This document shows, one piece after another, positions 1-64,000 of a stretch of DNA of 64,000 bases; the first letter of the stretch is position 1, and every line of letters begins with the position of its first letter. The notes under the pieces were generated by a model. It searched no databases. It saw nothing but the letters and a program-made list of their open reading frames with translations, and was not told the DNA's origin. Location of the stretch: the IMG/VR virus record IMGVR_UViG_3300042731_008559; one strand, written 5' to 3'. A program made the translations under genes and the position numbers. This DNA is from an uncultured virus (IMG/VR IMGVR_UViG_3300042731_008559) (taxonomy: Duplodnaviria > Heunggongvirae > Uroviricota > Caudoviricetes).

Positions 1-287
1 GAACGCGCATTCTTACTGGTCTCTGGTGTGGCTTCCTTGCTTCTATTGGCTACCAGCTCATCCGTCGCATATTGGAGCGTCAGGGGGTGGTGCTACCCGA
101 AGACCCAAGCAAACTTGTTCCAAGTATTACGCCAACGCCGCCTCCTGCTCCCGTCGAAGACGATGATGTCGATGGTGATGAGGTGTCGTCAGATGATCGT
201 GTTACTCCAAAGGAGACGCCGATTCCCAAGAGCGACGAGGACGAGAAGGAGAAGGACAAGGGCAAAGACGGTGATGACGAAGACTGA
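1..287 (+). CDS. Partial (5'-truncated) membrane protein, holin-like, with acidic/charged C-terminal tail
   Basis: Frame of ORF 72..287 is open back to the window start: TRILTGLWCGFLASIGYQLIRRILERQG, a TM helix followed by basic residues, then a D/E/K-rich tail; its stop overlaps the next ATG. Confidence 0.45.
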   Translation, partial: TRILTGLWCGFLASIGYQLIRRILERQGVVLPEDPSKLVPSITPTPPPAPVEDDDVDGDEVSSDDRVTPKETPIPKSDEDEKEKDKGKDGDDED

Positions 288-763
288 TGCTGCGCCCTCC
301 TACTCGCTTGACACTCGATCCCAAGATAGCATATGTTATCCCGGAGGGTTTGATGCCATCCGAACAGAACACGATTGGCAAGGATATTCCCTTTGAGCTG
401 CCCTGGTGGACGAAGGCGTGGAACTGGTTCCGAAAATGGGGCTGGATACCGGCTGGCTTTGTCATCCTGGTTCTCGGGTTTGTTCTCGGGGGAGTACTCT
501 TTCGTCGTCGTGACGGAAAAGTCATCACGCCGCTTGACGACATTCGAGAGGCTGTAAGGCAACACGATGAAGAGGTTGATGCTGAGATTGAAGCAGCCCG
601 CCAAGCTCACGTCGACGAGGTCATCCGCATCGAGCGTGAGCATCAAGAGCAACTCGACAAGCTTACAGAGGACCAGGAGCGAAGACGCCAGGAGTATCGG
701 AAGAATCCGAAGAGGCTGGCTCGTTGGTTGACCGGGCTCGCGAGGGGCGAAGATGATGGCTAG
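287..763 (+). CDS. Membrane-anchored coiled-coil protein (possible i-spanin-like lysis accessory)
   Basis: TM WIPAGFVILVLGFVLGGVLF followed by RRR, then an E/Q/R-rich heptad region; follows the holin-like gene. Confidence 0.5.
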   Translation: MLRPPTRLTLDPKIAYVIPEGLMPSEQNTIGKDIPFELPWWTKAWNWFRKWGWIPAGFVILVLGFVLGGVLFRRRDGKVITPLDDIREAVRQHDEEVDAEIEAARQAHVDEVIRIEREHQEQLDKLTEDQERRRQEYRKNPKRLARWLTGLARGEDDG

Positions 764-1160
764 AGAGGAAGGGGTTCCCACGCAGTCGGGACTCCCAGGG
801 TTGCCCCCCGAGGAGCAGCTTAAGCACAGCATGGAGGCGGTGCAGCGGATTGCGAAGCGGCCCAATAATCCTCCTGTGACCTTGAGGCCACCCGACAAGC
901 TGGAGCCGGAGACGCTGGTTCTTGCTGACTTTTCGGCGATGGATCGAGCGTGCCTTCCTATTAAGACCACTCAGGTGTGCATGGCCCTTGCCGCAACCCT
1001 TGCTCGTCGGGTTCAGGGCGCTGGTATCGGCGGACAGGTCCAGGAGATGATCCTCGTCAGGCCCGACGGGCGGTTGGTTGGTCTTGCTGATTCTTCCAAC
1101 GGTGAACGCATCGCTCTCGAAGAATTCTGGGAAATTCCAGAACAAGCCAAGAGATCGTAA
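753..1160 (+). CDS. Hypothetical protein
   Basis: 135-aa ORF overlapping the upstream stop; no recognised motif. Confidence 0.65.
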   Translation: MMAREEGVPTQSGLPGLPPEEQLKHSMEAVQRIAKRPNNPPVTLRPPDKLEPETLVLADFSAMDRACLPIKTTQVCMALAATLARRVQGAGIGGQVQEMILVRPDGRLVGLADSSNGERIALEEFWEIPEQAKRS

Positions 1161-1170
1161 CCTAGCGTGA

Positions 1171-1192
1171 GACCTAAGGAATGTGCTATGAT
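1171..1192 (+). promoter_or_regulatory. Putative extended -10 promoter (TG-C-TATGAT) preceded by a CCTAAGGA box
   Basis: Intergenic gacctaaggaatgtgctatgat; TATGAT at 1187-1192 with TG at 1184-1185. Confidence 0.45.
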
Positions 1193-1270
1193 GCCGGTGC
1201 AGGCCACCTGTTGCCACCGCCGGCCCAGGTCTATCAGGTGGCTCATCCTCCTTCCTCGTCAGAGGATGTA

Positions 1271-2425
1271 ATGACATACGCGGTCAATTTGCCCTATAGC
1301 GTCACGCGACGACCCAATGGCCCCTCGATGTACTACCCCTGCCCGAGCGCGATTCAGCCGGTTCAGGACCAGCAGGGGGCTGGCTACTTCATCGACGCGG
1401 CTGGTGTCCGTGTCTCGACAGGAAGCGCCCCGCTCGACTTCATCATCAAGTGGGGATTCTGGGTGGGCATGGCGGCGATCCTCTACAAGAGCTATCGCGT
1501 GCTTCGATACGATGAGCCGTTTTTCTTGGGGGCGCCCCGGACTCCAGCGGCTTGGGAAGTGAATCCAGCACGGACTGAGGAGCAAGAGGAGCTGAGGGGA
1601 GTTCTTCTTGAAGCATATGAACCAGGGATGAGCATTAATAGGCTTGCTGCGTCCTTGGGCATCCCGAGGGCAACGGTAACAAAATGGCTAAAAGAGGCAG
1701 GTGTTTATGTCCCGCGAGGGGTGTCGCCCGAGCTAGAAGAAAAGCGACGACTTCTCATCTCTCTCTACGAGCCAGAGATGAGCATCAGGGCTTTGGCTAA
1801 GGATGTTGGGGTGAATGAGGCAACGGCCAAGAAATGGCTCAAAGAGGAGGGGATTTATGTCCCGAGAAAAGGGAGAAGGACAAAGAGGAGCCTGCCGAAG
1901 TATTCCGAGTATGAGTCGCTGAAGCAAGAGCTTTTTCGCAGGTACACTCCTGGGGCAAGCGTCAGAAAGCTAGCGCGTGATCTGGGGATTGAACCAGTTA
2001 CAGCGCTTCGATGGTTACAGGAGACCGAATTCTATCAACCGCCAGATCCGTCGACGCGGGTATTGTCAGAGGGGCTGCAAGAGAAGCGGCGCCTGCTCAT
2101 TTCTCTCTACGAGCCAGAGATGAGCATCAGGGCTTTGGCTAAGGATGTTGGGGTGAATGAGGCAACGGCCAAGAAATGGCTGGTGCAAGAGGGCATCTAT
2201 GTTCCGCGAAGGGGTAGATACCCGAAGAAACGATCCAGGAATCCAGAGGGGGAAGAAATGCTGCGAGTGTGCGCTTGGTGCAAGCGCGTGTGGCGCGATG
2301 GCCGGTGGCAGTACGGATTCATTCCTGAGACAGTGCAGCAGACGCACGGGATCTGCGAAGATTGCGAAAGAGTTGTTTATAGCGCAATAGACGAGGACGA
2401 GACTGATGAAAGGGCGCGTCGATGA
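1271..2425 (+). CDS. Membrane-linked protein with four tandem HTH domains and a C-terminal CAWC...THGICxxC zinc-binding domain
   Basis: Start MTYAVN after GAGGA; TM FIIKWGFWVGMAAILY; four repeats like YEPEMSIRALAKDVGVNEATAKKWL; CAWCKR and THGICEDC. Confidence 0.75.
   Translation: MTYAVNLPYSVTRRPNGPSMYYPCPSAIQPVQDQQGAGYFIDAAGVRVSTGSAPLDFIIKWGFWVGMAAILYKSYRVLRYDEPFFLGAPRTPAAWEVNPARTEEQEELRGVLLEAYEPGMSINRLAASLGIPRATVTKWLKEAGVYVPRGVSPELEEKRRLLISLYEPEMSIRALAKDVGVNEATAKKWLKEEGIYVPRKGRRTKRSLPKYSEYESLKQELFRRYTPGASVRKLARDLGIEPVTALRWLQETEFYQPPDPSTRVLSEGLQEKRRLLISLYEPEMSIRALAKDVGVNEATAKKWLVQEGIYVPRRGRYPKKRSRNPEGEEMLRVCAWCKRVWRDGRWQYGFIPETVQQTHGICEDCERVVYSAIDEDETDERARR
1760..2181 (+). repeat. Exact 80-bp direct repeat (1760-1839 and 2102-2181) encoding HTH copies 2 and 4
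   Basis: tctctctacgagccagag...gccaagaaatggct is identical in both copies, offset 342 bp. Confidence 0.95.
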
Positions 2426-2781
2426 GCTACGAACGGCAGATGAAGCTGAACAAGATGGCTCGTGAGCTGAACGTCGCCGCTCGGCACGTGGCTCATGGTG
2501 TCGGCGCTGGCAACAAGGCCATCGAGACCGCGGAGACCATCAGCCCTGCGCTCGCAGAGCAGACGAAAAGGTTTTTCGTTGAAAACCTCGGATTGCGCCG
2601 CGATGTCATGGCCATCGGGAGCTATATCGGTCAGGTGATGTGGCCCCAGTTCGACGAGGAGATGGATGATGCGGTGCAGTACGGATACGAAGACGCTTCG
2701 AGGTATCCTGGCGGTGGCGACGCTGCTGGTCCTCCTCCTGTGGGGCTCTCAGGCGTGGTGCGAAGACGCGGAGTCGGGTGA
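2422..2781 (+). CDS. Hypothetical protein
   Basis: ATGA coupling to the previous gene; begins MSYE; C-terminal part overlaps the next ORF. Confidence 0.6.
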   Translation: MSYERQMKLNKMARELNVAARHVAHGVGAGNKAIETAETISPALAEQTKRFFVENLGLRRDVMAIGSYIGQVMWPQFDEEMDDAVQYGYEDASRYPGGGDAAGPPPVGLSGVVRRRGVG

Positions 2782-3166
2782 GTCTGACGAGACGTCCCTG
2801 GATGGGGCGATATCGATCTCTGCAGGCGAAGAAGCTCCCTTCGACGGAATACTCTTTCCAATCGAGCTGGCGATCCAGATGGGCTTTCGCATCGAGACGC
2901 TTCAGACCAGGCTGCGTCTCGATGTCGAGCGGGAGCAGCGTTTGTGTCGTGCTCAGATTCATTTCGAGACCAGGCGCCGTGAGCTGGAAGAAGAGCGGCG
3001 CGACTTTCAGATCAACCTCCTCGAAGAGCGGGTGCGTGAGCAGGCCGAGGAGCTGGCGAGGCCGACGCCTTGGTATAGACGGTGGGGCTTTGCCTATGGG
3101 ATGGGGATACTCACGAGCGTGATACTCGTCGCTGGCGGGGTGGTAGCGCTTGTTTCGGTGATGTGA
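2666..3166 (+). CDS. Signal-peptide / coiled-coil / C-terminal TM protein (possible lysis accessory, spanin-like topology)
   Basis: N-terminal hydrophobic GILAVATLLVLLLWGSQAWC, APFDGILF segment, coiled coil, PWYRRW followed by a C-terminal TM. Confidence 0.6.
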   Translation: MMRCSTDTKTLRGILAVATLLVLLLWGSQAWCEDAESGESDETSLDGAISISAGEEAPFDGILFPIELAIQMGFRIETLQTRLRLDVEREQRLCRAQIHFETRRRELEEERRDFQINLLEERVREQAEELARPTPWYRRWGFAYGMGILTSVILVAGGVVALVSVM

Positions 3167-3173
3167 GGTTGTC

Positions 3174-3848
3174 ATGAGCTACGAATACTCTCCTGGCTTT
3201 GCAGGGCTTTTTGATCGTTTCAGAAGGGGAAAGCGTCGTCTGAGAACAGGCGCCGGTATCCCCAACCGCAGCGAGGGTCGTCACCTGGACATTCAGGGTA
3301 CCGTGACGACGATAAGGGGAACGCCGGTCACGGGCAGGATTTACGTCCTGAGCGCTGGAAGGAGAATCGCGTTCGTTACAATTATCAGTGGGCGCTACAC
3401 CATCTACGATCTTGGTCCGGGCTCTTACCAGCTCGTGCCTGAGGCGACCGGCGTCGATTCGACGCCTCGCAACGTCACCGTCGGGCTCAGCCCCATTACC
3501 GTAAACTTTGTTTCTAGTGATACGGGTGCCGCCACGGAGGGCGGATGGACACCTACAGTCATGACAATGGTGCCGCTTTCTGATGCACCTGATTTGACCA
3601 GCGGAAGTCGCATGGTCATACAGGGAACAGCGACGACGACGCGTGGAACACCTGCTCCTGGAAGGATCGATGTCTATCAGGGGGGTCGCAGGATGGGATA
3701 TACCAACGCCGTCAGTGGTAGATATACGGTCTACGATCTTCCGAGGGGCGACTACAGGATGGTTTTCAGACCGACATCAGGAGGAGAGTCCAGTCGTAAT
3801 GTGACCGTGGGACACAGCGCAATCACCGTGAATTTTGTGGTGAGTTAG
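3174..3848 (+). CDS. Protein with two tandem beta-sandwich repeats (carboxypeptidase-regulatory/transthyretin-like); YEY-leader family
   Basis: MSYEYSPGFAG start; two ~76-aa repeats IQGT.TT.RGTP..GRI.V...GRYT.YDL..G.Y...RNVTVG.S.ITVNFV. Confidence 0.75.
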   Translation: MSYEYSPGFAGLFDRFRRGKRRLRTGAGIPNRSEGRHLDIQGTVTTIRGTPVTGRIYVLSAGRRIAFVTIISGRYTIYDLGPGSYQLVPEATGVDSTPRNVTVGLSPITVNFVSSDTGAATEGGWTPTVMTMVPLSDAPDLTSGSRMVIQGTATTTRGTPAPGRIDVYQGGRRMGYTNAVSGRYTVYDLPRGDYRMVFRPTSGGESSRNVTVGHSAITVNFVVS

Positions 3849-3850
3849 CA

Positions 3851-4756
3851 ATGGACAAGCGCACCTGGCTGTCGGTCGATTGGGACTTCTTCGTAAGAAG
3901 CCTTGGAATGTGGGATTGGTCGCACAAGGAGGCGCCTTTTTTTATGGGCGGCTTCATGTGGGAAACCAGGCTCTCGCCCTTTCTGATGCAGGGCTACGAT
4001 CTCGTCGGAGAAATGGACCCACAGAAGTGGTCAAGGCCTCGTCCTCAGGATTTCTGGAACGTTCTTGCCGAGGCAGGCTATGGCTTTGATGACCTGGACT
4101 TTTTCGTCGTTGCAGACTCCCATGCAGCGGCTGGTCCGGTGTTTAGTGAGGTGGCCGATCGTCTTGGCGGTCCCGCTGATGTGCTTGTCAACTTCGACGC
4201 TCACCACGATCTTGGGTACTGCGAGTGGGAGCGCATCGAGATGATGATCGAAAAAGGGGAGTGCACCTGCGACATGTGGCTCGGTGCTTTGATGATGTGG
4301 ATGCCTGAGCTTGAGTCTCGTGTCGTCTACCCGAACTGGATGAAAGAGGAGAGCGACCTTGAAGCTCAGTGGAGGCACATTCGTGAACATGTTCCAAAGA
4401 GTGTTTCTGATCGAATCGAGCTTGGCTGGTTCTGGGACAACGGTCAGGTGAGCAACACCGTCATCGAGCCAGATGAGTATCTGAATGTCGAAGCTCTTTT
4501 CGTTTGTCGGTCATCTGCCTGGACGCCTCCGTGGCTCGATCAGCCGTTTCTTCAGTTTTTGGACGGCTTTGAAGAGCACTCCTACGTTGAACCCTTCAGC
4601 CACGACGCTGCCTATGACCGTCCTGTAGACGCCCTGAAGCCCCGTGAAGACTTCTCCATGAAACGGGCCAAAAAGATGGCTGAAACCATGAATCTGATGA
4701 GAGAAGGAAAGATTCCAGCCGGCATTACTTTCCATCCTGAAGATGAAGAAGATTAG
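3851..4756 (+). CDS. UPF0489 / arginase-deacetylase-like metallohydrolase
   Basis: Motifs LSVDWDFF, DSH, NFDAHHD and CRSSAWTPPWLD. Confidence 0.7.
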   Translation: MDKRTWLSVDWDFFVRSLGMWDWSHKEAPFFMGGFMWETRLSPFLMQGYDLVGEMDPQKWSRPRPQDFWNVLAEAGYGFDDLDFFVVADSHAAAGPVFSEVADRLGGPADVLVNFDAHHDLGYCEWERIEMMIEKGECTCDMWLGALMMWMPELESRVVYPNWMKEESDLEAQWRHIREHVPKSVSDRIELGWFWDNGQVSNTVIEPDEYLNVEALFVCRSSAWTPPWLDQPFLQFLDGFEEHSYVEPFSHDAAYDRPVDALKPREDFSMKRAKKMAETMNLMREGKIPAGITFHPEDEED

Positions 4757-4759
4757 ACT

Positions 4760-4791
4760 TTCTTGACATGACATAGCATGTGCTATACCAT
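4760..4791 (+). promoter_or_regulatory. Sigma70-type promoter with a palindromic operator in the spacer (copy 1)
   Basis: TTGACA 4763-4768, 17 bp, TACCAT 4786-4791; ATAGCATGTGCTAT at 4773-4786; near-identical to 8574-8603. Confidence 0.75.
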
Positions 4792-4811
4792 CCAAGCGAA
4801 ATGGGTGTAGC

Positions 4812-5228
4812 ATGTGCGATAGCGCAGACTTGAAAGAGCGACTGCTGGAACGGTACATCGGCCGAGAGATATCGGTGCATCTCCAGCGGAATGGAACCGA
4901 CGTCGTCCACACAGGCATCCTGCAACGTCCCGAAGAAGATATGGGAGGCATCCCCGGCACTTGGATCATCAGGACGCCGAGGACAGCTACTCATAATCAC
5001 GCTGGCCAAGTCGTCGTCATCCCGGAGACGGTCGTCGTCTTCACCATCGAAGACTTCTGGTATCCGCTAATCGCCGTGGAGACGGTGGCAGAGGCCACAG
5101 AGAAGATAAGACAAGAGCAGGCGGCGATGAACGCGCACAAGGAGGAGGGCGACGACGATCAGGGGTCGGCCATCTGGACGCCTGGCCAAGGAAACCGCGG
5201 GGGAAGCACCGGAGGCACGCTCCAATGA
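4812..5228 (+). CDS. Hypothetical protein
   Basis: 138-aa ORF directly after the promoter, coupled to the HTH gene. Confidence 0.7.
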   Translation: MCDSADLKERLLERYIGREISVHLQRNGTDVVHTGILQRPEEDMGGIPGTWIIRTPRTATHNHAGQVVVIPETVVVFTIEDFWYPLIAVETVAEATEKIRQEQAAMNAHKEEGDDDQGSAIWTPGQGNRGGSTGGTLQ

Positions 5229-5413
5229 GTGGTAACGGAAGAGAATGGACACCTGACGAAATTAAGTCGCTGCGAAAGCGTCTTGGTCTTACTCAGAAAC
5301 AGTTCGCTGCCGAGGTAGGCGTTCATGTCGTCACCGTCATCAGGTGGGAGAAGGGGGGCTTCAACCCCTCTGGATTAGCGCTGGAGAAGCTGCAACAGCT
5401 TGCTGCCCAGTGA
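5225..5413 (+). CDS. XRE/Cro-family HTH transcriptional regulator
   Basis: IKSLRKRLGLTQKQFAAEVGVHVVTVIRWEKG..P. Confidence 0.9.
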   Translation: MSGNGREWTPDEIKSLRKRLGLTQKQFAAEVGVHVVTVIRWEKGGFNPSGLALEKLQQLAAQ

Positions 5414-5865
5414 TACATGTAGCTGATCCTCGGCTGGTTCGGCTTATCGCTCTCAAAAAGAAGACGACTCATCGGTTTCCAGCCCGGTACAAAAAGGACA
5501 GCGACGAGGTTACGCACCCTAAGATCACCGCGGGGAAGCTGCACCGTGTCTATACGCGTGCGCCCTTTGGTAGGGACGGGGATCCGAATGCGCAGCCTCT
5601 TGTTGAGGTGCTGGTCAGCTCTGTCGAGCTGGAGCCATTGGGCGATATGAACGACACAGAGGCGGTTCGAGAGGGTTTTGCATCGCTCGATGTTTTTATC
5701 GCCTACTGGAATCGTGTCTGGTTTAATCGGGCTCTAAAATTCGAGAACAATCAGTATCACCCTGTATGGGTGATCTCCTTTGAGCTGAAAAAAATACTAC
5801 CTGCTGGTGAGAAGTTGATAAATCGGATAGAGTCAAAGATGAGATCTGTTGTAAAAACAAGGTGA
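5410..5865 (+). CDS. ASCH/PUA-like domain protein
   Basis: GTG start overlapping the XRE stop; KKKTTHR and VELEPLGDMNDTEAVREGF.SLDVFIAYW...VWVISF motifs. Confidence 0.75.
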   Translation: MIHVADPRLVRLIALKKKTTHRFPARYKKDSDEVTHPKITAGKLHRVYTRAPFGRDGDPNAQPLVEVLVSSVELEPLGDMNDTEAVREGFASLDVFIAYWNRVWFNRALKFENNQYHPVWVISFELKKILPAGEKLINRIESKMRSVVKTR

Positions 5866-5929
5866 TAGGGTCAAGAATTCCCATCGAATCCAGCGGTGTT
5901 TTTTCAAAAAATCCGAACAACCTGGCCTG

Positions 5930-5940
5930 TGTGGTATTAT
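5930..5940 (+). promoter_or_regulatory. Putative extended -10 promoter upstream of the SLT-like gene
   Basis: TG-G-TATTAT in an AT-rich intergenic region; strong SD AAAGGAGGT before ATG 6007. Confidence 0.4.
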
Positions 5941-6006
5941 TCCGTGCTTGACGGATGGCCGGCCGGCGCATATTTGTGTCGGCCGACTTTGTAAAGGAGG
6001 TGGGTC

Positions 6007-6996
6007 ATGCAAATGATCCGGAGGTGGGTAGTCGTGGTGTCGTGTGTCATAGCAGCCCTGGCGCTGCTGGTTTTGACCCGGTGCTCGGAGCCACCGCAGG
6101 AATTGGACGGGGAGCCGGTTGAGGTTGAATCGGAGCCGCTGACTGAGGCGGAAGAGGAAGAGTCCCAAGAACCCGATGAGGAGCCGGTGACATCTCGTGA
6201 CGTGAGAGAGGAGATCCTTGACGGTTTCAGAGACACTTGGTCTGAGAGAATGACAAAGCGAGCGAAGGCTCAGTCTATAGACGTCTCTCTCCAAATCTTC
6301 AGGCTTGGTCAAGAAAAGGGGGTTGATCCTATCCTCTTGGCAGACGAATACGTCGATCTTCTGCACACCACTCTGGACATGCAGCCTGCATTCGAAAAGG
6401 GATGGGACGGCGGCATTCAGCGGGCGATGCTCATTGCGATTGATCTCTACAGAGGAGCACACGAGGCACAGGAGCAATCGTGCCATGATATCGACGAGAG
6501 ATTCTCCGAGGACGTCGCGAGCAACAACGTACCCCATGTGAGTCCTTACCATCTTCTCTCAATGGGCTACAGAGAGTCCAGGCTTGCCAGGCGCATTGAG
6601 CTTGGAAAGAAGCTTGGGGGGCGGGGTGAGAGGGGGATGTTCCAGTTCCTACCTCAGTCCAACGGAAAGCGCGGGTGGATTGAGGGCCGCTTCATGCCGA
6701 GGTTCAAGAATAATCAGACCAGGGAGCGCTGCAGCCCCTTCGATCGCCTGTGTGCTACAAGGGGAGCTGCCAACGCATTGGCATGGATACGCTGTCGGTG
6801 CATCGAGCTTTACGATGACCGCTGCACCACCGATGTGTTCATGGCGGGCTACGGAATGAACCGGATGCCCACACCGGAGGAAGCACGCCATCACAGGGGG
6901 CCAGTCAATGCACGTCGCTTTCTTTGCGCTGTCAGGGATGACTGTGACGAGCTTTGGCCAAGAGACCATGACGATGACTTCGCCTTGAGTCTCTGA
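6007..6996 (+). CDS. N-terminally anchored lytic transglycosylase (SLT/lysozyme-like), Cys-rich; possible endolysin or entry muramidase
   Basis: N-terminal TM, acidic linker, catalytic YRES motif, GERGMFQF (GxMQ-like) and MAGYG (AxY-like). Confidence 0.65.
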   Translation: MQMIRRWVVVVSCVIAALALLVLTRCSEPPQELDGEPVEVESEPLTEAEEEESQEPDEEPVTSRDVREEILDGFRDTWSERMTKRAKAQSIDVSLQIFRLGQEKGVDPILLADEYVDLLHTTLDMQPAFEKGWDGGIQRAMLIAIDLYRGAHEAQEQSCHDIDERFSEDVASNNVPHVSPYHLLSMGYRESRLARRIELGKKLGGRGERGMFQFLPQSNGKRGWIEGRFMPRFKNNQTRERCSPFDRLCATRGAANALAWIRCRCIELYDDRCTTDVFMAGYGMNRMPTPEEARHHRGPVNARRFLCAVRDDCDELWPRDHDDDFALSL

Positions 6997-7131
6997 GCGA
7001 TACGCCCTGAAAATCCCAGCCATTCCGTGCTCGTAGAGCGCGAGTTTCTTCTTGACAAAATATAGTTCTTGAAGTTTGCGCGTTACTCGTTCATTCTTGA
7101 ATGGTATTCACGACTTACGACATTGATTGTC

Positions 7132-7144
7132 CATCCTGAGGATG
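7132..7144. promoter_or_regulatory. Palindromic operator-like site CATCCT-G-AGGATG
   Basis: Perfect inverted repeat in a 185-bp intergenic gap; variants at 23577, 23972 and 40692; TTGACA also at 7052. Confidence 0.5.
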
Positions 7145-7181
7145 AACGATTGGGGAAGAGGGCGCTGGAAGGGGTCATCCC

Positions 7182-7478
7182 GTGAGTGAAATATCGGACG
7201 CAGTGCTCGACGAGGTTTGGTTCTGGGATGGTGATTTTGGTCACCTTCTCGGGTGCGTGGAGGGCCAGGAAGAGAAGTGGCTCTGCGAGAAGGGAGTCCT
7301 CAAGAAGGAGGACGAAGAGCTGCCAGGCGTCAAGGAGCTTCTCGAAGGCGATGTTGTTTTTCGAGTGCGGACAGTGCATGCTTTAGAGCGTGCCGAAGAC
7401 CCACGAGAAAAACTGTTTCAATGGTTCTCGGTCAACCCACTGACGGGCGTGCTAACACCACGGCCGGAATGGGGGTAG
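7182..7478 (+). CDS. Hypothetical acidic protein
   Basis: 98-aa ORF with GTG start at the head of a gene run. Confidence 0.6.
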   Translation: MSEISDAVLDEVWFWDGDFGHLLGCVEGQEEKWLCEKGVLKKEDEELPGVKELLEGDVVFRVRTVHALERAEDPREKLFQWFSVNPLTGVLTPRPEWG

Positions 7479-7481
7479 ACG

Positions 7482-7886
7482 ATGGCTAATAAGGTGAGTC
7501 GATCAGATCGAACGATTGTTTACGCGCTCATTCAGCAAGCTATCGATGACGCGCGTCTTCATATCCAGACTGCAACCAGCCTCATTGATGAGCCGGATAC
7601 CCTCGAAAGCGCCATTCATCGTAACAAACGTGCAGTAGACGCGATCGAGGAGTCGGAGAAAGCCATACAGGAAGCCGACGACGAAGGGCTCATCACCAAG
7701 AAAAAGAAAACGACGTTCGAGAAAGAGCTGGCTCAGGTGCGTCAGCTACTGTGGCGCCTGTCGTGCCGTATCAATAAGGCAGCAAAAAAGGTGCATCCGC
7801 TCCGCGTGCAATCACGCGATCTCAGACGCAAATTCCTTGCATACAGCTATGAGCCGAAGGAGAATGCTGAAGCAGTGGGAGGCTGA
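7482..7886 (+). CDS. Hypothetical helical protein
   Basis: 134-aa ORF tightly packed with neighbours. Confidence 0.7.
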   Translation: MANKVSRSDRTIVYALIQQAIDDARLHIQTATSLIDEPDTLESAIHRNKRAVDAIEESEKAIQEADDEGLITKKKKTTFEKELAQVRQLLWRLSCRINKAAKKVHPLRVQSRDLRRKFLAYSYEPKENAEAVGG

Positions 7887-7889
7887 GAC

Positions 7890-8561
7890 GTGTCGTTGAA
7901 AAGAACCCTCGCTCAGGTGCCCAAGGTCGTGATGTCTCCCATCGGAATCGCGGCTCTTGCCGGTGCCGGAGTCATCGGGTATGTCTTCTGGAGAATGGCA
8001 CAGGGTGGGGTCCGCCTCCCCCGACGCAATCCTGGCCCAGGTCGAACCGCCGTCATCGGAGATTCCATCGTCGCCCATCAGTACGGTTTTGTTCGCTACC
8101 TCGATCAGAACATTCCAGGGCGATCCTTCACTAACTTTGGCATTGTAGGGCAGGGTACGGCGGCGATCCGTAATGATCTACAGACCCGAGTCATCGGACA
8201 GGGTTTCGATGAGGTCATCATCGAGGGTGGGCTAAATGACGCCGGCCGACCGAATGCGCTCGACTACATCATCGGTAACCTCCGAGCGATGGTTCAGGAG
8301 GCGAAGGCAGCGGGGCTCAAGGTGGTTCTCGTCACCATGACGCCCTACTACGCGAACAAGTCCTTTGTTGCCCAGGGGAACGCTATCATTCTTCGTGATG
8401 GTCGAAGCTGGGGCGCTGACGTTGTCGTGGATACTCACTCAGCGGTTCGCGATTTCAACGACGATCTTCGCTCCGACCTTGCTGCTCCAGATCGGCTGCA
8501 CCTCAATAGGACTGGCCAGGAAGTAATCGGCCAGGCGATCATGTCGCAGGCATACGCCTGA
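7890..8561 (+). CDS. Membrane-anchored SGNH/GDSL hydrolase (esterase/O-deacetylase)
   Basis: TM IGIAALAGAGVIGYVFW, RRNP linker, blocks GDS, G, GLND and DRLH. Confidence 0.9.
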   Translation: MSLKRTLAQVPKVVMSPIGIAALAGAGVIGYVFWRMAQGGVRLPRRNPGPGRTAVIGDSIVAHQYGFVRYLDQNIPGRSFTNFGIVGQGTAAIRNDLQTRVIGQGFDEVIIEGGLNDAGRPNALDYIIGNLRAMVQEAKAAGLKVVLVTMTPYYANKSFVAQGNAIILRDGRSWGADVVVDTHSAVRDFNDDLRSDLAAPDRLHLNRTGQEVIGQAIMSQAYA

Positions 8562-8573
8562 TTCTTCACATCG

Positions 8574-8603
8574 TTCTTGACGTAACATAGCATATGCTAT
8601 AAC
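8574..8603 (+). promoter_or_regulatory. Sigma70-type promoter with a perfect palindromic operator (copy 2)
   Basis: TTCTTGACGTAACATAGCATATGCTATAAC; ATAGCATATGCTAT at 8587-8600. Confidence 0.75.
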
Positions 8604-8637
8604 GTCGTTCGCATGCGTTATAGGGAGGATGGTCAGC

Positions 8638-9606
8638 ATGGATGCCGTTCCATCCGTCCTATGGACGATTCACAACAAGCACAAAAGCAAGATGACACTT
8701 TACAAACACCAATTGGTTCATGTCGAGGGAAAGCATAAGTACACCAATCCAGGGGGTTTTGTTCAGAGAGGCGGTCAGCAGTACGTCATAGCCCGAAGAA
8801 ATCCAGCTTCTGCTGACATGGCAACCTCATCAGCCGTTAGCTCTGATATCGTGCTCCTCGAACGCAAGCGGAGCAGGCTTCTCGTTGACACTGGTGTCGT
8901 TCTCTTGAAGGGAGATCTCGAAAGGGGCGTCTCCTACGAAGATCCCCGCCTCATACACGGGGAGATTGGCTTCACTTACACCTATGTGAGCAAGAGCGGC
9001 TATAGCTCGTGGCTCATGGGGCTCCACCGCGGTAATCCTAGTGAGTTCAACAAGCAGATGCGGCCAGATATCTCCCCGAGTAAGAACGGTTTTCTGTTCA
9101 GGGCAGGCGACGACACCGCGATTGTCGTAAGCCGGCCCGATCTCGAAAAAGAGGTGCGACTGTACAAGGTCAAGGATATCAAGAGCGCTCTCCGGGGCTT
9201 TACTCTCAAAACGTCGAGGATGTGGTGGGAAGATCGTTTTCTTGCCAAAATCACTGTGCCTTCATGGTTGAGGGGCGAGCGAGGCTCTTTCGGCCACGTG
9301 GGGTTTGGGACGATCATTCATCCCCGGGCTGCCGTCATTCATTTTGGGCGAGGTGACGAGACAGGAAAGTACTACGTGACTGCGCTTCAGCGGCTGTCGC
9401 CGCAGGGTGCTCCTGATGGGCCTCCAGAAATAATCGCAGAGCCGGCGTCGGAACTCCCAGAGGGGGACGTGCCGGGTGTTATCTACACGCAGATGGCCTG
9501 GCTTGAAGGTAAGGAGCTTGTCCTGTGGTCAGGTCACGATGATTCGATGATCGTCGAGACGCGGCTGAAGGCGCCACGGTGGGTTGTTGATACGGGGGCG
9601 GCGTGA
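8638..9606 (+). CDS. GH130 (DUF377)-like beta-propeller glycosidase/phosphorylase
   Basis: YTNPG, YEDPRL, SKNGFL, GDVPGVIY and WSGHDD motifs; SD GGAGG favours ATG 8638. Confidence 0.7.
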   Translation: MDAVPSVLWTIHNKHKSKMTLYKHQLVHVEGKHKYTNPGGFVQRGGQQYVIARRNPASADMATSSAVSSDIVLLERKRSRLLVDTGVVLLKGDLERGVSYEDPRLIHGEIGFTYTYVSKSGYSSWLMGLHRGNPSEFNKQMRPDISPSKNGFLFRAGDDTAIVVSRPDLEKEVRLYKVKDIKSALRGFTLKTSRMWWEDRFLAKITVPSWLRGERGSFGHVGFGTIIHPRAAVIHFGRGDETGKYYVTALQRLSPQGAPDGPPEIIAEPASELPEGDVPGVIYTQMAWLEGKELVLWSGHDDSMIVETRLKAPRWVVDTGAA

Positions 9607-10250
9607 TGGAGAAGGAAAGAGAAGAAGTGGGGCAGTGCACGAAACCACACCTGAAAAGGGAGAGCCTGCCTAACGAAAGACAAGGGGTCACCTGGAAGGT
9701 CAAGATTGGGGACTTGAACGGCGTTCAGCTCGGTGAAACGTCGATGCCAGCGGAGGGCGTCTACATCAAGGCATACATCAGGACGGGTGAGTACCAGGAT
9801 GGTGAGCTGGGCGAAGTGTTCATCTCTCCAGACAAGGAAGGATCGTTCATTCAGGGTGTGCTCGATGGTTTTGCTCTGTTGCTCTCCATTGCTCTCCAGT
9901 ATGGTGTACCCCTGGAGAAGATAATAGAAAAGTTCATGAACATCCGGTTCGAGCCATCGGGGATGACGAGTGACAGAGCTGTCCCGATGGCGACTTCGTT
10001 TTTTGATCTGATGTTCAAAAAACTAGCGCTGAGGTACCTCGATTCAAAGACTTGCGGCGAGCTTGGTATCGCGGATCGAAGCAAGCCTGAAGAAGGAGAA
10101 GGGAATGCCGAAGAAGAGTGGCAGAGTAGTGCGGGGCGGGTCACGACGGGGCTCTCAGGGTCGCCGTTCCACGACCCGAAAGTCAAGCAACCCCCAGTCT
10201 CGGAAGATGTCGAAGGCGGCGCAGATGAGGAAGCTCTCACGGGAGCTTGA
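9606..10250 (+). CDS. Stand-alone TSCPD domain protein (C-terminal domain of class II ribonucleotide reductase)
   Basis: GEYQDGELGEVFI..KEGS..SIALQYGVPLE..RFEPSG..ATSFFD. Confidence 0.85.
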   Translation: MEKEREEVGQCTKPHLKRESLPNERQGVTWKVKIGDLNGVQLGETSMPAEGVYIKAYIRTGEYQDGELGEVFISPDKEGSFIQGVLDGFALLLSIALQYGVPLEKIIEKFMNIRFEPSGMTSDRAVPMATSFFDLMFKKLALRYLDSKTCGELGIADRSKPEEGEGNAEEEWQSSAGRVTTGLSGSPFHDPKVKQPPVSEDVEGGADEEALTGA

Positions 10251-10506
10251 GAAAGAAGAACAGAAGGCTGCGTCTTCCTCGAAGCAGGCAGCAAAGCTCC
10301 GTGAGCGCATCATCAAAATGCGTGACAGGTGCCCTCATGCTCGGCTGGAGAGAGACCCTAGCACAGGTATTGTGACCTGTAAGGACTGCTTTGCGGAGGT
10401 CGGCTTTCCGAAGCAGCATAGCGTCGAGGTCGAAGAGGAGCACGGCGAGGAGGACAGCGATAGCTTCCAGGACGACGACGGCTACTACGAAGACGACGAA
10501 GAATAG
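10105..10506 (+). CDS. Basic N-terminus / CPH..CKDC zinc ribbon / acidic tail protein
   Basis: MPKKSGR start after AGGAG; R/K-rich N-half, CPH and CKDC, D/E tail; overlaps the low-complexity tail of the TSCPD gene. Confidence 0.6.
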   Translation: MPKKSGRVVRGGSRRGSQGRRSTTRKSSNPQSRKMSKAAQMRKLSRELEKEEQKAASSSKQAAKLRERIIKMRDRCPHARLERDPSTGIVTCKDCFAEVGFPKQHSVEVEEEHGEEDSDSFQDDDGYYEDDEE

Positions 10507-10515
10507 GGGGCGCGG

Positions 10516-11742
10516 TTGGACGTTATTTACCTGTCCCGCTTCGGCTCTTGCTGCGGCGTGTCGACCTATACCGAGCAACTTGCTCAGGCTGTAGCAAACG
10601 CTAAGCTCGAAGTGAGCGCGCTTGCCTCTGATCATTCCGAGAAGGGAAATGTCTGTCGAGATGCGATACCTAATGTGCCGTCCATTGTGAGCTGGTCGGA
10701 GCAGGGGGCCATTCGCAAGGTGCTCTCAGAGGTATTAGAGCAGCGACCAAGAGTCATCCATATCCAGCATGAATTCGGTATTTTCAGGGACACCGAAGGA
10801 CTCTACAATCTCTGCATAGAGATTCGGCGCAGGTCCCCCGAGACCAAACTGGTTCTCACAGCGCACACGGTGCCTCCGGGGGTGAAGAGCCACAAAGACG
10901 CCTTCATACGCCTGATATGCGAGGTGGACGCCGTCATCGTGCATTCCCATCTCGCGAGGACGGTCATGGTGCGTTACCCCGGTGCCAACAATATCAAGCA
11001 TCTACAAGTGATCCCTCATGGAATGATCGGCCCTGTAGAAAGGGTGTCCCGAGAAAAGGCGGAGCAAGAGCTGGGCATCGAGCCCAAGGATAATCGCTTT
11101 ACGCTATTGTCTCTCGGCTTCATGACGAGAAACAAAAAACACGTGATGCTCTCTCACCTCATCGCGGCGATTGTCCAGAGGCGAATGATCGCTCCGAAGG
11201 AGATCCTTCTCATTATTGCTGGGATGCCGACGATCGATGAGGAAGGGTGTCGCCTGCTCAACTCGCTCAAGCTCACCATCGAGCGACTCAAAATAAAGGA
11301 CCACGTCAGGCTCATCCCTGAATTTATCCCCTTTGAGAAGCTGCCTATCTATTACGGCGCGGCAGACATTGCTGTTCACATGTGCGAGCACAGCTTCCAT
11401 AGCTCGTCTGGGAGCGTTCGCATGGACCTCGCCTACGGGATGCCGGTGTTGGTGCAGAAGGCAGAGCTGACCCAGGACTTACCTCCAGGAGTGGTCCAGT
11501 TTTTCAACCGTCCGAACGACCTTTTGACGCAGTTGCCCGTTCTGGCCAAGCAGCCGGCTCGTCTTCGAGCAATGTCAGCGGGCGCTCACAATATGGCCGA
11601 GCGGAACTCGTGGCGGAAGACGGCGGCGATCCACACGGCCTTGTATCGACAGTTGGCCGGAAAAGACCTCGGTGACCCAGGTGGTAGTGTCCGAGCTGCG
11701 ATATTCCATTCTTGCGGAAGTCTATTAGGAGGCAAGTTTTGA
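10516..11742 (+). CDS. GT-B (GT4-family) glycosyltransferase
   Basis: CGVSTYT, IHIQHEFG, TAHT, VIPHG, LGF....K and SSG motifs. Confidence 0.9.
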   Translation: MDVIYLSRFGSCCGVSTYTEQLAQAVANAKLEVSALASDHSEKGNVCRDAIPNVPSIVSWSEQGAIRKVLSEVLEQRPRVIHIQHEFGIFRDTEGLYNLCIEIRRRSPETKLVLTAHTVPPGVKSHKDAFIRLICEVDAVIVHSHLARTVMVRYPGANNIKHLQVIPHGMIGPVERVSREKAEQELGIEPKDNRFTLLSLGFMTRNKKHVMLSHLIAAIVQRRMIAPKEILLIIAGMPTIDEEGCRLLNSLKLTIERLKIKDHVRLIPEFIPFEKLPIYYGAADIAVHMCEHSFHSSSGSVRMDLAYGMPVLVQKAELTQDLPPGVVQFFNRPNDLLTQLPVLAKQPARLRAMSAGAHNMAERNSWRKTAAIHTALYRQLAGKDLGDPGGSVRAAIFHSCGSLLGGKF

Positions 11743-12893
11743 AGGTCGCTTTTGTGTCGAGGTGGGGAGTTCAGTGCGGGATCGCGACCTACACTGATCA
11801 GCTCGTAAAGGCCATCATGGATCATGGGCCAGACTGCGAGTGCGCAGCCGAGAATCTCATTGGGATCAAGGAGATAAGCGTCGAGTCGAGAATAGCCTTC
11901 GACCGCTGCTGGGATGGACGAATCGGATCCCTCGATGGAATCTTTCAATTTTTAAAGAGCACGAGACCCCAGGTCGTGCACTTTCAGCACGAGTTCGGGC
12001 TTTTCGATCACGCCAAGCAACTCATCAACCTCCTGGGGAAGATCAAGGCGCTCCGCATCCCTGTGGTGTTTACCTGTCACACGGTGATGCCAGCGCCTCA
12101 TGAAAAGCATTGGTTCTTCAGGGATGTGCTCAACGATGCTCACGCCATTGTCGCGCATAACGAGAGCACACGGGCAGCTCTCATCAAGGGGTGGAGGCAT
12201 CCTGCGAACAAGGTCCGCGTCATTCCTCATGGGACGCCAGAAGAGTGCTCGGCTGGGAATCGCATGGAGGCTCGAAGGGAGCTTTTCCTTCCCGAGGACC
12301 CAAACCTGGTCATTGCAATTTCTCTGGGGTTTATTACCCCCGGAAAGATGCAGCACGAGGCGGTTCAGGCGATTGTCTGGCTCGTACAGGAAGGCCTTCT
12401 CGATCCGAGGAGATTCTTGTACATCATCGCTGGTGAGCCGGGTCAGAACGATCAGGGTAACATTGAATACTGTCGAGCCCTTCACAATATCCTCTACGAT
12501 GCAAGGGCCTGGAACTATATTCGGATCGTCCCGAGCTTCGTTTCAAGGGAGAAGCTGCCTGTTTGGTACGGGGCCTCTGACTTCGTCATTACAGGATCGC
12601 ATGAGACCTTCTTCTCGGTCTCTGGTCGTTCTCACCAAGAGATGGCATTTGGCATGCCTTCCATCTCTTCAAACGCTCGCCTCCTCTCTGATCTCAATGA
12701 GAAGAGGTCGCTCAAATACACGTCCATGCCTCAGCTCAGGTCGCACATCCTCACGATGGTTCGTGACCCGAATGTCAGGAGGCAGCTCTCTCGCAGGAGT
12801 CGGGAATTTGCCGAGGAGACGTCATGGACGAACGTTGCACTGAAGCATATTGAGCTGTACGAGCAGCTCACAGGAAAGAAGACGGGGAAGTAG
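11739..12893 (+). CDS. GT-B (GT4-family) glycosyltransferase, paralog of the previous gene
   Basis: KVAFVSRW..CGIATYT, VHFQHEFG, VIPHG, LGFITPGK; TTG start overlapping the upstream stop. Confidence 0.9.
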   Translation: MKVAFVSRWGVQCGIATYTDQLVKAIMDHGPDCECAAENLIGIKEISVESRIAFDRCWDGRIGSLDGIFQFLKSTRPQVVHFQHEFGLFDHAKQLINLLGKIKALRIPVVFTCHTVMPAPHEKHWFFRDVLNDAHAIVAHNESTRAALIKGWRHPANKVRVIPHGTPEECSAGNRMEARRELFLPEDPNLVIAISLGFITPGKMQHEAVQAIVWLVQEGLLDPRRFLYIIAGEPGQNDQGNIEYCRALHNILYDARAWNYIRIVPSFVSREKLPVWYGASDFVITGSHETFFSVSGRSHQEMAFGMPSISSNARLLSDLNEKRSLKYTSMPQLRSHILTMVRDPNVRRQLSRRSREFAEETSWTNVALKHIELYEQLTGKKTGK

Positions 12894-12894
12894 G

Positions 12895-14688
12895 ATGAAA
12901 ATCGTCTGTGTGGGTTTTTATGGACATGGCAACGCTGGTGATGAGGCGATCGCTCGTTCTATAGACCGATACCTGAGAAGACCGTTTCACAATGTGGAGC
13001 TGCTCTTCTCGACCGAGATGTCGCCTGAATCAGCAGCCAAGGTTAACGAGAAGAACCCATTCTACAACGATCGAAACATCATTTCCGTCTACGACATGGA
13101 GACCATTCAGGAGCCTGACATCGTCATCGTCGGCGGCGGTGACCTCTCGGCCATCTACGGGATGACCCAGGTCGTTAAAGCCATGGAGTCGAACCGGGCC
13201 AATCTCATCGCTCGGCTTGGAACGTCGGCCAAGGACGACTTTGTTAAGGGCGGTTCGAAGTCCGTCGACTTGGTTCGTTCGTCACTCAACATCTTCGACT
13301 ACATTTCCGTGCGAGATAGGGCCAGCTTCGATGTTGTTGGCTCCATGGGGATTCAGGGCGTACACATGGGTGCAGACCTCGCGATCGACTACCCACTGAA
13401 CACCCAAGGACATGAGCTGCGAAAACCCTATGCGGTGCTGGCGGTGCGTGAGGTGCGTGACGGGGATGCCTCGAAGCAGATCAAGATTGCTGACACTCTG
13501 CTTTCAGCTATGAAACGTGAAGTCAAGGACGTTTTTGTCCTTCCTTTCTGCGCAGCAGACCAGCAGTTCTTGAAGTCGGGTCCTGCGCGTAGCGACATGA
13601 AGATTATCGAGGACGCCTGGACGGACCCAGGCAAGCTCGCCTACATTATCGCTCACGCAGAGCACGTGGTCAGCGTAGGTCGGCTTCACCCGCTTGTCTT
13701 CTCGGTGGGCAATCGTGTTCCATGCTTTGCAGTGACTTATCCATGGCTCAGCGGCTACGACAAGATCAACGGCTTCATGCACCACGCTGGCCAGGGACAC
13801 CGGGTTGCCGACTGGGGTTTGCCGCCCGCAGAGATCGGGGCCATGGCCCATGACGCCATCAGGACTCGTCATCGCGACAAGGAAAGTCTGAATATCTACA
13901 GCGGGCACCTAAAGGGGCTCATGTTGGAGTCACTCTGCCCCATCTGGAACGCCATGGAGGCTGGTCACGGACTCGGGCTCGAACGAGGGATGAAGAAGGG
14001 TGAATTCAGGGTTGACGACTACGATGAGTCCTACTTCTACGGCGCCCGCGTCTACAAATCTCCAGAGGGTTTCCGGGTATACCACCCCACCCGTGGCGAC
14101 TGGGAGGGCTGGAATGTCATCAGAGACCTCGTCGTCCAGACGATGCGTCCTCAGACTTTGATTGATGTTGGCTGTGCCCGCGGATGGTTCATCAAGAGGA
14201 TGATCGATTCCGGAGTAAAGGCCGAGGGGATCGACTCCTCAAGAGCCGCCTGGAAGGAAGCGGCCACGCCAGAGGTGCAGAAACATATCAAGGTCGGTCA
14301 GCTCACCGACCTCGAACACCGGCGATACGATGTCTTGACGGCTTTCGACGTCATGGAACACATCTTCGAGGAGGACGTCGAGGACGCCATCCAGGCGATG
14401 AAGAACGCCGCTGGGCGCTACATCGTCATGAACATCTGCACCTCTCCAGACAACGAGGGCACCCACAGCATCAAGAAGGGCGCTCCCATTCCGGACGACC
14501 TCGAATGGCTAGCGGTGAGCGGTCACGTCACGATCAGGCATCGCCCCTGGTGGAAAGGTCGTCTAGAGGATGAGGACTGGGAGGTCGACGATGAGATCTT
14601 CCAGAAGTGGTTCAATCACCCAGGGTTCCAGTTTCCGTCGTGGGGACACAATAACCTGGTTATCCTGAAAAGGCGCGGAGCAAAATGA
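12895..14688 (+). CDS. Polysaccharide pyruvyltransferase fused to a class I SAM methyltransferase
   Basis: GFYGHGNAGDEA, VGGGD, SVRD and RLH motifs; C-terminal IDVGCARG, GID.S and FDVMEH. Confidence 0.9.
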   Translation: MKIVCVGFYGHGNAGDEAIARSIDRYLRRPFHNVELLFSTEMSPESAAKVNEKNPFYNDRNIISVYDMETIQEPDIVIVGGGDLSAIYGMTQVVKAMESNRANLIARLGTSAKDDFVKGGSKSVDLVRSSLNIFDYISVRDRASFDVVGSMGIQGVHMGADLAIDYPLNTQGHELRKPYAVLAVREVRDGDASKQIKIADTLLSAMKREVKDVFVLPFCAADQQFLKSGPARSDMKIIEDAWTDPGKLAYIIAHAEHVVSVGRLHPLVFSVGNRVPCFAVTYPWLSGYDKINGFMHHAGQGHRVADWGLPPAEIGAMAHDAIRTRHRDKESLNIYSGHLKGLMLESLCPIWNAMEAGHGLGLERGMKKGEFRVDDYDESYFYGARVYKSPEGFRVYHPTRGDWEGWNVIRDLVVQTMRPQTLIDVGCARGWFIKRMIDSGVKAEGIDSSRAAWKEAATPEVQKHIKVGQLTDLEHRRYDVLTAFDVMEHIFEEDVEDAIQAMKNAAGRYIVMNICTSPDNEGTHSIKKGAPIPDDLEWLAVSGHVTIRHRPWWKGRLEDEDWEVDDEIFQKWFNHPGFQFPSWGHNNLVILKRRGAK

Positions 14689-15713
14689 GTGAGACGCCGT
14701 TCTTCTCTGTAGTCGTTGCGACATGTCGGCCGGATTATCCTTTCAGGCATCACGACTGGCATGTGCTCGGAAAGATCATTGAGAGCTGCCAGAAGCAGAC
14801 TTTCAAGGATTTCGAGCTGATCGTCGTTGACCTGATGCGCGACTATCGCCACGATTACATGGATCAATGGCGTGAGAAGGTCGACTTTCCAATTCTGCAC
14901 ATCATCGACAAAGACAGCGTTTTCCGTGACTTGATGCTGACTCGAATCTGCTCTGCAAAAAACACTGGGCTCCTCTACGCGAGGGGGGAATTTGTCGTCT
15001 TTAGCGACGACGGTCAGGACTGGTCCGAGGACGCATTCAGTCGTCTCTACACCTGGGCCAAGTCCGGGGTAGGTGCTACATGTCGGCTGCATAGAGACAA
15101 TGGGAGAGGCGCTGTAGAGATCGACTCCAGGTGGATGGCATATAAGATAGAGGGGACGCTGAGGACAAAGCTCGTGGATGCTCAGCACATTGGCTACCTC
15201 GGGGGCACTCTTTCAATGGTGCCAATCGAAACCATGGTTCAGTGCAACGGCTGGGACGAGATGTTCGACGGGAGTCGACAGCTCGAAGATAGTGACATGG
15301 CCAAGCGCCTGGGTGCTACTGGCCTCAAAATGGCGCTCGAAGGTCATCCGAAGGTCATCGAGTTCGCGATGCACAGTTGTGATGCTCAGGTCTACCGCCA
15401 TAGCATCAATACAAAGTGCAACGGCGCGTACATTTACCCTCTCTGGGATGAGCGCAAGGATCGAATCAGGGCGAATGATAAGCTGCTGACGGACGAGCAA
15501 CTACACTCTTTCCTGTTCGGTAATTGCTGGAAGCTCGGTGGAAAAGGGGAGTGCACCGTTAGCAAGGACGAGTGCCAAGGCGAATGGAAACGTCGTTCGC
15601 TGATGAACATTTACCAGGATGAGCGGCTTGTGTTTGATCTTGCCGAGCTGAGGGCGGAGCGGTCCTGGGAGACAGTCGATGAGGACCCGCTGCTGCTGGG
15701 AGAGAAACCATGA
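14685..15713 (+). CDS. GT-A (GT2-like) glycosyltransferase
   Basis: SVVVAT, QTFKDFELIVVD, KNTGL..ARGE, SDD and NGWDE...ED. Confidence 0.85.
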   Translation: MSETPFFSVVVATCRPDYPFRHHDWHVLGKIIESCQKQTFKDFELIVVDLMRDYRHDYMDQWREKVDFPILHIIDKDSVFRDLMLTRICSAKNTGLLYARGEFVVFSDDGQDWSEDAFSRLYTWAKSGVGATCRLHRDNGRGAVEIDSRWMAYKIEGTLRTKLVDAQHIGYLGGTLSMVPIETMVQCNGWDEMFDGSRQLEDSDMAKRLGATGLKMALEGHPKVIEFAMHSCDAQVYRHSINTKCNGAYIYPLWDERKDRIRANDKLLTDEQLHSFLFGNCWKLGGKGECTVSKDECQGEWKRRSLMNIYQDERLVFDLAELRAERSWETVDEDPLLLGEKP

Positions 15714-16720
15714 AACTGTCTGTAGTGATGCACACTTGCCGTGAGGACAATGATCAGCTTCCAGACTCCGTCCTCAGGATGATGACAAATGCCATCGTCA
15801 ACCAAGACTACTCGGGAGAGGTCGAATTGATCATCGTCGACCTGCTCTGGAAGGACCGTAAGGGCCAGGTGCCGCTCACTCTCAACAGTCGAATGGGGCA
15901 AACCATCCCTGTGCTCCATACTCCGGACAAGTCGAGCCCCTTTAAAGACCGTGGGCTGCTTCGCATCGCAACACCGAAGAACACTGGGCTCATCATGGCC
16001 ACGGGCACCCACGTCGTCTTTACCGATGACTGCCAGGTAATCCCAGAGAACGCTCTTTCACTCATTGCTGGTTGGGCTGAACAGGGCGCCGGGTGCACCA
16101 TGGCCTACGAGAAGCGAGTGCTCGGTGTTGACGGGGAAGATGATCGGGTCACTGGCGTCGATCAGCGGGGAGTGCATCTTGGCATTCAAGAAGGTGAAGG
16201 TAAGCTCAAGCCAGCGAGAGATATAGGCTTTCTTGGCGGTACGATGTCCATGGTGCCGATGGAGACACTCCGAAAGGTCAACGGCTGGGACGAAATGTTC
16301 GACGGGAGCCGACAGCTCGAAGACGCCGATATGATCGTGCGACTCGCAGCAGCCTCGCAGATGATGGCCTACGAGAACACGGCTCGTATCATCGAGTACG
16401 AGTGTGGGGCCTACGGCGACGTTGTCAACACGCAGCCCATCAAGTGCAACGGCGCCTACGCGCAGTACGTGTGGAGTCTCGGCCGCACCGAGGCCAACAA
16501 GCTCATGGGCGACCAGCTCGACGAGGCCGTCCGGAGGATGTATTGGGAGGACTGCATTCGGTATCGCGAGGGAGACAAGTGCTGGCCGCATGACGGTGAC
16601 TGCACCAAGCTCGGCGAGCTGGATGAACTGGAGGCGGTCTACAAGGACTTGCGCCTCAACTTCGATATCACTCGGGAGCAGGAGCGCCGGGACGAGATCG
16701 TGGAGGCACTGGTCGGATGA
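15710..16720 (+). CDS. GT-A (GT2-like) glycosyltransferase, paralog of 14685
   Basis: ELIIVD, KNTGL, TDD; shares GxLGGT.SMVP.ET and NGWDEMFDGSRQLED with 14685. Confidence 0.85.
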   Translation: MKLSVVMHTCREDNDQLPDSVLRMMTNAIVNQDYSGEVELIIVDLLWKDRKGQVPLTLNSRMGQTIPVLHTPDKSSPFKDRGLLRIATPKNTGLIMATGTHVVFTDDCQVIPENALSLIAGWAEQGAGCTMAYEKRVLGVDGEDDRVTGVDQRGVHLGIQEGEGKLKPARDIGFLGGTMSMVPMETLRKVNGWDEMFDGSRQLEDADMIVRLAAASQMMAYENTARIIEYECGAYGDVVNTQPIKCNGAYAQYVWSLGRTEANKLMGDQLDEAVRRMYWEDCIRYREGDKCWPHDGDCTKLGELDELEAVYKDLRLNFDITREQERRDEIVEALVG

Positions 16721-17385
16721 GCGTTGCGGATCATTACTGGTATCGAGAGGCGGTCGGAGGTCCAAAGGCAAGAGACCCGCTTTTCTGGAACGAACTCGGA
16801 GCCCTTCAGCTTCGATTTCTCAAGGAGCAGGGTCTTGTTCCTGAGCATAGAGTGCTGGAGGTGGGGAGTGGTCCGTTTCGAGCAGGACGCTATCTGATGG
16901 GCTATCTGAATGAGGGCAATTACTTCGGTTTAGAGAAAGAGTACAAGTTCGTCGCTGCCGGTTTTGAAAGTGAGCTACTCGTCTTTGACGATTGGAAGGC
17001 CAACTTCATGGTCATGGTCAACGACGACTTCGATCTCTCAATGCTGCCTCCATGGGTGTCGATCGACATCGCCATCTCGCACTCAGTTTTTACACATCTT
17101 GTACCGGATCAGATAGAGAGGTGCATAAGAAACGTAGTCGAGAGGCTCTACCCAGATGGTGTGTTCTTTTCTACGTTTCATCCGGGGCCTGAAATCGACG
17201 TTAGCAGCCCTCTCGACGGGGATCAGGGGTGGCGCAAGGGAGAACGCTGGCTGACCAAGTATCCCATCTCGGTGATGAGTGAAATCGCCGAAAAGGCCGG
17301 CGCCAAGTTCGGGTATGTTGGTGAGTGGGGCCATCCCGATAACCCGAGTGGATTTCAGATGATGGCTCAATTCACGAGGCCCTGA
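16717..17385 (+). CDS. Class I SAM-dependent methyltransferase
   Basis: GLVPEHRVLEVGSG, YFGLE, SVFTHL and L.PDG. Confidence 0.9.
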   Translation: MSVADHYWYREAVGGPKARDPLFWNELGALQLRFLKEQGLVPEHRVLEVGSGPFRAGRYLMGYLNEGNYFGLEKEYKFVAAGFESELLVFDDWKANFMVMVNDDFDLSMLPPWVSIDIAISHSVFTHLVPDQIERCIRNVVERLYPDGVFFSTFHPGPEIDVSSPLDGDQGWRKGERWLTKYPISVMSEIAEKAGAKFGYVGEWGHPDNPSGFQMMAQFTRP

Positions 17386-18404
17386 TGATTTCTATTATCG
17401 TATCCCTGGGCTTCATCAAGCAAGGGAACATGGGCGACCTGAGCCTCGGTGACGAGTTCGATCACCTCGCGCCCATCGCCAAAGCTCAGTGCAACTGGGA
17501 GCTGGTAATTGTCGATCGAGCATGGCCAACTCGTTTTGGTCGTGTCGAGGAAGCGCTTGGTTCGGTGATAGACCGAGTTAAGTACGTCCCTTGTAAGCCA
17601 TCGAGGATGGTCGAGATAGGCTACCGAGCTGTCAACGCTCAGCGCAACTCTGGAGCGATTGTGTCTCAGGGTGACCTACTGATGTTCCTTGACGACTTTC
17701 TTCTCATCGACCCCTTGGTGGTTGATGAAATTCATTGGACCTTCTACGAACAGGGGCTCGTCTTGTGTCCTGTCATCAGAGAGGATGACTACCCCTTGGA
17801 GAAGTACGGCGATGCTCTGACCCCGTTTAGCGGACATAACCCGGGCATTTACATGGCGAAGCGTTGCGTGTTCGAGGAGCTGGGAGGCTTCGACGAGAAC
17901 TACGACGGGGCTTATGGAGAGGAAGACACGGACTGGCAGAACCGCCTCGATATCTATCTTGAGGTTTTTCACCTTCCTCATCGTCAGAGGCGGCGCGGGG
18001 TCATCTTCCCCCAAACAAAGCATCGGAACGGCAAGTTCCCAGAGCCGAGATTCCCTCCGTGGTCCATCGAAACGGATCCGGAGTACCTGAGATGCAACCG
18101 GGTCTTTTATCAGCGGATTTCAGGGCCTCGTATCGAGGATCGTGATTGGCAGGGCAACCGCAAGCTCACTGATGAGGAGAGGTCCAGGTTGAGGGTGGGG
18201 AGCTGCAGCCCGGCTTGCGGCGTCTGCAAGCGCGAGGATCGTCCTCTTCAGCTCAAGAGCTACCGGGTGATGGGTCCTGACGAGCATGTCGTCACCAAGA
18301 TGAGGATGGTTGCTGAGGGAGGCGTCAAAGTGGGCTCAGGCAGCTTCAATCCCTGGTCGGAGATCCAGAGCAAGCTGTTCGAGTGGGAGAGCAAGGATGT
18401 CTGA
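17385..18404 (+). CDS. GT-A (GT2-like) glycosyltransferase
   Basis: WELVIVD, RNSG, FLDD and GGFDE.YDG.YGEEDTD. Confidence 0.85.
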   Translation: MISIIVSLGFIKQGNMGDLSLGDEFDHLAPIAKAQCNWELVIVDRAWPTRFGRVEEALGSVIDRVKYVPCKPSRMVEIGYRAVNAQRNSGAIVSQGDLLMFLDDFLLIDPLVVDEIHWTFYEQGLVLCPVIREDDYPLEKYGDALTPFSGHNPGIYMAKRCVFEELGGFDENYDGAYGEEDTDWQNRLDIYLEVFHLPHRQRRRGVIFPQTKHRNGKFPEPRFPPWSIETDPEYLRCNRVFYQRISGPRIEDRDWQGNRKLTDEERSRLRVGSCSPACGVCKREDRPLQLKSYRVMGPDEHVVTKMRMVAEGGVKVGSGSFNPWSEIQSKLFEWESKDV

Positions 18405-19239
18405 AGAAGAGAAAAAAGAGGAAGAGGTCGAGGAGGAGAAATTCGTCTCCTCGATTGATGTTGTCGTGCCGATTAGCAATGTTATTGAGCGCTTGCCCTA
18501 CCTGAGGCACTGCCTTCGATCTATTGATGCTCAGGACTACCCAAAGGACCACTACGAGGTCATCGTTGCGTGCATTATGGAAGAGGGAGAGAGCCGCGGG
18601 GCCATTCGTGATCTTGGAGCGCTCTGCGCCGAGTTTCACGCGACAGTCGTCTTTAAGCCAGAGACGGATCCGGCATTTAGTCTCGCCAGGGCCTACAATA
18701 TCGGCGTTCGACATGGTTCGAGAGAGGCCGTCGCCTGCCTCAACTGCGATGTTTACTTCCACCCGAAACTCTTTTCCTTTGCAGCGCAGGTGCTGAACAA
18801 AGGAAAGATGGCAGTAGTCCCCGTGGCTCGAAGTGATGGAGAACCGGGCATCGGGATGTTCGACGAGGATATCCCGAGGATGGCTCAGAACGAAGAGGAG
18901 TGGGGCTTCTTCGCGGACAGGCTAGACTGTCGGCGTGACGGCATGGGGAACGCCTTCTATCCGCGCTCCTTTTTCGAGAAGGCTCACGGCTTTGACGAGC
19001 GGCTCTACGGCTGGGGTGCCGAAGACTACGACCTCGCCACACGGGCTGAGAGGGCCATCGGGCAGGTACATCTCCTCGACCTCGGGTGCCCCAAGGGTAT
19101 CCACATCATGCACCCTGCGAGTCCTACTCGGGAGAGTGAGATGACGGAGAGAAATCGAAAGATCGTCTTCTCATCGCAGAGCCTGGTGCGGAACCCTGAG
19201 TCCTGGGGTGACGTTCTTGTGCCTGACGATGATTTCTGA
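18397..19239 (+). CDS. GT-A glycosyltransferase (GT2 with GT7-like C-terminus)
   Basis: VVVP, QDYP, YNIG and GFDERLYGWGAEDYD. Confidence 0.85.
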   Translation: MSEEEKKEEEVEEEKFVSSIDVVVPISNVIERLPYLRHCLRSIDAQDYPKDHYEVIVACIMEEGESRGAIRDLGALCAEFHATVVFKPETDPAFSLARAYNIGVRHGSREAVACLNCDVYFHPKLFSFAAQVLNKGKMAVVPVARSDGEPGIGMFDEDIPRMAQNEEEWGFFADRLDCRRDGMGNAFYPRSFFEKAHGFDERLYGWGAEDYDLATRAERAIGQVHLLDLGCPKGIHIMHPASPTRESEMTERNRKIVFSSQSLVRNPESWGDVLVPDDDF

Positions 19240-19291
19240 CCGGGCTGTCAATATCGTCCTGTAAGATGGGGAAATCCAGGGAGAGTCACTC

Positions 19292-20278
19292 GTGCATCTT
19301 GGTCCGATACAGCTCATCGCCTACATCACAGGGCGATGCAATCTAAAATGCGAATTTTGTCGTCGACAGCGCGGGGAACTGAAAACGGCGATACCTGAGG
19401 TGACGCCAGCTATCCTGAAAAGGGCCTTCGACATGTTCCCCTCGATTACGGGTGTGTCAGTAGCAGGCTTCGGAGAACCGCTGTTGGCGTCCTGCTTCTC
19501 GGATTCGGTCAACTACTGTTTCGAGCGAGGAAAAAACGTTGTTCTGAGCACCAATGGTCTTGCCTGGAAAAAGCACATAGACGATGTTCCGTGGGCTCGA
19601 TTGCTTCAGGTGTCGCTTTCGGTCAACGAGATCGACCGTGAGCTTTACCAGGAGACTACTGGGGTCGACGGGCTACCTCGTGTCATCCAGGCGGCGAAGT
19701 TCTACAAGGAGCAAGGCGCCAAGCTTGGAATGACCTTTGTCGTCGGTAAGCACAACTGGAGCCGCATGAAGCAGTACATGCATTTCGCCAAGCGCCTGGA
19801 GGCCGACTTCATCGCCTTCTTCAACACGCTCCCCCATCATGACGGCGAAGAGAAAGCGGAATGGTTCCGTTCGAGAGTCCTGACGACGAATGATACAGAG
19901 TATTTGCGAGCGGAAGAGGATATTAGGAAGGTGGCTCCTCGCATTGGTCTGACGGTTCATACTTGGCCCACGCTGGTGAGGTCTCCAGATACATGTGAAA
20001 TCGGATGTTCGAGTCCTTTTAATATGTTGGGAGTCGATGGGCTTGGCAACATCACAGGATGTTGCCGGATACTGCCTCCAAGGGCCGAGTACGGAAACCT
20101 CGATGACGGTCCTGGCCTGTGGACTGAGTCGGAGCACCTGAAGTGGCTCCGAGGGATGATTCAGGGCGAAAGCGAGTTGCAGTTCCCCTGTACTGACTGT
20201 TTCGGTGCCTACTACCCGAGGGCTGACTGGTTTATGAGGGCAACGCGATGTGTGTATGGGGATCAATTACCACGCTGA
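19292..20278 (+). CDS. Radical SAM protein with SPASM/twitch domain
   Basis: CNLKCEFC, GFGEP, STNG; C-terminal CSSPF..GNITGCC..GNL..W..CTDC. Confidence 0.92.
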   Translation: MHLGPIQLIAYITGRCNLKCEFCRRQRGELKTAIPEVTPAILKRAFDMFPSITGVSVAGFGEPLLASCFSDSVNYCFERGKNVVLSTNGLAWKKHIDDVPWARLLQVSLSVNEIDRELYQETTGVDGLPRVIQAAKFYKEQGAKLGMTFVVGKHNWSRMKQYMHFAKRLEADFIAFFNTLPHHDGEEKAEWFRSRVLTTNDTEYLRAEEDIRKVAPRIGLTVHTWPTLVRSPDTCEIGCSSPFNMLGVDGLGNITGCCRILPPRAEYGNLDDGPGLWTESEHLKWLRGMIQGESELQFPCTDCFGAYYPRADWFMRATRCVYGDQLPR

Positions 20279-21108
20279 TTATGCATCACCCCCTGAGGCC
20301 GATAAGGTGCCTGCTTGGGGCTCTTCAATCGCTCGAAGAGTCGACGACCATGGATCTGCGAGTCGAAGTTGTCGTTCAGGGAGCAGGCAACGGTGGGCGC
20401 CTGCCCGACCTTCCTGATCGGTCGGAATTTTCTTATGAGCTTCGGTACTTGATACGATCGGAAAACGTTGGAAATTCACTGCCCTGCTTCGAGTCATCCT
20501 CAAGATGTAAGACGGATCTTTGGTCTAAGCTTGACGACGACACGGTTATTCCGACGATGGGTTGGGATCGGCTGCGGGCTTGCCTGATGTTGGAGCGGGA
20601 GCTTGGTGATTTCAGGGTTGGAGCTGCTGGCTTTGGTCACTGGGACAGCGTTCCGAGACTCATGAAGGTGTCCAAGGGGCACCTCTATCGGGTTCCGGGG
20701 CATCACGTTGAACGTGATCTCGAAAAGACGAGGTACGCCATTTGTGACATCTGTGGCAATGGCGCCGTTATCTATCTTCCAGAGGTTTTTCGAAGCGGCT
20801 GCAACTTTGATCCGCAGCACTTTGTCGCGAGTGAGCACATCGACCTGGCTTTGCAGATGCTGAAGCAGGGCTATCTTGCGATTCATATCACTGATCCGCT
20901 GGCGCCTCATCAGAAAAAACGTTGTAGCCCTCCTGAGTATGAAGCTGTGAGACTCGGCGACCAGCAAAAAAGGGAAGCATGGCAGAAGCTGGTTGATAAA
21001 TGGGGCCTGAACGATGTCGGTCTTTACAAGAACGTTTTCGGCAAGTTCCCCGATGGCACAGAAGAGGTCTTTCGGGCCGGTGGCCCCGAGGTGAGTGAGG
21101 AGTTTTGA
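20248..21108 (+). CDS. GT-A-like glycosyltransferase
   Basis: ENVG, KLDDD, DPQHFVASEHID; paralogous to the N-domain of 21112. Confidence 0.75.
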   Translation: MCVWGSITTLIMHHPLRPIRCLLGALQSLEESTTMDLRVEVVVQGAGNGGRLPDLPDRSEFSYELRYLIRSENVGNSLPCFESSSRCKTDLWSKLDDDTVIPTMGWDRLRACLMLERELGDFRVGAAGFGHWDSVPRLMKVSKGHLYRVPGHHVERDLEKTRYAICDICGNGAVIYLPEVFRSGCNFDPQHFVASEHIDLALQMLKQGYLAIHITDPLAPHQKKRCSPPEYEAVRLGDQQKREAWQKLVDKWGLNDVGLYKNVFGKFPDGTEEVFRAGGPEVSEEF

Positions 21109-21111
21109 GCA

Positions 21112-22770
21112 ATGGCACAGCCTTTCTTGACGACAATCGTTCTCTACCATCCGAGACGGCCGCTAAACTGCCTGCTCAATACCCTCGGCGCCCTGGAGTT
21201 TGCAACCAAGAAGCCTCACCGTGTCGAGCTGGTTGTCCAGGGTCCCCTTCAAAAAGGTATTTCTCTTCCAAGGGCGAGCGAGTTCAAGTTCGAGCTGGTC
21301 GTTGATCATAAAGAGAAGAACGTTGGTCTGTCTTTGCCGCTTCACGAGAGCATCGAGCGTCTTGAGAGTCCGTGGTGGGCCAAGGTCGATGACGACATCA
21401 CGATCCCCAAGTGGGGATGGGACTTGCTCATCAGGGCAATCGAGGCTGAGCGGAAGAGAGGAGAGTTCGATGTAGGTGCTGGGTTTATCTCTCCTGGTGA
21501 TATTCCGTCCAGATTGTTTCGTAAAGAAAATGGCCAATTGGTTTTTTATAACGGAACTCACGCAACACGGAAGCTTAGCGGTTTTGCCAACTACGAAATC
21601 TGCGATTATTCTGGCATGGGTGTGACTGTTATTCCTGTAGAAACATTCAAAAGGGGCATCTGCCCAGACCCACGATATTTTGTTTCTGGAGAGAATATTG
21701 ACTTCGCATATCAGATGTGGATGGCGGGTGTTCAGTACGCTCATATGATGAACCCCACATGTGTACATCACAAGCATATTTGTACAAATGCTGAGTACAA
21801 CCAAGACCGGTGGTCATCGGAGATGATTTGGCGCTCATGTCAGATCTTTTACAACAAGTGGCACCTGAAAAACGCGCCCCTGTGGAACGCCTGTGGACAC
21901 AACCTCGAAGAAGAGGTGCCTGAGATCGATTGCGTAGAGGGGGACGAGACCCAGAGCTTCAAGGATAACCTCAAACCCGTAGACAGCTTTGGTGAATGCG
22001 TCGAGGGGCCGCGGATCATCGGAATCATCGGTAGAAGCTTTTGCGGGAGCACTTTACTCAGCCGTCTGATGGCGGCTATCGACGGTGTCGGCGCAGCGGG
22101 AGAGCTGCACTGGGTCCATGATGCACCGCTCATTGGTGACGTGAAGACGAAAGCTGGATGGCCCGTCACTCGTAGGTGCGTAAAATGCGGAGAGAAGTGC
22201 CGTGTTTTCAGCGAGAGCTTCATCGCCAGCCCCCCGAAAAAGAAGGATCTCTACCGTGAGGTTGCGGAGAGGATGGGGGTGGACACTCTTGTTGTCTCTG
22301 ACAAGCTGACGGGTCATTACAGCCAGTGCTGCGCCAGAAACAATGTTGATGGCATTGTTTTGTTCAAGCGGCCGGAGGCGGCAGCTCTCAGCGACATGAG
22401 AAACGAAGGTCAGACGGTCGAGCAGGCCGTCGCCGGCTATGCTGGAATGTACGACGGTATGCTTCGTTGGGCGCCTCAGTACTGTCGTCGGCTTCTCTTT
22501 GTTAACTACGAAGAGTTGGCTGAAGATCCCTGGGGAATGACAGAAAAAGTTCGCAAGGCTCTTGGAATCCCTGGTGAGCTGCCGGAGGAGAAGGACTACG
22601 CAGCGGTCGAGTATCATGCGGTCGGTGGAAATCCCAAGGCGCACAAGAGAGAAGATATCTCCGTAGACGATCGCTGGAAAACTGAGCTAAGTGCGAGGGA
22701 AAGGGGGTTCATTGCTAACAGCCGCGCTAATGCGATCTTCAAAAAGCTCATGCAAAAGAGAACCCGTTAA
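21112..22770 (+). CDS. GT-A-like domain fused to a PAPS-dependent sulfotransferase domain
   Basis: N-domain KNVG, KVDDD, DPRYF..ENID; C-domain GRSFCGSTLL (5'-PSB-like), KRPEA...S and VNYEELAEDP. Confidence 0.8.
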   Translation: MAQPFLTTIVLYHPRRPLNCLLNTLGALEFATKKPHRVELVVQGPLQKGISLPRASEFKFELVVDHKEKNVGLSLPLHESIERLESPWWAKVDDDITIPKWGWDLLIRAIEAERKRGEFDVGAGFISPGDIPSRLFRKENGQLVFYNGTHATRKLSGFANYEICDYSGMGVTVIPVETFKRGICPDPRYFVSGENIDFAYQMWMAGVQYAHMMNPTCVHHKHICTNAEYNQDRWSSEMIWRSCQIFYNKWHLKNAPLWNACGHNLEEEVPEIDCVEGDETQSFKDNLKPVDSFGECVEGPRIIGIIGRSFCGSTLLSRLMAAIDGVGAAGELHWVHDAPLIGDVKTKAGWPVTRRCVKCGEKCRVFSESFIASPPKKKDLYREVAERMGVDTLVVSDKLTGHYSQCCARNNVDGIVLFKRPEAAALSDMRNEGQTVEQAVAGYAGMYDGMLRWAPQYCRRLLFVNYEELAEDPWGMTEKVRKALGIPGELPEEKDYAAVEYHAVGGNPKAHKREDISVDDRWKTELSARERGFIANSRANAIFKKLMQKRTR

Positions 22771-22771
22771 G

Positions 22772-23572
22772 ATGCGGCGAAAGAAAACGTCCTCTTCAGG
22801 GGTGAGCATTGTTATACCTGTTTCTTCGACCAAATACATTGACTACCTTGCTAATTGCTTTGCTGCGCTTGAGGCCCAGAAGGGCTGCAAAGATCGCATA
22901 GAAGTTATTGTATCTATCTCTTACTGCAAGGAGTCATCGGAGTATCCTGTCCAGGTCGATCCTTTTGTTAGCTTGGCGTATCAGTACGATCACGTGTTTG
23001 GGTTCTCTCTGGTTATGGTTGAGCATGACCTCCCGGAGTTTCCGGTAGCTCTGGCTCGCAACGCAGGCGCTAGGCGAGCGCAGCGACGGATCGTCGGTTT
23101 CGTGGATGCTGATATCGTCCTTCATCCTGGCACCCTCCGTGCGGTGCGAAAGATAATTGGGGACGAGGAGAAGGCGGCGTACTCACCAGTCCACAGGATG
23201 AGGCAGGGGCCTCAGAGCCCAATCTACGAGCAGTTCGAGGTGTCCGACTTCGTTGAGAACCGAAAAAATGGCTCCATCGACGCTGCTGCGAAGGGTGGAT
23301 GTTTTTTTATCGAGAGGGACCTGCTCTTCGAGATGCGTGGTTACGACGAGCGTCTGTGGGGGTGGGGCTTCGAGGACGACGATATGGTCAGGCGCTTGCA
23401 TATGAACAAGACGCCTCCGGTCAACCTCGGCGACAAGGGCCTTGCCCCGATGCACCAGTTCCACAGGCACAGGGGGAACTACAAGCGGCGCTGGTACAAG
23501 AACAAGGAGATCGCACTGAACTCCGACAGCATGGTTCGCAACAAAGGAAGCTGGGGTGGGCTACTGGATTGA
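22772..23572 (+). CDS. GT-A glycosyltransferase (GT2 with GT7-like C-terminus)
   Basis: VSIVIP, ARNAGA, FVDAD and GYDERLWGWGFEDDD. Confidence 0.88.
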   Translation: MRRKKTSSSGVSIVIPVSSTKYIDYLANCFAALEAQKGCKDRIEVIVSISYCKESSEYPVQVDPFVSLAYQYDHVFGFSLVMVEHDLPEFPVALARNAGARRAQRRIVGFVDADIVLHPGTLRAVRKIIGDEEKAAYSPVHRMRQGPQSPIYEQFEVSDFVENRKNGSIDAAAKGGCFFIERDLLFEMRGYDERLWGWGFEDDDMVRRLHMNKTPPVNLGDKGLAPMHQFHRHRGNYKRRWYKNKEIALNSDSMVRNKGSWGGLLD

Positions 23573-23598
23573 CCTACATCCTGAGGACGTGCTAGCTT
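23569..23598 (+). promoter_or_regulatory. Putative promoter with a CATCCTGAGGACG box in the spacer
   Basis: TTGACC 23569-23574, box 23577-23589, TG-C-TAGCTT 23590-23598. Confidence 0.5.
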
Positions 23599-23604
23599 GA
23601 ACCC

Positions 23605-23955
23605 ATGTATTCTCTCGCTCCTCTCGGCAGTGAAGCACTGCAACAGCCGACCGAGAGTGGCGGTTTACTTTCGTTGTCTCAGCAGGACTGGGACATCATC
23701 AAGCTCCTGGTGAAAATCGGTGTCGTAGGAACGATTGTTAGCCTGCCAATCGGGCTGTGGGCTATCAAGAAGTGGCCAGAAAGGCCAATAATTCCGGCGA
23801 TTATTCTGACGGCCGTCGGGCTCGCCATCAAAGAGATGATGCTTTCGCATGGCGAGGAGGAGGAGCCGACCGGGACAGAGCTTTACGAGGCTCCGCAGCT
23901 TGCTGGCTACTCTCGGGTGCCTGTCTACGTGCCCTATCGAGCCGCTGCGAACTGA
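23605..23955 (+). CDS. Small two-TM membrane protein
   Basis: MYSLAPLG start; two hydrophobic segments separated by KKWPE. Confidence 0.75.
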   Translation: MYSLAPLGSEALQQPTESGGLLSLSQQDWDIIKLLVKIGVVGTIVSLPIGLWAIKKWPERPIIPAIILTAVGLAIKEMMLSHGEEEEPTGTELYEAPQLAGYSRVPVYVPYRAAAN

Positions 23956-23971
23956 GCTGCCAAGGTTCGTT

Positions 23972-24015
23972 CATCCTCAAGACGCTTGCTTTAACATTTA
24001 AAGGCGTGATATGTT
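23972..24015 (+). promoter_or_regulatory. CATCCTCAAGACG box followed by a putative promoter
   Basis: Box 23972-23984; TTGCTT 23986-23991, TG-A-TATGTT 24007-24015; AT-rich intergenic region. Confidence 0.4.
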
Positions 24016-24069
24016 CTATCACGCCGGCCCCCTTCTGAGAAATTCAGAGAGAACTCCACCCTCAGGAGG

Positions 24070-25917
24070 ATGGGAATGCCTTACGAGCACTACCCCATGG
24101 CCGGCATGGGCGCTGCATCAACAGTCCAAACGTCGATTTCAAGAACACCTGCTTCAAAATCGGCCTACTACCCAACGTCAATCCCAACCATCGGGAAATC
24201 TGCGCCATCACAGGTTTCGACTGTCTCAGTGGCGCCAACTTCGACGGCGCGCACAGTGGCGCCAACGATGGTTGTGAAATCGACCGCTGGAAAAGCGGCG
24301 CCCACAGTTCCGATGTCCGCTGTGAAGGCTGTCGACGTTGCAACTCTTCGAATGTACCTGCGAAAGCGGTATCCGATATCTGTCTTTAACTCTATCAACT
24401 GGCATGCGACACCGATTCGGGTTCCTGCTGCAAACTATCGCAACTACCTCAACGCAAAGGCCAGAGTCCTCAGGACGCTGAAGGATTCGATCACGATCAC
24501 CGATATCGCGAAGAAGATTCAGCAGCAAGAAGCTGTGTCTCTTGCGGTCGCCCAACAACGTGCGCTCGGCAAGGTCGAGCTGTTCAAAAGCTGGTGTGAG
24601 GGGTGTGATAAGGACTTCTGGGCTGCGCTTCACACCTTTGCATCTTCGGCGAGCACTGTGTATCCGAATCATATCCCGGCTCTAACCTTCCAATACTGGG
24701 ATATCCGCCAGGATGCTCGGAACGGAAATGGGGGGAGAAGCGCCCCCGCGCCTGTAGGTTCGATTGGTCTCGGCGCTATCGAAGTCGGCGCAGTGCAGCG
24801 GCACGCTGAGCAGCGAAGAGACGCGGAGAAGCGACGGAGCCAGGAGGTGCGCGATCTGAGGGCTAGGCATGACGCCGAAAGAAAGGCCCTGGAGACGGCG
24901 ACCCCTGAAGTACGTGCAGAGGCTCGTGCTCGTCGCGAGCGAGAACGCACGGATATGTTCGCTCGACACGAGGCCGAGCGAAAGGCAGAGGACGCGATCC
25001 GGAAAACAGACGTCGAAACGGCTGGTGGGTCCAAGCGCTCAACGGCGGTCGGGGTGGTCGCCCCCATCTACGACGTCGCCGCCGAGAAAAACGTTGTTTC
25101 GTGCCCTGTCGGTACGGCTCGCATGGAGATCTTCGGTTACATCGAGCCGACGACCCCTTCAACGGCAGAAGAGGTCGCTCAAGATGCGACCACAGGTACA
25201 AGGCTACTGGTGCGGGGGGAGGAAGTGCACCGCAGAATCATGGAGGGCGAAAGGGAGCCAGAGGATCCTATCTACGACGTTGCGAAAGACCCAGAAAAAG
25301 CCGAGGAGGCCGTCCTTCAAGCGTCCCAAAAAGAAGAGGAAGTCGAGGATATCAAAGAAAAACTCGACTCGAAGAAGGACGAGCTTGACGCCAAGAAAGA
25401 CGAGGTTGCGGCCGGAACCGCAAGCCCTGAGGACTTGGAACGTTTGAAAAAAGAAGTCGATGAGCTGACGGCCGCGCTCGCCGCCGCTCAGAAGGAACAC
25501 CTCGAAGCAGCTCGCGTCGCTGCGGAAAAGAACCAGGAGCAGATTTACCGTATGGAGGAGGAAATCAATCGCCTTCGCCGTCTGCTCGCCGCTGGTGCTG
25601 TTCCACAGGGTCAGGTGTCACAGGTTCAAGAGACCATTCAGGACATGGAGCAGGATGTCGCCATAGCTGCTGAGGATGTTCTGGATGCTGAAACGGAAGC
25701 GAACGAAATACTGCAAGATATCAACCTCACCACCCAGGAGGCTGCGGCTACTGCCCAGGAGGTCGGCCCAGAGAGAACCTGGTGTCAGCAAAACTGGTGG
25801 TGGCTACTCCTTCTCGCGCTCGGGGTAGCAGGCGGTGGCTACTGGTACTACCGCCGTCGTCAACAGGAACTTCCGTCTTCGCCGTCTGGTCTTGAAGCCA
25901 ACATGGAAGACTACTGA
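24070..25917 (+). CDS. Large tail-anchored protein: YEHY..MAGMG leader, S/T/P-rich region, coiled coil, C-terminal TM
   Basis: SD CAGGAGG; MPYEHYPMAGMG; internal IGLG; long E/K/A heptads; WWWLLLLALGVAGGGYWYY followed by RRR. Confidence 0.85.
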   Translation: MGMPYEHYPMAGMGAASTVQTSISRTPASKSAYYPTSIPTIGKSAPSQVSTVSVAPTSTARTVAPTMVVKSTAGKAAPTVPMSAVKAVDVATLRMYLRKRYPISVFNSINWHATPIRVPAANYRNYLNAKARVLRTLKDSITITDIAKKIQQQEAVSLAVAQQRALGKVELFKSWCEGCDKDFWAALHTFASSASTVYPNHIPALTFQYWDIRQDARNGNGGRSAPAPVGSIGLGAIEVGAVQRHAEQRRDAEKRRSQEVRDLRARHDAERKALETATPEVRAEARARRERERTDMFARHEAERKAEDAIRKTDVETAGGSKRSTAVGVVAPIYDVAAEKNVVSCPVGTARMEIFGYIEPTTPSTAEEVAQDATTGTRLLVRGEEVHRRIMEGEREPEDPIYDVAKDPEKAEEAVLQASQKEEEVEDIKEKLDSKKDELDAKKDEVAAGTASPEDLERLKKEVDELTAALAAAQKEHLEAARVAAEKNQEQIYRMEEEINRLRRLLAAGAVPQGQVSQVQETIQDMEQDVAIAAEDVLDAETEANEILQDINLTTQEAAATAQEVGPERTWCQQNWWWLLLLALGVAGGGYWYYRRRQQELPSSPSGLEANMEDY

Positions 25918-25941
25918 AACCTTGGATGAAAGGCACAAACG

Positions 25942-27309
25942 ATGACTTATGAGTATATGACAGGGCTCGGGCAGATGACGGTAAAGCCACTCGCCGAGGG
26001 CACGATGACAATGCCTTCGAGCAATGGTGGTTCTACATCTGGTTCCAGCTCAAGTGGATCTTTCGCCAAAGGATCCAACCAGTTCACTCTTGCAAGTGCA
26101 TCTGGAATGAGGACGTTGGTCGGCGGCGCTTCGAGCACTGGAAAGACGGAGACAGAGCAGACCGCTGGAATCCAGTTGGTTATTTTCGGGACCATCCTGA
26201 CGCCGACCAATCCTCCCGGAACTGTCCTGACGATGCCCGAGGAGCGCTACAGCCTCAAGATGTGGAACTGCCAGATGTTTGGCAGCTCTTCGGCGGCATG
26301 CCGAAAGGATGAGGACCCCGAGTACACCTACATGGAGGCGGAGCTTCTGGCCGATTTCCGCAACGCCATGCTTTCTCAGGCTCAGCTCGGGCGCGATTTC
26401 TTCAACCCTGTCGCGGCTGCAACGACAACGCTGAAAAAGAGACGTGCGGAGGAGGATCGTAAAAGGTTCTTTTCATGGTGGCGTCGTTGCCACAAGCCCA
26501 CGTGGGCTATGTGGCTGACCACACACACTTTCAACGACAGCATCGTTCCGAGAGATGCCTTCAACTGGTTCGTCAGTCACCACGGCAGCAAGCTGCTTGG
26601 TGGTGGGACATTCGGGAAGAGCACGAGAACGCCGCCCTGTCCCAGCTCATCAACGCTCAATAGCCTGTTCAAAATCAAGGACCAGTGGAAGGCGTCCGAA
26701 ATGGCGGTCGCCCCGCCTGCTCAGGCAGGGCGAGACCCAGATACCCCTGTCGAATACCAGCCGCCAACAGATCCCGCAGAGATCGCCCAGATGACTTGCA
26801 AGCCAGGGGCTACTCTCTCGGTTATCGCTGAAAAGCGCTACGAGGAGCAGATGAGGGCAGAGGGCTGTGGTGTCGTGAAAACGATCGTCAGCGGAGCCCC
26901 AGACAAGAACATCTACTGCTGTCCACCAGACTTCCTGAGGCCATGGGAAACTCCTCCGGGGGTCGATCAGCGCGGGCAGCCTCAGCCGGAAACGGCTCCA
27001 GTCGATGATGCTGAGGGGCATGTTACGGTGACGACTCCGACACCGGAGCTAGATGTCGATCTCTCACCACTCGTGACGAACGGGAATGGGAACGGCGCTC
27101 CTCTCTATACCAATGGCGACCTGTTGGATGAAGAGCCCGGTTTCTTCTCTCGCTACAAGTGGTTCATCGCGATCGGCGCACTCGCGGCAATGGGCGGAGC
27201 CGCCTGGTGGTGGGTGAGACGATCCAGGGCCGAAGAAGAGGTGGCCGAGCTGGCTGAAAACATGATGCTTCCCCCACCAAAATCTCGACGTCACCCGTCG
27301 GGCCTGTAG
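25942..27309 (+). CDS. Tail-anchored YEY-leader protein with a Cys-rich module
   Basis: MTYEYMTGLG; S/G-rich region; EGC..YCCPP; TNGNGNG; TM followed by RRSR. Confidence 0.85.
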   Translation: MTYEYMTGLGQMTVKPLAEGTMTMPSSNGGSTSGSSSSGSFAKGSNQFTLASASGMRTLVGGASSTGKTETEQTAGIQLVIFGTILTPTNPPGTVLTMPEERYSLKMWNCQMFGSSSAACRKDEDPEYTYMEAELLADFRNAMLSQAQLGRDFFNPVAAATTTLKKRRAEEDRKRFFSWWRRCHKPTWAMWLTTHTFNDSIVPRDAFNWFVSHHGSKLLGGGTFGKSTRTPPCPSSSTLNSLFKIKDQWKASEMAVAPPAQAGRDPDTPVEYQPPTDPAEIAQMTCKPGATLSVIAEKRYEEQMRAEGCGVVKTIVSGAPDKNIYCCPPDFLRPWETPPGVDQRGQPQPETAPVDDAEGHVTVTTPTPELDVDLSPLVTNGNGNGAPLYTNGDLLDEEPGFFSRYKWFIAIGALAAMGGAAWWWVRRSRAEEEVAELAENMMLPPPKSRRHPSGL

Positions 27310-27318
27310 GGGGACGGC

Positions 27319-28104
27319 ATGTCTTACGTGTTCATCTCGCCCTACTATAACGTGACTCGTTGTCCGACGGATGGCGAGGATCAGGGCATGGGCGCTGAAT
27401 TCTTCGGCCCAGATCAGCCGTGGAGTCGTGAGAACGCGGGAAAGTGGATCACGTCGGAAACGCGTTCCTGTCCGAGTTCAAACGAGCGCAGCCATCTTCC
27501 GCCAAATTTGGGGCCTCCAAAGTATGCGCACCGGGGCGAAATGGTTCCGGATACAGCCTGCTACAAGACGGGACGTATCCAAGAAGCAAGAGCGCCTGGT
27601 GGCTCTCGTCGAGAAGAATGGTGCTGCCCAAAGCACACCTATGCTCCCAAGCGAACGCTGACGGCTGAAGAGGCTGATCGTTATCTATCGCTGGGGGTTT
27701 GCAACCCCATCACGATGCCGACAACGGGCGAGGAGTACCCGAGTGACCCAGAGTGGCGCGACAAGGATGCCTATATTCCGAACACCTGCCACACGACATC
27801 GGTCTATGACGGCGATTACAGGCTCATCTGCTGTAAGCGGAAAGAGCCTGGAAAAGTCCGTTTCGTAATGCCGGAAAACGGCATTCAGTTCGCGGCGCCC
27901 AGCGCCGAGATGATTGAGCAGCAGGCTCAGGAGCGAGAGGCGCGAATCGCTGAGACAGAGAGGATGCTCGCAGAAACGGCAGAGCCTCAGTACGGGTTCT
28001 TTCAACGATACGGCGTTTTCCTGCTCCTCGGCGTTGGAGCATTGGGAATCGGAATCACAGCCGGGCTCGTCAAGAGGGCCAAGGCGAAGAAGGACGAAGA
28101 ATAA
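27319..28104 (+). CDS. Tail-anchored Cys-rich protein (paralog of 30356)
   Basis: QGMG leader end; WCCP and ICCKR; EPQYGFFQRYG followed by TM and KRAKAKK. Confidence 0.85.
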   Translation: MSYVFISPYYNVTRCPTDGEDQGMGAEFFGPDQPWSRENAGKWITSETRSCPSSNERSHLPPNLGPPKYAHRGEMVPDTACYKTGRIQEARAPGGSRREEWCCPKHTYAPKRTLTAEEADRYLSLGVCNPITMPTTGEEYPSDPEWRDKDAYIPNTCHTTSVYDGDYRLICCKRKEPGKVRFVMPENGIQFAAPSAEMIEQQAQEREARIAETERMLAETAEPQYGFFQRYGVFLLLGVGALGIGITAGLVKRAKAKKDEE

Positions 28105-28125
28105 ACCGGGGATCAGGAGAGAGAT

Positions 28126-29007
28126 ATGTACGAGTACATGACAGGAATGGGGACTCAGGCATTCACGGACAGCGGGATACAACTTGGCCCTGGAGTTCCA
28201 GTGCCGCCTGATTCGGGGATCATTTTGGGCGCACCCACTTCGGTTGGTCCTGACCCGGGGATTATCCTTGGCCCCCCTGAATCCCTTCCTTCAGGTGGGA
28301 TGGTTTCTCCGGAGCTGACGGTGTTCGTCGACGAGCTGAAGGCCGAGAAGGGACCCTTCGTCTACCTGGACAAGGATTCGCCCAGCGGCATGGAGTTCGT
28401 TCAGTGGCTCATGGCCTATGACCAGGGCTACATGGACTGGTTCATGAAAATCATGGCCCTGAAGCTGTCCAAAGACTTGTTCATGGCCGAGGGCGTTGTG
28501 CTCCCCGAATGGCTCGAAGGAAACACTCTTCGGTTCAAGCAGGAGCTGTACAACCTCTACGTCGCCTCGATGAATCGTGTCCGGGCGCTTGTCGCCGCTG
28601 GAACGACGATGCCGGCCCTCGCTGATATGGAACCATTCCTTCGTTGGTGGGCTGAGGTCGATCGAGCGGGCTTTGCTGCCTTCATCGTCCAGAACGCTGA
28701 GGCTGGTGCCACTCCGACTGCGCTCCCTGTTCCCGCTGAGCTTTTCGCCTTCGCGAAGTCGACTCAGTGGAAGGGTGTTCCGTCGAACGCGATGCTCGGG
28801 CTCGACCACCCGCTTTGGGCAGGGATCAAGAATAACTGGTTTTGGATCCTCGGCGGCGTCGTTGGCGGTGCTGTCGCGGCCAAGGCGTGGAGAAACCGTC
28901 AGGAAAAGAAGGCGGTGGAGAGGCTGGGCAAGGCCAAGACTGTTCCGGCTGAGACAATGGTCGAGGTCCCGCGCCGAAACAAGACTCCCTGCAAGAACTG
29001 CTGGTGA
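28126..29007 (+). CDS. Tail-anchored YEY-leader protein
   Basis: MYEYMTGMG; three D[SP]GI.LG repeats; TM WFWILGGVVGGAVAA. Confidence 0.85.
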   Translation: MYEYMTGMGTQAFTDSGIQLGPGVPVPPDSGIILGAPTSVGPDPGIILGPPESLPSGGMVSPELTVFVDELKAEKGPFVYLDKDSPSGMEFVQWLMAYDQGYMDWFMKIMALKLSKDLFMAEGVVLPEWLEGNTLRFKQELYNLYVASMNRVRALVAAGTTMPALADMEPFLRWWAEVDRAGFAAFIVQNAEAGATPTALPVPAELFAFAKSTQWKGVPSNAMLGLDHPLWAGIKNNWFWILGGVVGGAVAAKAWRNRQEKKAVERLGKAKTVPAETMVEVPRRNKTPCKNCW

Positions 29008-29011
29008 GGTG

Positions 29012-29323
29012 ATGGCCTACGTCAGGACATCAGCGGCGCCTCTGGGTGTCGTGAGGACGGACACTCCGGAAGAGCGTGACGCTCTTGTCGCTGAGATGTT
29101 GGCGACTCCCGGAACGACGCAGCACTACGTCGGCTCGCGAGAGATCGAGGTTGGCGATACGTCCGTGCGCGTCCTCCCTGGTGTTCTGACGGTCAATTGG
29201 TACGGTGTCGCGATGCTGGGTGCTGTCATTGTTGGCGGTATCGCGGTCTACAAGCTTGTTTTCACAGAGAGCGGGAAGCGTCGCATCAACGAGATGATGC
29301 GTCGGTGGGCGTTGGAGTCCTGA
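29012..29323 (+). CDS. Small tail-anchored protein
   Basis: MAYVRTSAAPLG after GAGGT; TM WYGVAMLGAVIVGGIAVY. Confidence 0.75.
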   Translation: MAYVRTSAAPLGVVRTDTPEERDALVAEMLATPGTTQHYVGSREIEVGDTSVRVLPGVLTVNWYGVAMLGAVIVGGIAVYKLVFTESGKRRINEMMRRWALES

Positions 29324-29838
29324 TGGCATACGAGTACACAACGGCCTTGGCCGACTTGGACCCCGAGTCCTATGCCTATCGCGAGCTGTACAGCAGGATT
29401 GGCGCAGGACGAGGCGCTTTCAGACGAGCGACCGGCCGACCATGTCCCGAGACCGAGGGTGGACAGCGTTTCGCTCAGATGGACTGGATGGACGCCGAGC
29501 TGTACGGCCGCGCCGGTTGTGTAGACCTCGGTACGCAGGCTGTTCGAGCTGGCGTCGAGTGGAGCGATCCAGACGAAGAAAGACCGTTTGGCGCTAGAGC
29601 AATCCGCGACTACACGGACGTCTGGTGTTGCAACCCAGAGCGTGTCGAGCAGGTTTTTCAACAGTGGACTGAGAGCGATCAGTATCAGTCGAGGCGAAGG
29701 ACCATCGGCGTCATCCTTGTTGTTGGTGTTCTCGCGGCGCTCGCCTTGGTCGTGTGGAGTTGGAAGAAACGGGTCCAGGCTGGAGAGGACATTCCGTTCC
29801 TCGGCAAGACCGTAACGAGGGTAAGCCATGGCGTATGA
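29323..29838 (+). CDS. Tail-anchored YEY-leader protein with a WCC module
   Basis: MAYEYTTALA; AGC..WCCNP; TM followed by WKKR. Confidence 0.8.
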   Translation: MAYEYTTALADLDPESYAYRELYSRIGAGRGAFRRATGRPCPETEGGQRFAQMDWMDAELYGRAGCVDLGTQAVRAGVEWSDPDEERPFGARAIRDYTDVWCCNPERVEQVFQQWTESDQYQSRRRTIGVILVVGVLAALALVVWSWKKRVQAGEDIPFLGKTVTRVSHGV

Positions 29839-30352
29839 GTACATGACGGGGATGGGTGCGGGTGAGACGATTTCTGCTTTCTTTGGACCGGCTTTTCTCA
29901 AGCAAGCAACTGAGACGACATCGTCGAATGGCGTGGCAGCTTTTCGTCGTCTTCGTGAAGGTCGCCAGGAGAGGATAGCGGCTATTCGCGAACAAGCATG
30001 CAGCGGGGTAGGTTGCCCCGATGGCACAGTTCGAGAAGGCGTTCGACCCGACTACAGCGATGCGGTGGCCGCGCTCGCTCTTGAAAACGAAATGCGCGAA
30101 AGAGGATGCTCCCTTCAGTGCATGGAAGATGGGATGTCCTGGTACTGCTGCCCGCAGGCCATTCAACAGATGACCTTGATGATGCCGACTGAGCTTGAGG
30201 TCACTCCGCAGGAAACTGCTGAAACTGCTGCGCCAGCAGAAGAGGCACTGCCCGCTGAGCAGCCGGGCGGCTTCCCATGGGGAGCCGTCGCGGTGCTGGG
30301 AGTTTTGGGTCTCGGTATCGGTGGGGCGGTCTGGTACTGGAAAACGAGGTAG
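29828..30352 (+). CDS. Tail-anchored YEY-leader protein with a Cys-rich module
   Basis: MAYEYMTGMG; RGC..WYCCP; TM followed by KTR. Confidence 0.85.
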   Translation: MAYEYMTGMGAGETISAFFGPAFLKQATETTSSNGVAAFRRLREGRQERIAAIREQACSGVGCPDGTVREGVRPDYSDAVAALALENEMRERGCSLQCMEDGMSWYCCPQAIQQMTLMMPTELEVTPQETAETAAPAEEALPAEQPGGFPWGAVAVLGVLGLGIGGAVWYWKTR

Positions 30353-30355
30353 GTG

Positions 30356-31099
30356 ATGTCCTACGAGTACATGACAGGTCTCGGCATTCTTGGCCCCGAT
30401 ATCATGTGGCAGGAAAAAAATGCTGGGAAACCTCTCGTCGAGAGGACAAAGACCTGTCCAAAGTGGAAGCACCGCGAGTACTTCTCTTACTCGACGACAG
30501 AACCACCCCCTCGTCCGCAGGACCCAACAGGCCGTGGCAAGGTCGATAAAGACTCTTGCTTTTTCACAGGTGAAATTCTTGAGGCGGGAAAGCCTGGCTA
30601 TAATCGCGTTGCGACGTGGTGCTGCGCGCTCGAAGACCTACCAGAACATCGTCCAATGACCGAGGAGGAGGCGACCCGGTTCAATGAAATGGGTCTTTGC
30701 AGACCTATTGTTATGACACGAACCGGCGAGGAGCATCCTAGCGATCCAAAGTGGGCACCGAAGATTGCCTATGTTCCAACAACTTGCCATGAAACCGGTG
30801 TTATCGAAGGTCCGCATCAGCTCATCTGCTGCAAGCGAAGAGAGCCCGGTCCTGTAGAATTTCGCCTTGCTGAGGGTCCTCGTTTCGTCCATGCGGAACT
30901 CACCCCTGAGCAGCAGGCGGCTAATTTGGCTGAAAGAGAAGCGCGGATAGCCGAGCGTGAACAGATCCTCATCGAGTCTGCTGAACCCGAATACGGCTTC
31001 TTTCAAAGGTATGGGGCTCTGTTGTTGTTTGCGGGTGGCGCGGTGGCGGTTGGCCTAGTTGCTGGCGTCATAAAGAAGAGGAGCCAGTCCGAGGAGTGA
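30356..31099 (+). CDS. Tail-anchored YEY-leader Cys-rich protein (paralog of 27319)
   Basis: MSYEYMTGLG; WCC and ICCKR; EPEYGFFQRYG followed by TM and KKR. Confidence 0.85.
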   Translation: MSYEYMTGLGILGPDIMWQEKNAGKPLVERTKTCPKWKHREYFSYSTTEPPPRPQDPTGRGKVDKDSCFFTGEILEAGKPGYNRVATWCCALEDLPEHRPMTEEEATRFNEMGLCRPIVMTRTGEEHPSDPKWAPKIAYVPTTCHETGVIEGPHQLICCKRREPGPVEFRLAEGPRFVHAELTPEQQAANLAEREARIAEREQILIESAEPEYGFFQRYGALLLFAGGAVAVGLVAGVIKKRSQSEE

Positions 31100-32382
31100 T
31101 GCGAGGCCTCGTGTACATAGCTGCCGGTGTAGCCGGTGGTTGGCTTTTTGGGAAGCTACTTTTTGATTCGTCCCCAAGACGAAATCCGGAATGGCGTCTC
31201 GATTGGCTCGATGACGATGGAGAGCCGTCAAAGGCTGAATCCAATGTCTGGGTGGGTGACGAGAAGATCGGATCCATTCTTGACACCTATGTCAGCGGCT
31301 GGATGCCCTACAACTTCAAGGACCAGCCCATGCAGTCCGTTGAGGCGATGAGGGCGGAACAAGCTGCTCAGTCTGTATTTGAATTTTGGCAGCAGGAGAA
31401 AGCCCCAAAAGAGCCTTTTAAAATTGAATGGGAAGTACCTCACCAAGAAGGAAACGTCTCGGCTGACAGGCGATTTATCGGAACAGTTACGCGCACCGAG
31501 TCGGGGGATTGGGCAGCCTATGAGGGGAGCCAGATCGATCCCTTTATGGAGGATTTTTCCAGCGCGAAGAAGGCAGCCGCCGCTGTTTATCGCCGGTGGG
31601 CAGGTCTGCCCGAGCCCCTCCCCGAACCAACGACTGTCGAGGTCGCAGTTCCGAGCTGGGTCAAGAATATAGAAGTCGAACCCACTGTAGGCGCAGGGGA
31701 AAATCGGTTCATCGTTTGGGTTGGCGATGACCGGGCTGGTGTCATCGAGCGCCGCGGTCGTGCTTATGACGCTTACTTCTGGGTCGGCAAGAAAAAGCTG
31801 CAGCTTGAAATCGGAACGACTCGCAAGCGTGCGGTCACTTCCGTCTATGTCGCGCACCAGCTCATGGGCTATCTGGCTCGCTCCTTCGTCAAGGGGAAGA
31901 AACGACGTTTTGTGCCGCCGAAGTACAAGACGCTGCCTAAGAAAAAGGGACAGCGCGCTCGCCGTGTCGAGCAGTTCTGGCGGATGAAGCACTACAAAGA
32001 GCGGTCTCCGGCCGAAGTTAAGGCAGACACTGGTATCCCAGAAAAAGAGATCGTTCGGTACGGCCTTCAGCTCGCAGGGCGAAATCTGATCTACGCAGTC
32101 GCGACGAGTGAAAAAAGAACATCTTTTCAGCGAATCGAGAAGGGCGCCGAGCGTGTTATTGCAGGACGGGGGCACAGGCCTGAGGTGCGAAGAAAGCGTC
32201 GCATTGTGGAGCGACCCGACATCAAAAAACTCAGGAAGAGCACTCAACTCACCACGGAGCAAAAAAAGTTGCTCCCAATGATGAGCACCAAGAGGACATA
32301 TCGCTTCGCCATGGTGGGTCCGCAGGGCCAGGTCGGGATGGTAAAAAGCGAGCACCATGCTGAGGTGTGGGGCAAAGAGTAG
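31099..32382 (+). CDS. N-anchored protein: TM, RRNP, three ~55-aa repeats, very basic C-terminal half
   Basis: GLVYIAAGVAGGWLFG; SSPRRNP; repeats VWVGD..[IA]G.I...A...V[FY]; K/R-rich tail. Confidence 0.8.
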   Translation: MRGLVYIAAGVAGGWLFGKLLFDSSPRRNPEWRLDWLDDDGEPSKAESNVWVGDEKIGSILDTYVSGWMPYNFKDQPMQSVEAMRAEQAAQSVFEFWQQEKAPKEPFKIEWEVPHQEGNVSADRRFIGTVTRTESGDWAAYEGSQIDPFMEDFSSAKKAAAAVYRRWAGLPEPLPEPTTVEVAVPSWVKNIEVEPTVGAGENRFIVWVGDDRAGVIERRGRAYDAYFWVGKKKLQLEIGTTRKRAVTSVYVAHQLMGYLARSFVKGKKRRFVPPKYKTLPKKKGQRARRVEQFWRMKHYKERSPAEVKADTGIPEKEIVRYGLQLAGRNLIYAVATSEKRTSFQRIEKGAERVIAGRGHRPEVRRKRRIVERPDIKKLRKSTQLTTEQKKLLPMMSTKRTYRFAMVGPQGQVGMVKSEHHAEVWGKE

Positions 32383-32390
32383 GAGATGTT

Positions 32391-32879
32391 ATGAACATCG
32401 AGAATTGCGCCAATGGGAATTGCAGCAACGGCTGGATGTATGCAGCCGGTGGCCTGGTGTTGGGCTTTGTCGGCATGACGCTGCTCCAGAAGCGGCGCAT
32501 GACCTCGAACCCTGGCGGTCAGATCTTCGAGATCGATGGGAACCTCCTCATGGTTCGCAAAGACGGCCTTCCAGAGGGCATGTACGCTGTCTACGCGATG
32601 CGGCCCACCGGAAAGTCAGAGGATCTCATCGGGACCATCGTCAGAGGTACTGGGCGGTCGTTCCGTGCCTTTCCACCCGAAAGGTACGACCGTATTCGAG
32701 TCACAAGCGACCTGCCCGAGTTCATCCTTTCGAGAGGGACGCTGACGGGAAGCATCTACAAGGCCGTCGCCTACCTGAACAAGGTGTATCAGCGCGCCTA
32801 CAAGAGGAGCGCTTCGTATAAGGCTGCCTACAAGCGCCGTCTCGGACGCGAGTTCAGCGAGGCGCTCGGAGCTGCTTGA
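32391..32879 (+). CDS. N-anchored membrane protein (NG leader, TM, SNP)
   Basis: SD AGGAG; NCANGNCSNG; TM; RRMTSNP; basic tail. Confidence 0.75.
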   Translation: MNIENCANGNCSNGWMYAAGGLVLGFVGMTLLQKRRMTSNPGGQIFEIDGNLLMVRKDGLPEGMYAVYAMRPTGKSEDLIGTIVRGTGRSFRAFPPERYDRIRVTSDLPEFILSRGTLTGSIYKAVAYLNKVYQRAYKRSASYKAAYKRRLGREFSEALGAA

Positions 32880-33262
32880 TGAATAACGGTAACGGCAGTG
32901 ATGAGACGGGCAGGTTCGTTGCAGCCCTGATAATCATGGGCGGCGGTGTTTTGCTGCTATGGAATATCATTAAGGACACCAGTCCCGAGGCAAATCGCCG
33001 TCGCGCAACCCGCAAGGTCGCTCGGCGAGTAGGCGAGGCGATTGGTATAGATTGGCGAACCGCTCCGTTTTCTGTCGATCAATTCGCCCGTGGAATCATT
33101 GTCGAGATGGAGCATGGGGGCGCCGATCCGAGAACGGACGTGACCGGAGACGACCTTCTCATTACGGGGAAGATTGCCTGGGCGCACCTCAATGAATTTC
33201 CAGACTACTACGAGCGGTTGGACCTGATGGAAGAGCAGGCCCACGAATACTGGGGTATGTGA
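32879..33262 (+). CDS. Membrane-anchored DUF5661-like protein
   Basis: MNNGNG, TM, then GIIVEMEH..TDVTGDD..TGKIAWAHLNEFPDYYERL..MEE. Confidence 0.75.
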   Translation: MNNGNGSDETGRFVAALIIMGGGVLLLWNIIKDTSPEANRRRATRKVARRVGEAIGIDWRTAPFSVDQFARGIIVEMEHGGADPRTDVTGDDLLITGKIAWAHLNEFPDYYERLDLMEEQAHEYWGM

Positions 33263-33990
33263 TGGCGCACGATAACTACAACAGGTTCTACACCTGGGAT
33301 AAGGGCACTCTGATTCTCGATCCTGGCATCTTTGCCTGGGACGAGCCGCATCTAGAAATTTGTGATCAGCCTGTAGCGCATGCCAACAGGTTCGATCATC
33401 TGGCTCGTCCAGATTTGACGCAGTTGTGTCGATATCCAGACCGGCTGCTTGCCATGAAGCACATCCCCGCGCCTATCAGCGTGCGTCAAAAGTGCGACAC
33501 GTTGGAGCCTGGTGAAGCGTATTGCTGTCCGCCCTACGCGATGCCGGATGACTGGCGTGTTGACTTCATGCCAATGGGACAGGAGGAAGACCCGATGGCA
33601 AACGGAAACGGAAACGGAAACGGTCTTTTGGCTCAAGAAGCTCAGATGTTTTACGTCGAGGCCAGACAGATAGGAAGCGATGTTCAATCCGGAGTTCAGC
33701 CGGTTGCGATGGAGCTTTCTGATGAGGCTCAGGCGCTCTATGTAGCGCTTCGTAAGGAGCTGGGGGTCGTCGGGAGCGATATCGCGATCACGATGACGCC
33801 TGTCATCCGAGATGTCGAGGCCGAGGTCGGACCCGTCCTTCGAGAAATCGAGGCAGGAGCAGCTCCGGTTGTCGAGCCGGCTGTTCAGGAGACGCGCGAG
33901 ACCGTTCGCAAGTGGCCGCTTCTCTCTCTGGGGCTCGGGGTCGCTGGTGGTTTCGTGATCGGAAAGATGCTGGCCAAGCGCGGACGATGA
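33262..33990 (+). CDS. Tail-anchored protein with YCCPP module and NGNGNG linker
   Basis: YCCPP; PMGQ..ANGNGNG; C-terminal TM followed by KRGR. Confidence 0.8.
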   Translation: MAHDNYNRFYTWDKGTLILDPGIFAWDEPHLEICDQPVAHANRFDHLARPDLTQLCRYPDRLLAMKHIPAPISVRQKCDTLEPGEAYCCPPYAMPDDWRVDFMPMGQEEDPMANGNGNGNGLLAQEAQMFYVEARQIGSDVQSGVQPVAMELSDEAQALYVALRKELGVVGSDIAITMTPVIRDVEAEVGPVLREIEAGAAPVVEPAVQETRETVRKWPLLSLGLGVAGGFVIGKMLAKRGR

Positions 33991-34532
33991 GCTACTACGG
34001 ACCATATGGGATGGGGCAGCCAGAAGAGCCGCCCGAAGAGATTCCGACCAGAATTTTTTCGCTTCACCCGAAGATTCGTGCGCCGATGCAGCGATCGCCC
34101 GTTGCCAGAAGGGCCTCGGGGATGCGAAGGCAGCGCTTGTGGCGGTCACCAGCTCTCGGAACGGAGGAGTCGGCGATGGCTCCTGGGTGGGAGCCAGTGC
34201 AAGAGCCTCATGACAGAAGGCCATGCGATAACTGGTGGATCGCTGGCCCATACTGCACTGCTGTTTATCAGACGTTCGATCGTCCAGAACCTGTCACGCA
34301 TGGTCAAAGACCTATGACATTCGACTGGGTCATTGCTGTGCTTCCTTTTGTCCTCGGAGGAGTGGGAGGCTACTGGGCTTACAAGAAGTGGCCGGAAAAC
34401 AAGGTGCGCGTTGCTGCTGCGGTGGGTGGCGGGGTTGCCATTGGCGTACTTTCTCCATTTGTTCCAATGCTTCTTCTGGGAGGAGCTATGGCTGCTCGCG
34501 AGGGTGTCACCGGGAGGAGGCCTTCTTTTTGA
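33987..34532 (+). CDS. Membrane protein with MSYYGPYGMG leader and two TMs
   Basis: ATGA coupling; two TMs around YKKWPE, same layout as 23605. Confidence 0.75.
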   Translation: MSYYGPYGMGQPEEPPEEIPTRIFSLHPKIRAPMQRSPVARRASGMRRQRLWRSPALGTEESAMAPGWEPVQEPHDRRPCDNWWIAGPYCTAVYQTFDRPEPVTHGQRPMTFDWVIAVLPFVLGGVGGYWAYKKWPENKVRVAAAVGGGVAIGVLSPFVPMLLLGGAMAAREGVTGRRPSF

Positions 34533-35092
34533 TGAGCTACTACGGGCCAGGATCGCTGTTTTCTCTCGGGACTGATGAGGCGCCTGATGCACCGCCATCC
34601 ACAGAGGCAGAGTGCGAAGAGGGAGAGCTGCTTCAGTGGGCCAGGGACGAAAGAAGCATTTCTCGCTATGGGGAAGAAGGCTGTAGAAACCTAGGACCCT
34701 TTACTGCAACCATGACAATGAGAGGAGCGGCTGGAACAACAACGAGCTATTTCGAGCAAACAGCTTTTTGCTGTCCTCCAGATACGGCTCCTGCACTACG
34801 CGCAGATGTCCTGGACCGAACAAGGCAGATTAGGGGATGGTTTTACGGAATTGTTCCTAACAGAAGAGTTGCGACAGCGGCAACCTGTATGGTCGGACAG
34901 GCGATCCCAGGGGTAATAAGAGGGGGGCATTGGTTTTTTCGCGCGATGCCTCTCTTTTGCGCTCTCATTGGAGTTGCCATTGACTATCACAGAGAAGGGT
35001 TCGGGAAGAGGCTTTTGGGTTATGGAGCCGTCGGTTATGCAGTAGGCGTCGTCGTCCCCTGCATGCTTGCATCCATGCTTCCGGAGACTTGA
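34532..35092 (+). CDS. Membrane protein with MSYYGP..SLG leader, FCCPP module and two TMs
   Basis: EGC..FCCPP; two C-terminal hydrophobic helices. Confidence 0.75.
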   Translation: MSYYGPGSLFSLGTDEAPDAPPSTEAECEEGELLQWARDERSISRYGEEGCRNLGPFTATMTMRGAAGTTTSYFEQTAFCCPPDTAPALRADVLDRTRQIRGWFYGIVPNRRVATAATCMVGQAIPGVIRGGHWFFRAMPLFCALIGVAIDYHREGFGKRLLGYGAVGYAVGVVVPCMLASMLPET

Positions 35093-36021
35093 TGAGCTAC
35101 GGAATTCAAAAGGCGCCTTATGTGCGTGTTCGTAAGAGCAAGAACGGCTCAAAGGTTTATGCCGCAAGTGGAATCGTTCCACGCTTTGCCGGCGTATGGT
35201 CAGCTCGCCCAATACAACCTGAGGGGGAACATCGGGTCTGCCTCAACGGCGAAATCCGCGTTAACCGTAACTACTCGATTCCTATCGGTGGTGGGCGAGT
35301 GAAGCCCTTCCCACGGTCATACACCTGGACCATGCGGACGATGGAAGAGAGCCCGGCTGCTTACTCTCATCGTATTAATTCCTTTAACAGTGGTCCTCAG
35401 GATGTTCTTGGGGCAGACCTGGATGACGAAGACACGCCTCTCCCGGTCGAAAGCATTGTTCCGATCCCGGAGAAACCATCCGTGGTCAAGCAGATGTCTG
35501 ACGAGGAGCTAACAGATTCGCTCAACAAGGCGATTGCTGAATCATGGCGCCTCAAGACCTGCAGTGCTCCCTATTGCCTCGTTCAGGCTCGATTTGTTTT
35601 TGGTCAGCGCGACTCTCTGCTTGCCGAGTACAAGGTGAGGAAGACTCTGCGGGACATGCCGCCGATAGAAGAGCCGGTGCATGTTCTGACCTACGGTCGT
35701 TACAAGCTGGCAAAGGCCATGATCACCTGGTCACAGAATAGATTGACCGGGAGGGCTCTCTGGCCTCTTCGTGTTTATGTAAAAGCCGCTGCCTTCGCGA
35801 TGGAGGCGGCGTTTGGTGGAAAATACCTGACAATGTTTATTGTTTCGAGCCCAGTTTTAGGTTTTTGGGCAGGCCAAAAAATAGGAGGGAGTCTTCCATG
35901 GGGGTTAGTGGGAGCATATGCAGCGATGACAGTGGCGGCTCTCACGCCGCTGGGTCTCTATTCGCTTGCTCAGCTTCTGGGGGCCAAAGAAGAAAAGGAT
36001 TTCGTTCTGGTGGAAGGCTGA
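35092..36021 (+). CDS. Membrane protein with C-terminal TMs
   Basis: MSYG start; internal VLGAD; hydrophobic C-terminal segments. Confidence 0.75.
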   Translation: MSYGIQKAPYVRVRKSKNGSKVYAASGIVPRFAGVWSARPIQPEGEHRVCLNGEIRVNRNYSIPIGGGRVKPFPRSYTWTMRTMEESPAAYSHRINSFNSGPQDVLGADLDDEDTPLPVESIVPIPEKPSVVKQMSDEELTDSLNKAIAESWRLKTCSAPYCLVQARFVFGQRDSLLAEYKVRKTLRDMPPIEEPVHVLTYGRYKLAKAMITWSQNRLTGRALWPLRVYVKAAAFAMEAAFGGKYLTMFIVSSPVLGFWAGQKIGGSLPWGLVGAYAAMTVAALTPLGLYSLAQLLGAKEEKDFVLVEG

Positions 36022-36050
36022 GAGTGACGGGGGACTGCGGAGATAAAGCG

Positions 36051-36374
36051 ATGTCAGACACCGATGAGAAGCAGAATGCCACCGATGAGAAGCTGGATGC
36101 GATTCTGGAGTACTTGAAGAAGCAAGGAGCAGCTCTCACAACGATCGGCAGGCGCCTGGACACGATCGACGCCGAGATGAAAATGATCAGCGAAGCCCAG
36201 AGGAGGATTGGAAAGAGACAGTCGTCTCTTGAAGATCACTACGCAGAGCAGGCGGGCTCATGCCAGGGGGTGATGGCAAAGCTCCACGACCGAATCACAG
36301 GCCTTGAGCAACAGATATCGCCAATACCAAGGGCGTTTGACCCAGATAAAACGGACGGGGGAGAGCCGGGCTAA
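36051..36374 (+). CDS. Small coiled-coil protein
   Basis: Heptad pattern with Pro-rich tail; similar architecture to the next gene. Confidence 0.7.
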   Translation: MSDTDEKQNATDEKLDAILEYLKKQGAALTTIGRRLDTIDAEMKMISEAQRRIGKRQSSLEDHYAEQAGSCQGVMAKLHDRITGLEQQISPIPRAFDPDKTDGGEPG

Positions 36375-36679
36375 TGGATCGAAAGGTTCAAAAGATTTTC
36401 GATACTTTGCAGGCGCAAGCAGAGAAGATCGACCGAATACTGGACACAGGCGATCTTGTCGTCAATGAGATCGATGGCCTTGGTGAAAGGCTGGACCTTG
36501 TTACACAGGCGCTTCAGCAAGTGACGGTGACGCAGGAAGAAATGCTCAATCGCCTGTTGAAGATAGATCAGAATTTTTCCGAAAGGACTGACGCTGTCGT
36601 TGAGCTGTGTGTGAAGACCAGTAAGCGCGTTGACCGGCTTGAAAGTGCAATGACGCCGCCCCCCTCGGGGATGGAATAG
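36374..36679 (+). CDS. Small coiled-coil protein
   Basis: TAATG coupling; heptads; MTPPP tail. Confidence 0.7.
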   Translation: MDRKVQKIFDTLQAQAEKIDRILDTGDLVVNEIDGLGERLDLVTQALQQVTVTQEEMLNRLLKIDQNFSERTDAVVELCVKTSKRVDRLESAMTPPPSGME

Positions 36680-36691
36680 AGAGAGGCAAAT

Positions 36692-37231
36692 ATGACCTAC
36701 GAAGCATACGAATACAGTCCTGTGGGAGACGTTCCTGTGTGGGAGCGTGGCCAGTTTGCCTATGGTGCCGGCCTCTATGCACCGGGTGGCCCCGGCGGCG
36801 GCGCTACGTTTGGCCCAATGTATACGAAGCCTGGACAGCGTCCTCCGGGACCAGGTTCTTGCAGCGAGGTCAGTGGTGGTCGAAGCGTGTGTGTTGGTGC
36901 TCCTTATGGCGAGAAGGGGTTGGAGACCGGGCGTGGCTGGCCACCTGAAATCGGTCCTCAAGAGGAAGGTCTCATGCAGCAAGGGTGCGTCGCAACCGGG
37001 CGCCGCTGTGGAGGGTCCGCTCGGGCTCCGAGCCAGGAATGGTGCTGTCCTGGTGATGCTCTTTTTGTCGGGTCACCCTTTCCACCAGTAATGGCTGGGC
37101 TCGGCTCGAATGGTGAGCAGCCTGCTGGAGCATCTTTGTGGATGCTTCCAGTCTTCTTGCTCGCTGCTGGTGTTTTTGTCGGCTTCGAGGTGCTTCACTG
37201 GTACGGCGCATATTATCGAGGCGAGCTGTAG
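36692..37231 (+). CDS. Tail-anchored YEY-leader Gly/Pro/Cys-rich protein
   Basis: MTYEAYEYSPVG; QGC..WCCPG; MAGLGSNG; TM. Confidence 0.8.
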   Translation: MTYEAYEYSPVGDVPVWERGQFAYGAGLYAPGGPGGGATFGPMYTKPGQRPPGPGSCSEVSGGRSVCVGAPYGEKGLETGRGWPPEIGPQEEGLMQQGCVATGRRCGGSARAPSQEWCCPGDALFVGSPFPPVMAGLGSNGEQPAGASLWMLPVFLLAAGVFVGFEVLHWYGAYYRGEL

Positions 37232-37244
37232 ACGGAGAGTTCTG

Positions 37245-38618
37245 ATGGCTTTTACCAAGGATCGCACAAAGAAAACGCTGACCTGGCTCGATTTCTATGG
37301 CCTTTGCAGGGAAGCGGGGATGAGCCCTTTCGCCACTCAGCAGTATATGGACGAAGGGAGCGATACCGTCAACGGTGCGATGGCCGAGATGGCTGCGAAC
37401 GCAGGGGCCGAGGATGCTGAAAGCGAGGCGGTCACCGATGCCGTAGGCGATGCGATGATGGCCATTGGAGCCGGAATTGTTGCAGTCGCAGGTGAGTCCG
37501 TCATCGGCGCGGTCGTGGGTATTGTGATTGCAGCAATTGGCGCCATCGTCAAGTGGTTCGCCAAGCTCTTCTATGTCGAGTGCGACAAGTATCACTGCGG
37601 TGGGTATGACAGAAACACGAAGACGCGAAGGCGTCGATATGCGCAGCACCAGCAAGCACTTGTTGGAGTGAATCTGACTCGGGCGTCTAAAAGCGCGACA
37701 GATGCAGAAAGTAACTGCCGGTGCAAGCTCCGAAGCCACGAGTGCTCGTTCATTCGATACATGCATGACGGGCTCATGGTCAATGGCATAGACCTCGATC
37801 AAACAGATGCTCAGCCCACGACGGCAGGCCGAGTGCGTGGTGTCAACGGTTACGGCCGGGGGTACAACGAAGGCTGTGAGAGATACTGGCGAGACCACGC
37901 CGACTACAAGCCGCTGAAAGAAGATGGAAACGCTATTTCAACGGGAAGCAGAAGCGACCCATGGGAAAATTCCATTGATAGCTATTACGGCCGATCTTTC
38001 AGGGTCCATGCGGTCCTCTGGTGGATGCAGGAGCACATCCTTTGCAGGACGATGGAGTGTATGGAAGATGTGCTTCTGAACACAACAAGTGTCGAGGGTG
38101 ATAGCTCCGGCAATCAGAAGCGTCGAAGGGGATCCCGCTGGTATGCGTCGATTGTCTGGATGATGAACGACGTTTGGGAGACGGGAAAGAAGCTCGGATG
38201 GAGTGAGTTCGAGAGGTTGTCGCGCGAGGTCGGGGCGAATGATACCGTCATCGCTGATCTTCATAAGATGCGCGATGGACACGTTTATCCCCCCGAGCAA
38301 ATGCCATTTCAATGGTGGCCCTTCCTCTACCATTTCTCCTGGTGGCAGCTCCGTGACCTGCTCATCAAGATGAAGCCGCTCTTCCCCTACGAGCCGCCCG
38401 TTGGTCAGGCCGCTCCAGAAGGTGAGGAGGCGCGCGTTCGAACAGTAACGCTCGCTCCGATGCTGATTCCGATCCGCACGGCAGTGAAGTTCAACCGCAA
38501 CATGCAGCCTGTCCCAGCCCACGTCGGTCCCCGTGGTCCTGGGTTGGGAACAATCGCGTTTGGAGCTGGTGCGGCGGCAATCGGCGCCTTCGCGGTATAT
38601 AAGCTGGTGACGTCATGA
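37245..38618 (+). CDS. Membrane protein with internal hydrophobic hairpin, Cys-rich domain and C-terminal TM (paralog of 38615)
   Basis: LTWLDFYGLCREAGMSPFATQ, ECDKYHCGGYDR, ILCRTMECMEDVL and RRRGSRWYASIVWMM shared with the next gene. Confidence 0.85.
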   Translation: MAFTKDRTKKTLTWLDFYGLCREAGMSPFATQQYMDEGSDTVNGAMAEMAANAGAEDAESEAVTDAVGDAMMAIGAGIVAVAGESVIGAVVGIVIAAIGAIVKWFAKLFYVECDKYHCGGYDRNTKTRRRRYAQHQQALVGVNLTRASKSATDAESNCRCKLRSHECSFIRYMHDGLMVNGIDLDQTDAQPTTAGRVRGVNGYGRGYNEGCERYWRDHADYKPLKEDGNAISTGSRSDPWENSIDSYYGRSFRVHAVLWWMQEHILCRTMECMEDVLLNTTSVEGDSSGNQKRRRGSRWYASIVWMMNDVWETGKKLGWSEFERLSREVGANDTVIADLHKMRDGHVYPPEQMPFQWWPFLYHFSWWQLRDLLIKMKPLFPYEPPVGQAAPEGEEARVRTVTLAPMLIPIRTAVKFNRNMQPVPAHVGPRGPGLGTIAFGAGAAAIGAFAVYKLVTS

Positions 38619-40075
38619 CGATGCGTGCTCGAACAACAACCACGTTGATGTGGTTGGATTTTTATGGCCTGTGCCGAGAGGCTGGGATGAGCCCTTTCGC
38701 TACCCAGGAGTACATGGACAGCGGCAGCGAGACGGTCTCGACGGCGATGGCCGAGATGGCTGCCAATGCCACAGCTTCGGACGACGAGAACGAGGCCACT
38801 ACAGATGCTGTTGGTAACGCGCTGATGGGGATCGGCGCGGCCATCGCTATCATCCCAGGTGTAGGAACCATCATCGGCGTCGTGCTAGCGGCGATCGGCG
38901 CCATCGTCAGGTGGTTCGCCAAGCTATTCTACATCGAGTGCGACAAGTATCACTGTGGCGGATATGACAGGGATACAAGCTACGACAGAAGGAATTACAC
39001 ACGGCACTTGCAAGCGCTCGTTGGGCTTCATCCTGGGAATGAGTCCAAATGGACTAACAAGAGCGATTGCGGGTGCGACTACAAGAGCCACCGCTGCTCC
39101 TTTATCAAGTACTTCCATGACGGCCTGATTGTTGAGGGCCTCGACGTTGATGTGATGGAGGCAGAGCCTGTTTCGGCTGGACAGGTTCGAGGGGCGAATG
39201 CCCTCAGAATGCCCCAGCTATTCCTCGGTGACGGGAGAGTTATAGGGAAAACTGCAGCGAATGCCTGGTGCATAGAGCGCTGGCGGACAAACAGTAAATA
39301 CGCGCCACTTACTGCTAACGGAAGAAGACTATACCTGGGGTGGGGTGGTTCTAACCCATCTACAGACGAAATTGTTAAGAGCATGTCGGAACCGTGGACA
39401 TGCCCGGCGGGGACATATTTCGCCCGTTCTTGGAAAGTTCACAACATCCTCGCTTGGATGGAACTGGATCAGATCCTTTGCCGCACCATGGAGTGCATGG
39501 AGGACGTGCTCGAAGGCATGCCGGCTGTAGGCGAGGACGACGTTCACGATCAAAGACGTCGTCGAGGTTCTCGTTGGTACGCGTCCATCGTGTGGATGAT
39601 GCACGATGTCTGGGTCTACGGCCGAAAGCTGGGTGGAGAGAGATTTCGAGAGATTCTCAGAGAAGCCGGGGTGACAGAGACGGCGATCGATGTCCTGGGA
39701 CAGATGAGGAAGGGTAAAGAATACGAGCCCATGGATGTGCCATTCGAGTGGTGGCCCTTCATGCGCTTTGTCTCCTTCTGGCAGATGAGGGCCATGCTCG
39801 TCGAGATGCACGATGAGTTTCCCTACGTTCCAGTCATGACAAAGATGGATGGCGAGCCGCGCGGTGCGGAGGCGAGGGCTCAGTCGACAGTGCTTGGTCC
39901 GATGATGCTTCCGATTCTTCAGCCGATCACATTTGGCGATCGCCTGAAGCCACGGCCGGCGCCTCGAAGACTGGGTCGGCGAGGCCCAAGCATCGGAGTT
40001 CTCGCGTTTGGCGTAGGCGCAGCAGCGGTCGGGGCGTTTGCGATCTATAAGCTGATCGCACCGACGGAGAGTTGA
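38615..40075 (+). CDS. Paralog of 37245
   Basis: Same conserved blocks with a divergent central insert. Confidence 0.85.
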   Translation: MTMRARTTTTLMWLDFYGLCREAGMSPFATQEYMDSGSETVSTAMAEMAANATASDDENEATTDAVGNALMGIGAAIAIIPGVGTIIGVVLAAIGAIVRWFAKLFYIECDKYHCGGYDRDTSYDRRNYTRHLQALVGLHPGNESKWTNKSDCGCDYKSHRCSFIKYFHDGLIVEGLDVDVMEAEPVSAGQVRGANALRMPQLFLGDGRVIGKTAANAWCIERWRTNSKYAPLTANGRRLYLGWGGSNPSTDEIVKSMSEPWTCPAGTYFARSWKVHNILAWMELDQILCRTMECMEDVLEGMPAVGEDDVHDQRRRRGSRWYASIVWMMHDVWVYGRKLGGERFREILREAGVTETAIDVLGQMRKGKEYEPMDVPFEWWPFMRFVSFWQMRAMLVEMHDEFPYVPVMTKMDGEPRGAEARAQSTVLGPMMLPILQPITFGDRLKPRPAPRRLGRRGPSIGVLAFGVGAAAVGAFAIYKLIAPTES

Positions 40076-40077
40076 TC

Positions 40078-40680
40078 ATGTACGAATACAACACCGGAAA
40101 AAGTGTTTCGACCAAGCCATACCCTACGGCGCTCGGTGCGCTTGGCGATCGCTACATTCCTTTTAGCGAGACCAGGCGCGTAGCTCCTTGGGCGATCGCT
40201 GAGGTCTCTCTGGAAAACGTCAACTGTCGCTGTTACCACAATGCTCCGCGTGAAGAAGTGCTTCGGTCGTCTGTTCCGTACACCATGGAGATTTCCGTAC
40301 CGGGGCACAACTTCATCTGCTCCTGCAATGCTTCAACGGAGTGTCCTCCCGAAGTACATCAGGGGGCACATCAGCGGGATCCGTGGCGTGAGCGCCGCTG
40401 CGCTGAATGGAGAGAGCAGTGGCTACAAGAGGGCGCTGATCTCATCGCGTCTCCGGGGTTCCGTGAGGCCATGAGCGAGAAGGTTCTTGACGTCGCTGGC
40501 ATAACCGGTTGGCGAAGGAGGCTTGTCAAGCCGGCCGAGTTTCTTCAGGTCATCGAAGAACGAGAGCGGCGAGAGCGACCGATCAAGGCGTTTGCGATCA
40601 TCACCCTTGCTGTTGGTGGAGGCGCCCTGTTCTGGACGTGGCTCCGCAAGCGTAAGAAAGCTCGTGAGGGCGAAGAATAG
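40078..40680 (+). CDS. Tail-anchored YEY-leader Cys-containing protein
   Basis: MYEYNTG..ALGALG; CRC and CSC; TM followed by RKRKK. Confidence 0.8.
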   Translation: MYEYNTGKSVSTKPYPTALGALGDRYIPFSETRRVAPWAIAEVSLENVNCRCYHNAPREEVLRSSVPYTMEISVPGHNFICSCNASTECPPEVHQGAHQRDPWRERRCAEWREQWLQEGADLIASPGFREAMSEKVLDVAGITGWRRRLVKPAEFLQVIEERERRERPIKAFAIITLAVGGGALFWTWLRKRKKAREGEE

Positions 40681-40691
40681 CGTGAGGTTTT

Positions 40692-40712
40692 CATCCTCAG
40701 GACGGTTAGAAT
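40692..40712 (+). promoter_or_regulatory. CATCCTCAGGACG box directly upstream of a TAGAAT -10 element
   Basis: Intergenic; box 40692-40704, TAGAAT 40707-40712. Confidence 0.5.
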
Positions 40713-40723
40713 AGGTGAGGACG

Positions 40724-41326
40724 ATGAGAAATCAGACACTAAAAGCCAGGGCCATCAGCCGGAGTGACCGAAGCGCGTTCATGCAGCCTGTCCCCGAGCC
40801 CGCAGACATGCCGGCGATCTATCAGCCAGCTCTCAAGGAATTGGGCCTCGGAACGAACGGCAATGGGGATAACGGAAACTACGGCTGGCTGCCGCTTGGT
40901 GTCCTTGTCGCCATTGGCGTTGGGGCCTACTTCATCCACCGGTCCAGCAAGCGCGACGAGGAGTATGCCGAGTACGCTCGCCGAGGGTGGACAGAGAACC
41001 GGGGGCGTAGGGCAAGCGGGACTGGAGAAGACGGCCTTCCGGATTTCGCCCCTGCCACTGTGAAGACCGTGTTCCGGAAGATGATGCAAAGTGCGATTCG
41101 ACAGCAAGATGAACACGGAACCGGCCCATGGTCCATCTATTGGAGCAAGGGAAAGGACGGCGAATGGGCCGTCGGCGACAACTTCGACATAAAAGGATTT
41201 CTCGTTCTGAAGCCAGACGGCAGGTGGTACTACCGTTGGCACTGGGGTGATCGAAGGTTCAAAAGCAGCGGCGCTGCGTATAGGCGAGCGGCTCGATTCT
41301 TCGATGACATCGGGGAATACATGTAA
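40724..41326 (+). CDS. Membrane protein: LGLG-TNGNG, TM, aromatic/basic C-domain
   Basis: ELGLGTNGNGDNGN; TM; WTENRGRR. Confidence 0.75.
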   Translation: MRNQTLKARAISRSDRSAFMQPVPEPADMPAIYQPALKELGLGTNGNGDNGNYGWLPLGVLVAIGVGAYFIHRSSKRDEEYAEYARRGWTENRGRRASGTGEDGLPDFAPATVKTVFRKMMQSAIRQQDEHGTGPWSIYWSKGKDGEWAVGDNFDIKGFLVLKPDGRWYYRWHWGDRRFKSSGAAYRRAARFFDDIGEYM

Positions 41327-41351
41327 TCCCGATTAAGGGAAGGGTGTAGAA

Positions 41352-41759
41352 ATGTCTCAGTACGTGCGAAGGACATACGGACCCGGCGACATCGCCGCGC
41401 TTCCACCAACGATCGGACTGACGAGCCGGGAACCGACAATCGGTGCTGAGGACGTCGGCCGACCTATCAAGCCAGCTTTCCCGTTCAAGCCGATGCATCC
41501 GAAGGCTGGAGCACCGGTTCGACAGGCTGGGCTGTTTGGGATGGGCCTGGATTACCAGGTCTTTCCAACGGTTTACTGTGGAGGTGCACCTGCCGGATCA
41601 GGCAATCGTGGAGCCGGTGCTGGCATGGGAACCAATGGCAGCGGAAACGGAAACGGAAACGGTGGTTGGATGCTCCCCGTGGGCGTCGGTCTGGCCATCG
41701 GAATCGGTCTCGCCTACATGCTGCGAAAGCGCGAGGAAGAGGCCGAGCTGGCTTTCTAG
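41352..41759 (+). CDS. Small tail-anchored Gly/Pro-rich protein (paralog of 41787)
   Basis: MSQY..YGPG.I.AL..PPTIG; LFGMG; GMGTNGSGNGNGNG; TM followed by RKR. Confidence 0.8.
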   Translation: MSQYVRRTYGPGDIAALPPTIGLTSREPTIGAEDVGRPIKPAFPFKPMHPKAGAPVRQAGLFGMGLDYQVFPTVYCGGAPAGSGNRGAGAGMGTNGSGNGNGNGGWMLPVGVGLAIGIGLAYMLRKREEEAELAF

Positions 41760-41786
41760 GCCAGCAGGAATCAGGAGAGGTAGAAA

Positions 41787-42134
41787 ATGTCTCAGTACAT
41801 CATGAAGTCTTACGGCCCCGGAAGCATCGGTGCGCTCATCCCGGGCGCAGCGCTCTCACATCCGCCGACGATCGGCTCGAACGATCCCATCAGGGATATC
41901 GGCTCAGCCGTTCACGGTGCGTCCAGGATTCCAGCGGCTCCGACGGGTCGCGTTCCCTCGATGGGGGGCTGCGGCTGTGGAATGGGTGTGGACAACGGCG
42001 TCTTCTCGAACGGCGACGGCGTGTTCAGCGGCATGGGAACGGCCAACGGCAACGGCAGCATGATGCCGTTCCTCGGTCTCATTCTCGCACCGGTCGCGGC
42101 GGTCGGCATCGTGTGGGGACTCTCCAAGCTCTAG
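41787..42134 (+). CDS. Small tail-anchored Gly-rich protein
   Basis: MSQY..YGPG; GGCGCGMG; FSGMGTANGNG; TM. Confidence 0.8.
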   Translation: MSQYIMKSYGPGSIGALIPGAALSHPPTIGSNDPIRDIGSAVHGASRIPAAPTGRVPSMGGCGCGMGVDNGVFSNGDGVFSGMGTANGNGSMMPFLGLILAPVAAVGIVWGLSKL

Positions 42135-42143
42135 GAGGGTTCC

Positions 42144-42572
42144 ATGTACGAGTCGAACAGGTCGGGCGCTGGCTGCCTGGGCTGTGAGGAGAGCGGTCTC
42201 GGCGTAATCGGAATGATAGGCCGGCGTCTCGAAGGTGGTGCCGCGCTGGCGGCTCATGCATCGCAGCTCATGCAGGAGAACCCGCAAGGGTTCCAGGTGA
42301 TGGCCGAGGCCCTTACTGCAGCTTCAGAGCAGCAGAAAGAGCAGCGACGACAAGAACACCTGGCGCGGCAAGAAGCTCAGCAGGCCGCGGATCAGGCTGA
42401 ATGGGAGTCTGGTCGCCAGGCGACGCAAGAGCGACTAATGCGTCAACAGGCCGAGGCAGAGCAGCGAACTGGGATGATCGTCATGGGGATTGGCGGTGTC
42501 GTCCTCCTCTCTCTGGTTGGCGGCGGTATTTGGTGGCTCGTCAAGAGAAGGCGAGCCGCGGAGGAGGAGTGA
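42144..42572 (+). CDS. Small tail-anchored protein with GCLGC leader and Q-rich helix
   Basis: MYESNRSGAGCLGCEESGLG; TM LVGGGIWWL followed by KRRR and EEE. Confidence 0.85.
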   Translation: MYESNRSGAGCLGCEESGLGVIGMIGRRLEGGAALAAHASQLMQENPQGFQVMAEALTAASEQQKEQRRQEHLARQEAQQAADQAEWESGRQATQERLMRQQAEAEQRTGMIVMGIGGVVLLSLVGGGIWWLVKRRRAAEEE

Positions 42573-42853
42573 TGTACGAGTACAACCCTCACGGAATGGG
42601 AAGCGAGCCCGTTCTTCTCAACATCGGGCCACAGATTTCATCGATCGATCCGGAATTCGCTGCTCAGCAACAGGCGGCTCGTGCTGCTGCCGAGGCTGGA
42701 GAGGAAGACATCCCTCACCCGGAGCCTGGTGGTTTCGAGCATGAGGAGGGGCTCCCGTGGTGGGTTTGGGGCGTCGGAGGCGTGGCAATACTCGGGGCCA
42801 TCGGTGGTGGTGTCTGGTGGTGGATGAAACGCGGCGAATCCGAGGAGGAGTAG
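42572..42853 (+). CDS. Small tail-anchored YEY-leader protein
   Basis: MYEYNPHGMG; PWWVWGV..GGGVWWW followed by KRGESEEE. Confidence 0.85.
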   Translation: MYEYNPHGMGSEPVLLNIGPQISSIDPEFAAQQQAARAAAEAGEEDIPHPEPGGFEHEEGLPWWVWGVGGVAILGAIGGGVWWWMKRGESEEE

Positions 42854-42856
42854 GCC

Positions 42857-43144
42857 ATGTATCAGGCAAGCACATCAGGAACAGGTTGTCTTGGGTGCGG
42901 CCTGGGTACAGAGGATGATTCCTCGGGCCAAATGATGAGGATCGTGAGTATCGATCCTTCGGCCATTCGGTTCGCGTTGGCCGCTCGTCAGGGTGAAGTT
43001 ACAGGCCTGCCAACAAATGGCCAGGTGAGTGCTCCTCCTGGGATGCCTTGGTGGGTTTGGGGCGTTGCTGGTGTTGGGCTGCTTGGTTTCATTGGCGCAG
43101 GCGTCTGGTGGTATCTGCGGCCGAGCGAAGAGGCAGCGGAGTAA
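42857..43144 (+). CDS. Small tail-anchored protein with GCLGCGLG leader
   Basis: MYQASTSGTGCLGCGLG; PGMPWWVWGVAGVG TM. Confidence 0.85.
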   Translation: MYQASTSGTGCLGCGLGTEDDSSGQMMRIVSIDPSAIRFALAARQGEVTGLPTNGQVSAPPGMPWWVWGVAGVGLLGFIGAGVWWYLRPSEEAAE

Positions 43145-43165
43145 CCGCGGTAGAAAAGGGTTTTC

Positions 43166-43522
43166 ATGTATCAGCAGAGCACAGCAGGGGCCGGGTGTCT
43201 TGGGTGCGGCCTTGGGTCAGTTATCGCATCGGTCCAAGATCGGGGGGGTATCAGCACTGTAGGTCCAGGGACTCTTCAGGCGACGAGCTTGATTTCGAGC
43301 CCCGGCGTTCGCGGCGTAATACAAGCCATCGAAAGAGGCGACATCGTGCTCCCCGATCCCGAGCAGCAGAGCACAACAGATACTTACGCCCTTGATGAGC
43401 CAGGAGCCCCAGGGATGCCAATGTGGGTCTACGGTGTAGCTGGCGTTGGTATTCTCACACTCGTTGGCGGAGGCATTTGGTGGCTCATCAAGCGTGGCGA
43501 GGGCGAAGAGTCCGAGGAGTAG
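43166..43522 (+). CDS. Small tail-anchored protein with GCLGCGLG leader
   Basis: MYQQSTAGAGCLGCGLG; PGMPMWVYGVAGVG TM followed by KRGE..EE. Confidence 0.85.
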   Translation: MYQQSTAGAGCLGCGLGSVIASVQDRGGISTVGPGTLQATSLISSPGVRGVIQAIERGDIVLPDPEQQSTTDTYALDEPGAPGMPMWVYGVAGVGILTLVGGGIWWLIKRGEGEESEE

Positions 43523-43535
43523 GTGGGGAGGATCG

Positions 43536-43922
43536 ATGTACGAATACATGACAGGACTTGGTACTGATGACGTCAGGCCGATGGGGGTCATGCCAGACGG
43601 AAGAACGATTCCTCCTGTCCATGAGTGGGACTGGGCGATCCCCGCGGATGCGAGGTTCCGCGGGATTCAGGTCCCTGAGACAGAGGAAGAGCGCGAAGCT
43701 TTTATGGCGCAGATCGAGGCTGGTCTGGTGCCTGAGGGAGTCTGGGTCAACCCACACTTCCGACAGTGGGGCCGACGGCCCGAAGAGGGAGAGCCAGGTC
43801 ACACGGTCGAGCCCGGCCCAGATCCTGAGAGCGGTGCTTACTGGGTCAAGATCGGGATCGTGTCTGTTGGGATCGTCGCTCTTATCGGCGGCATCGCTCT
43901 GTTCACAACAGCAGGGAAGTGA
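43536..43922 (+). CDS. Small tail-anchored YEY-leader protein
   Basis: SD GGAGG; MYEYMTGLG; C-terminal TM. Confidence 0.85.
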   Translation: MYEYMTGLGTDDVRPMGVMPDGRTIPPVHEWDWAIPADARFRGIQVPETEEEREAFMAQIEAGLVPEGVWVNPHFRQWGRRPEEGEPGHTVEPGPDPESGAYWVKIGIVSVGIVALIGGIALFTTAGK

Positions 43923-43925
43923 TTC

Positions 43926-44189
43926 ATGCAGAGCCCTGACGCCAATATGCCGAACCAGATGCCGCTCTCAGACCCGGCGACGCTCGAACCGTTCGTGGAG
44001 CAATACGCTGTCGTCATAGGTCAGCAAGAGGCGGCGCTGCATCAGCATCCGGCGCAGGCAGTCGCAAATCAAGAGCTGGCCCGGGTGCGAGAAAGCCAGC
44101 GCCCGTGGTACGTGCGGAGACGATGCGATCTCGTGGCGTGGGGAGCCATCACGGGGATGGTCATCGGCTACATCCTGAGGTCGAGATGA
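43926..44189 (+). CDS. Small tail-anchored protein
   Basis: Q-rich helix, PWY and C-terminal TM; ATGA-coupled to the first EMGY gene. Confidence 0.7.
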   Translation: MQSPDANMPNQMPLSDPATLEPFVEQYAVVIGQQEAALHQHPAQAVANQELARVRESQRPWYVRRRCDLVAWGAITGMVIGYILRSR

Positions 44190-44713
44190 CCCCGGTCATT
44201 GAAGTCGAATGTGAGGGACGCCCCATTCGTATCCGGCTGACGCCTGAGGGTCCTGAGTTTCTCAACTACGATATTGAGCACGACATCACGCTCGTCGAGA
44301 TGGGTTACGACCCGACGGAGTGCTACACGCTGTGGCATCAGCTCGTTAACGAGCCTTATTCTTTCTACAGAGACAACGGGTTTCTTCCAGAAAGTATGGA
44401 GGCCTCTTACGCTGTTCTAACGGTTTCAATCGAAAGCATAAAACCGTCGGATCGGTTTACGCTCGAAAGAGAAGAGAACGACCGTAAAGCGCTGAACTAT
44501 GACACCTGGTTTGAGGTGCAAACAATTCAAAGAGGGTATCTCGTAAGTATCCCAGATGAAGATGGATTCTTTGAAGAGCTTCGAGGGGTAAGGAAGAAAG
44601 TTGGTTACAGCAAGAAGCTGATAGATATTTGTGCATACGCCGTGTCGATAGGTGTTTTTGTGGTGGAGTTCGCTGATGACGCACCTGCGTTGACGGTGTC
44701 CGGTAGCTGGTAA
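44186..44713 (+). CDS. EMGY-domain protein 1
   Basis: IEVECEG..PEFLNYDIEHDITLVEMGYDPTEC. Confidence 0.85.
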   Translation: MTPVIEVECEGRPIRIRLTPEGPEFLNYDIEHDITLVEMGYDPTECYTLWHQLVNEPYSFYRDNGFLPESMEASYAVLTVSIESIKPSDRFTLEREENDRKALNYDTWFEVQTIQRGYLVSIPDEDGFFEELRGVRKKVGYSKKLIDICAYAVSIGVFVVEFADDAPALTVSGSW

Positions 44714-44715
44714 CC

Positions 44716-45255
44716 ATGTGGAAGATGCGCGCCATAGAGTTCGAGTGTGACGGAAAGACTGTTCTGGTACGTCCTGGAGAAGACGGCGAGCCAGAGTTCC
44801 TCGATTACGACCTTGATCACGATGTGACGCTCGCAGAGATGGGGTATCCAGCAAGCGAGTGCCTTCAGCTTTATCGCAAGTGGTCGATAAACCCCTACTC
44901 CTTCTGCGTCGAAATGGGGCTGTTGCCACCTGCCTTCGACTTTACGCGTCCGATGCTCGTTGTACCGCGGCGTAATCTCCCGAAGATGATAAACAGAACC
45001 GTCACTCGCATCGGTAACGCGAGCGGTCCCGACGCCAACTGGTACGATCACTACTTCGAGGGTTGGGTAAATGGAGTCGTCTTTGAGATTCCGCTCGAAC
45101 CGGGGGCGCGCGAGCAGCTCTACGAAGATGCTGAGCTGGACGAGTATTTCCCTGACATCGTTGATTTTGCCATCTCGAACGAGATCGAACTCATCAACTT
45201 CATGGACCCGGTAGCCGAGCTGCTCCCAGGCTTCCCGGAGTTTGAGCAGTATTAA
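44716..45255 (+). CDS. EMGY-domain protein 2
   Basis: IEFECDG..PEFLDYDLDHDVTLAEMGYPASEC; body similar to 44186. Confidence 0.85.
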   Translation: MWKMRAIEFECDGKTVLVRPGEDGEPEFLDYDLDHDVTLAEMGYPASECLQLYRKWSINPYSFCVEMGLLPPAFDFTRPMLVVPRRNLPKMINRTVTRIGNASGPDANWYDHYFEGWVNGVVFEIPLEPGAREQLYEDAELDEYFPDIVDFAISNEIELINFMDPVAELLPGFPEFEQY

Positions 45256-45266
45256 CCGGAGGACTC

Positions 45267-46847
45267 ATGTACGAGTACAACACAAAAGGTCGACAGCCGC
45301 TGGGTCTCATAAACCTGTCGCGTGCTCAGATCTTCAGCCAGGGCCTTGGCGCGATTCAGCCCTCAGAGGCTCAGCTCTTCAGCGGCATGGGAGCCATCCA
45401 GCCCTCCGAAGCTCAGCTCTTTGACGGGATGGGGGCTATCCAGCCCTCCGGTGCGAAGGTGTATCGATTTGGACCTGGAATCGTCCAGAGGACGAGGTCT
45501 CAGCTCGTTGGGAGCTGCGATCCATCGATCGAAGAATGCTGCGTCGGATGTCAGAACTCGGCTCTCTCTAACGTCGGAGTCGAGGAAAGGACAGGACACT
45601 CCTGGCTGTTCTGGGTTGGAATCGGCCTTGGTGTGGGCGGTGCGCTCTACTTGCTTACAAAAAGCGGCATCTTCGAAAACCCCAGGGACGTCACCGATTC
45701 CGAGGCGGCTCAGCAGGCCGCTGCACTCGCAGTGCAGGCAGGGCTTCCCACCATCCTTTGGGGGCCTCCTGGAATAGGGAAGTCGAGCTGGCTGGAAGCC
45801 CTCGGCGAAGCGATGAACGCCGAGGTCTTTACGGTCATCGGCTCAACCAAGGATCCAGCCGACATTGGCGGCATCATGAATCTCGAAGGCAGAACGATCC
45901 CGCCCATGTGGGCTCAGAAGATTCGCAAGCGTTCGGACCAGCGAAAGCGCTCGGTTCTGTTCCTGGACGAGTTCACGAGCATGAGCCCGCTCGTGCACGC
46001 CGCGCTGCTTCGAGTCGTTCGGGAAAAGATCGCCGGAGAGCTGAACTTCGACCCCACTGACAGGTATGTCTCAGTTGTCGCCGCCGCGAACGCCCCCGAG
46101 GAAGGTGCAGGCTCGATGGAGCTTCCTCCTCCGGCCGCTAACCGGCTCATTCATATCAAGTGGGTGCCGCCTTCTGTTGTGGAGTGGGGAGTGGGGCTTC
46201 TTTCTTCGGAGTGGCCAAAGCCTCAGCTCCCGGCACTCCCGAGAGACTGGAAGAGGACTCGTGAGGCTGTCAGCGCAGAGGAAGACGTCGCGGCTTTCGT
46301 CGCCTATCAGCAGAGGTACATGCTGGAACTGCCTGCGACATCGGCAGCAAGAGGCGAGGCATGGCCGAGCCCCAGGAGCTGGGAGATGGCTGCGGACGCT
46401 CTGGGCGCCGCCCGAGTCGTCAACGCTCCTCCCCAGGTCATCTTCAAGCTTGTCTCTGGTGCGGTCGGGATGCTGCCAGCCAAGAAGTTCTTCGATTGGC
46501 TCAACGACCGAGACGCTGTTGATGGACGAGACATTCTCGCAGCTCCCAAGAAATATGAGGTGCAGCTAGGTCGTCCTGACGTCCTCTATGCCGCCGCAAA
46601 CGCTGTCGTAAACGAGGTCAAGAAGTCGCCGTCGCGGGATGCCTGGGAGCGGGCTTGGGAGTTCATGGAGCACGCCAGGGCGAAGTCTGACAGGCCAGAG
46701 GTGCTGGCGCTCGCGGCCGACAGGCTGATGGCCTTGACCAAAGACAAGCGCTTCGTGGCAGCCATCAAGGACGCGGAGATTCCCGAAGACGAAATGCTCG
46801 ATGAGTATCGCGTCGAGGGTGTTCGAGTCTTCGGAGGTCTACGATGA
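45267..46847 (+). CDS. MoxR-type AAA+ ATPase with YEY leader, G[LM]G repeats and TM extension (copy A)
   Basis: Walker A GPPGIGKS, Walker B LFLDE, sensor-1 AAAN, Arg finger NR, WPSPRSW; N-terminal MYEYNTKG, TM WLFWVGIGLGVGG and ENP. Confidence 0.92.
   Translation: MYEYNTKGRQPLGLINLSRAQIFSQGLGAIQPSEAQLFSGMGAIQPSEAQLFDGMGAIQPSGAKVYRFGPGIVQRTRSQLVGSCDPSIEECCVGCQNSALSNVGVEERTGHSWLFWVGIGLGVGGALYLLTKSGIFENPRDVTDSEAAQQAAALAVQAGLPTILWGPPGIGKSSWLEALGEAMNAEVFTVIGSTKDPADIGGIMNLEGRTIPPMWAQKIRKRSDQRKRSVLFLDEFTSMSPLVHAALLRVVREKIAGELNFDPTDRYVSVVAAANAPEEGAGSMELPPPAANRLIHIKWVPPSVVEWGVGLLSSEWPKPQLPALPRDWKRTREAVSAEEDVAAFVAYQQRYMLELPATSAARGEAWPSPRSWEMAADALGAARVVNAPPQVIFKLVSGAVGMLPAKKFFDWLNDRDAVDGRDILAAPKKYEVQLGRPDVLYAAANAVVNEVKKSPSRDAWERAWEFMEHARAKSDRPEVLALAADRLMALTKDKRFVAAIKDAEIPEDEMLDEYRVEGVRVFGGLR
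45351..45450 (+). repeat. 42-bp tandem repeat (~2.4 copies) encoding AIQPSEAQLF[SD]GMG
   Basis: Units start at 45351, 45393 and 45435, with synonymous differences. Confidence 0.9.
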
Positions 46848-48307
46848 ACTATCGAGACGACAACGATGATGGGCGCTACGTAGCAGTTCGCCCTCCGCTC
46901 ACTGCCCAGCAGGTCATACCCCCGCAGATGGGGGCTATCGTACCCATATACGACGACGACTCTCCGATTGCGAGCTGCGCAGGGTGTAGTAACCTCGGAA
47001 CAGAAAATCCTGAGGACGGACAATTTGCTGGACGCCCCTGGTGGTTTTGGGTTGGGATCGGCGTTGGTGTTGGAGCCGGCATCTACTTCGTCAAGCGCTC
47101 CCGTATTCTTCGCAATCCCGATGAGCTGAGTGAGGCTCAGATCGCACAGCAGGCTGCTGCAATCGCCGTCCAGTCCGGTGTCCCAACCATCTTGTGGGGC
47201 GCTCCTGGTATCGGTAAAACGACCTGGCTGGAAGCTCTCGGCGAAGCGATGGATGCCGAGGTCTTCACCGTTATTGGCTCGACGAAAGACCCGGCAGACA
47301 TCGGCGGCATCATGAAGCTCGATGGCTCGCTGGTCCCACCAGTTTGGGCTCAGGAGATCAGGGCCAGGGCCGATCAGGGTAAGCGCTCGGTTCTGTTCCT
47401 GGACGAGTTCACGAGCATGAGCCCACTCGTTCATGCCGCTATGCTGCGGGTGGTGCGCGAGAAGATCGCTGGGGAGCTGAACTTCGATCCGAAGAGCGGG
47501 CCGCTCCGTGGAGAGGCATGCAGTGTCGTCGCCGCCGCGAATCCGTCTGGAGAGGGTGCTGGAGCCATCGACTTGCCGCCGCCAGCGGCAAACCGGATGC
47601 TCCACATCAAGTGGCCAGAGCCCTCTGGGATCATCTGGGGTCTCGGTCTGATGCTCGGGTGGGCCAGGCCTCGCTTGTTCTCACTTCCGAAGGACTGGCG
47701 AAAGACTTCAGAGGCCATGAGCGCCAAGGAGGATATTGCGGCCTTCCTTCGTCGTCGTGAAGAGCTTTTCATGATGATGCCGAAGACGCAGACAGAGCGC
47801 GGCCTTGCGTGGCCGAGCCCGCGAACCTGGGACATGGCGGCAGAAGCCCTCGGGGCAGGACGTGCTGTCTGGGCTCCGATGGACGTTCAGGCGCTGCTTG
47901 TCAAGGGGTGCGTGGGTGAAGGTCCAGGCGGCGAGTTCATGAACTGGATCAAGGAGAGAGACCTGCCAGACGCAGAAGAGGTCATGCTCGATCCAACCAT
48001 CTGGGACGTGAAGAACGCCCGCAGCGATCAGATCTACGCTGTCGGTCAGTCGCTCGTCGCGGCGGTACAGCGAAAGCCCTCAGAAGAGCGTTTCCTTCAG
48101 GCGTGGGATGTCGTCGGTTACGTCGTCGACGAGACAAACAAGGTCGACGCAATGTTTACGACGGTCCTCGATCTGACCAAGATCGCTACGAGTGATCGCT
48201 ATCCACAGATCAAGGGCACGAAGCCGCCGAGCCGCCTGGTGAAGAAGTTCTTCCCCATGATGAAAAAGGTCGGCGTCTTGAAGGGTCTGGCGAAGAAAAA
48301 GAAGTAG
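46844..48307 (+). CDS. MoxR-type AAA+ ATPase with N-terminal leader and TM (copy B)
   Basis: GAPGIGKT, LFLDE, AAAN, NR, WPSPRTW; CAGCSNLG, TM WWFWVGIGVGVGAG and RNP. Confidence 0.92.
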   Translation: MNYRDDNDDGRYVAVRPPLTAQQVIPPQMGAIVPIYDDDSPIASCAGCSNLGTENPEDGQFAGRPWWFWVGIGVGVGAGIYFVKRSRILRNPDELSEAQIAQQAAAIAVQSGVPTILWGAPGIGKTTWLEALGEAMDAEVFTVIGSTKDPADIGGIMKLDGSLVPPVWAQEIRARADQGKRSVLFLDEFTSMSPLVHAAMLRVVREKIAGELNFDPKSGPLRGEACSVVAAANPSGEGAGAIDLPPPAANRMLHIKWPEPSGIIWGLGLMLGWARPRLFSLPKDWRKTSEAMSAKEDIAAFLRRREELFMMMPKTQTERGLAWPSPRTWDMAAEALGAGRAVWAPMDVQALLVKGCVGEGPGGEFMNWIKERDLPDAEEVMLDPTIWDVKNARSDQIYAVGQSLVAAVQRKPSEERFLQAWDVVGYVVDETNKVDAMFTTVLDLTKIATSDRYPQIKGTKPPSRLVKKFFPMMKKVGVLKGLAKKKK

Positions 48308-48309
48308 GG

Positions 48310-49050
48310 ATGGCCATTGTCACGGAGATACGCTGCGGAGGTGGAGTACACGAGGTCGAAGTAGACCGCGGTGGATTAACCATCTTCGATTTTGACTACG
48401 ACGAGGAGGCCGTTCTCGTCGAGATGGGTTACTCCGGTAGCCCCTGCTACCAGGCTATCAACTTCTACCCCACCAAGCCTCTCTACGTCCTCATGATGCT
48501 TCAGAGGGGGCTTTGGGCAACGGAAGATTACGGAGTCGGCATTCTCCCATACGAGGCCTGGGTGCAGCTAGGGATTGACTATGTCCATCACATCGATTGG
48601 GTATTCTCTGAACGCGGGCAGCAGCAGCACTTTGAAATGTTCGCGGAGGCTGAGCACCCCTGGTTTTACAGTGCCGTGAGAGCGGTAGAGGGTTCGCTGG
48701 AGGGTCGTTTTACAACGATGATGCTCGACAAGGTTCGGAAAAACCTTCGAGATCAAGGGCTGTATGTCGGTCATCCACCTGCTGCGTACCACGCCAATAA
48801 AAGTGCCGTTCAGCTCATCAACGCTGCAGAGTGGCTCGTTGCCATCTCGCTACCAAAGGTTCGGGCAAAGGCCGAAAAGAACTTTTTCAAGTACATCTTC
48901 GAGGTCAGCTCGCAAGCACAAGAGGCCGTGAGGAACAAGGCCATTCAGGAGAACGAAGATCCTGACAAGGCGGAGATGGAAGAGAAGAAGTGGCAGCTCG
49001 ATCACACGCTCGACTTCATCGAGCGATACCATGAGGAGACGTCACCATGA
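48310..49050 (+). CDS. EMGY-domain protein 3, helical Imm5-like body
   Basis: EIRCGGG..DYDEEAVLVEMGYSGSPC; ends EKKWQLDHTL; lies between MoxR and vWA genes. Confidence 0.85.
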   Translation: MAIVTEIRCGGGVHEVEVDRGGLTIFDFDYDEEAVLVEMGYSGSPCYQAINFYPTKPLYVLMMLQRGLWATEDYGVGILPYEAWVQLGIDYVHHIDWVFSERGQQQHFEMFAEAEHPWFYSAVRAVEGSLEGRFTTMMLDKVRKNLRDQGLYVGHPPAAYHANKSAVQLINAAEWLVAISLPKVRAKAEKNFFKYIFEVSSQAQEAVRNKAIQENEDPDKAEMEEKKWQLDHTLDFIERYHEETSP

Positions 49051-50780
49051 CGATTCGAATGATCAACCCAGGAAGGCCTCGAAGGGGGCGAAACCCTGGT
49101 GACCCATATGAGCTGGTGCGGGCAGCGCGCCTTTTTCTGCTCAGGGCATCGCAGCGGCCCTATCTCGCGACAGCAGCGATGACGCTTCGCATGGTGCACG
49201 ACAAAAGCATCCCGACAGCGGCTGTCGATTCGAGCTGGCGGATGTACTTCAACGATGAGTTTTTGGACAGGGCAGGTGTCGAAGCTGGCGCGGCTGTCAT
49301 GGAGCATGAGCTGTGGCACCTGCTCCGTCGTCACGGAGAGCGCGCCCGAAAACTGAACGTGCCCCGCGATCTGGCGAAGGTCTGGAACTTCGCGGCAGAC
49401 GCGGAGATCCATTCTGACGATACGCTCGTGAAACGGCTCAAAGAGATTCCTGGATTCGAGCCGATCACTCCAGAGAGCTTCAACTTCGAAAAGGGGCTGC
49501 TGGCGGAGGAGTATTACGAAATGCTCCTCGAAGCTCCAAAGGGCGATGTCTTCGGTGAGACGCCTGACGGCGACGTCAAGGTGTACAAGCGAACCATCAT
49601 CAAGGTGAAGAAGCCTGGGAAAGAACCGCCTCCCGAGCCGCCGCAAGAAGGAGAAGAAGACGAGCCGCCGCCAGTTGGTCCTCCGCCGGATCCGGTTATT
49701 GTCTATGAGTACGAAGAACCCTGGACAGGAGAGCGGCCTCCAGGGACGAAACCTCCTTATGTCATTTACGATCCTCGCCTGCCTCAAGAAGGAGAAGAAG
49801 GCGTAGGAGAGAGAGGTCAGCCGGTAGAGGGCGAAGGTGATTTCGAAGAAGGCGAAGGTGAAGGCGAAGGCGAAGGTAAGAGCGCTGAAGACAAGTACGA
49901 CGAGGGAGAGCAGGTCGAGCAGGGGCAGACCACAGGTGGTGAGCCTAGCTCCACGCCGCATGTCGGAGAGGGCGATTGTGGTTCATCCGCAACTGGTATC
50001 CCGGCTCCCTGGGAGGATGAGCCCGACGACTTCGTTGATCGATCGCAAGAGGACTTCATCCGAAAAAAAACGGCCGACAAGGTCATCGAGGAGTCAGCTA
50101 CGGGTCGTGGAACGGGCGTGGGCTCGACAATAGTTCAGTGGGCCGAAGAAGAGCTTTCGCCATCTGCGGTGAATTGGCAGCAGCAGCTCCGAAGCGCTGT
50201 CTCGAACGCTATCAACTTTGTGGCAGGTTCTTTCGAGTTCTCTCGCCGTCGCGTGAGCCGGCGCCAATGGCACCAGAAAGACATTCTACTCCCAGGCCTC
50301 GTTCACCCTGTGCCTGAGGTGGCAATCATCATCGATGTCTCCGCCTCGATGTTCGCCGCGTTCAACGATGGCAGCGCCAAGGCGAAGGGGAATTACACGC
50401 TCCTCGAACAGGCGATGGGAGAAGTTGCAGAAATTGTCAGGCAGTTCGGTTCGACGATAGGTGTCAGTGTCTTCGCGACGGACACGACGGTCTCGTGGAC
50501 TGGTCGGATTTTTAACCCGTCTGACATTCAGAAGTATCTGAGTGAGGCAAAGATCGGCGGCGGAACAGACCTGACAGTTGGGATGAACGCTGCCTATCAT
50601 TCGCAGCCCCGCCCGAACATCATGGTAGTCCTGACGGACGGTGGCACTCTCTGGCCCGACTCTCCGCCGCCCAACATGCGGGTTGTTATCGGTATCGTCG
50701 GAAGCGATGAGGCGCAGATGGAGAGGTGGGGCGGAATACCACCGTTCGGTGATGTCATCTACATCACCTCTGGCAAGTGA
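49047..50780 (+). CDS. DUF2201-type protein: HExxH metallopeptidase-like domain, P/E/G-rich linker, vWA (MIDAS) domain
   Basis: TAAVD, HELWH, WNFAADAEI; GDCGS; DVSAS, GGGTD and LTDG. Confidence 0.9.
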   Translation: MTIRMINPGRPRRGRNPGDPYELVRAARLFLLRASQRPYLATAAMTLRMVHDKSIPTAAVDSSWRMYFNDEFLDRAGVEAGAAVMEHELWHLLRRHGERARKLNVPRDLAKVWNFAADAEIHSDDTLVKRLKEIPGFEPITPESFNFEKGLLAEEYYEMLLEAPKGDVFGETPDGDVKVYKRTIIKVKKPGKEPPPEPPQEGEEDEPPPVGPPPDPVIVYEYEEPWTGERPPGTKPPYVIYDPRLPQEGEEGVGERGQPVEGEGDFEEGEGEGEGEGKSAEDKYDEGEQVEQGQTTGGEPSSTPHVGEGDCGSSATGIPAPWEDEPDDFVDRSQEDFIRKKTADKVIEESATGRGTGVGSTIVQWAEEELSPSAVNWQQQLRSAVSNAINFVAGSFEFSRRRVSRRQWHQKDILLPGLVHPVPEVAIIIDVSASMFAAFNDGSAKAKGNYTLLEQAMGEVAEIVRQFGSTIGVSVFATDTTVSWTGRIFNPSDIQKYLSEAKIGGGTDLTVGMNAAYHSQPRPNIMVVLTDGGTLWPDSPPPNMRVVIGIVGSDEAQMERWGGIPPFGDVIYITSGK

Positions 50781-51517
50781 GCGATGGGGGTGAACTCGTG
50801 TCCTTCGTACTTGCTGCCCGATGCGACGACCAAATCGTCGATGCCCAAGTCGACGATGACGGCGATTTGACCCTCGACTACGACCTCGAAGAAGACATCG
50901 CGCTCGAAGAGATGGGGTATCCAGCGTCGGACTGCCTTAGTCTCGTCCGAGAGTTCGAGGATGAGCCCGTCAAGGCTCTTCTCAGTAATGAGGCGTTGCT
51001 CATTCCTGAGGCGGATAGGGTGCTGTTGGCGATTGGCATAGCGGACCATGCGATCGAGAGATTCGGGAGGTATCACGGAAAAGACTATTTTTCGGACTCT
51101 CCTGAAAAAAGACTCGCTTTGAGAGACATCATTATGATGTCCGGAAATATAACGAGGGCTTCACAGGCTTATCGCTTGCTTGAAAGAGCAAGGGGGGAGG
51201 TAAAACTCGCCGAGCATCGCAAGGATGTTTCTGAAGCAGACAAGGCTTTCAGAATCGCCTACAGCGATGAGCTGATCGCCACTGCCGTCCGAGAGGCGAT
51301 GAAGGCTCTTCATGCTCACCTCTACGGACATACACAGCTCGCCGGGCCAGCTCCCGTGCTTGTGCGGAAGTTTTCGCAGGACACAGCGTCTTATACAAGG
51401 CAGTCAGCGACGCAGCAGGGTATGGCTGAGCGAGACCAGAAAGCTTACGGCAACGAGTACCAATGGCAGCTCGACTACATTCTCGACTATTTTTCTGACC
51501 AGGAGGATGAGGAATGA
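50777..51517 (+). CDS. EMGY-domain protein 4, Imm5-like body
   Basis: RCDD..DGDLTLDYDLEEDIALEEMGYPASDC; IADHAI; EYQWQLDYIL. Confidence 0.85.
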   Translation: MSDGGELVSFVLAARCDDQIVDAQVDDDGDLTLDYDLEEDIALEEMGYPASDCLSLVREFEDEPVKALLSNEALLIPEADRVLLAIGIADHAIERFGRYHGKDYFSDSPEKRLALRDIIMMSGNITRASQAYRLLERARGEVKLAEHRKDVSEADKAFRIAYSDELIATAVREAMKALHAHLYGHTQLAGPAPVLVRKFSQDTASYTRQSATQQGMAERDQKAYGNEYQWQLDYILDYFSDQEDEE

Positions 51518-52278
51518 GTATCTTCCTGCAGCTCCCCTGCGAAGAGGATGGTCTCGCCACCATCGAAATTACGAGCGATGGTGAGATGGTTTTTGTCGAC
51601 TACGACATCGAGCAAGATGTTGTCCTTGAAGAGATGGGCTACGAGACGCCTCTGTGCCTTGAAATACTGAGGGAGTGGGAGAGGGCGCCGATCGATTTTC
51701 TCTGTCGCTCTGACATCATTCCGACAAACCTCCTCGGCTTCGTCACCTGTCAATGGGCTGCCGAGGCATTAGCGCGAAACGAGGCGTTGCTCAACCAGAG
51801 CATCGGATGCGTCAAGCAAATGAAATCTCTCCTCGGAGCGTGTCGACGTTTTTGGTCCGCGAAGAGGGGAATGCCGCTCAAGCGAGTCTACTCGGCGAAA
51901 CAGCAGGTATTTGATTGCTGGAACGCCTATGTCAACAAGAGGCGAGAGAGCTTTGCGGGGTCGAACTGGCGCCCACCTTTTGCAGGTGAGAGGACGCTCG
52001 ATGCAGTTCTCGGTTGTGCATCGGTGATTGCCGAGTATGTCAACGAGATCGAAATGGTGGGCGGTCTTCAAACTCCGCTACAGCTCCCCTGCGAGGTGGC
52101 AAAAGCAGCAATGCAATCCATAGTCATCCACTATCCAACGGTCGCATCGCATCGCCACCCATTTGAATCAGATCACAAAATATTCACCGAGTCAGTCTGG
52201 ATGATCCAGGAGGAGATCGATGAGGTGAATCAGAAGCTGGCGCTCGCAGCGCTCAGGGTTCTCGAAAGGCACGGCTGA
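51514..52278 (+). CDS. EMGY-domain protein 5
   Basis: LPCEEDG..DYDIEQDVVLEEMGYETPLC. Confidence 0.85.
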   Translation: MSIFLQLPCEEDGLATIEITSDGEMVFVDYDIEQDVVLEEMGYETPLCLEILREWERAPIDFLCRSDIIPTNLLGFVTCQWAAEALARNEALLNQSIGCVKQMKSLLGACRRFWSAKRGMPLKRVYSAKQQVFDCWNAYVNKRRESFAGSNWRPPFAGERTLDAVLGCASVIAEYVNEIEMVGGLQTPLQLPCEVAKAAMQSIVIHYPTVASHRHPFESDHKIFTESVWMIQEEIDEVNQKLALAALRVLERHG

Positions 52279-53123
52279 TGGGCATTCTGCTGAAGATAGA
52301 GTGCGACGGCGAGATTCAGAACGTGGAGGTGACAGGATCTGGAGACCTCGTCTTTGAGGAGTTCGACATCGAAGACGCGCTTGTTCTCGTCGAGATGGGT
52401 TACGAGCCTGACCTCTGTGCAAAAACCTATCTCAAGTGGCAGACCAATCCGTTTAAAACACTGTTCGCGCTATTCAGGTGGGAGGACAACGAATACTGGA
52501 CGTCGGGGCCTTGGTACGACATCAAGGCAGAAACCGGCTTCATTTGGGTGAAGCGAGCGCTCACCATTCTCAAGAAGATCGGAAGCCCACCGTTTGTCGT
52601 CGCGCACCCAATAGCCTCTTACTTCCGCGGTGGCGAAGATGAGCCGGATTACTACCAGGTCGACCCAGTGGAGTGGGTTGAGGGGCTCAAGGAGATCTAC
52701 GGAGAGCTGTACGATTTCGATCCAGACCTCGGAACCGACGACAGAAAGGCGAAGAGAGACCTCGAAAAGCACAACAGGTTTATGGGGCGCGCGGTCAGCG
52801 ACGCAAACTTTGAGCAATCAGAGAAGAACGATATTCCTTGGAAGACGGACTACTCACGCTACCCACAATTTGTCCTCAAGGCCAGGTTCTATGCCGCCAG
52901 TGCGCTCTTCGCCCTTGGTCAGATGATCAGAAATGACAACGATGCCCGACTCGAAAGAGCACACTCAAATTTCGAGGAGATCCAGAAGTATATCGGCCTC
53001 GCCGCCATCTACGAGGCCGCACTGGACGGAGCCACGAAGTCAGAAGCGGCTGACTTTTCCTATGAGACGCGCCGGCAGCTCATCGGTCAGTTCGTCCAGG
53101 TTCTTGAACGGAGGCATTCATAG
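52278..53123 (+). CDS. EMGY-domain protein 6
   Basis: IECDGE..FDIEDALVLVEMGYEPDLC. Confidence 0.85.
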   Translation: MGILLKIECDGEIQNVEVTGSGDLVFEEFDIEDALVLVEMGYEPDLCAKTYLKWQTNPFKTLFALFRWEDNEYWTSGPWYDIKAETGFIWVKRALTILKKIGSPPFVVAHPIASYFRGGEDEPDYYQVDPVEWVEGLKEIYGELYDFDPDLGTDDRKAKRDLEKHNRFMGRAVSDANFEQSEKNDIPWKTDYSRYPQFVLKARFYAASALFALGQMIRNDNDARLERAHSNFEEIQKYIGLAAIYEAALDGATKSEAADFSYETRRQLIGQFVQVLERRHS

Positions 53124-53125
53124 CC

Positions 53126-53893
53126 ATGGACACCTTCTATCTCCAGGATGGTGATGAGGTCCACAGGGTCGATGTTGAGGGTGCAAGGGACATCTACGTT
53201 TTCGCCGATCATGGAGATGAGGAAATCGCGGAAGACCGAGTCCTGGTCGAGATGGGCTACGAACCAGGGAGCCAGTGTTCGAGGTTCGTGGGGATGCTTG
53301 GCGATCGGCACTTCATTGAGGCGTTTACGACCTCGGAAATCTGGTCTCCGGAGGTCGTCGCGCGTTTCCTGATTGAGCTGGCGCGTTCCTGGTCAATCCC
53401 AGCACTGCCGCCAGAGAACTACACCTTTACTGTCTCCACCTATCGTTCCAAGGGGAGCGGAAGCTTCGATGATTTCGAGATAACGCCTGAAGTATTTGTT
53501 GACAGGTCCGAGTCGTTCCTGGACATGGTGACCAAAGAGCACAGGTATATGGACCCGGATGACGACGAGGACTTCGATGACCTGCATCACACGATTGCGG
53601 CGTACTACGACATCGCTCGTATCCGTGACAATGAGGTGGTGGAGAATAACGCTGTATCGTCCCTGGATTACATGCTGCGCTGTGTTGGGGATCTTTGGGC
53701 TGGGGCCTATAACGTCGAGGCCTTCTACAAAAACGCGAGGCGGTCTATAACCGAAGCTCTTCATGTCGCGCTGTATTCCGGTCGTCAGGAAGCGCTGGGG
53801 GGTGATGAGTTATCGGTGGCCGTGTTCTTTGTAGTCTCTGATCTCCTTCGCATTACTTCCCGTGTAACCCAAGCGCATAAGGATGAGCTGTGA
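53126..53893 (+). CDS. EMGY-domain protein 7
   Basis: EDRVLVEMGYEPGSQC. Confidence 0.85.
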   Translation: MDTFYLQDGDEVHRVDVEGARDIYVFADHGDEEIAEDRVLVEMGYEPGSQCSRFVGMLGDRHFIEAFTTSEIWSPEVVARFLIELARSWSIPALPPENYTFTVSTYRSKGSGSFDDFEITPEVFVDRSESFLDMVTKEHRYMDPDDDEDFDDLHHTIAAYYDIARIRDNEVVENNAVSSLDYMLRCVGDLWAGAYNVEAFYKNARRSITEALHVALYSGRQEALGGDELSVAVFFVVSDLLRITSRVTQAHKDEL

Positions 53894-54972
53894 TGGCCTA
53901 CGAAATAAAAATCGGCGACTTCGACGCGATAATTCATGACGACGGAAGTCTCGAAGTCCCTGGCTATGACCCGGAGGAGCAAGCTGTCCTTGCCGAGATG
54001 GGCTATGAGCTGGGACTCGACTATTGGATTGTTAAGTCGTGGGACCTCGTTCTCCAGGCCCTCAAGGAAGAAGGGCAGCTCGATGATTTCATCGAAGCGC
54101 TTCAGGGAAAACGCACCCAGTACGATTATTACGTCGGACGAAGCCTGTGGCCGTTCGACATCGATGATGTCAAGAGTGCCCTTGTCCTCGCTCTTCAGCA
54201 CTACATGAACAAGGAATACACGGACGACGCCGTTGCGGTCGCCAGCGTCATCAAGGAGATGCCGTGGTCCCTGAATGATATGCCAGAGATAACGGTAGAG
54301 TCGCATCTCAGCGAAGACCAATTCGGGTATCCGCGAGTGGTTCGATACGAGACACATCGGCTGATGATCGACGGAGAGGAAATTGCTCAGTGGGAGCACG
54401 CTGTTGAGAGGTCGTCGTACAGCTACAAGTATTTTGATTCGGATCTGACAGACCTCAGAGAAGCTGGGCTTGAGATTGGCCCTGAAATGGTCGAAGGGCT
54501 CACAGAAGTTCTTGAAGCGCTTGGTCTTGAAGATGAAGAGCCAGAGGGGCCAGACGAAGACGATCTTTACGTTCCCAGGCCAGAAGACGAAGACAGCGAC
54601 GAGCTATTCGGGGTGATGTACGAAGAGATGACCTATTGGCATCCGACCAAGGGGAAGCTCGAAGAACCCGAGGTTGAGGTCGAGGTCGTCATTTACGCCA
54701 GAGAAAGCGACGCAAGCGAAGCGGCTGCACTGGCGCAAAAGATGATAGGAGAAACAGGAGACAGTGTAGAGGTGTCTCTTGTGCGGCGTCGTACTCCTTC
54801 TGAAGAGGCCGAGGACATCGAAGAGGCCAAAGACCGTGCCGCGCTGAGACGTCAGTACAGGCTTTTCAACGGTGGCGCTACCCAGGAGGTCGAAGAGCCC
54901 GATCCCATCTATCTGGAGTGGCGCCCCCTGGAAGAGAACTGGCAAGATCGTCCTGAGGATTTTGAGGGCTGA
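53893..54972 (+). CDS. EMGY-domain protein 8 (acidic subfamily with 57808 and 58942)
   Basis: DGSLEVPGYDPEEQAVLAEMGYE; IAQW, LGLE..EP and GVMYE. Confidence 0.85.
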   Translation: MAYEIKIGDFDAIIHDDGSLEVPGYDPEEQAVLAEMGYELGLDYWIVKSWDLVLQALKEEGQLDDFIEALQGKRTQYDYYVGRSLWPFDIDDVKSALVLALQHYMNKEYTDDAVAVASVIKEMPWSLNDMPEITVESHLSEDQFGYPRVVRYETHRLMIDGEEIAQWEHAVERSSYSYKYFDSDLTDLREAGLEIGPEMVEGLTEVLEALGLEDEEPEGPDEDDLYVPRPEDEDSDELFGVMYEEMTYWHPTKGKLEEPEVEVEVVIYARESDASEAAALAQKMIGETGDSVEVSLVRRRTPSEEAEDIEEAKDRAALRRQYRLFNGGATQEVEEPDPIYLEWRPLEENWQDRPEDFEG

Positions 54973-54974
54973 GC

Positions 54975-55700
54975 ATGAGCGTGGTCCTTGAAATATTCTG
55001 CGACTACGAGGGAAGGTCCAAAGAGTTCGAGATCACTCGCGGCCTCGATATCACCATCCTTGATTTTGATGAGGAAGAGGCCATTGTCCTCGAAGAGATG
55101 GGCTACAATGTCCATCCTTGCCTCAACCTCAAGCGTGTCATGCAAGACCAGCCAGCGGTCCTCGTCATTAACCTCATTGATTCTGGGCTCGATGCTGATT
55201 TGTTGCTTCGGATTGGAGTGGAGCAATTGGAGCGAGTCATCCCTTGCTGGGCAGCGGTTCATCCAAAGCGCGATGAGCCCCAGCAAATTATTGGGATGGT
55301 TAAGGCTGTTCTAAGCGGCGAACATGTTGACGAGGAAGAGATTGACGAGCTTGAGTCCGATCTCGTCATAGCATGCGATGATGCGGCGGCAGATGCTTGG
55401 AGACGAGGATCCAAAGACGACGATAGGGCAGCGAAAGCGGCCTGTAACGCGGCACTCGACCTCATCAGAATGGCCCGTCTTTTTCATATTCGCCCCTGGT
55501 ATTTTCCTCGCGGCGCACAGTCAAAATATGAGAGGCGCATAAAGGATGTACTGGGAAAGTGTGTCGGGGCAGTTCAGGAAAAGGCTGATTTTCAGGGTAA
55601 AGATCGAACGAAAGCAGGGACTAGAGAAAACGCCTGGCAGGCGAGCCGGCTCATCGAGCTGCTCGAAGAGCAGCAACTGGAAGAAGATTTTTCTGACTGA
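54975..55700 (+). CDS. EMGY-domain protein 9, Imm5-like body
   Basis: FDEEEAIVLEEMGYNVHPC; ERVIPCW..HPKRDEP..LSGE..AAADAW..AAKAA..ENAWQASRL. Confidence 0.85.
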   Translation: MSVVLEIFCDYEGRSKEFEITRGLDITILDFDEEEAIVLEEMGYNVHPCLNLKRVMQDQPAVLVINLIDSGLDADLLLRIGVEQLERVIPCWAAVHPKRDEPQQIIGMVKAVLSGEHVDEEEIDELESDLVIACDDAAADAWRRGSKDDDRAAKAACNAALDLIRMARLFHIRPWYFPRGAQSKYERRIKDVLGKCVGAVQEKADFQGKDRTKAGTRENAWQASRLIELLEEQQLEEDFSD

Positions 55701-55712
55701 GGGAGAAGAACC

Positions 55713-56759
55713 ATGGCGCTGAGAGTCAAGATTCCCTGTGAGCTGGTCGAAGAAGGCGAGGTCGAAGCGATTGTCTCTCTCGATGACCCCTACAGCAACT
55801 CATTTCTCGTCGAACTGCCAGAAGAGATCGACGTGGATGAGCACCTCACCCTCGCCGAGATGGGCTACGATCTCCCCGACTGCGTCCAGTTCAAGGTGGA
55901 CGTCGAGAAGGGTCATGGTCTCAGAAACATCTTTTCCAAAGAGGAGTACTTCCAGGCATTCTTCGAGGCCATCGAGGCGCAGGGACCGCAGGCAATCGGA
56001 GACAAGGAGACCTGGGAGGTCGACGAAGAAGCTGTCGCTGGTGCATTAGCTATTCTTCTCGTAGATGCGATGGCCCATGGCTCGGACGTCAAGACGGACA
56101 TGGACTTCGAGCTGGTTGTTGAGATCATCAAAGAACACTGGGAGGGGTTCTTCAAGACAAACGCCTACCATGACAAGGAGATGGAGCTGGTTCGGCTCGC
56201 CTACGAGAATGAGGAGCATGACTTCATCAAAAAGCTCGATGAGGTCACCCAGTCGACGCTATACGAGGTGAACGTACAAGAGACGTCGTCTTCGGACGGC
56301 CCAGGACATGCGAAGGTCATGGGGTTCGTCACACTGACAGTCGGTGAGGAGACCGTAGATGAGTGGGACGTTTGTTATCTCGGATACGTAGACCTCGAAA
56401 TGCTCGATTGGGAAGTCGAGCAGTGCGACGAGCACGGGGAGCCCACGGCGACGGCCGAAGATTTTCTCGACACTATGGGAGAAGGAACGGACTTCGAGTC
56501 CGAGTTTCGTCTTTACGAACCTGATGTCCCCTACGATGAGGGTGAGGGCCGATATTCGGTTTTCGTTAACGATGTAAGGGTCGCGACGTTTGACGACTAC
56601 AGCGATGCTGACAACCTCTTTGACGCCCTCGAAGATTCAAGGGACGTGCAGAACAAGCATGACTCCATTGCTTTGATGGAACTCGACGACGAGCTAGATC
56701 CTGAAGAGGACGACATCGACCTCGACGATCCAGGTAACTACTTCACGATGAGGTCGTAG
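55713..56759 (+). CDS. EMGY-domain protein 10, very acidic (paralog of 56762)
   Basis: MALRVKIPCEL..ELPEEIDVDEHLTLAEMGYDLPDC. Confidence 0.85.
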   Translation: MALRVKIPCELVEEGEVEAIVSLDDPYSNSFLVELPEEIDVDEHLTLAEMGYDLPDCVQFKVDVEKGHGLRNIFSKEEYFQAFFEAIEAQGPQAIGDKETWEVDEEAVAGALAILLVDAMAHGSDVKTDMDFELVVEIIKEHWEGFFKTNAYHDKEMELVRLAYENEEHDFIKKLDEVTQSTLYEVNVQETSSSDGPGHAKVMGFVTLTVGEETVDEWDVCYLGYVDLEMLDWEVEQCDEHGEPTATAEDFLDTMGEGTDFESEFRLYEPDVPYDEGEGRYSVFVNDVRVATFDDYSDADNLFDALEDSRDVQNKHDSIALMELDDELDPEEDDIDLDDPGNYFTMRS

Positions 56760-56761
56760 TC

Positions 56762-57805
56762 ATGGCGCTGAAGGTCACAATACCCTGCGAGCTGTATGAC
56801 GAGGGCAACGTCATCGTGCACATCACAGCCGACACCAGAACAGGTGAGATGCTCGTCGAGCTTCCTCCGGAGATCGATGTCGAAGAGCATATCGTGCTCG
56901 ACGAGATGGGCTACGACCTTCCCGACTGTATCGGTTTCAAAATCAGCGTTGAGAAGGGCGGCATCGTCAGCATCTTCAAAAAGCAAGGTCGATTCGAGCC
57001 ATTTATGGAAGCAATCTACGATCAGGGTGTTGAAACACTCGGTGATGAGTATCCGGTCGACGATGAAGACTTTGCCGAGGTGTTGATGGATTTTTTGGTT
57101 CAAGAAGTTGCGATGACCAATATTCGTAGCGAGATGGATAACGATGTCATCCTCGAAATCATCAAGGACAAGTGGCCAGAGTTTTTTCAAACCAGAGGAT
57201 ACCTCGATCGAGAGATGGAGCTGGTATCGTCCGCTTACGAGCAGGAGGATATTGATTTCATAAAGAGGCTAGACCCCGCGACGAACTCGACCCTTTACCG
57301 GTTGGAGTTTGGAACTCCGAAGTACGAAAAAGGCGCCGGACACATCAAGGCTGAGCTGCTGGTTGAGCTTCATGTCGCTGATGAGATAGTAGAGGACATC
57401 AACGTCTGCTTTGAAGGATGGTTCAACGATCTTGTCGGTCTTGGCTGGGACGTGGATGAGTGCGAAAACTCAATGAGCCTCAGCGACAACGCCGCTCACC
57501 TGCTCGAAGTCATGGGGGAGAATACAGACTTCGAAGACTACCTTGACCTGGAAGAGCCGTGGCTTCCCTACTGCAACGAGGACAAGGGCTACTTCTCTGT
57601 TTTTGTCGATGGAGAACGCGTGATGACATGTTGGGGCCAGGAGGACGCGGAGTTTCTTTTCGACGCCCTGCGCGATGCCAAGGACTACAAGTCTCAGGGG
57701 GCCGAGATCGAGCTGATGGCGATCGACCCGGATGAGTGGAACCCCGAGGAAGACGACATCAACTACGACGACATGTACTACTATTACGAAATCAGGAGCG
57801 GATAG
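56762..57805 (+). CDS. EMGY-domain protein 11, very acidic (paralog of 55713)
   Basis: MALKVTIPCEL..ELPPEIDVEEHIVLDEMGYDLPDC; shared EMELV..AYE.E..DFIK.LD. Confidence 0.85.
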   Translation: MALKVTIPCELYDEGNVIVHITADTRTGEMLVELPPEIDVEEHIVLDEMGYDLPDCIGFKISVEKGGIVSIFKKQGRFEPFMEAIYDQGVETLGDEYPVDDEDFAEVLMDFLVQEVAMTNIRSEMDNDVILEIIKDKWPEFFQTRGYLDREMELVSSAYEQEDIDFIKRLDPATNSTLYRLEFGTPKYEKGAGHIKAELLVELHVADEIVEDINVCFEGWFNDLVGLGWDVDECENSMSLSDNAAHLLEVMGENTDFEDYLDLEEPWLPYCNEDKGYFSVFVDGERVMTCWGQEDAEFLFDALRDAKDYKSQGAEIELMAIDPDEWNPEEDDINYDDMYYYYEIRSG

Positions 57806-57807
57806 CC

Positions 57808-58938
57808 ATGTCTCCCATCCACGCAACTCTGACCCTGAACCTTTGGGACGAAGACAACGAGGAAGTGGTTCCCGTCGAGGTGCACTACCTCATGGATCGC
57901 ACCCTGGACGTGGGCGATTTCGATCTGGAAGAAGCTATCGTCCTCGAAGAGATGGGCTACGAAACCTCGCCGGTTCTTGGAATCGTCAGGGCGCTAGAGA
58001 AGTACGAGAAAGATTTTTTCGACGCGCTCAAGAAGGTGAGGCCGAGGACCAAGCTCACGGCTGAACAAACAGCACAGCTCGTCTCCAAGATTCTCTTCAA
58101 GCGGTTCTTCGAGGGGACCGATTCCGACGAGTCCGACTGGGATGCACAAGAAGCTCACTACGCGATCCTTGGCGAAGACGAATACGTGAGGCAAGGCATC
58201 CTCCTGCTCAAGGATCGCATCGCTGAGGAGCAGGCAGGGAAGAGATTTTACGGAAAAGGTGAATCGGGCGAGGTCGCGCAGATGCTTGAGCCCTACCTCG
58301 TCGAACCAGACCACATGGAGGTCGAGGTTCGTCATCAGGGCTATCGCGACGTCTACGATCCGAATGTCATGTCATGGAACAACATCCTCGATGCTCGCTA
58401 CTGTCTTGTCATCTCGGACATCGAGGTTGCGTGCTGGTCTCGCACCCTTGAATTCAGGATATATGACCCCGTCGGATTCAACGGGGAGGTCGTTGACTGG
58501 GGCGAGGAGTGGGGCATCGAAGAAGCGAAGCTGCCCGATAACGTCAGCGGTGTGCTGAATGAGCTTGGCCTTGACGAGCCTGAGCTGGAAGACCCAGAGC
58601 CGCCCGATTATCCCATGAAGGCGACAGCCAAAGATCCCCATCCTTGGCACGGGGTGCTCTACGAGATTGACCCAGCGGGATGGAAGCCTGACGCACCCGT
58701 TGAATACACGGTCGTTCCGTATGACACGCTATTCCATGCCACCGAGGCGAAGGAACTTTCGGAGACGATTGTCGAACATGAAGGCGACTCCCCAATCCGT
58801 GCGATGTGGCTGGTAAGAGAAAAGTCCGCAGATGAGCGTCGCGAGGATGAATTGCTGGAAAGACAGGGTGTTCTTTTCGAGTTCGAGGAGCCTCCGGAAT
58901 GGACCAAAGACTGGGTCATACTGGAGGACGAGGATTAG
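57808..58938 (+). CDS. EMGY-domain protein 12
   Basis: DFDLEEAIVLEEMGYE; RIYDP, LGLDEP and GVLYE. Confidence 0.85.
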   Translation: MSPIHATLTLNLWDEDNEEVVPVEVHYLMDRTLDVGDFDLEEAIVLEEMGYETSPVLGIVRALEKYEKDFFDALKKVRPRTKLTAEQTAQLVSKILFKRFFEGTDSDESDWDAQEAHYAILGEDEYVRQGILLLKDRIAEEQAGKRFYGKGESGEVAQMLEPYLVEPDHMEVEVRHQGYRDVYDPNVMSWNNILDARYCLVISDIEVACWSRTLEFRIYDPVGFNGEVVDWGEEWGIEEAKLPDNVSGVLNELGLDEPELEDPEPPDYPMKATAKDPHPWHGVLYEIDPAGWKPDAPVEYTVVPYDTLFHATEAKELSETIVEHEGDSPIRAMWLVREKSADERREDELLERQGVLFEFEEPPEWTKDWVILEDED

Positions 58939-58941
58939 CAG

Positions 58942-60093
58942 ATGCCACTGACAATCATATTGCCCTTCGAGGAAGAAGACGGAGAAGATATCGACGTCGA
59001 GATCGATATTTCAGCGGACGGTACCATCGAAGTCCGCGGCTACGATATCGAAAATGCGCTCACCCTCAATGAGATGGGCTACGAAGTCGAGGACGAGCCG
59101 TTCGAGTTCTACCAGGCGTTCACGGAAGGTGCGGAGGGTGGTCCCGTCACTGCGCTCAAGAACCTTCTCCTGCACGGCGTCTATGACGACGATTGGGCAG
59201 ATGCCCTAGCCGATGCTATCGAAGAGCAGGGCATTGAAGAGTACGGCCCAGAGTTCAAAGCAGAAAAACTGTTCAGCGTGCTCATCGAGCAGCAGCTCAA
59301 GGGCAAACGAGATGTCGAAGACTTGATCGTCTCTGTGATTGGTGAGGACCGATTCAAGGAACTGCTGATCGAGCGGCTGAAGCAAGAGGCTGGAAAACAC
59401 GGCTTCGATGGCGTCTATGCTGAAGAGCTTGCCAGCCTGCTTTCGACGAGGCTTGAAGAGGGCGCTCGCATAGAGTCCTCGTGCTTCCACGCCTACGGAC
59501 TTGAGGACTGGGAAAGCCGGCTCGATTGCGAGTACACCCTTGTTGTTGACAATGAAGATATCGCTAGTTGGAAGCGGGCGATCGAGAAGCGAATCTTCGA
59601 TCCTATTCACTTTTATAGCGAAGCCACTGACTGGGAAGAGTATGACGCCGCTGGACACACCATTGGTCAGGGGTTGTCAGATGCTCTCAATGGCCTTGGA
59701 CTGGAAGAGCCCGGTCCTGAAGAGGAGGAGGTCGAAGAACCAGACCACCCCACGCCGGCCGATGACGAATTTCTGGCGGACTACGGTGTCCTCTACACCA
59801 TCTACGACACGAAGTGGGTTTCAGGTGAGGGCGACGTTCGCCTTGGCGTCGATGAGGAGGTCGTCGTTGCCTATAACGAGCTTCACGAAGCGAGAGACGC
59901 AGTGTGGCTTTCCGAGGCGATCATCAGGCGCGACGGTGAACAGAAGAAGTATGACATCGCGCTGCTGCGCAAGAAGACTGACGAGGAGATAGAGGAGGAA
60001 GAATTTCGGGCGCGACAGGAGTCACTGTTCGAGGAGGAAATTCTTGACCGTCCAGACTGGATGGATGAGTGGGCTCTATTGGAGGATGAATGA
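58942..60093 (+). CDS. EMGY-domain protein 13
   Basis: DGTIEVRGYDIENALTLNEMGYE; RIFDP, LGLEEP and GVLYT. Confidence 0.85.
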   Translation: MPLTIILPFEEEDGEDIDVEIDISADGTIEVRGYDIENALTLNEMGYEVEDEPFEFYQAFTEGAEGGPVTALKNLLLHGVYDDDWADALADAIEEQGIEEYGPEFKAEKLFSVLIEQQLKGKRDVEDLIVSVIGEDRFKELLIERLKQEAGKHGFDGVYAEELASLLSTRLEEGARIESSCFHAYGLEDWESRLDCEYTLVVDNEDIASWKRAIEKRIFDPIHFYSEATDWEEYDAAGHTIGQGLSDALNGLGLEEPGPEEEEVEEPDHPTPADDEFLADYGVLYTIYDTKWVSGEGDVRLGVDEEVVVAYNELHEARDAVWLSEAIIRRDGEQKKYDIALLRKKTDEEIEEEEFRARQESLFEEEILDRPDWMDEWALLEDE

Positions 60094-60830
60094 TCTTCGA
60101 GGTCGAATGCGGTGGGGAGGAGTACGATGTCGAGCTGAAGCCCGACGGTGAGATCCTCACTGATTATCCTTTTGAGGAAGAAGCAACGCTCGTCGAGATG
60201 GGATATGAGCCATCCGAGTGCTTTTCCAAGTTCGTTTTAATCGACAATTGGCCAGTGCAGTTCCTGATCGAGTTCATAGTGCAGTCACGCACCCTGACCG
60301 TGCTCCTCGGTTTGGATTTCGCTGAGTATGTCATCCCTGTTTTTGGCCGTCTTTATCCCGATGAGCTTACAGCGCTGCTGCGGAAAGCCGTGAGTATCGG
60401 TCGCGAGAAAGCTGTTTCAGGGGCTTCGTTCCAGGCCCTCATAGATGCAAAGGCGCAGGTTCAGAAAATAGAAAGAAAATTTGCCAGAGAATACGAATAT
60501 CCAGGGAAACCATCTCGATACACATCGATGATGACATTGGTCGGCAAGCAGGTCGGTAATGGGGCCACGATGTCAGTCCGTCAAGCTCTCAATGCTGTCC
60601 AGAGGTTGGTTGGCTCGGGGGGTGTGCTTCCAATCAGAGGAGGCGTCTTCGGGGCATCGAATTACGCCCACATCAACGCGTCAATGTTCCCATCTTGGTC
60701 AAAAAAGACAACGCTATGGCAGATCAAACGCATCTACAAGGTGATGGACGCTGAGTTGAAAGGCAAACCGTACCCCCAAATGACGTTTCCGTCCGTGATG
60801 CCCTGGGAAACGGGAGACTTTGGACGATGA
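60090..60830 (+). CDS. EMGY-domain protein 14, Imm5-like body
   Basis: EVECGGE..DGEILTDYPFEEEATLVEMGYEPSEC; DFAEYVIPVF..YPDE; LWQIKR. Confidence 0.85.
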   Translation: MIFEVECGGEEYDVELKPDGEILTDYPFEEEATLVEMGYEPSECFSKFVLIDNWPVQFLIEFIVQSRTLTVLLGLDFAEYVIPVFGRLYPDELTALLRKAVSIGREKAVSGASFQALIDAKAQVQKIERKFAREYEYPGKPSRYTSMMTLVGKQVGNGATMSVRQALNAVQRLVGSGGVLPIRGGVFGASNYAHINASMFPSWSKKTTLWQIKRIYKVMDAELKGKPYPQMTFPSVMPWETGDFGR

Positions 60831-61915
60831 ATTACTCGGGCGTCGAATTCGTGATCGACGAGAGCGACCTCATCTCGGAGATGGTCTTCTGCTACGTCTC
60901 ACAGGAAGGACTCGACGTCGCCGGCTACACACAGGAGGAGCTTGAGGAAGAGATCGTACTCGGCGAGATGGGTTACGAGCTGTCGCCGATTGCAGAGCTT
61001 GTCCAGAGCTACAACGAACACGGGCTCGCTGCATTGTTCGTCGACCCAGGGAGGCTCAACTCGTTCTTGGAGAACGCGGACCCGAAAACGATCGAGGCGC
61101 GGTACGGTCCAGAGTGGGAAGAGGACATCACCGAGGCGGTGTTTCACATTGTCAATTATTTCGAGGTGGACTGGGAAAACCAACGAGACATCTTGAAGAA
61201 GCTCGGCGGGCTCGTCAGTCAGACGACAGTGTTTGAAATACGTCCTGAGGATGGTGGAAATATGACCATCGAGGAGGGGGCCGAAATGCCTGGTTCCTTG
61301 GTGGAGGGAAAGTGCCGGGCATCTCTGCAGATTGGCGGCAAAGAGGCGGTCTCCTGGAATGAGTGGTATTACGGCAAGTACGAGGGAGACTTCGTCAACG
61401 ATAGCGTCGAGTGGTCATCTGGCCTGGATGACGAGACTACCTTCAAAGAGCTGGATGAGCAGCGCAACCTGAAGGCATTGCTCAACGGGATCACGGGCGG
61501 ATACAAGGGGTCGTGCGAGCTGGAGGAGCCCTGGGTCTATCAAGGCTGGGAGTACTCTCCGCTTGAAGGACAGCATGACGGGCGATGGGCCGTGTCCATC
61601 GCTGAACCCTTTGAAATCTTCTTCGCTTACTACAACAGCGAAGAGGCTGCTCGTGCAGCGCTTGACTACATTGATCGGTTTATTGTCAATCCCCGTAGTG
61701 GGAGCTGGGTACGATTCGTGTTGCGTGCGAAAAAAACAAACCCTTCCCCTCCGGTGTTTGAAATTGATGACGACTTCGACTACATGGACCCCGGCAAGAT
61801 CTTTATGGTGAGTCCAGACTGGGAGATTGTCTCTAAAACACGAAAGATTACCCGCCATAAGAGCGCTGGAGGAGCAAAGTTATCAAGTAAGTCGTTCTGG
61901 GTAGAGGTGGACTGA
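60827..61915 (+). CDS. EMGY-domain protein 15
   Basis: GLDVAGY..EEEIVLGEMGYE. Confidence 0.85.
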   Translation: MNYSGVEFVIDESDLISEMVFCYVSQEGLDVAGYTQEELEEEIVLGEMGYELSPIAELVQSYNEHGLAALFVDPGRLNSFLENADPKTIEARYGPEWEEDITEAVFHIVNYFEVDWENQRDILKKLGGLVSQTTVFEIRPEDGGNMTIEEGAEMPGSLVEGKCRASLQIGGKEAVSWNEWYYGKYEGDFVNDSVEWSSGLDDETTFKELDEQRNLKALLNGITGGYKGSCELEEPWVYQGWEYSPLEGQHDGRWAVSIAEPFEIFFAYYNSEEAARAALDYIDRFIVNPRSGSWVRFVLRAKKTNPSPPVFEIDDDFDYMDPGKIFMVSPDWEIVSKTRKITRHKSAGGAKLSSKSFWVEVD

Positions 61916-63600
61916 TGGGACTCGTCCTGAGGATGCCAGAAGATGGCAAGCGCATCGAGCTGCTTCCAGGCCGCTGGATCGGCAAGACCGACTTCAGTGA
62001 CGAGGACGCCGAAGAAGCGCTGGTCCTCGAAGAGATGGGCTATCCGCTGCCGCTGTGGGCTCGCATCACAAGGGCCTACACCGAGCATGGAATAGATGAT
62101 GGTATCGCCACCGACATCGAGATGATCCGCGTCGTCGACGATGCGGTTCAACAACAGGGAATCGGCAAAAAATGGACGGGAGACGAGCCCGCGGAGCTGA
62201 TCGAGCTTGGTTGGAGGCGAAACTTCATCGAGCGGGCCATCGAGCGAGGGCACGACGACGGCGTCTACATCGGGCAGAGGAAGATGCCACTCGAAGAGGC
62301 TGCAGAGCTGTGGGTAACGGAGGCAAGGAGCGCTTTTTTCGACAACACGATGCCAGACGTTATCATCAACTTCGATGGGTACCGCGTCGAGATGCTCGAA
62401 TCGATCGACCCGCGGGTCGCCTTCTTTGATGACATCTTTGATTGGTCGGTTTCTGGTTCGAGCCGCCCCGAATACGCCTGGGACACCATAGAAAGTCCCC
62501 ACGCTCGCCTCTATCTCGTCTCCAAAGTTGAAAAGAGGCGAAACAAACCCGTTGCCATCGCGTGGGCCTGGCGAACTCAGGGGGTCTACGAAGAGGTAGA
62601 GGGCGGAACGAGGCCGGGCGGAACTCGTATGGAGATGGTCGAGGTCGAGCCCGGACCCATCGTCGTCATCGACGCGGTCCAGACCATCTACAGGACGCGC
62701 AAGGCTAACGTGAAGATCTTGAAGGCGATCGAGGCGCTGGCTCATGCGATGCTCGAAAACGAAGAGACTATCACAGAGGTGCGCATTCAAAACGACGAGC
62801 TGAGTTCCTACGAAGTTCAGGAATATCTTTCTTCGCCCTATGCCAGCCCGTGGAAGAAAGTAGGCGACGAGAGCGTGTGGCGTGAAGAGATGCACAAACA
62901 CCCGCAGATCGATAAGTTTGGCCAGGGGTGGATGCAGACCCAGTGGCTCCTTGCATCACGCGAATCACCAGACGAGAACCCGCAAGAGTGGAAATGCCCG
63001 CTCCGCACCGAGATGTACGGCGGCATGCCTGAGGGCGGCAACTTCGGATCCGCAACCATGCTGGAGCTGGGCGCCCAGAACATCGCTGAGGCTGCTCACT
63101 GCATCCTTGGCTCTCTCGGAAAGCTGACCAGGCGAGGAGACTCAGGGCAAGACGAGTGGGCGAGGTGGCAGTATTCCCTTGTCTACGAGGTGGCCCATCT
63201 CAAAGAGGAGCTGGGCATCATCAACATGTGGGTGTGGAAGTGGTATGAGTACGGCTGGCATCGGGATACTCAGGAGAAATTCAACGACCCGACGCCGGAC
63301 CAGCTCCCCTACGTCGAGAGATCAGTCGAGAACATCCGAGACGTTGCTCCTCCGCTGGTCGTTCTCGCCGAGCTGAAGCGCGCTCATGTCGAAGCGCAGG
63401 AAGACATGCCTGAGCCGATCAAGGCGGCGGCGCTTTCCTCCTACGACGTAATCATCGCCGTCGCAAACGCTGTTTTCGACGCTGTCGAGGGCTGGCCAGA
63501 GGAAAAGGTCTACAACCCCTTCACGGTTACGCCCCTTCAGGCGGCGACACAGCGGCTCGGAGAGACCATAAATGAGCTACTAACCTACGTGAGGCGATGA
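61915..63600 (+). CDS. EMGY-domain protein 16 (largest, 561 aa)
   Basis: DFSDEDAEEALVLEEMGYP; long body unlike the others. Confidence 0.85.
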   Translation: MGLVLRMPEDGKRIELLPGRWIGKTDFSDEDAEEALVLEEMGYPLPLWARITRAYTEHGIDDGIATDIEMIRVVDDAVQQQGIGKKWTGDEPAELIELGWRRNFIERAIERGHDDGVYIGQRKMPLEEAAELWVTEARSAFFDNTMPDVIINFDGYRVEMLESIDPRVAFFDDIFDWSVSGSSRPEYAWDTIESPHARLYLVSKVEKRRNKPVAIAWAWRTQGVYEEVEGGTRPGGTRMEMVEVEPGPIVVIDAVQTIYRTRKANVKILKAIEALAHAMLENEETITEVRIQNDELSSYEVQEYLSSPYASPWKKVGDESVWREEMHKHPQIDKFGQGWMQTQWLLASRESPDENPQEWKCPLRTEMYGGMPEGGNFGSATMLELGAQNIAEAAHCILGSLGKLTRRGDSGQDEWARWQYSLVYEVAHLKEELGIINMWVWKWYEYGWHRDTQEKFNDPTPDQLPYVERSVENIRDVAPPLVVLAELKRAHVEAQEDMPEPIKAAALSSYDVIIAVANAVFDAVEGWPEEKVYNPFTVTPLQAATQRLGETINELLTYVRR

Positions 63601-63601
63601 G

Positions 63602-64000
63602 ATGTCCTTCGATTTGAAGATTGAATGCGACGGCAATGAATACGACGCCACCATTGATGATGATGGCGACCTGCTCATCTTCGAGTACGATGCCTCCGAA
63701 GACGAGACGCTCGCCGAGATGGGTTATGAGCCCACAGAATGCATGATGCTTTCGACGGGTTGGAAAGACTTCCGTGCGCTGCTGGAGAAGGACGGTCAGT
63801 GGGAAGACTTCATGGACGGCGTCACCGGCGCCGAAACAACGTTCGAGCTTGACGGTGAGGAGTTCACGGAACGATACGACATGGAGTTTGACGAGTTTCT
63901 GGACTACTTGACTACTTTCCTCAAGAAGTCCCTGGAAGATTTTGACAGCAGAAGCAGGAGTATCGCTCGCATCATCGGAGCGCTTTCGGACAGCTATGGG
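63602..64000 (+). CDS. EMGY-domain protein 17 (3'-truncated by the window end)
   Basis: Read manually, absent from the ORF track: MSFDLKIECDGNEYDATIDDDGDLLIFEYDASEDETLAEMGYEPTEC, open to the end. Confidence 0.85.
   Translation, partial: MSFDLKIECDGNEYDATIDDDGDLLIFEYDASEDETLAEMGYEPTECMMLSTGWKDFRALLEKDGQWEDFMDGVTGAETTFELDGEEFTERYDMEFDEFLDYLTTFLKKSLEDFDSRSRSIARIIGALSDSYG

What the first reader, a model, noticed from the sequence alone, without database searches (positions are those of the whole stretch)
23605..44189. About 30 consecutive membrane proteins, many sharing an M-x-YEY...G[LM]G leader and C-terminal anchor without a Sec signal peptide
Seen: starts include MTYEYMTGLG, MYEYMTGMG, MAYEYMTGMG, MSYEYMTGLG, MYEYMTGLG, MPYEHYPMAGMG, MYEYNPHGMG, MSYYGPYGMG, MYEYNTG..ALG, MAYEYTTALA and MTYEAYEYSPVG, plus MSYEYSPGFAG at 3174. 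Bodies are mostly unrelated, and most end in a Gly/Trp-rich TM with a basic then acidic tail. Known: M-T-G-[LM]-G and M-A-G-[LM]-G fit the adenovirus protease consensus (M/I/L)xGx|G, and Gly-directed maturation of virion precursors is typical of several tail-less dsDNA viruses. Inference: this is a conserved targeting or propeptide signal on the membrane proteome of a large membrane-containing virion, or a novel sorting signal.
Basis: partly seen in the sequence, partly recalled or inferred. Interest (0 to 1): 0.85.

Follow-up and report, generated by a model that had tools for sequence, protein, structure and literature searches.

The report
Shared N-terminal tag on membrane proteins
An uncultured, phage-like DNA element of at least 165 kb puts the same short Tyr-x-Tyr ... 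Gly-Leu/Met-Gly tag at the very start of many otherwise unrelated membrane-anchored proteins, which looks like an undescribed address label for building a virus-specific membrane, though what reads the tag is unknown.

Summary
In 23605-44189, 29 of 31 ORFs have a membrane segment and 25 end in one. Twelve window ORFs start M-(x)-Y-E-Y/H, one of them a membrane-anchored MoxR ATPase outside the given coordinates. Ten more carry variants (MSYVF, MSYYG, MSQY, MYQ).

The core is Y-x-aromatic at residues 2-5, then a variable spacer of 2-30 residues, then G-[LMF]-G. It is selected at protein level, because synonymous codons vary. It recurs in nine metagenomic relatives at 35-55% identity and in all 17 database homologues of one family. 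It is about 50-fold rarer in 1 Mb of control phage DNA.

The bodies are unrelated (0 of 91 profile pairs). AlphaFold leaves the leader disordered and starts the fold right after G-L-G.

The adenain consensus fits only 6 of 12 window leaders and 11 of 37 in relatives. No capsid, terminase, portal or protease gene was found in the window. The virion type and any cleavage therefore remain untested.

Best reading: a sorting or docking tag for a virus-specific membrane proteome. Rivals: an export signal, a tyrosine-modification site, and a glycine-directed propeptide.

The parts
24076..25917 (+). 613-aa leader protein MPYEHYPMAGMG. Long charged coiled-coil body, Trp/Gly-rich C-terminal anchor, RRR tail.
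25942..27309 (+). 455-aa leader protein MTYEYMTGLG. 8 Cys including YCCPP. C-terminal anchor with a basic then acidic tail.
27319..28104 (+). 261-aa variant leader MSYVF...(17-residue spacer)...GMG. Paralogue of 30356. Orthologues keep GMG directly before the conserved GPDQPW.
28126..29007 (+). 293-aa leader protein MYEYMTGMG, with an anchor 41 residues from the C-terminus.
29012..29323 (+). 103-aa variant leader MAYVRTSAAPLG, C-terminal anchor.
29323..29838 (+). 171-aa leader protein MAYEYTTALA (no G-x-G hinge), C-terminal anchor.
29828..30352 (+). 174-aa leader protein MAYEYMTGMG, C-terminal anchor.
30356..31099 (+). 247-aa leader protein MSYEYMTGLG, C-terminal anchor, KKRSQSEE tail.
31099..33262 (+). 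Three proteins without a leader that have N-terminal anchors instead (31099-32382, 32391-32879, and 32879-33262 with DUF5661).
33262..33990 (+). 242-aa C-anchored protein without the leader. Its own N-terminus MAHDNYxxFYTW is conserved in relatives.
33987..36021 (+). Three variant-leader, C-anchored proteins: MSYYGPYGMG (33987-34532), MSYYGPGSLFSLG (34532-35092) and MSYGIQ (35092-36021). Orthologues of the last begin MSYEY in L008 and L010.
36051..36679 (+). Two small soluble coiled-coil proteins without a leader, conserved in relatives.
36692..37231 (+). 179-aa leader protein MTYEAYEYSPVG. Orthologues read M-[TSA]-Y-E-Y-x(2-5)-G-[LM]-G-[DG]-[LV]-P.
37245..40075 (+). Two paralogous polytopic membrane proteins (457 and 486 aa) without a leader. 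They are the most conserved family of the cluster, with 34 database homologues. The helical model has pLDDT 77.6 and pTM 0.81 and no PDB match.
40078..40680 (+). 200-aa leader protein MYEYNTG...ALGALG-DRY. Tyr2 is invariant in 22 of 22 family members. AlphaFold leaves residues 1-21 disordered and begins the fold at DRY.
41352..42134 (+). Two variant-leader paralogues, MSQY[VI]...GPG[DS]I[AG]AL, both C-anchored.
42144..43522 (+). Four small paralogous anchor proteins: MYESNRSGAGCLGC..GLG, MYEYNPHGMG (42572-42853), MYQASTSGTGCLGCGLG and MYQQSTAGAGCLGCGLG. Anchors are Trp/Gly-rich, tails are KR then EE.
43536..43922 (+). 128-aa leader protein MYEYMTGLG, C-terminal anchor.
3174..3848 (+). Leader protein MSYEYSPGFAG outside the cluster, with no membrane segment. 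Two CarboxypepD_reg-like beta-sandwich repeats.
45267..48307 (+). Two MoxR-type AAA ATPases (phrog_1297). Each has an N-tail with a CxxC motif, one Trp/Gly-rich membrane segment, K/R, and then the ATPase domain. The first starts MYEYNTKGRQPLG and carries three G[LM]GAIQPSEAQLF repeats.
49047..50780 (+). DUF2201_N metallopeptidase (HELWH) fused to a VWA domain. It is conserved downstream of the cluster in L001, L004, L009 and L010. Candidate leader peptidase, untested.
10516..23572 (+). Upstream glycan/modification gene cluster: two GT4, a CsaB-like pyruvyl transferase fused to a methyltransferase, several GT2, a SPASM-maturase-like radical SAM at 19292-20278, and a GT2 fused to a sulfotransferase-like domain at 21112-22770. 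This is context for the modification rival.

Best explanation
The leader is a protein-level sorting or docking tag of an uncultured, phage-like element.

Anatomy (shown). Met, sometimes Ser/Thr/Ala, then Tyr, any residue (mostly Glu, also Ile/Val), then an aromatic residue (Tyr, less often Phe or His). A spacer of variable length and sequence follows. A Gly-(Leu/Met/Phe)-Gly hinge sits directly before the folded domain. The tag is carried by at least 10 sequence-unrelated single-pass proteins and by a membrane-anchored MoxR ATPase.

Mechanism (inferred). The two aromatic side chains at i and i+2 would face the same side of an extended strand, while the middle residue is free to vary. I therefore propose that the free N-terminal peptide docks as a short strand into a pocket of a virus-encoded receptor, such as a capsid or scaffold protein or an assembly factor. 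The spacer acts as a tether. In this way unrelated proteins are gathered into one virus-specific membrane or assembly, in the way T4 capsid-targeting sequences gather unrelated internal proteins. The tag may then be clipped at the hinge. The neighbouring VWA-metallopeptidase with its two MoxR ATPases is the only candidate protease or chaperone seen.

Neither binding nor cleavage has been shown.
For: 1. The tag is position-locked at the N-terminus and far above chance.

2. It is selected at amino-acid level. Synonymous codons vary near background use.

3. It is conserved in relatives.
- Across the window and the nine non-redundant metagenomic loci there are 38 M-x(0-2)-YE[YH] starts, 11 of them in the window.
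- 49 of 189 predicted proteins of the window cluster plus those loci start M-x(0-2)-Y-x-[YFH]. The middle residue is E 38, I 5, V 2, others 4. The third residue is Y 38, F 7, H 4. In 40 of the 49 a G[LMF]G-type hinge follows after 2-30 residues.

4. Within one orthologous family all 17 database homologues start MY[EI][YF], MSQYEY or MSYER. Tyr2 is invariant in 22 of 22 sequences while mean column identity is 27%.

5. The hinge abuts the conserved mature domain in orthologue sets: GMG before [FL]VGPDQPW, GLG before DLPTW, and GLG-x before DRY.

6. AlphaFold2 on that family gives pLDDT below 50 for residues 1-21 and block means of 72-96 for the rest. The leader is a flexible appendage and not part of the fold.

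7. The bodies are unrelated: 0 of 91 hhalign pairs reach 50%.

8. The tag goes with membrane anchoring and not with expression in general. It is absent from the glycosyltransferases and from the roughly 18 paralogues at 44-64 kb.

9. Control. In 80 IMG/VR loci (1,001,301 bp) that encode MoxR-like ATPases there are 3 M-x(0,1)-Y-[EIV]-[YF] starts. The relatives have 24 in 110,032 bp and the window has 11 in 64,000 bp.

10. The MoxR and VWA-metallopeptidase genes follow the cluster in all 4 loci that reach that far.

11. Precedent: T4 internal proteins are diverse and share only a capsid-targeting sequence (PMC3012670, passages read).
Against: - No receptor was identified.
- No capsid, scaffold, portal, terminase or maturation protease was found in the window or in the relatives' loci.
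- It is not shown that the element is a virus at all. The supporting signs are one-strand gene order, ORFans, and phage-type ATPase and metallopeptidase hits.
- Topology is unresolved. If the ATPase domains are cytoplasmic, their leader-bearing N-tails lie on the far side of the membrane, where a cytoplasmic capsid or the signal-less metallopeptidase could not reach them.
- Some cluster proteins with the same C-terminal anchor lack the tag (33262, 43926).
- One tagged protein has no anchor (3174).
- The ATPase N-tail repeats G[LM]G three times, which fits a binding or hinge element better than a single cut site.
Confidence: 0.45

Rival explanations
1. Export or insertion signal. The leader directs the N-terminal domain across a membrane without a Sec-type signal peptide, giving N-out, C-in single-pass proteins. 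A dedicated machine would do this, perhaps the two membrane-anchored MoxR ATPases together with the conserved 457/486-aa polytopic proteins.
For: - Both ATPases have the order N-tail, Trp/Gly-rich segment, K/R, AAA domain. With the ATPase domain in the cytoplasm, the tagged N-tail must be on the trans side. All nine homologues keep this segment.
- The small proteins use the same style of anchor. K/R lies within three residues after it in 25 of 28 anchors. K+R in the 12 flanking residues is 72 after the anchor against 46 before.
- Some members of the 40078 family carry a further domain after the anchor and a strongly basic stretch, so they are bitopic.
- Proteins with N-terminal anchors or no anchor in the cluster lack the tag.
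- Classical signal-peptide-like N-termini exist elsewhere in the window (2666, 6007), so tagged proteins are a separate class.
Against: - N-domains of up to about 570 charged, coiled-coil residues (24076) are unlikely to cross a membrane without a known translocon.
- Cysteine content and parity do not set the tagged proteins apart. They have 1.82% Cys against 1.42% elsewhere. Even counts against odd counts are 13:5 against 24:12.
- In the 486-aa family the positive-inside rule puts a similar C-terminal helix the other way round.
- No translocase-like family was detected.
Confidence: 0.2
2. Modification acceptor. The Y-x-Y/H/F triad is a site for a tyrosine modification (cross-link, sulfation or O-glycosylation) made by enzymes of the adjacent upstream cluster, and it is not an address label.
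For: - Y-x-H and Y-x-Y triads are the motifs cross-linked in biarylitide peptides. A YEY motif was cross-linked by the P450 ShyB, and radical SAM enzymes make related three-residue cyclophanes (PMC12150307, passages read).
- A radical SAM enzyme whose best but sub-threshold matches are SPASM-type peptide or cofactor maturases lies at 19292-20278.
- GT2 enzymes, methyltransferases and a sulfotransferase-like domain (Sulfotransfer_3, 26.0 bits against a cut-off of 27) lie at 10.5-23.6 kb.
- Acidic residues next to tyrosine are typical of tyrosine-sulfation sites (recalled, not checked).
Against: - The radical SAM has only 4 close database homologues, against 34 for the 486-aa family and 17 for the 40078 family. 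None of them sits on a contig whose length matches a contig of those families, so it does not travel with the leader.
- There is no P450 in the window.
- Glu is replaced by Ile or Val in whole sub-lineages.
- All family matches of the cluster enzymes are far below their curated cut-offs, and the cluster looks like ordinary glycan synthesis.
- This reading does not explain the hinge or the tie to membrane anchors.
Confidence: 0.12
3. Glycine-directed propeptide of a tail-less membrane virus. An adenain/Ulp1-like cysteine protease cuts at G-[LM]|G during maturation of a double-jelly-roll virion.
For: - M-T-G-[LM]-G and M-A-G-M-G fit (M/I/L)XGX-G (PMC3386624, passage read) in 6 of 12 window leaders.
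- The hinge sits exactly at the border of the folded domain.
- Vaccinia removes the N-terminus of membrane protein A17 in an I7-dependent step linked to loss of the D13 scaffold (PMC4213562, passage read).
- Earlier notes of this scan report Gly-ended leaders in other uncultured large bacterial viruses. These are leads only.
Against: - The hydrophobic P4 residue is not conserved: 11 of 37 leaders in relatives have it at the hinge.
- Shine-Dalgarno sites and overlapping genes point to a prokaryotic host, where no clan CE maturation protease is known to me.
- No such protease, double-jelly-roll capsid or A32/FtsK ATPase was detected.
- The invariant part of the signal is the N-terminal Y-x-Y and not the glycines.
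Confidence: 0.1
4. Inherited remnant. The proteins descend from one ancestral tail-anchored gene and merely keep its ends, and the leader has no signal function.
For: - There are several clear paralogue pairs or groups: 27319/30356, 41352/41787, 42144-43522 and 45267/46844.
- An aromatic-Cys-Cys-Pro motif recurs in at least 8 bodies.
- The MSA depth used for hhalign was shallow.
Against: - 0 of 91 stripped body pairs reach 50% probability.
- Tyr2 is as conserved as the core residues, while the spacer next to it changes freely in length and sequence. That is purifying selection on the tag itself.
- The tag also sits on an AAA ATPase and on a beta-sandwich protein.
Confidence: 0.05
5. Translation or mRNA signal. 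The start of the coding region is shaped for initiation efficiency and not for the protein.
For: - TAC is somewhat over-used at the first Tyr: 33 of 38 against a background of 0.66.
- The motif is relatively A/T-rich within a 56% GC genome.
Against: - Glu codons are split 20/18, third-position Tyr codons 27/7, and Gly and Leu codons of the hinge vary.
- The motif is missing from the non-membrane genes of the same element.
- The spacer varies in length, so no fixed RNA element links the two parts.
Confidence: 0.04

Closest known systems
Bacteriophage T4 capsid targeting sequence (CTS) of internal proteins
   Same: A short N-terminal peptide is the only feature shared by otherwise diverse proteins, and it serves to load them into one viral assembly (PMC3012670, passages read).
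   Different: T4 cargo is soluble and goes into the prohead core. Here the carriers are single-pass membrane proteins. The motif (Y-x-Y ... G-Phi-G) is different. No HK97 capsid or prohead protease was seen. That the CTS is removed after a Glu by the prohead protease is recalled, not read.
Adenovirus protease (AVP) substrates, consensus (M/I/L)XGX-G and (M/I/L)XGG-X
   Same: Glycine-flanked sites at the edge of a mature domain. The local variant M-T-G-[LM]-G fits the consensus (PMC3386624 and PMC4246237, passages read).
   Different: The consensus holds for only 6 of 12 window leaders and 11 of 37 in relatives. No clan CE protease was detected. The host appears prokaryotic. The conserved core is the N-terminal Tyr pair.
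Vaccinia A17 N-terminal processing (I7-dependent) and release of the D13 scaffold
   Same: The N-terminal tail of a viral membrane protein is tied to scaffold contact and is removed in maturation (PMC4213562, passage read).
   Different: Vaccinia has one or two substrates and no shared tag on some 20 proteins. It is a eukaryotic virus. No homologues are present here.
Encapsulin cargo-loading peptides
   Same: A conserved terminal peptide on a flexible linker of variable length docks cargo to a shell protein.
   Different: They are usually C-terminal, the cargo is soluble, and the motif is different.
Sec, Tat and lipoprotein signal peptides
   Same: An N-terminal address on proteins that end up in or beyond a membrane.
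   Different: The leader has no hydrophobic core, no twin arginine and no lipobox.
C-terminal sorting signals (LPXTG, PEP-CTERM, GlyGly-CTERM; recalled)
   Same: A stereotyped C-terminal helix followed by basic residues on many unrelated proteins.
   Different: No shared signature motif precedes the helix. No sortase, exosortase or rhombosortase family was detected. The distinctive signal here is N-terminal.
Three-residue cross-link motifs of biarylitides (Y-x-H, Y-x-Y)
   Same: The same triad chemistry. YEY can be cross-linked by a P450 (PMC12150307, passages read).
   Different: Those are precursor peptides of five or so residues encoded beside a P450. Here the triad heads proteins of 90-600 residues, and no P450 is present.

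Membership tests
Sec-type signal peptide | Basic n-region followed by a hydrophobic core of 7-15 residues within the first ~30 residues | tested here: not met
   The N-termini of the 22 leader-class proteins are polar. Only 43166 has an uncharged Gly/Ala/Cys-rich run at 5-23.
Tat signal peptide | Twin-arginine motif (S/T-R-R-x-F-L-K) before a hydrophobic core | tested here: not met
   No RR motif appears in any leader N-terminus printed.
Tail-anchored membrane protein architecture | Single membrane segment close to the C-terminus and no signal peptide | tested here: met
   In 25 of 31 ORFs of 23605-44189 the last hydrophobic segment ends 41 residues or less from the C-terminus. Actual insertion and orientation were not tested.
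Adenain-type (clan CE) maturation system | Substrate site (M/I/L)XGX-G or (M/I/L)XGG-X | tested here: inconclusive
   The site is present at the hinge in 6 of 12 window leaders and 11 of 37 leaders of relatives. It is not a conserved feature of the signal.
Adenain-type (clan CE) maturation system | A Peptidase_C5/C57/C48-like cysteine protease gene in the genome | tested here: inconclusive
   No such Pfam, PHROG or NCBIfam hit was found in the window ORFs or in 39 ORFs of relatives. Only 64 kb of at least 165 kb was visible.
T4-type capsid targeting sequence | Short N-terminal peptide shared by otherwise unrelated proteins | tested here: met
T4-type capsid targeting sequence | Cargo is soluble and is packed inside an HK97-fold prohead, and the tag is removed by the prohead protease | tested here: inconclusive
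   The carriers here are membrane-anchored. No HK97 capsid, portal or prohead protease was detected in the window. Removal of the tag cannot be tested with these tools.
Membrane-containing double-jelly-roll virus (Tectiviridae/Corticoviridae-like) | [quoted passage not shown] | tested here: inconclusive
   Neither was detected in the window or the relatives' loci. The only ATPases found are MoxR-type. The rest of the element could not be read.
Membrane-containing double-jelly-roll virus (Tectiviridae/Corticoviridae-like) | Block of small virion membrane protein genes | tested here: met
   29 of 31 consecutive ORFs have membrane segments. Whether they are virion proteins is not known.
Sortase / exosortase / rhombosortase C-terminal sorting signals | Signature motif (LPXTG, PEP, GG) just before the helix, plus the cognate enzyme | tested here: not met
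   The 12 residues before each anchor share no such motif. No enzyme family hit was found.
Biarylitide / three-residue cyclophane RiPP precursors | Aromatic-x-aromatic triad next to a P450 or a dedicated radical SAM that is co-conserved with it | tested here: inconclusive
   The triad is present. There is no P450. A radical SAM lies at 19292-20278, but it has only 4 close homologues against 34 and 17 for cluster families.

The most novel reading that the evidence does not exclude
The clade represents very large (165-290 kb contigs) membrane-containing viruses of bacteria. They would run their own Sec-independent sorting pathway. The N-terminal Y-x-aromatic peptide, on a flexible tether ending in G-Phi-G, would be read by a virus-encoded machine: membrane-anchored MoxR ATPases, a VWA-metallopeptidase and a novel-fold polytopic protein. 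That machine would place, and then trim, dozens of unrelated single-pass proteins in a virus-specific membrane. Together with the similar but non-identical leaders noted by this scan in other uncultured large bacterial viruses, this would be a general and undescribed principle of viral membrane biogenesis.
Probability: 0.2. Interest if true: 0.9.

Novelty: new variant of a known kind. Interest (0 to 1): 0.72.

Why it matters
How membrane-containing prokaryotic viruses pick their own proteins out of the host membrane is an open question.

A short, sequence-defined tag shared by about 20 unrelated membrane proteins makes that question testable. It is conserved across a whole uncultured clade that is absent from IMG/VR and from GTDB species genomes. 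The tests are tag swaps, Tyr-to-Ala mutants, pull-downs and N-terminomics.

The tag also gives a simple sequence handle for finding the membrane proteome of related elements in metagenomes. If the tag is portable, it could be used to load foreign proteins into such membranes.

Tried and rejected
1. Whole genome: none is held for this window. The genome search on the metagenome loci was not possible. Capsid, terminase and protease genes outside the 64 kb could therefore not be sought.

2. Family scans found nothing for 30 of the 31 cluster ORFs. Libraries were Pfam, PHROGs and NCBIfam on the window and Pfam on 39 ORFs of relatives. The one exception is DUF5661. No virion hallmark was found.

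3. The leader DNA pattern and the 486-aa family are absent from IMG/VR. The 486-aa family is absent from GTDB genomes. The ATPase profile found only distant phage ATPases at 25-33% identity and one weak genome hit. None of the 80 IMG/VR loci has a run of leaders.

4. Structure of the 486-aa protein. The model is good (pTM 0.81), but there is no Foldseek match (best E 0.59) and no VIA-align match above Z 4.5. A PDB profile search found nothing. My idea that it is a transglutaminase- or papain-like protease has no support.

5. The 40078 model found no PDB match (best E 0.11).

6. ESM Atlas on two proteins gave no usable hit.

7. 6007-6996 as a lytic transglycosylase (E-S ... GMFQF, read by eye) was not confirmed by Pfam or by a PDB sequence search.

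8. Complex prediction (metallopeptidase-VWA with a leader peptide) was not available. Nothing was folded.

9. The promoter and terminator scan of the cluster was uninformative.

10. Cysteine parity as a marker of an extracytoplasmic location showed no difference from other window proteins.

11. Resemblance of ...MTGG... leaders to the T7 gene 10 'downstream box' (recalled) was dropped, because relatives keep Y-x-Y and not the MTG part.

12. Literature. Full-text searches listed no paper describing such a leader or large tail-less bacterial viruses (from listings, with 0 papers, with 2 unrelated papers). Supplements were not consulted.

Full report
**The element**

The 64-kb window has about 76 substantial ORFs, all on the + strand. 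GC is 0.52-0.61, and there is no tRNA. Genes abut or overlap. GGAG/GAGG-type ribosome-binding sites precede the starts, so the host is prokaryotic.

The layout, from Pfam, PHROGs and NCBIfam:
- 0-10 kb: miscellaneous genes, including a multi-HTH protein, an SGNH hydrolase and a stand-alone TSCPD piece.
- 10.5-23.6 kb: a glycan/modification cluster.
- 23.6-44.2 kb: the block of membrane proteins.
- 45.3-50.8 kb: two MoxR-type AAA ATPases (phrog_1297) and a DUF2201_N metallopeptidase-VWA protein.
- 44-64 kb: about 18 paralogues of an unknown family.

No capsid, portal, terminase, packaging ATPase or maturation protease was detected. No whole genome is held.

The protein index shows the window's own 486-aa protein on a contig of 165,556 bp and its homologues on contigs of up to 290,051 bp. 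The family is absent from IMG/VR and from GTDB species genomes. Phage-type hits exist only for the ATPase and the metallopeptidase domain. A large phage-like element is the most economical reading, but this is inferred.

**The observation**

One more sits on the first AAA ATPase at 45267.

The signal is far above chance:
- 11 of 16 + strand YE[YH] tripeptides lie 1-3 codons after an ATG (P 5.6e-11).
- The back-translated YEYMTG[LM]G pattern occurs 5 times against 0 in 100 shuffles.

Membrane character of the block:
- 29 of 31 ORFs have a hydrophobic segment.
- 25 of 31 have it at the C-terminal end.
- Three have N-terminal anchors and two are soluble coiled coils.

The tag goes with anchoring:
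- 10 of 12 strict leaders have a TM by my filter, and an 11th has one that the filter missed.
- 20 of 22 in the wider M[STA]?Y class have one, against 11 of 54 others (P 1.2e-8).
- G[LMF]G lies within the first 30 residues in 12 of 22, against 1 of 54.

'Basic then acidic tail' holds for only about 10 anchors. A basic residue right after the helix holds for 25 of 28.

**Anatomy of the leader**

I compared the window with nine non-redundant metagenomic loci. These were fetched with the 486-aa family at 37-50% identity and keep conserved gene order. The comparison refines the motif:
- 49 of 189 predicted proteins start M-x(0-2)-Y-x-[YFH].
- The middle residue is E 38, I 5, V 2, others 4.
- The third residue is Y 38, F 7, H 4.
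- In 40 of 49 a G[LMF]G-type element follows after 2-30 residues.

Within orthologue sets the two ends are fixed, while the spacer changes in length and sequence. The hinge directly precedes the first conserved residues of the body: GMG before [FL]VGPDQPW, GLG before DLPTW, and GLG-x before DRY.

For the 40078 family, all 17 database homologues start MY[EI][YF] (15), MSQYEY (1) or MSYER (1). Tyr2 is invariant in 22 of 22 sequences, against a mean column identity of 27%.

AlphaFold2 with that alignment gives pLDDT below 50 for residues 1-21 and block means of 72-96 for the rest. The leader is a flexible appendage.

**Protein level or nucleotide level**

Synonymous sites vary across 38 instances:
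- First Tyr: TAC 33 / TAT 5 (background TAC 0.66).
- Glu: GAG 20 / GAA 18.
- Third position: TAC 27 / TAT 7.

Gly and Leu codons of the hinge also differ.

The tag is also not a general feature of phage genes. In 80 IMG/VR loci (1.0 Mb) there are 3 such starts. The relatives have 24 in 110 kb and the window has 11 in 64 kb.

**Shared ancestry**

With the leader and anchor removed, 0 of 91 pairs among 14 body families reach 50% hhalign probability (maximum 17.8%). Clear paralogue groups do exist, and an aromatic-Cys-Cys-Pro motif recurs. The tag also sits on an AAA ATPase and on a CarboxypepD_reg-like beta-sandwich protein.

**Mechanism**

What is shown:
- A position-locked N-terminal Y-x-aromatic peptide.
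- A free spacer.
- A G-Phi-G border.
- Disorder of the leader.
- Strong purifying selection.
- A link to single-pass anchoring.

What I infer is a docking or sorting tag. Alternate aromatic residues with a free middle residue suggest binding as a short extended strand, and the spacer would act as a tether. The nearest analogue is the T4 capsid-targeting sequence, which is the only shared feature of diverse internal proteins (PMC3012670, passages read).

Clipping at the hinge is possible. The only protease-like gene seen is the HELWH metallopeptidase-VWA protein. With the MoxR ATPases, it follows the cluster in all four loci that extend far enough.

**Topology**

Topology is the main open point. 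Both ATPases read N-tail, Trp/Gly-rich segment, K/R, AAA domain. That puts their tagged N-tails on the trans side if the ATPase is cytoplasmic. Some 40078 homologues carry a further domain after the anchor and a basic stretch. This favours an N-out orientation and hence an export-signal reading.

Against it:
- N-domains reach about 570 charged residues.
- Cysteine statistics do not distinguish the tagged proteins.

**Other rivals**

Adenain-like model. It rests on the local MTG[LM]G variant, which fits 6 of 12 window leaders and 11 of 37 in relatives.

Tyrosine-modification reading. It has chemical precedent: Y-x-H and Y-x-Y cross-links occur, including on YEY (PMC12150307, passages read). A SPASM-maturase-like radical SAM and a sulfotransferase-like domain lie upstream. 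However, the radical SAM has only 4 close homologues, against 34 and 17 for the cluster families. Glu is also replaced by Ile or Val in whole sub-lineages.

**The 486-aa family**

This is the most conserved family of the cluster. It gives a confident helical model (pLDDT 77.6, pTM 0.81) with no PDB match.

**Context from this scan**

Earlier notes describe similar but non-identical Gly-ended leaders with C-terminal anchors in other uncultured large bacterial viruses. These are untested leads. No sequence overlap with them was found.

**Verdict**

The tag has no described family. I rate it a new variant of N-terminal targeting or propeptide signals, with a one-in-five chance that it marks a new viral membrane-sorting pathway.

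Noticed in passing
window 44186-64000; also L001 19252-21352, L004 16705-20547, L010 13937-15618: About 18 consecutive paralogues share a ~60-residue N-terminal domain (I-E-C-D-G ... V ... G-x-L-x-F-x-DYD ... EMGY-x-P) and often have very acidic C-termini. No Pfam, PHROG or NCBIfam family matches them, and ESM Atlas has no usable hit. The MoxR and VWA genes are embedded in this array.
   Followed up: partly
window 25942-37231 (eight ORFs): An aromatic-Cys-Cys-Pro motif (YCCPP, WCCPK, WCCNP, YCCPQ, WCCAL, YCCPP, FCCPP, WCCPG) recurs in at least eight otherwise unalignable ectodomains. 27319 and 30356 also share ICCKR[KR]EPG.
   Followed up: partly
window 42144-43522, 45267-46847 and 46844-48307: A C-x-G-C motif lies close to the leader in three small anchor proteins (G-x-G-C-L-G-C) and in the N-tails of both MoxR ATPases (CVGCQNS, CAGCSNLG). 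The first ATPase N-tail has three 13-residue repeats G[LM]GAIQPSEAQLF.
   Followed up: no
window 37245-40075: Tandem paralogues of a polytopic membrane protein with invariant Cys, Asp and Arg residues (ECDKYHCGG, HDG, LCRTMECM, QKRRRGSRWY). The AlphaFold model is confident and has no match among solved structures.
   Followed up: yes
window 10516-23572: A twelve-gene glycan/modification cluster in a phage-like element: two GT4, a CsaB-like pyruvyl transferase fused to a methyltransferase, at least four GT2, a radical SAM nearest to SPASM-type maturases (all matches below cut-off), and a GT2-like N-domain fused to a sulfotransferase-like C-domain with a GRSFCGSTLL loop.
   Followed up: partly
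window 9603-10250: A stand-alone TSCPD domain protein matches only the C-terminal part of class II (B12-dependent) ribonucleotide reductases (NCBIfam E 1.4e-37, far below the full-length cut-off).
   Followed up: no
window 2666-3166 and 6007-6996: Two proteins with classical signal-peptide-like hydrophobic N-termini. 6007 has an E-S ... GMFQF pattern that recalls lytic transglycosylases, but no family or PDB sequence match confirmed it.
   Followed up: partly
window 3851-4756: A 301-aa ORF with an NFDAHHDLGY motif reminiscent of arginase/deacetylase-fold metal sites (recalled). No family hit.
   Followed up: no

Follow-up and report, generated by a model that had tools for sequence, protein, structure and literature searches.

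What a virus might do with a long row of proteins that share one small N-terminal domain on many different bodies, and whether that domain has anything to do with the MoxR-like ATPases and the vWA protein encoded among them, are the questions raised by the DNA analysed here. The window (the whole stretch of 64,000 nucleotides) holds, from position 44186 to its end, 20 closely packed genes, all on the plus strand, of which 17 encode the N-terminal module and three do not. The first-pass annotation, made from the letters of the DNA, had claimed that every gene of the array except those for the two ATPases and the vWA protein begins with the module, and a profile HMM of the module bears this out (17 of 20), matching exactly the 17 array ORFs, with no match in the preceding 44 kb. 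In an overlapping virus record, G001, the same HMM matches one further ORF, which is situated some 52 kb upstream of the array. When all six frames of the 64-kb window were scanned for the tetrapeptide EMGY, it was found 18 times. Seventeen of these matches are on the plus strand between 44297 and 63716, in 17 consecutive ORFs and in each case 36-49 residues from the ORF start; the remaining one, at 17270 on the minus strand, is isolated in a frame that is interrupted by stops.

The genes of the array (Table 1) are arranged such that two module genes lie upstream of the ATPase and vWA genes, 14 lie downstream of them and one is wedged between the MoxR and vWA genes at 48310-49050, as had been noticed before. 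Neighbouring genes overlap at 10 of the 19 junctions (by 4 nt in seven and by 1 nt in three) and no gap exceeds 12 nt, in agreement with the earlier suggestion of coupled junctions. One gene start that had been placed near 57805 is most probably the ATG at 57808. The module proteins are without exception negatively charged (17 of 17, net charges of -3 to -75), and 16 of the 17 are devoid of a hydrophobic segment.

Table 1. Genes of the array between position 44186 and the end of the window
Gene	Length (aa)	Coordinates	Strand	EMGY at	Net charge	Remarks
Module gene 1	175	44186..44713	+	44297	-16	Body weakly like DUF5983 C-terminal part; Pfam DUF5983 E 0.0061, 17.3 bits, below cut-off 27
Module gene 2	179	44716..45255	+	44836		Body akin to gene 1 (BLASTP 27% identity, E 1e-4)
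MoxR-like AAA+ ATPase 1	526	45267..46847	+			AAA_5 36.3 bits; phrog_1297 E 1.7e-42
MoxR-like AAA+ ATPase 2	487	46844..48307	+			AAA_5 31 bits; phrog_1297 E 9.2e-43
Module gene 3	246	48310..49050	+	48421		Between ATPases and vWA gene; body linked by hhalign to Imm5_like-type cluster (77% probability)
DUF2201 protein	577	49047..50780	+			DUF2201_N 89.2 bits; DUF2201 44.6 bits
Module gene 4	246	50777..51517	+	50909		
Module gene 5	254	51514..52278	+	51631		Close relative P0002 was modelled
Module gene 6	281	52278..53123	+	52392		
Module gene 7	255	53126..53893	+	53249		
Module gene 8	360	53890..54972	+	53995	-62	Body akin to the 57808 and 58942 genes
Module gene 9	241	54975..55700	+	55095		Weakly Imm5-like body
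Module gene 10	348	55713..56759	+	55857	-74	43% identity to gene 11
Module gene 11	347	56762..57805	+	56903		
Module gene 12	376	57808..58938	+	57949		Length counted from ATG at 57808
Module gene 13	383	58942..60093	+	59071	-75	30% identity to gene 12 (E 1.7e-22)
Module gene 14	246	60090..60830	+	60195		Body in same BLAST cluster as sequences with an Imm5_like-looking motif
Module gene 15	362	60827..61915	+	60965		
Module gene 16	561	61915..63600	+	62032		No family match, no PDB match
Module gene 17		63602..64000	+	63716		Cut by window end; full form, with the same initial residues, has 318 aa in P0004

The module comprises ~60-65 residues. As had been claimed, the L, E, M, G and Y of L-x-EMGY are invariant in the alignment of all 17 N-termini, despite a mean column identity of only 32%. 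The codons of the motif differ among the copies (CTC/CTT/CTG, GGT/GGC/GGG/GGA and TAC/TAT) and the DNA that flanks it is 60-78% alike between them, so that the motif is kept at the level of the protein and not as a DNA repeat. The two cysteines that had been included in the earlier consensus are less constant, the first being present in 11 of the 17 copies and the one after the motif in 12. Across the wider family the motif Gly is found in 111 of 113 members and the Glu in only 89 of 113. Some of these relatives (16 of 113) carry a complete set of C-H-H-C residues at module positions 9, 15, 30 and 48, which is invariant or nearly so in the alignment of the ankyrin-type members, and this form of the domain is probably stapled by zinc at a putative metal site. 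In the window every one of the 17 copies is incomplete (Cys9 present in 11, Cys48 in 12 and His30 in none), and the module of the window looks like a degenerate form of the site that is preserved in those relatives.

Searches of Pfam, PHROGs, NCBIfam, PADLOC and PDB sequences, as well as fold searches, gave no match to the module, which confirms the earlier impression that it belongs to no named family. It is also rare, with 117 matches among 1.84 billion representative proteins, of which three were set aside as giant repetitive proteins and 114 are credible. In nearly all of these 114 relatives the module is N-terminal, and it stands before bodies that belong to Pfam families of ankyrin (24), Imm5_like (10; best E 6.3e-10), Imm5 (5) and DUF5983 (3), none of these matches spanning the module itself. 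The bodies of 131 family members fall into 46 BLAST clusters. Since the module is found before unrelated folds (ankyrin, helical bundles and DUF5983-like bodies), it behaves as a mobile unit, and the description of a constant N-terminal unit on variable bodies is well founded. The accompanying statement that the window bodies are largely unrelated has to be softened: there are many different ones, but some are related, and BLASTP and hhalign sort them into about 10 groups. Among the 17 window module proteins, none reaches the curated cut-off for Imm5 (PF14423) or Imm5_like (PF21805), and no body in the window exceeds the curated Pfam cut-off of any immunity family; the best Imm5 score, that of the 54975-55700 gene, is 21.1 bits (E 3.7e-4) against a cut-off of 25, and the other 16 have none. 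The module is absent from 41 pattern-selected loci of bacterial and archaeal genomes and from 401 sampled genomes of Planctomycetota, in which the single match, TLAEMGY within a peptidase-like ORF, is fortuitous and was rejected as a module.

The full-length AlphaFold2 model of P0002 (pLDDT 91, pTM 0.86) predicts that the module consists of three strands and three helices that are packed onto the body without a linker. L-x-E-M-G-Y falls at the end of helix 1, in a compact domain that is continuous with the body, rather than on a flexible tag. The best fold matches of the body are to DUF416 (Z 11.7 and 11.0), and the model aligns over 159 residues with 7jtu_B (Z 9.9); fold scores of Z 10-12 are in the range that the search tool calls non-specific for helical bundles. 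The 7jtu entry is that of a cytidine-deaminase T6S toxin, and the matched chain B is its second chain, which we take to be the immunity protein of that deaminase-toxin entry.

The two ATPases encoded within the array are tandem paralogues (52% identical) and can be assigned to the MoxR class of AAA+ proteins on the basis of phrog_1297 and of AAA_5, for which both exceed the cut-off of 22 bits; their AAA_3 scores (22.2 and 24 bits) are below the cut-off of 27, and a 100%-identical protein is labelled "MoxR-like ATPase" by JGI. ATPase 1 has an N-terminal extension of the form MYEY...CxGC...hydrophobic, with the hydrophobic segment at residues 112-131. The DUF2201 protein, which exceeds the cut-offs of both DUF2201_N and DUF2201, is predicted to be a zincin-like peptidase joined through an acidic Gly/Glu/Pro-rich insert to a vWA domain. 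Its HELWH sequence and its MIDAS (DVSAS...GGGTD...TDGG) appear intact, and the HExxH together with the MIDAS residues D430, S432, S434, T507 and D531 is invariant in 46 DUF2201 homologues. MoxR-like AAA+ proteins and vWA partners are known as chaperone pairs (CbbQ-CbbO and RavA-ViaA), and MoxR-vWA conflict systems use effector-associated adaptor domains. The locus described here is like these systems in that a MoxR-like ATPase adjoins a vWA protein whose MIDAS is intact, and in the notion of one adaptor common to variable partners. It differs from them in its vWA partner of the DUF2201 zincin-vWA type, and in the tandem duplication of the ATPases and their hydrophobic N-terminal extension. The ATPases would also not belong to the bpMoxR type of the MoxR-vWA-beta-propeller ternary system: ATPase 1 scores 18.4 bits with bpMoxR (PF20030), below the cut-off of 27, ATPase 2 gives no match, and PF20030 is present in more distant ATPase relatives (33-39% identity). 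No beta-propeller, VMAP, effector-associated or other ternary-system Pfam match was found among the 20 locus proteins and 34 proteins encoded upstream. In 80 metagenomic loci with MoxR-like genes (844.5 kb), a DUF2201 gene lies downstream of the ATPase match in 64 and the module occurs in none, and therefore the MoxR/DUF2201 pair works without module clients and is independent of the module. The two genes are directly adjacent in the loci that were compared by eye, so that the module gene found between them in the window looks inserted. What emerges is a phage-type MoxR/DUF2201 pair that is a self-standing two-gene module.

These observations bear on the proposal of the first-pass annotation that the module is a docking tag with its Glu as a possible MIDAS ligand. 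In the form considered here, the Glu would coordinate the metal in the vWA domain of the DUF2201 protein, and membrane-anchored tandem MoxR ATPases and the zincin would remodel, load or trim the cargo. The interleaved gene order with its overlapping stops and starts, the intact MIDAS and HExxH, and a motif invariant in 17 of 17 copies of a module that is otherwise only about 30% identical speak for such a tag. There are also two further contigs on which module proteins and ATPase relatives seem to occur together, judging from identical reported lengths of the longest contig (53,926 bases for module protein P0050 and ATPase relatives P0125 and P0132; 23,026 bases for module protein P0059 and ATPase P0145). 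The motifs of these two module proteins, however, read MMGG and DMGD, and the association might reflect merely a single viral lineage, the ATPases being 50-55% identical across these contigs. When to this are added the absence of the module from all 80 MoxR-like loci, most of which have the pair that had been expected to accompany it, the incomplete conservation of the Glu, the position of the motif in a packed domain and the distant module gene in G001, the docking tag is not supported, and we consider it very doubtful. A related version, in which the two MoxR ATPases and the zincin-vWA protein form a membrane-anchored machine that reads L-x-EMGY as a genome-specific sorting tag on at least 18 acidic binders, and prepares these for packaging or export by unfolding, trimming or loading, strikes us as improbable; the neighbouring small proteins of the form MYEY...CxGC...TM would be its membrane partners, and it would amount to a form of tag-directed cargo routing with no described counterpart among viruses.

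Two other explanations leave the ATPases aside. As in the internal proteins of phage T4 and the ejection-protein families of giant phages, the constant N-terminus might direct the proteins to the prohead, where a head protease (the T4 protease gp21 cuts at L/I-x-E) would cut after L-x-E and leave acidic bodies to be injected with the DNA and to act early in infection. In giant phages, head paralogue families have up to 20 members, with propeptides that exceed 100 residues in length and cleavage motifs of the form A/S-x-E (PMC5694885). The T4 internal proteins and giant-phage ejection families (PMC3012670 and PMC5694885) share with the array a large virus, a constant N-terminus that ends in x-E before diverse bodies, up to about 20 paralogues and a proposed role against the host. 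The L-x-E that precedes M-G-Y in 17 of 17 copies, the strongly negative charges and the 13 unassigned, possibly structural ORFs just upstream (24070-40075) would all suit such a function. Unlike the T4 capsid targeting sequence, however, which consists of 10-20 unfolded residues (PMC3012670), the module is a folded domain of ~60 residues with the putative site at the end of a helix, and across 113 members the residues after the putative cut (MGY-x-P-x-x-C...W...P) are as conserved as those before it, which does not resemble a propeptide that is cut off and discarded. The Glu is missing from part of the family, G001 contains no other L-x-E-[ML]-G-[YF] in all of its 182,770 bases, and no capsid, portal, terminase or head protease was recognised with PHROGs in 115 ORFs of G001 and 38 window proteins, most of these ORFs being orphans, or with Pfam in 41 ORFs of G001 and 54 window proteins, in which respect the element also differs from T4 and the giant phages. 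We regard capsid targeting as quite unlikely. It is somewhat easier to imagine, but still unlikely, that the N-domain is a structural cap, i.e. a folding nucleus and the best-conserved part of an old and fast-diverging paralogue family whose members have no shared partner and may have unrelated roles. Its packing on the body without a linker, the decay of the zinc ligands, the suitability of L, M, Y and G for helix ends, cores and turns (with the Gly as the family-wide invariant) and the chance TLAEMGY, which forms a similar turn among helices in an unrelated peptidase-like protein, would be in keeping with a cap. The same domain nevertheless precedes clearly unrelated folds, and five residues that stay invariant among copies with about 30% identity elsewhere exceed the needs of a generic cap.

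The explanation that we tentatively favour is a virus-borne, polyimmunity-like array of diverse binders on a shared N-terminal handle. The 17 genes would constitute a tandem multigene family, probably co-transcribed, in a large virus-classified element from wetland metagenomes with an estimated size of at least 226 kb. Each strongly acidic protein would combine the three-strand, three-helix N-domain with a variable body, and the bodies might be protein binders or inhibitors, each directed against a different toxin or defence effector of the host or of a rival. The N-domain would be a common handle that was inherited through duplication and body swapping and through which every member is tied to the same viral partner or step. 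What the data show directly is the array itself, a module family with its various partner domains, a predicted fold, acidic proteins and a MoxR/DUF2201 pair that does not depend on the module; the binder or counter-defence role and the existence of the partner we infer. Heterogeneous polyimmunity loci, as presented by Zhang et al. (2012, PMC3482391), are tandem same-strand arrays of up to 19 genes for structurally unrelated immunity proteins, and ankyrin and Imm5 are listed there among the immunity-protein families of polymorphic toxin systems. The array resembles these loci in being long, tandem, same-strand and probably polycistronic, with many small binders, and in having ankyrin and Imm5-type members, in this case in the relatives of the family and weakly in the window. 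It differs in its residence in a virus-classified element, in the unnamed module on every member and in the lack of a window body above a curated immunity-family cut-off; the loci of PMC3482391 are bacterial, and their members are without a common N-terminal domain. Among the window proteins scanned with Pfam, PHROGs and PADLOC there is no toxin domain or cognate toxin gene, nor is there a defence or known anti-defence gene nearby (zero PADLOC matches), and proteins of such extreme acidity would be equally plausible as internal capsid proteins or as DNA mimics.

If the array does encode binders, it would be a viral analogue of the bacterial polyimmunity loci, and its catalogue of inhibitors could help to identify which toxins and defence effectors an uncultured host possesses. 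A common partner of the handle, if it exists, would show how a single recognition surface lets a large virus handle its entire protein repertoire. The tendency of the motif to be uniform within a genome is a hint of such a partner: it reads EMGY in 18 of 18 copies of this virus and ELGF in all three copies on a contig of 47,537 bases. The argument for a single partner per genome is weakened by a contig of 143,612 bases, on which two members read EMGI and ELGD. The module itself defines a new small domain, which behaves as a mobile unit at the N-terminus of bodies of the ankyrin, Imm5-like and other binder types and which in one genome has expanded to at least 18 copies.

The 20 ORFs that lie between positions 44186 and 64000 are all on the + strand and are as closely coupled as the first-pass annotation had proposed, with 4- or 1-nt overlaps at 10 of the 19 junctions and gaps of 1-12 nt at the others. 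A six-frame scan of the window placed EMGY near the N-terminus in 17 of these ORFs, where it lies 36-49 residues after the start, and found one other occurrence (18 in total), a single copy at 17270 on the - strand. The L, E, M, G and Y described from the first inspection as invariant are indeed so when the 17 N-termini are aligned (A1; mean column identity just 32%). Since synonymous sites vary between the copies and the nucleotide sequence flanking the motif is only 60-78% alike, the motif is conserved at the protein level. Two other explanations for the repeated segment were rejected: a recombination cassette at the DNA level, given this low similarity of the repeats, and use of the EMGY Met as an internal translation start, given conserved upstream codons that contain no Shine-Dalgarno-like sequence. 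Promoter and terminator scans yielded matches at chance level only. The Glu codon of EMGY is GAG in 17/17 copies as compared with 65% GAG across these genes (nominally ~6e-4, uncorrected), and the adjacent codons vary freely. Matches to the module HMM in the window are confined to the same 17 ORFs, with none in its first 44 kb, and one further module gene occurs in G001, an overlapping IMG/VR virus record, ~7.9 kb upstream of the window start.

A search of 1.84 billion representative proteins with the A1 profile returned 117 matches at E 1e-3 or better, from which three very long repetitive proteins, matched through many short stretches, were set aside. In the 114 that were kept, the module lies at the N-terminus or close to it, and the proteins mostly have 170-380 residues. 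No named family had been recognised for the module at the outset, and none was found in Pfam (with the 114 relatives), PHROGs, PADLOC, NCBIfam or the PDB sequences. The bodies of the relatives (n = 114) include, by Pfam, ankyrin repeats in 24, Imm5_like in 10, Imm5 in 5 and DUF5983 in 3, and family-wide the 131 sequences fall into 46 BLAST clusters. Conserved module positions are listed in the table. A C-H-H-C arrangement at positions 9, 15, 30 and 48, present in 16 of 113 N-termini, is typical of the ankyrin-bearing subgroup, and both histidines are kept in none of the 17 window copies (A1, read by eye); we infer from these alignments that the module ancestrally had a zinc staple, which decayed in the window copies.

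Searches elsewhere for the module gave little. The ESM Atlas provided no usable match, tblastn with gene 51514-52278 found no match in cultured phages, and the literature on "EMGY" contained unrelated uses only. No relative of the ankyrin-type alignment was detected in viral contigs (0/79 stretches) or genome contigs (0/211), and none of the single database proteins P0047, P0125, P0244 and P0022 in viral contigs; P0155 identified one distant locus that lacks the module, and a degenerate DNA pattern led to 8 viral loci, all of which lack the module. No true module was present in 401 genomes sampled from the phylum to which a MAG labelled Pirellulaceae (Planctomycetota) belongs. The only match there, TLAEMGY, is in an ORF that resembles a C-terminal-processing peptidase, where the look-alike AAITLAEMGYDSEEV belongs to a helical N-terminal region and the beta part of the module is missing. 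The resemblance is due to chance, and it suggests that L-x-EMGY is a generic solution for a helix end and turn.

All 17 array proteins have a negative net charge (-3 to -75), and 16 of them have no hydrophobic segment. Their bodies, initially described as largely unrelated, fall by BLASTP and hhalign into about ten groups: six single bodies and four sets with members that are linked to each other (see the table). The window bodies have no match in PHROGs, PADLOC, NCBIfam or the PDB sequences.

Positions of conserved residues, linked bodies and other features in the module family, the window and related records
Feature	Position	Strand	Observation
Module, Gly	42		111/113 N-termini
Module, Asp	31		100/113 N-termini
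Module, Gly	23		92/113 N-termini
Module, Glu	40		89/113 N-termini
Module, Cys	9		81/113 N-termini
Module, Cys	48		80/113 N-termini
Body group	44186, 44716	+	BLASTP/hhalign
Body group, Imm5/Imm5-like type	48310, 54975, 60090	+	hhalign probability only 77-87%
Body group	53890, 57808, 58942, 63602	+	BLASTP/hhalign
Body group	55713, 56762	+	BLASTP/hhalign
EMGY Glu codons	44297-63716	+	GAG
ATPase tandem	45267-48307	+	4-nt overlap
ATPase 1	45267-46847	+	begins MYEYNTKG
ATPase 2	46844-48307	+	
Insert in DUF2201 protein	49600-50000	+	residues ~190-330
Indels and loose ends in insert	49846-49884		contigs of other wetland runs
Helix-turn-helix protein	1181-2425		414 residues
Sugar-modification island	7890-23572		one strand
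Thirteen consecutive ORFs	24070-40075	+	170-615 residues
Final ORF of that run	38615-40075	+	two hydrophobic segments
Small ORFs, MYEY-like or MSQY-like start	40072-43922		at least 7
AEP primase (G001)	L138:2919-4067		
Orphan proteins (G001)	L139:5747-15041		1,617 and 1,460 residues
Tyrosine integrase (G001)	L139:17518-18573		
Peptidase-like ORF with TLAEMGY	L143 (G107:C17), 793-1770	-	

In an AlphaFold2 model of a near-identical relative of gene 51514-52278, based on the 114-sequence alignment (pLDDT 91, pTM 0.86), the module is predicted to form three strands (3-8, 14-19 and 25-27), a helix that terminates at the motif (32-40) and two further helices (47-57 and 59-65), after which an all-helical body follows without a break. 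Foldseek with the full model found nothing at E 1e-3 or better. VIA-align matched it to DUF416 structures (Z 11.7 and 11.0) and to 7jtu_B (Z 9.9), which is chain two in the entry of a T6S toxin of the cytidine-deaminase type; according to the tool's own caution, Z values of this size are common among helical bundles. We take 7jtu_B to be the immunity protein of that entry. The module modelled alone (pLDDT 85) had no fold match above Z 3.2.

The reading that we tentatively prefer, at somewhat less than an even chance, is that the array encodes binder proteins on a shared N-terminal handle. Heterogeneous polyimmunity loci, as described by Zhang et al. (PMC3482391), are similar in three respects: the array is same-strand and coupled, the window bodies are diverse, acidic and binder-looking, and ankyrin and Imm5-type domains occur, here in the module relatives. 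What is new here, in contrast to those loci, is that the members share an N-terminal domain and that the setting is viral. Across the family (n = 113) the four-residue motif is EMGY in 20, ELGF in 20 and EFGY in 11, with others in the remainder, and a motif that is invariant within this genome while variable between genomes hints that the module might have one common partner here. That the module is instead a purely structural cap seems to us unlikely. Somewhat less probable again is that it targets the proteins to a capsid, in the manner of T4 internal proteins or the ejection proteins of giant phages; the architecture and the L-x-E agree with that model, as outlined in PMC3012670 and PMC5694885, but the module is conserved past the L-x-E site and no capsid, portal, terminase or head protease gene was recognised by PHROGs or Pfam in the window or in G001 (in the latter, 115 ORFs were scanned by PHROGs and 41 by Pfam). 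Because of this result, the status of the element as a phage rests on its database classification.

The least probable of the readings considered is the one with which the first-pass annotation began, namely that the module is a docking tag by which cargo is routed as clients to the MoxR/vWA pair, with its Glu as a MIDAS ligand. The three genes of the array that lack the module do encode the expected partners: two AAA_5/MoxR-like ATPases (phrog_1297, E ~1e-42 each; 52% mutual identity) and a DUF2201_N plus DUF2201/vWA protein in which HELWH is present and the MIDAS is intact; and one module gene is, as had been noted, wedged between the ATPases and the DUF2201 gene. Of the 30 module proteins looked up (of the 114), 2 share contigs with close ATPase relatives, as judged by an identical length of the longest contig (53,926 and 23,026 bases). 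Of 80 metagenomic MoxR-like loci (844.5 kb, mostly with 22-28%-identical ATPases), 64 have a DUF2201 gene downstream of the ATPase match and none has the module, so that the MoxR/DUF2201 pair is self-standing. The motifs of the two ATPase-sharing module proteins are MMGG and DMGD, and the Glu is thus not what travels with the ATPase. Our literature search revealed no paper joining DUF2201, MoxR and phage.

When the ATPase alignment was used to scan metagenomes, the patterns employed were generic Walker-type ones, and the scan retrieved mostly relatives at 22-28% identity and a single close one, of 2.8 kb. Close relatives of the ATPases (40-58% identity, 470-560 residues) retain the N-terminal extension; several are paired on one contig. 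One ATPase relative is labelled as from a Planctomycetota MAG. Doubling of the ATPase was deduced from equal base counts for contigs of 53,926, 7,311 and 5,920 bases. The DUF2201 protein has a long, acidic, Gly/Glu/Pro-rich insert between its peptidase and vWA parts that is missing from most of 46 aligned homologues, and it is precisely in this insert that contigs from other wetland runs have loose ends and in-frame indels of small size.

G001 (182,770 bases, classed linear, CheckV completeness 95) begins with 16,831 bases that are 100% identical to window positions 4001-20831 on the opposite strand; the array with its ATPase/vWA genes and the other remaining parts of the window are absent from it. 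We infer that the two records might represent one genome of at least ~226 kb. By PHROGs and Pfam, G001 has genes for replication and nucleotide metabolism, among them those for ParB, a helicase, an exonuclease, an AEP primase, methyltransferases, an integrase, SSB, a thymidylate kinase and HNH. The primase is of the TOTE-conflict-system type (E 1.9e-31), the integrase is a tyrosine integrase, and two very long proteins are orphans. The window sequence is present in wetland metagenomes, and contigs from 4 further wetland runs span the array near-identically, with no joints, rearrangement or presence/absence polymorphism of the array seen in them.

Other parts of the window have their own peculiarities. 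The sugar-modification island encodes two GT4 and several GT2 glycosyltransferases, a pyruvyl-transferase/methyltransferase fusion, a radical SAM protein, a sulfotransferase-like protein, an SGNH hydrolase and a TSCPD-domain protein; two further glycosyltransferases are encoded in G001. For the thirteen consecutive ORFs that follow the island, neither Pfam nor PHROGs gave a match, and they may represent structural genes that went unrecognised. Near the start of the window, a protein matched along its length, at several places, by ~30 helix-turn-helix Pfam models probably contains several such units.

A second shared N-terminus is found just upstream of the array, in small ORFs that start with MYEYNTGK, MYESNRSG, MYEYNPHG, MYQQSTAG, MYEYMTGL, MSQYVRRTYGPG and MSQYIMKSYGPG. 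Some of them contain a CxGC motif, and most have a C-terminal hydrophobic segment and then a basic-then-acidic tail. The first ATPase begins in a similar way, in both ATPases the AAA+ core is preceded by a Cys motif and by a hydrophobic stretch rich in Gly and Trp, and this N-terminus is kept in ATPase relatives such as P0125, which begins MYEYKQKP.
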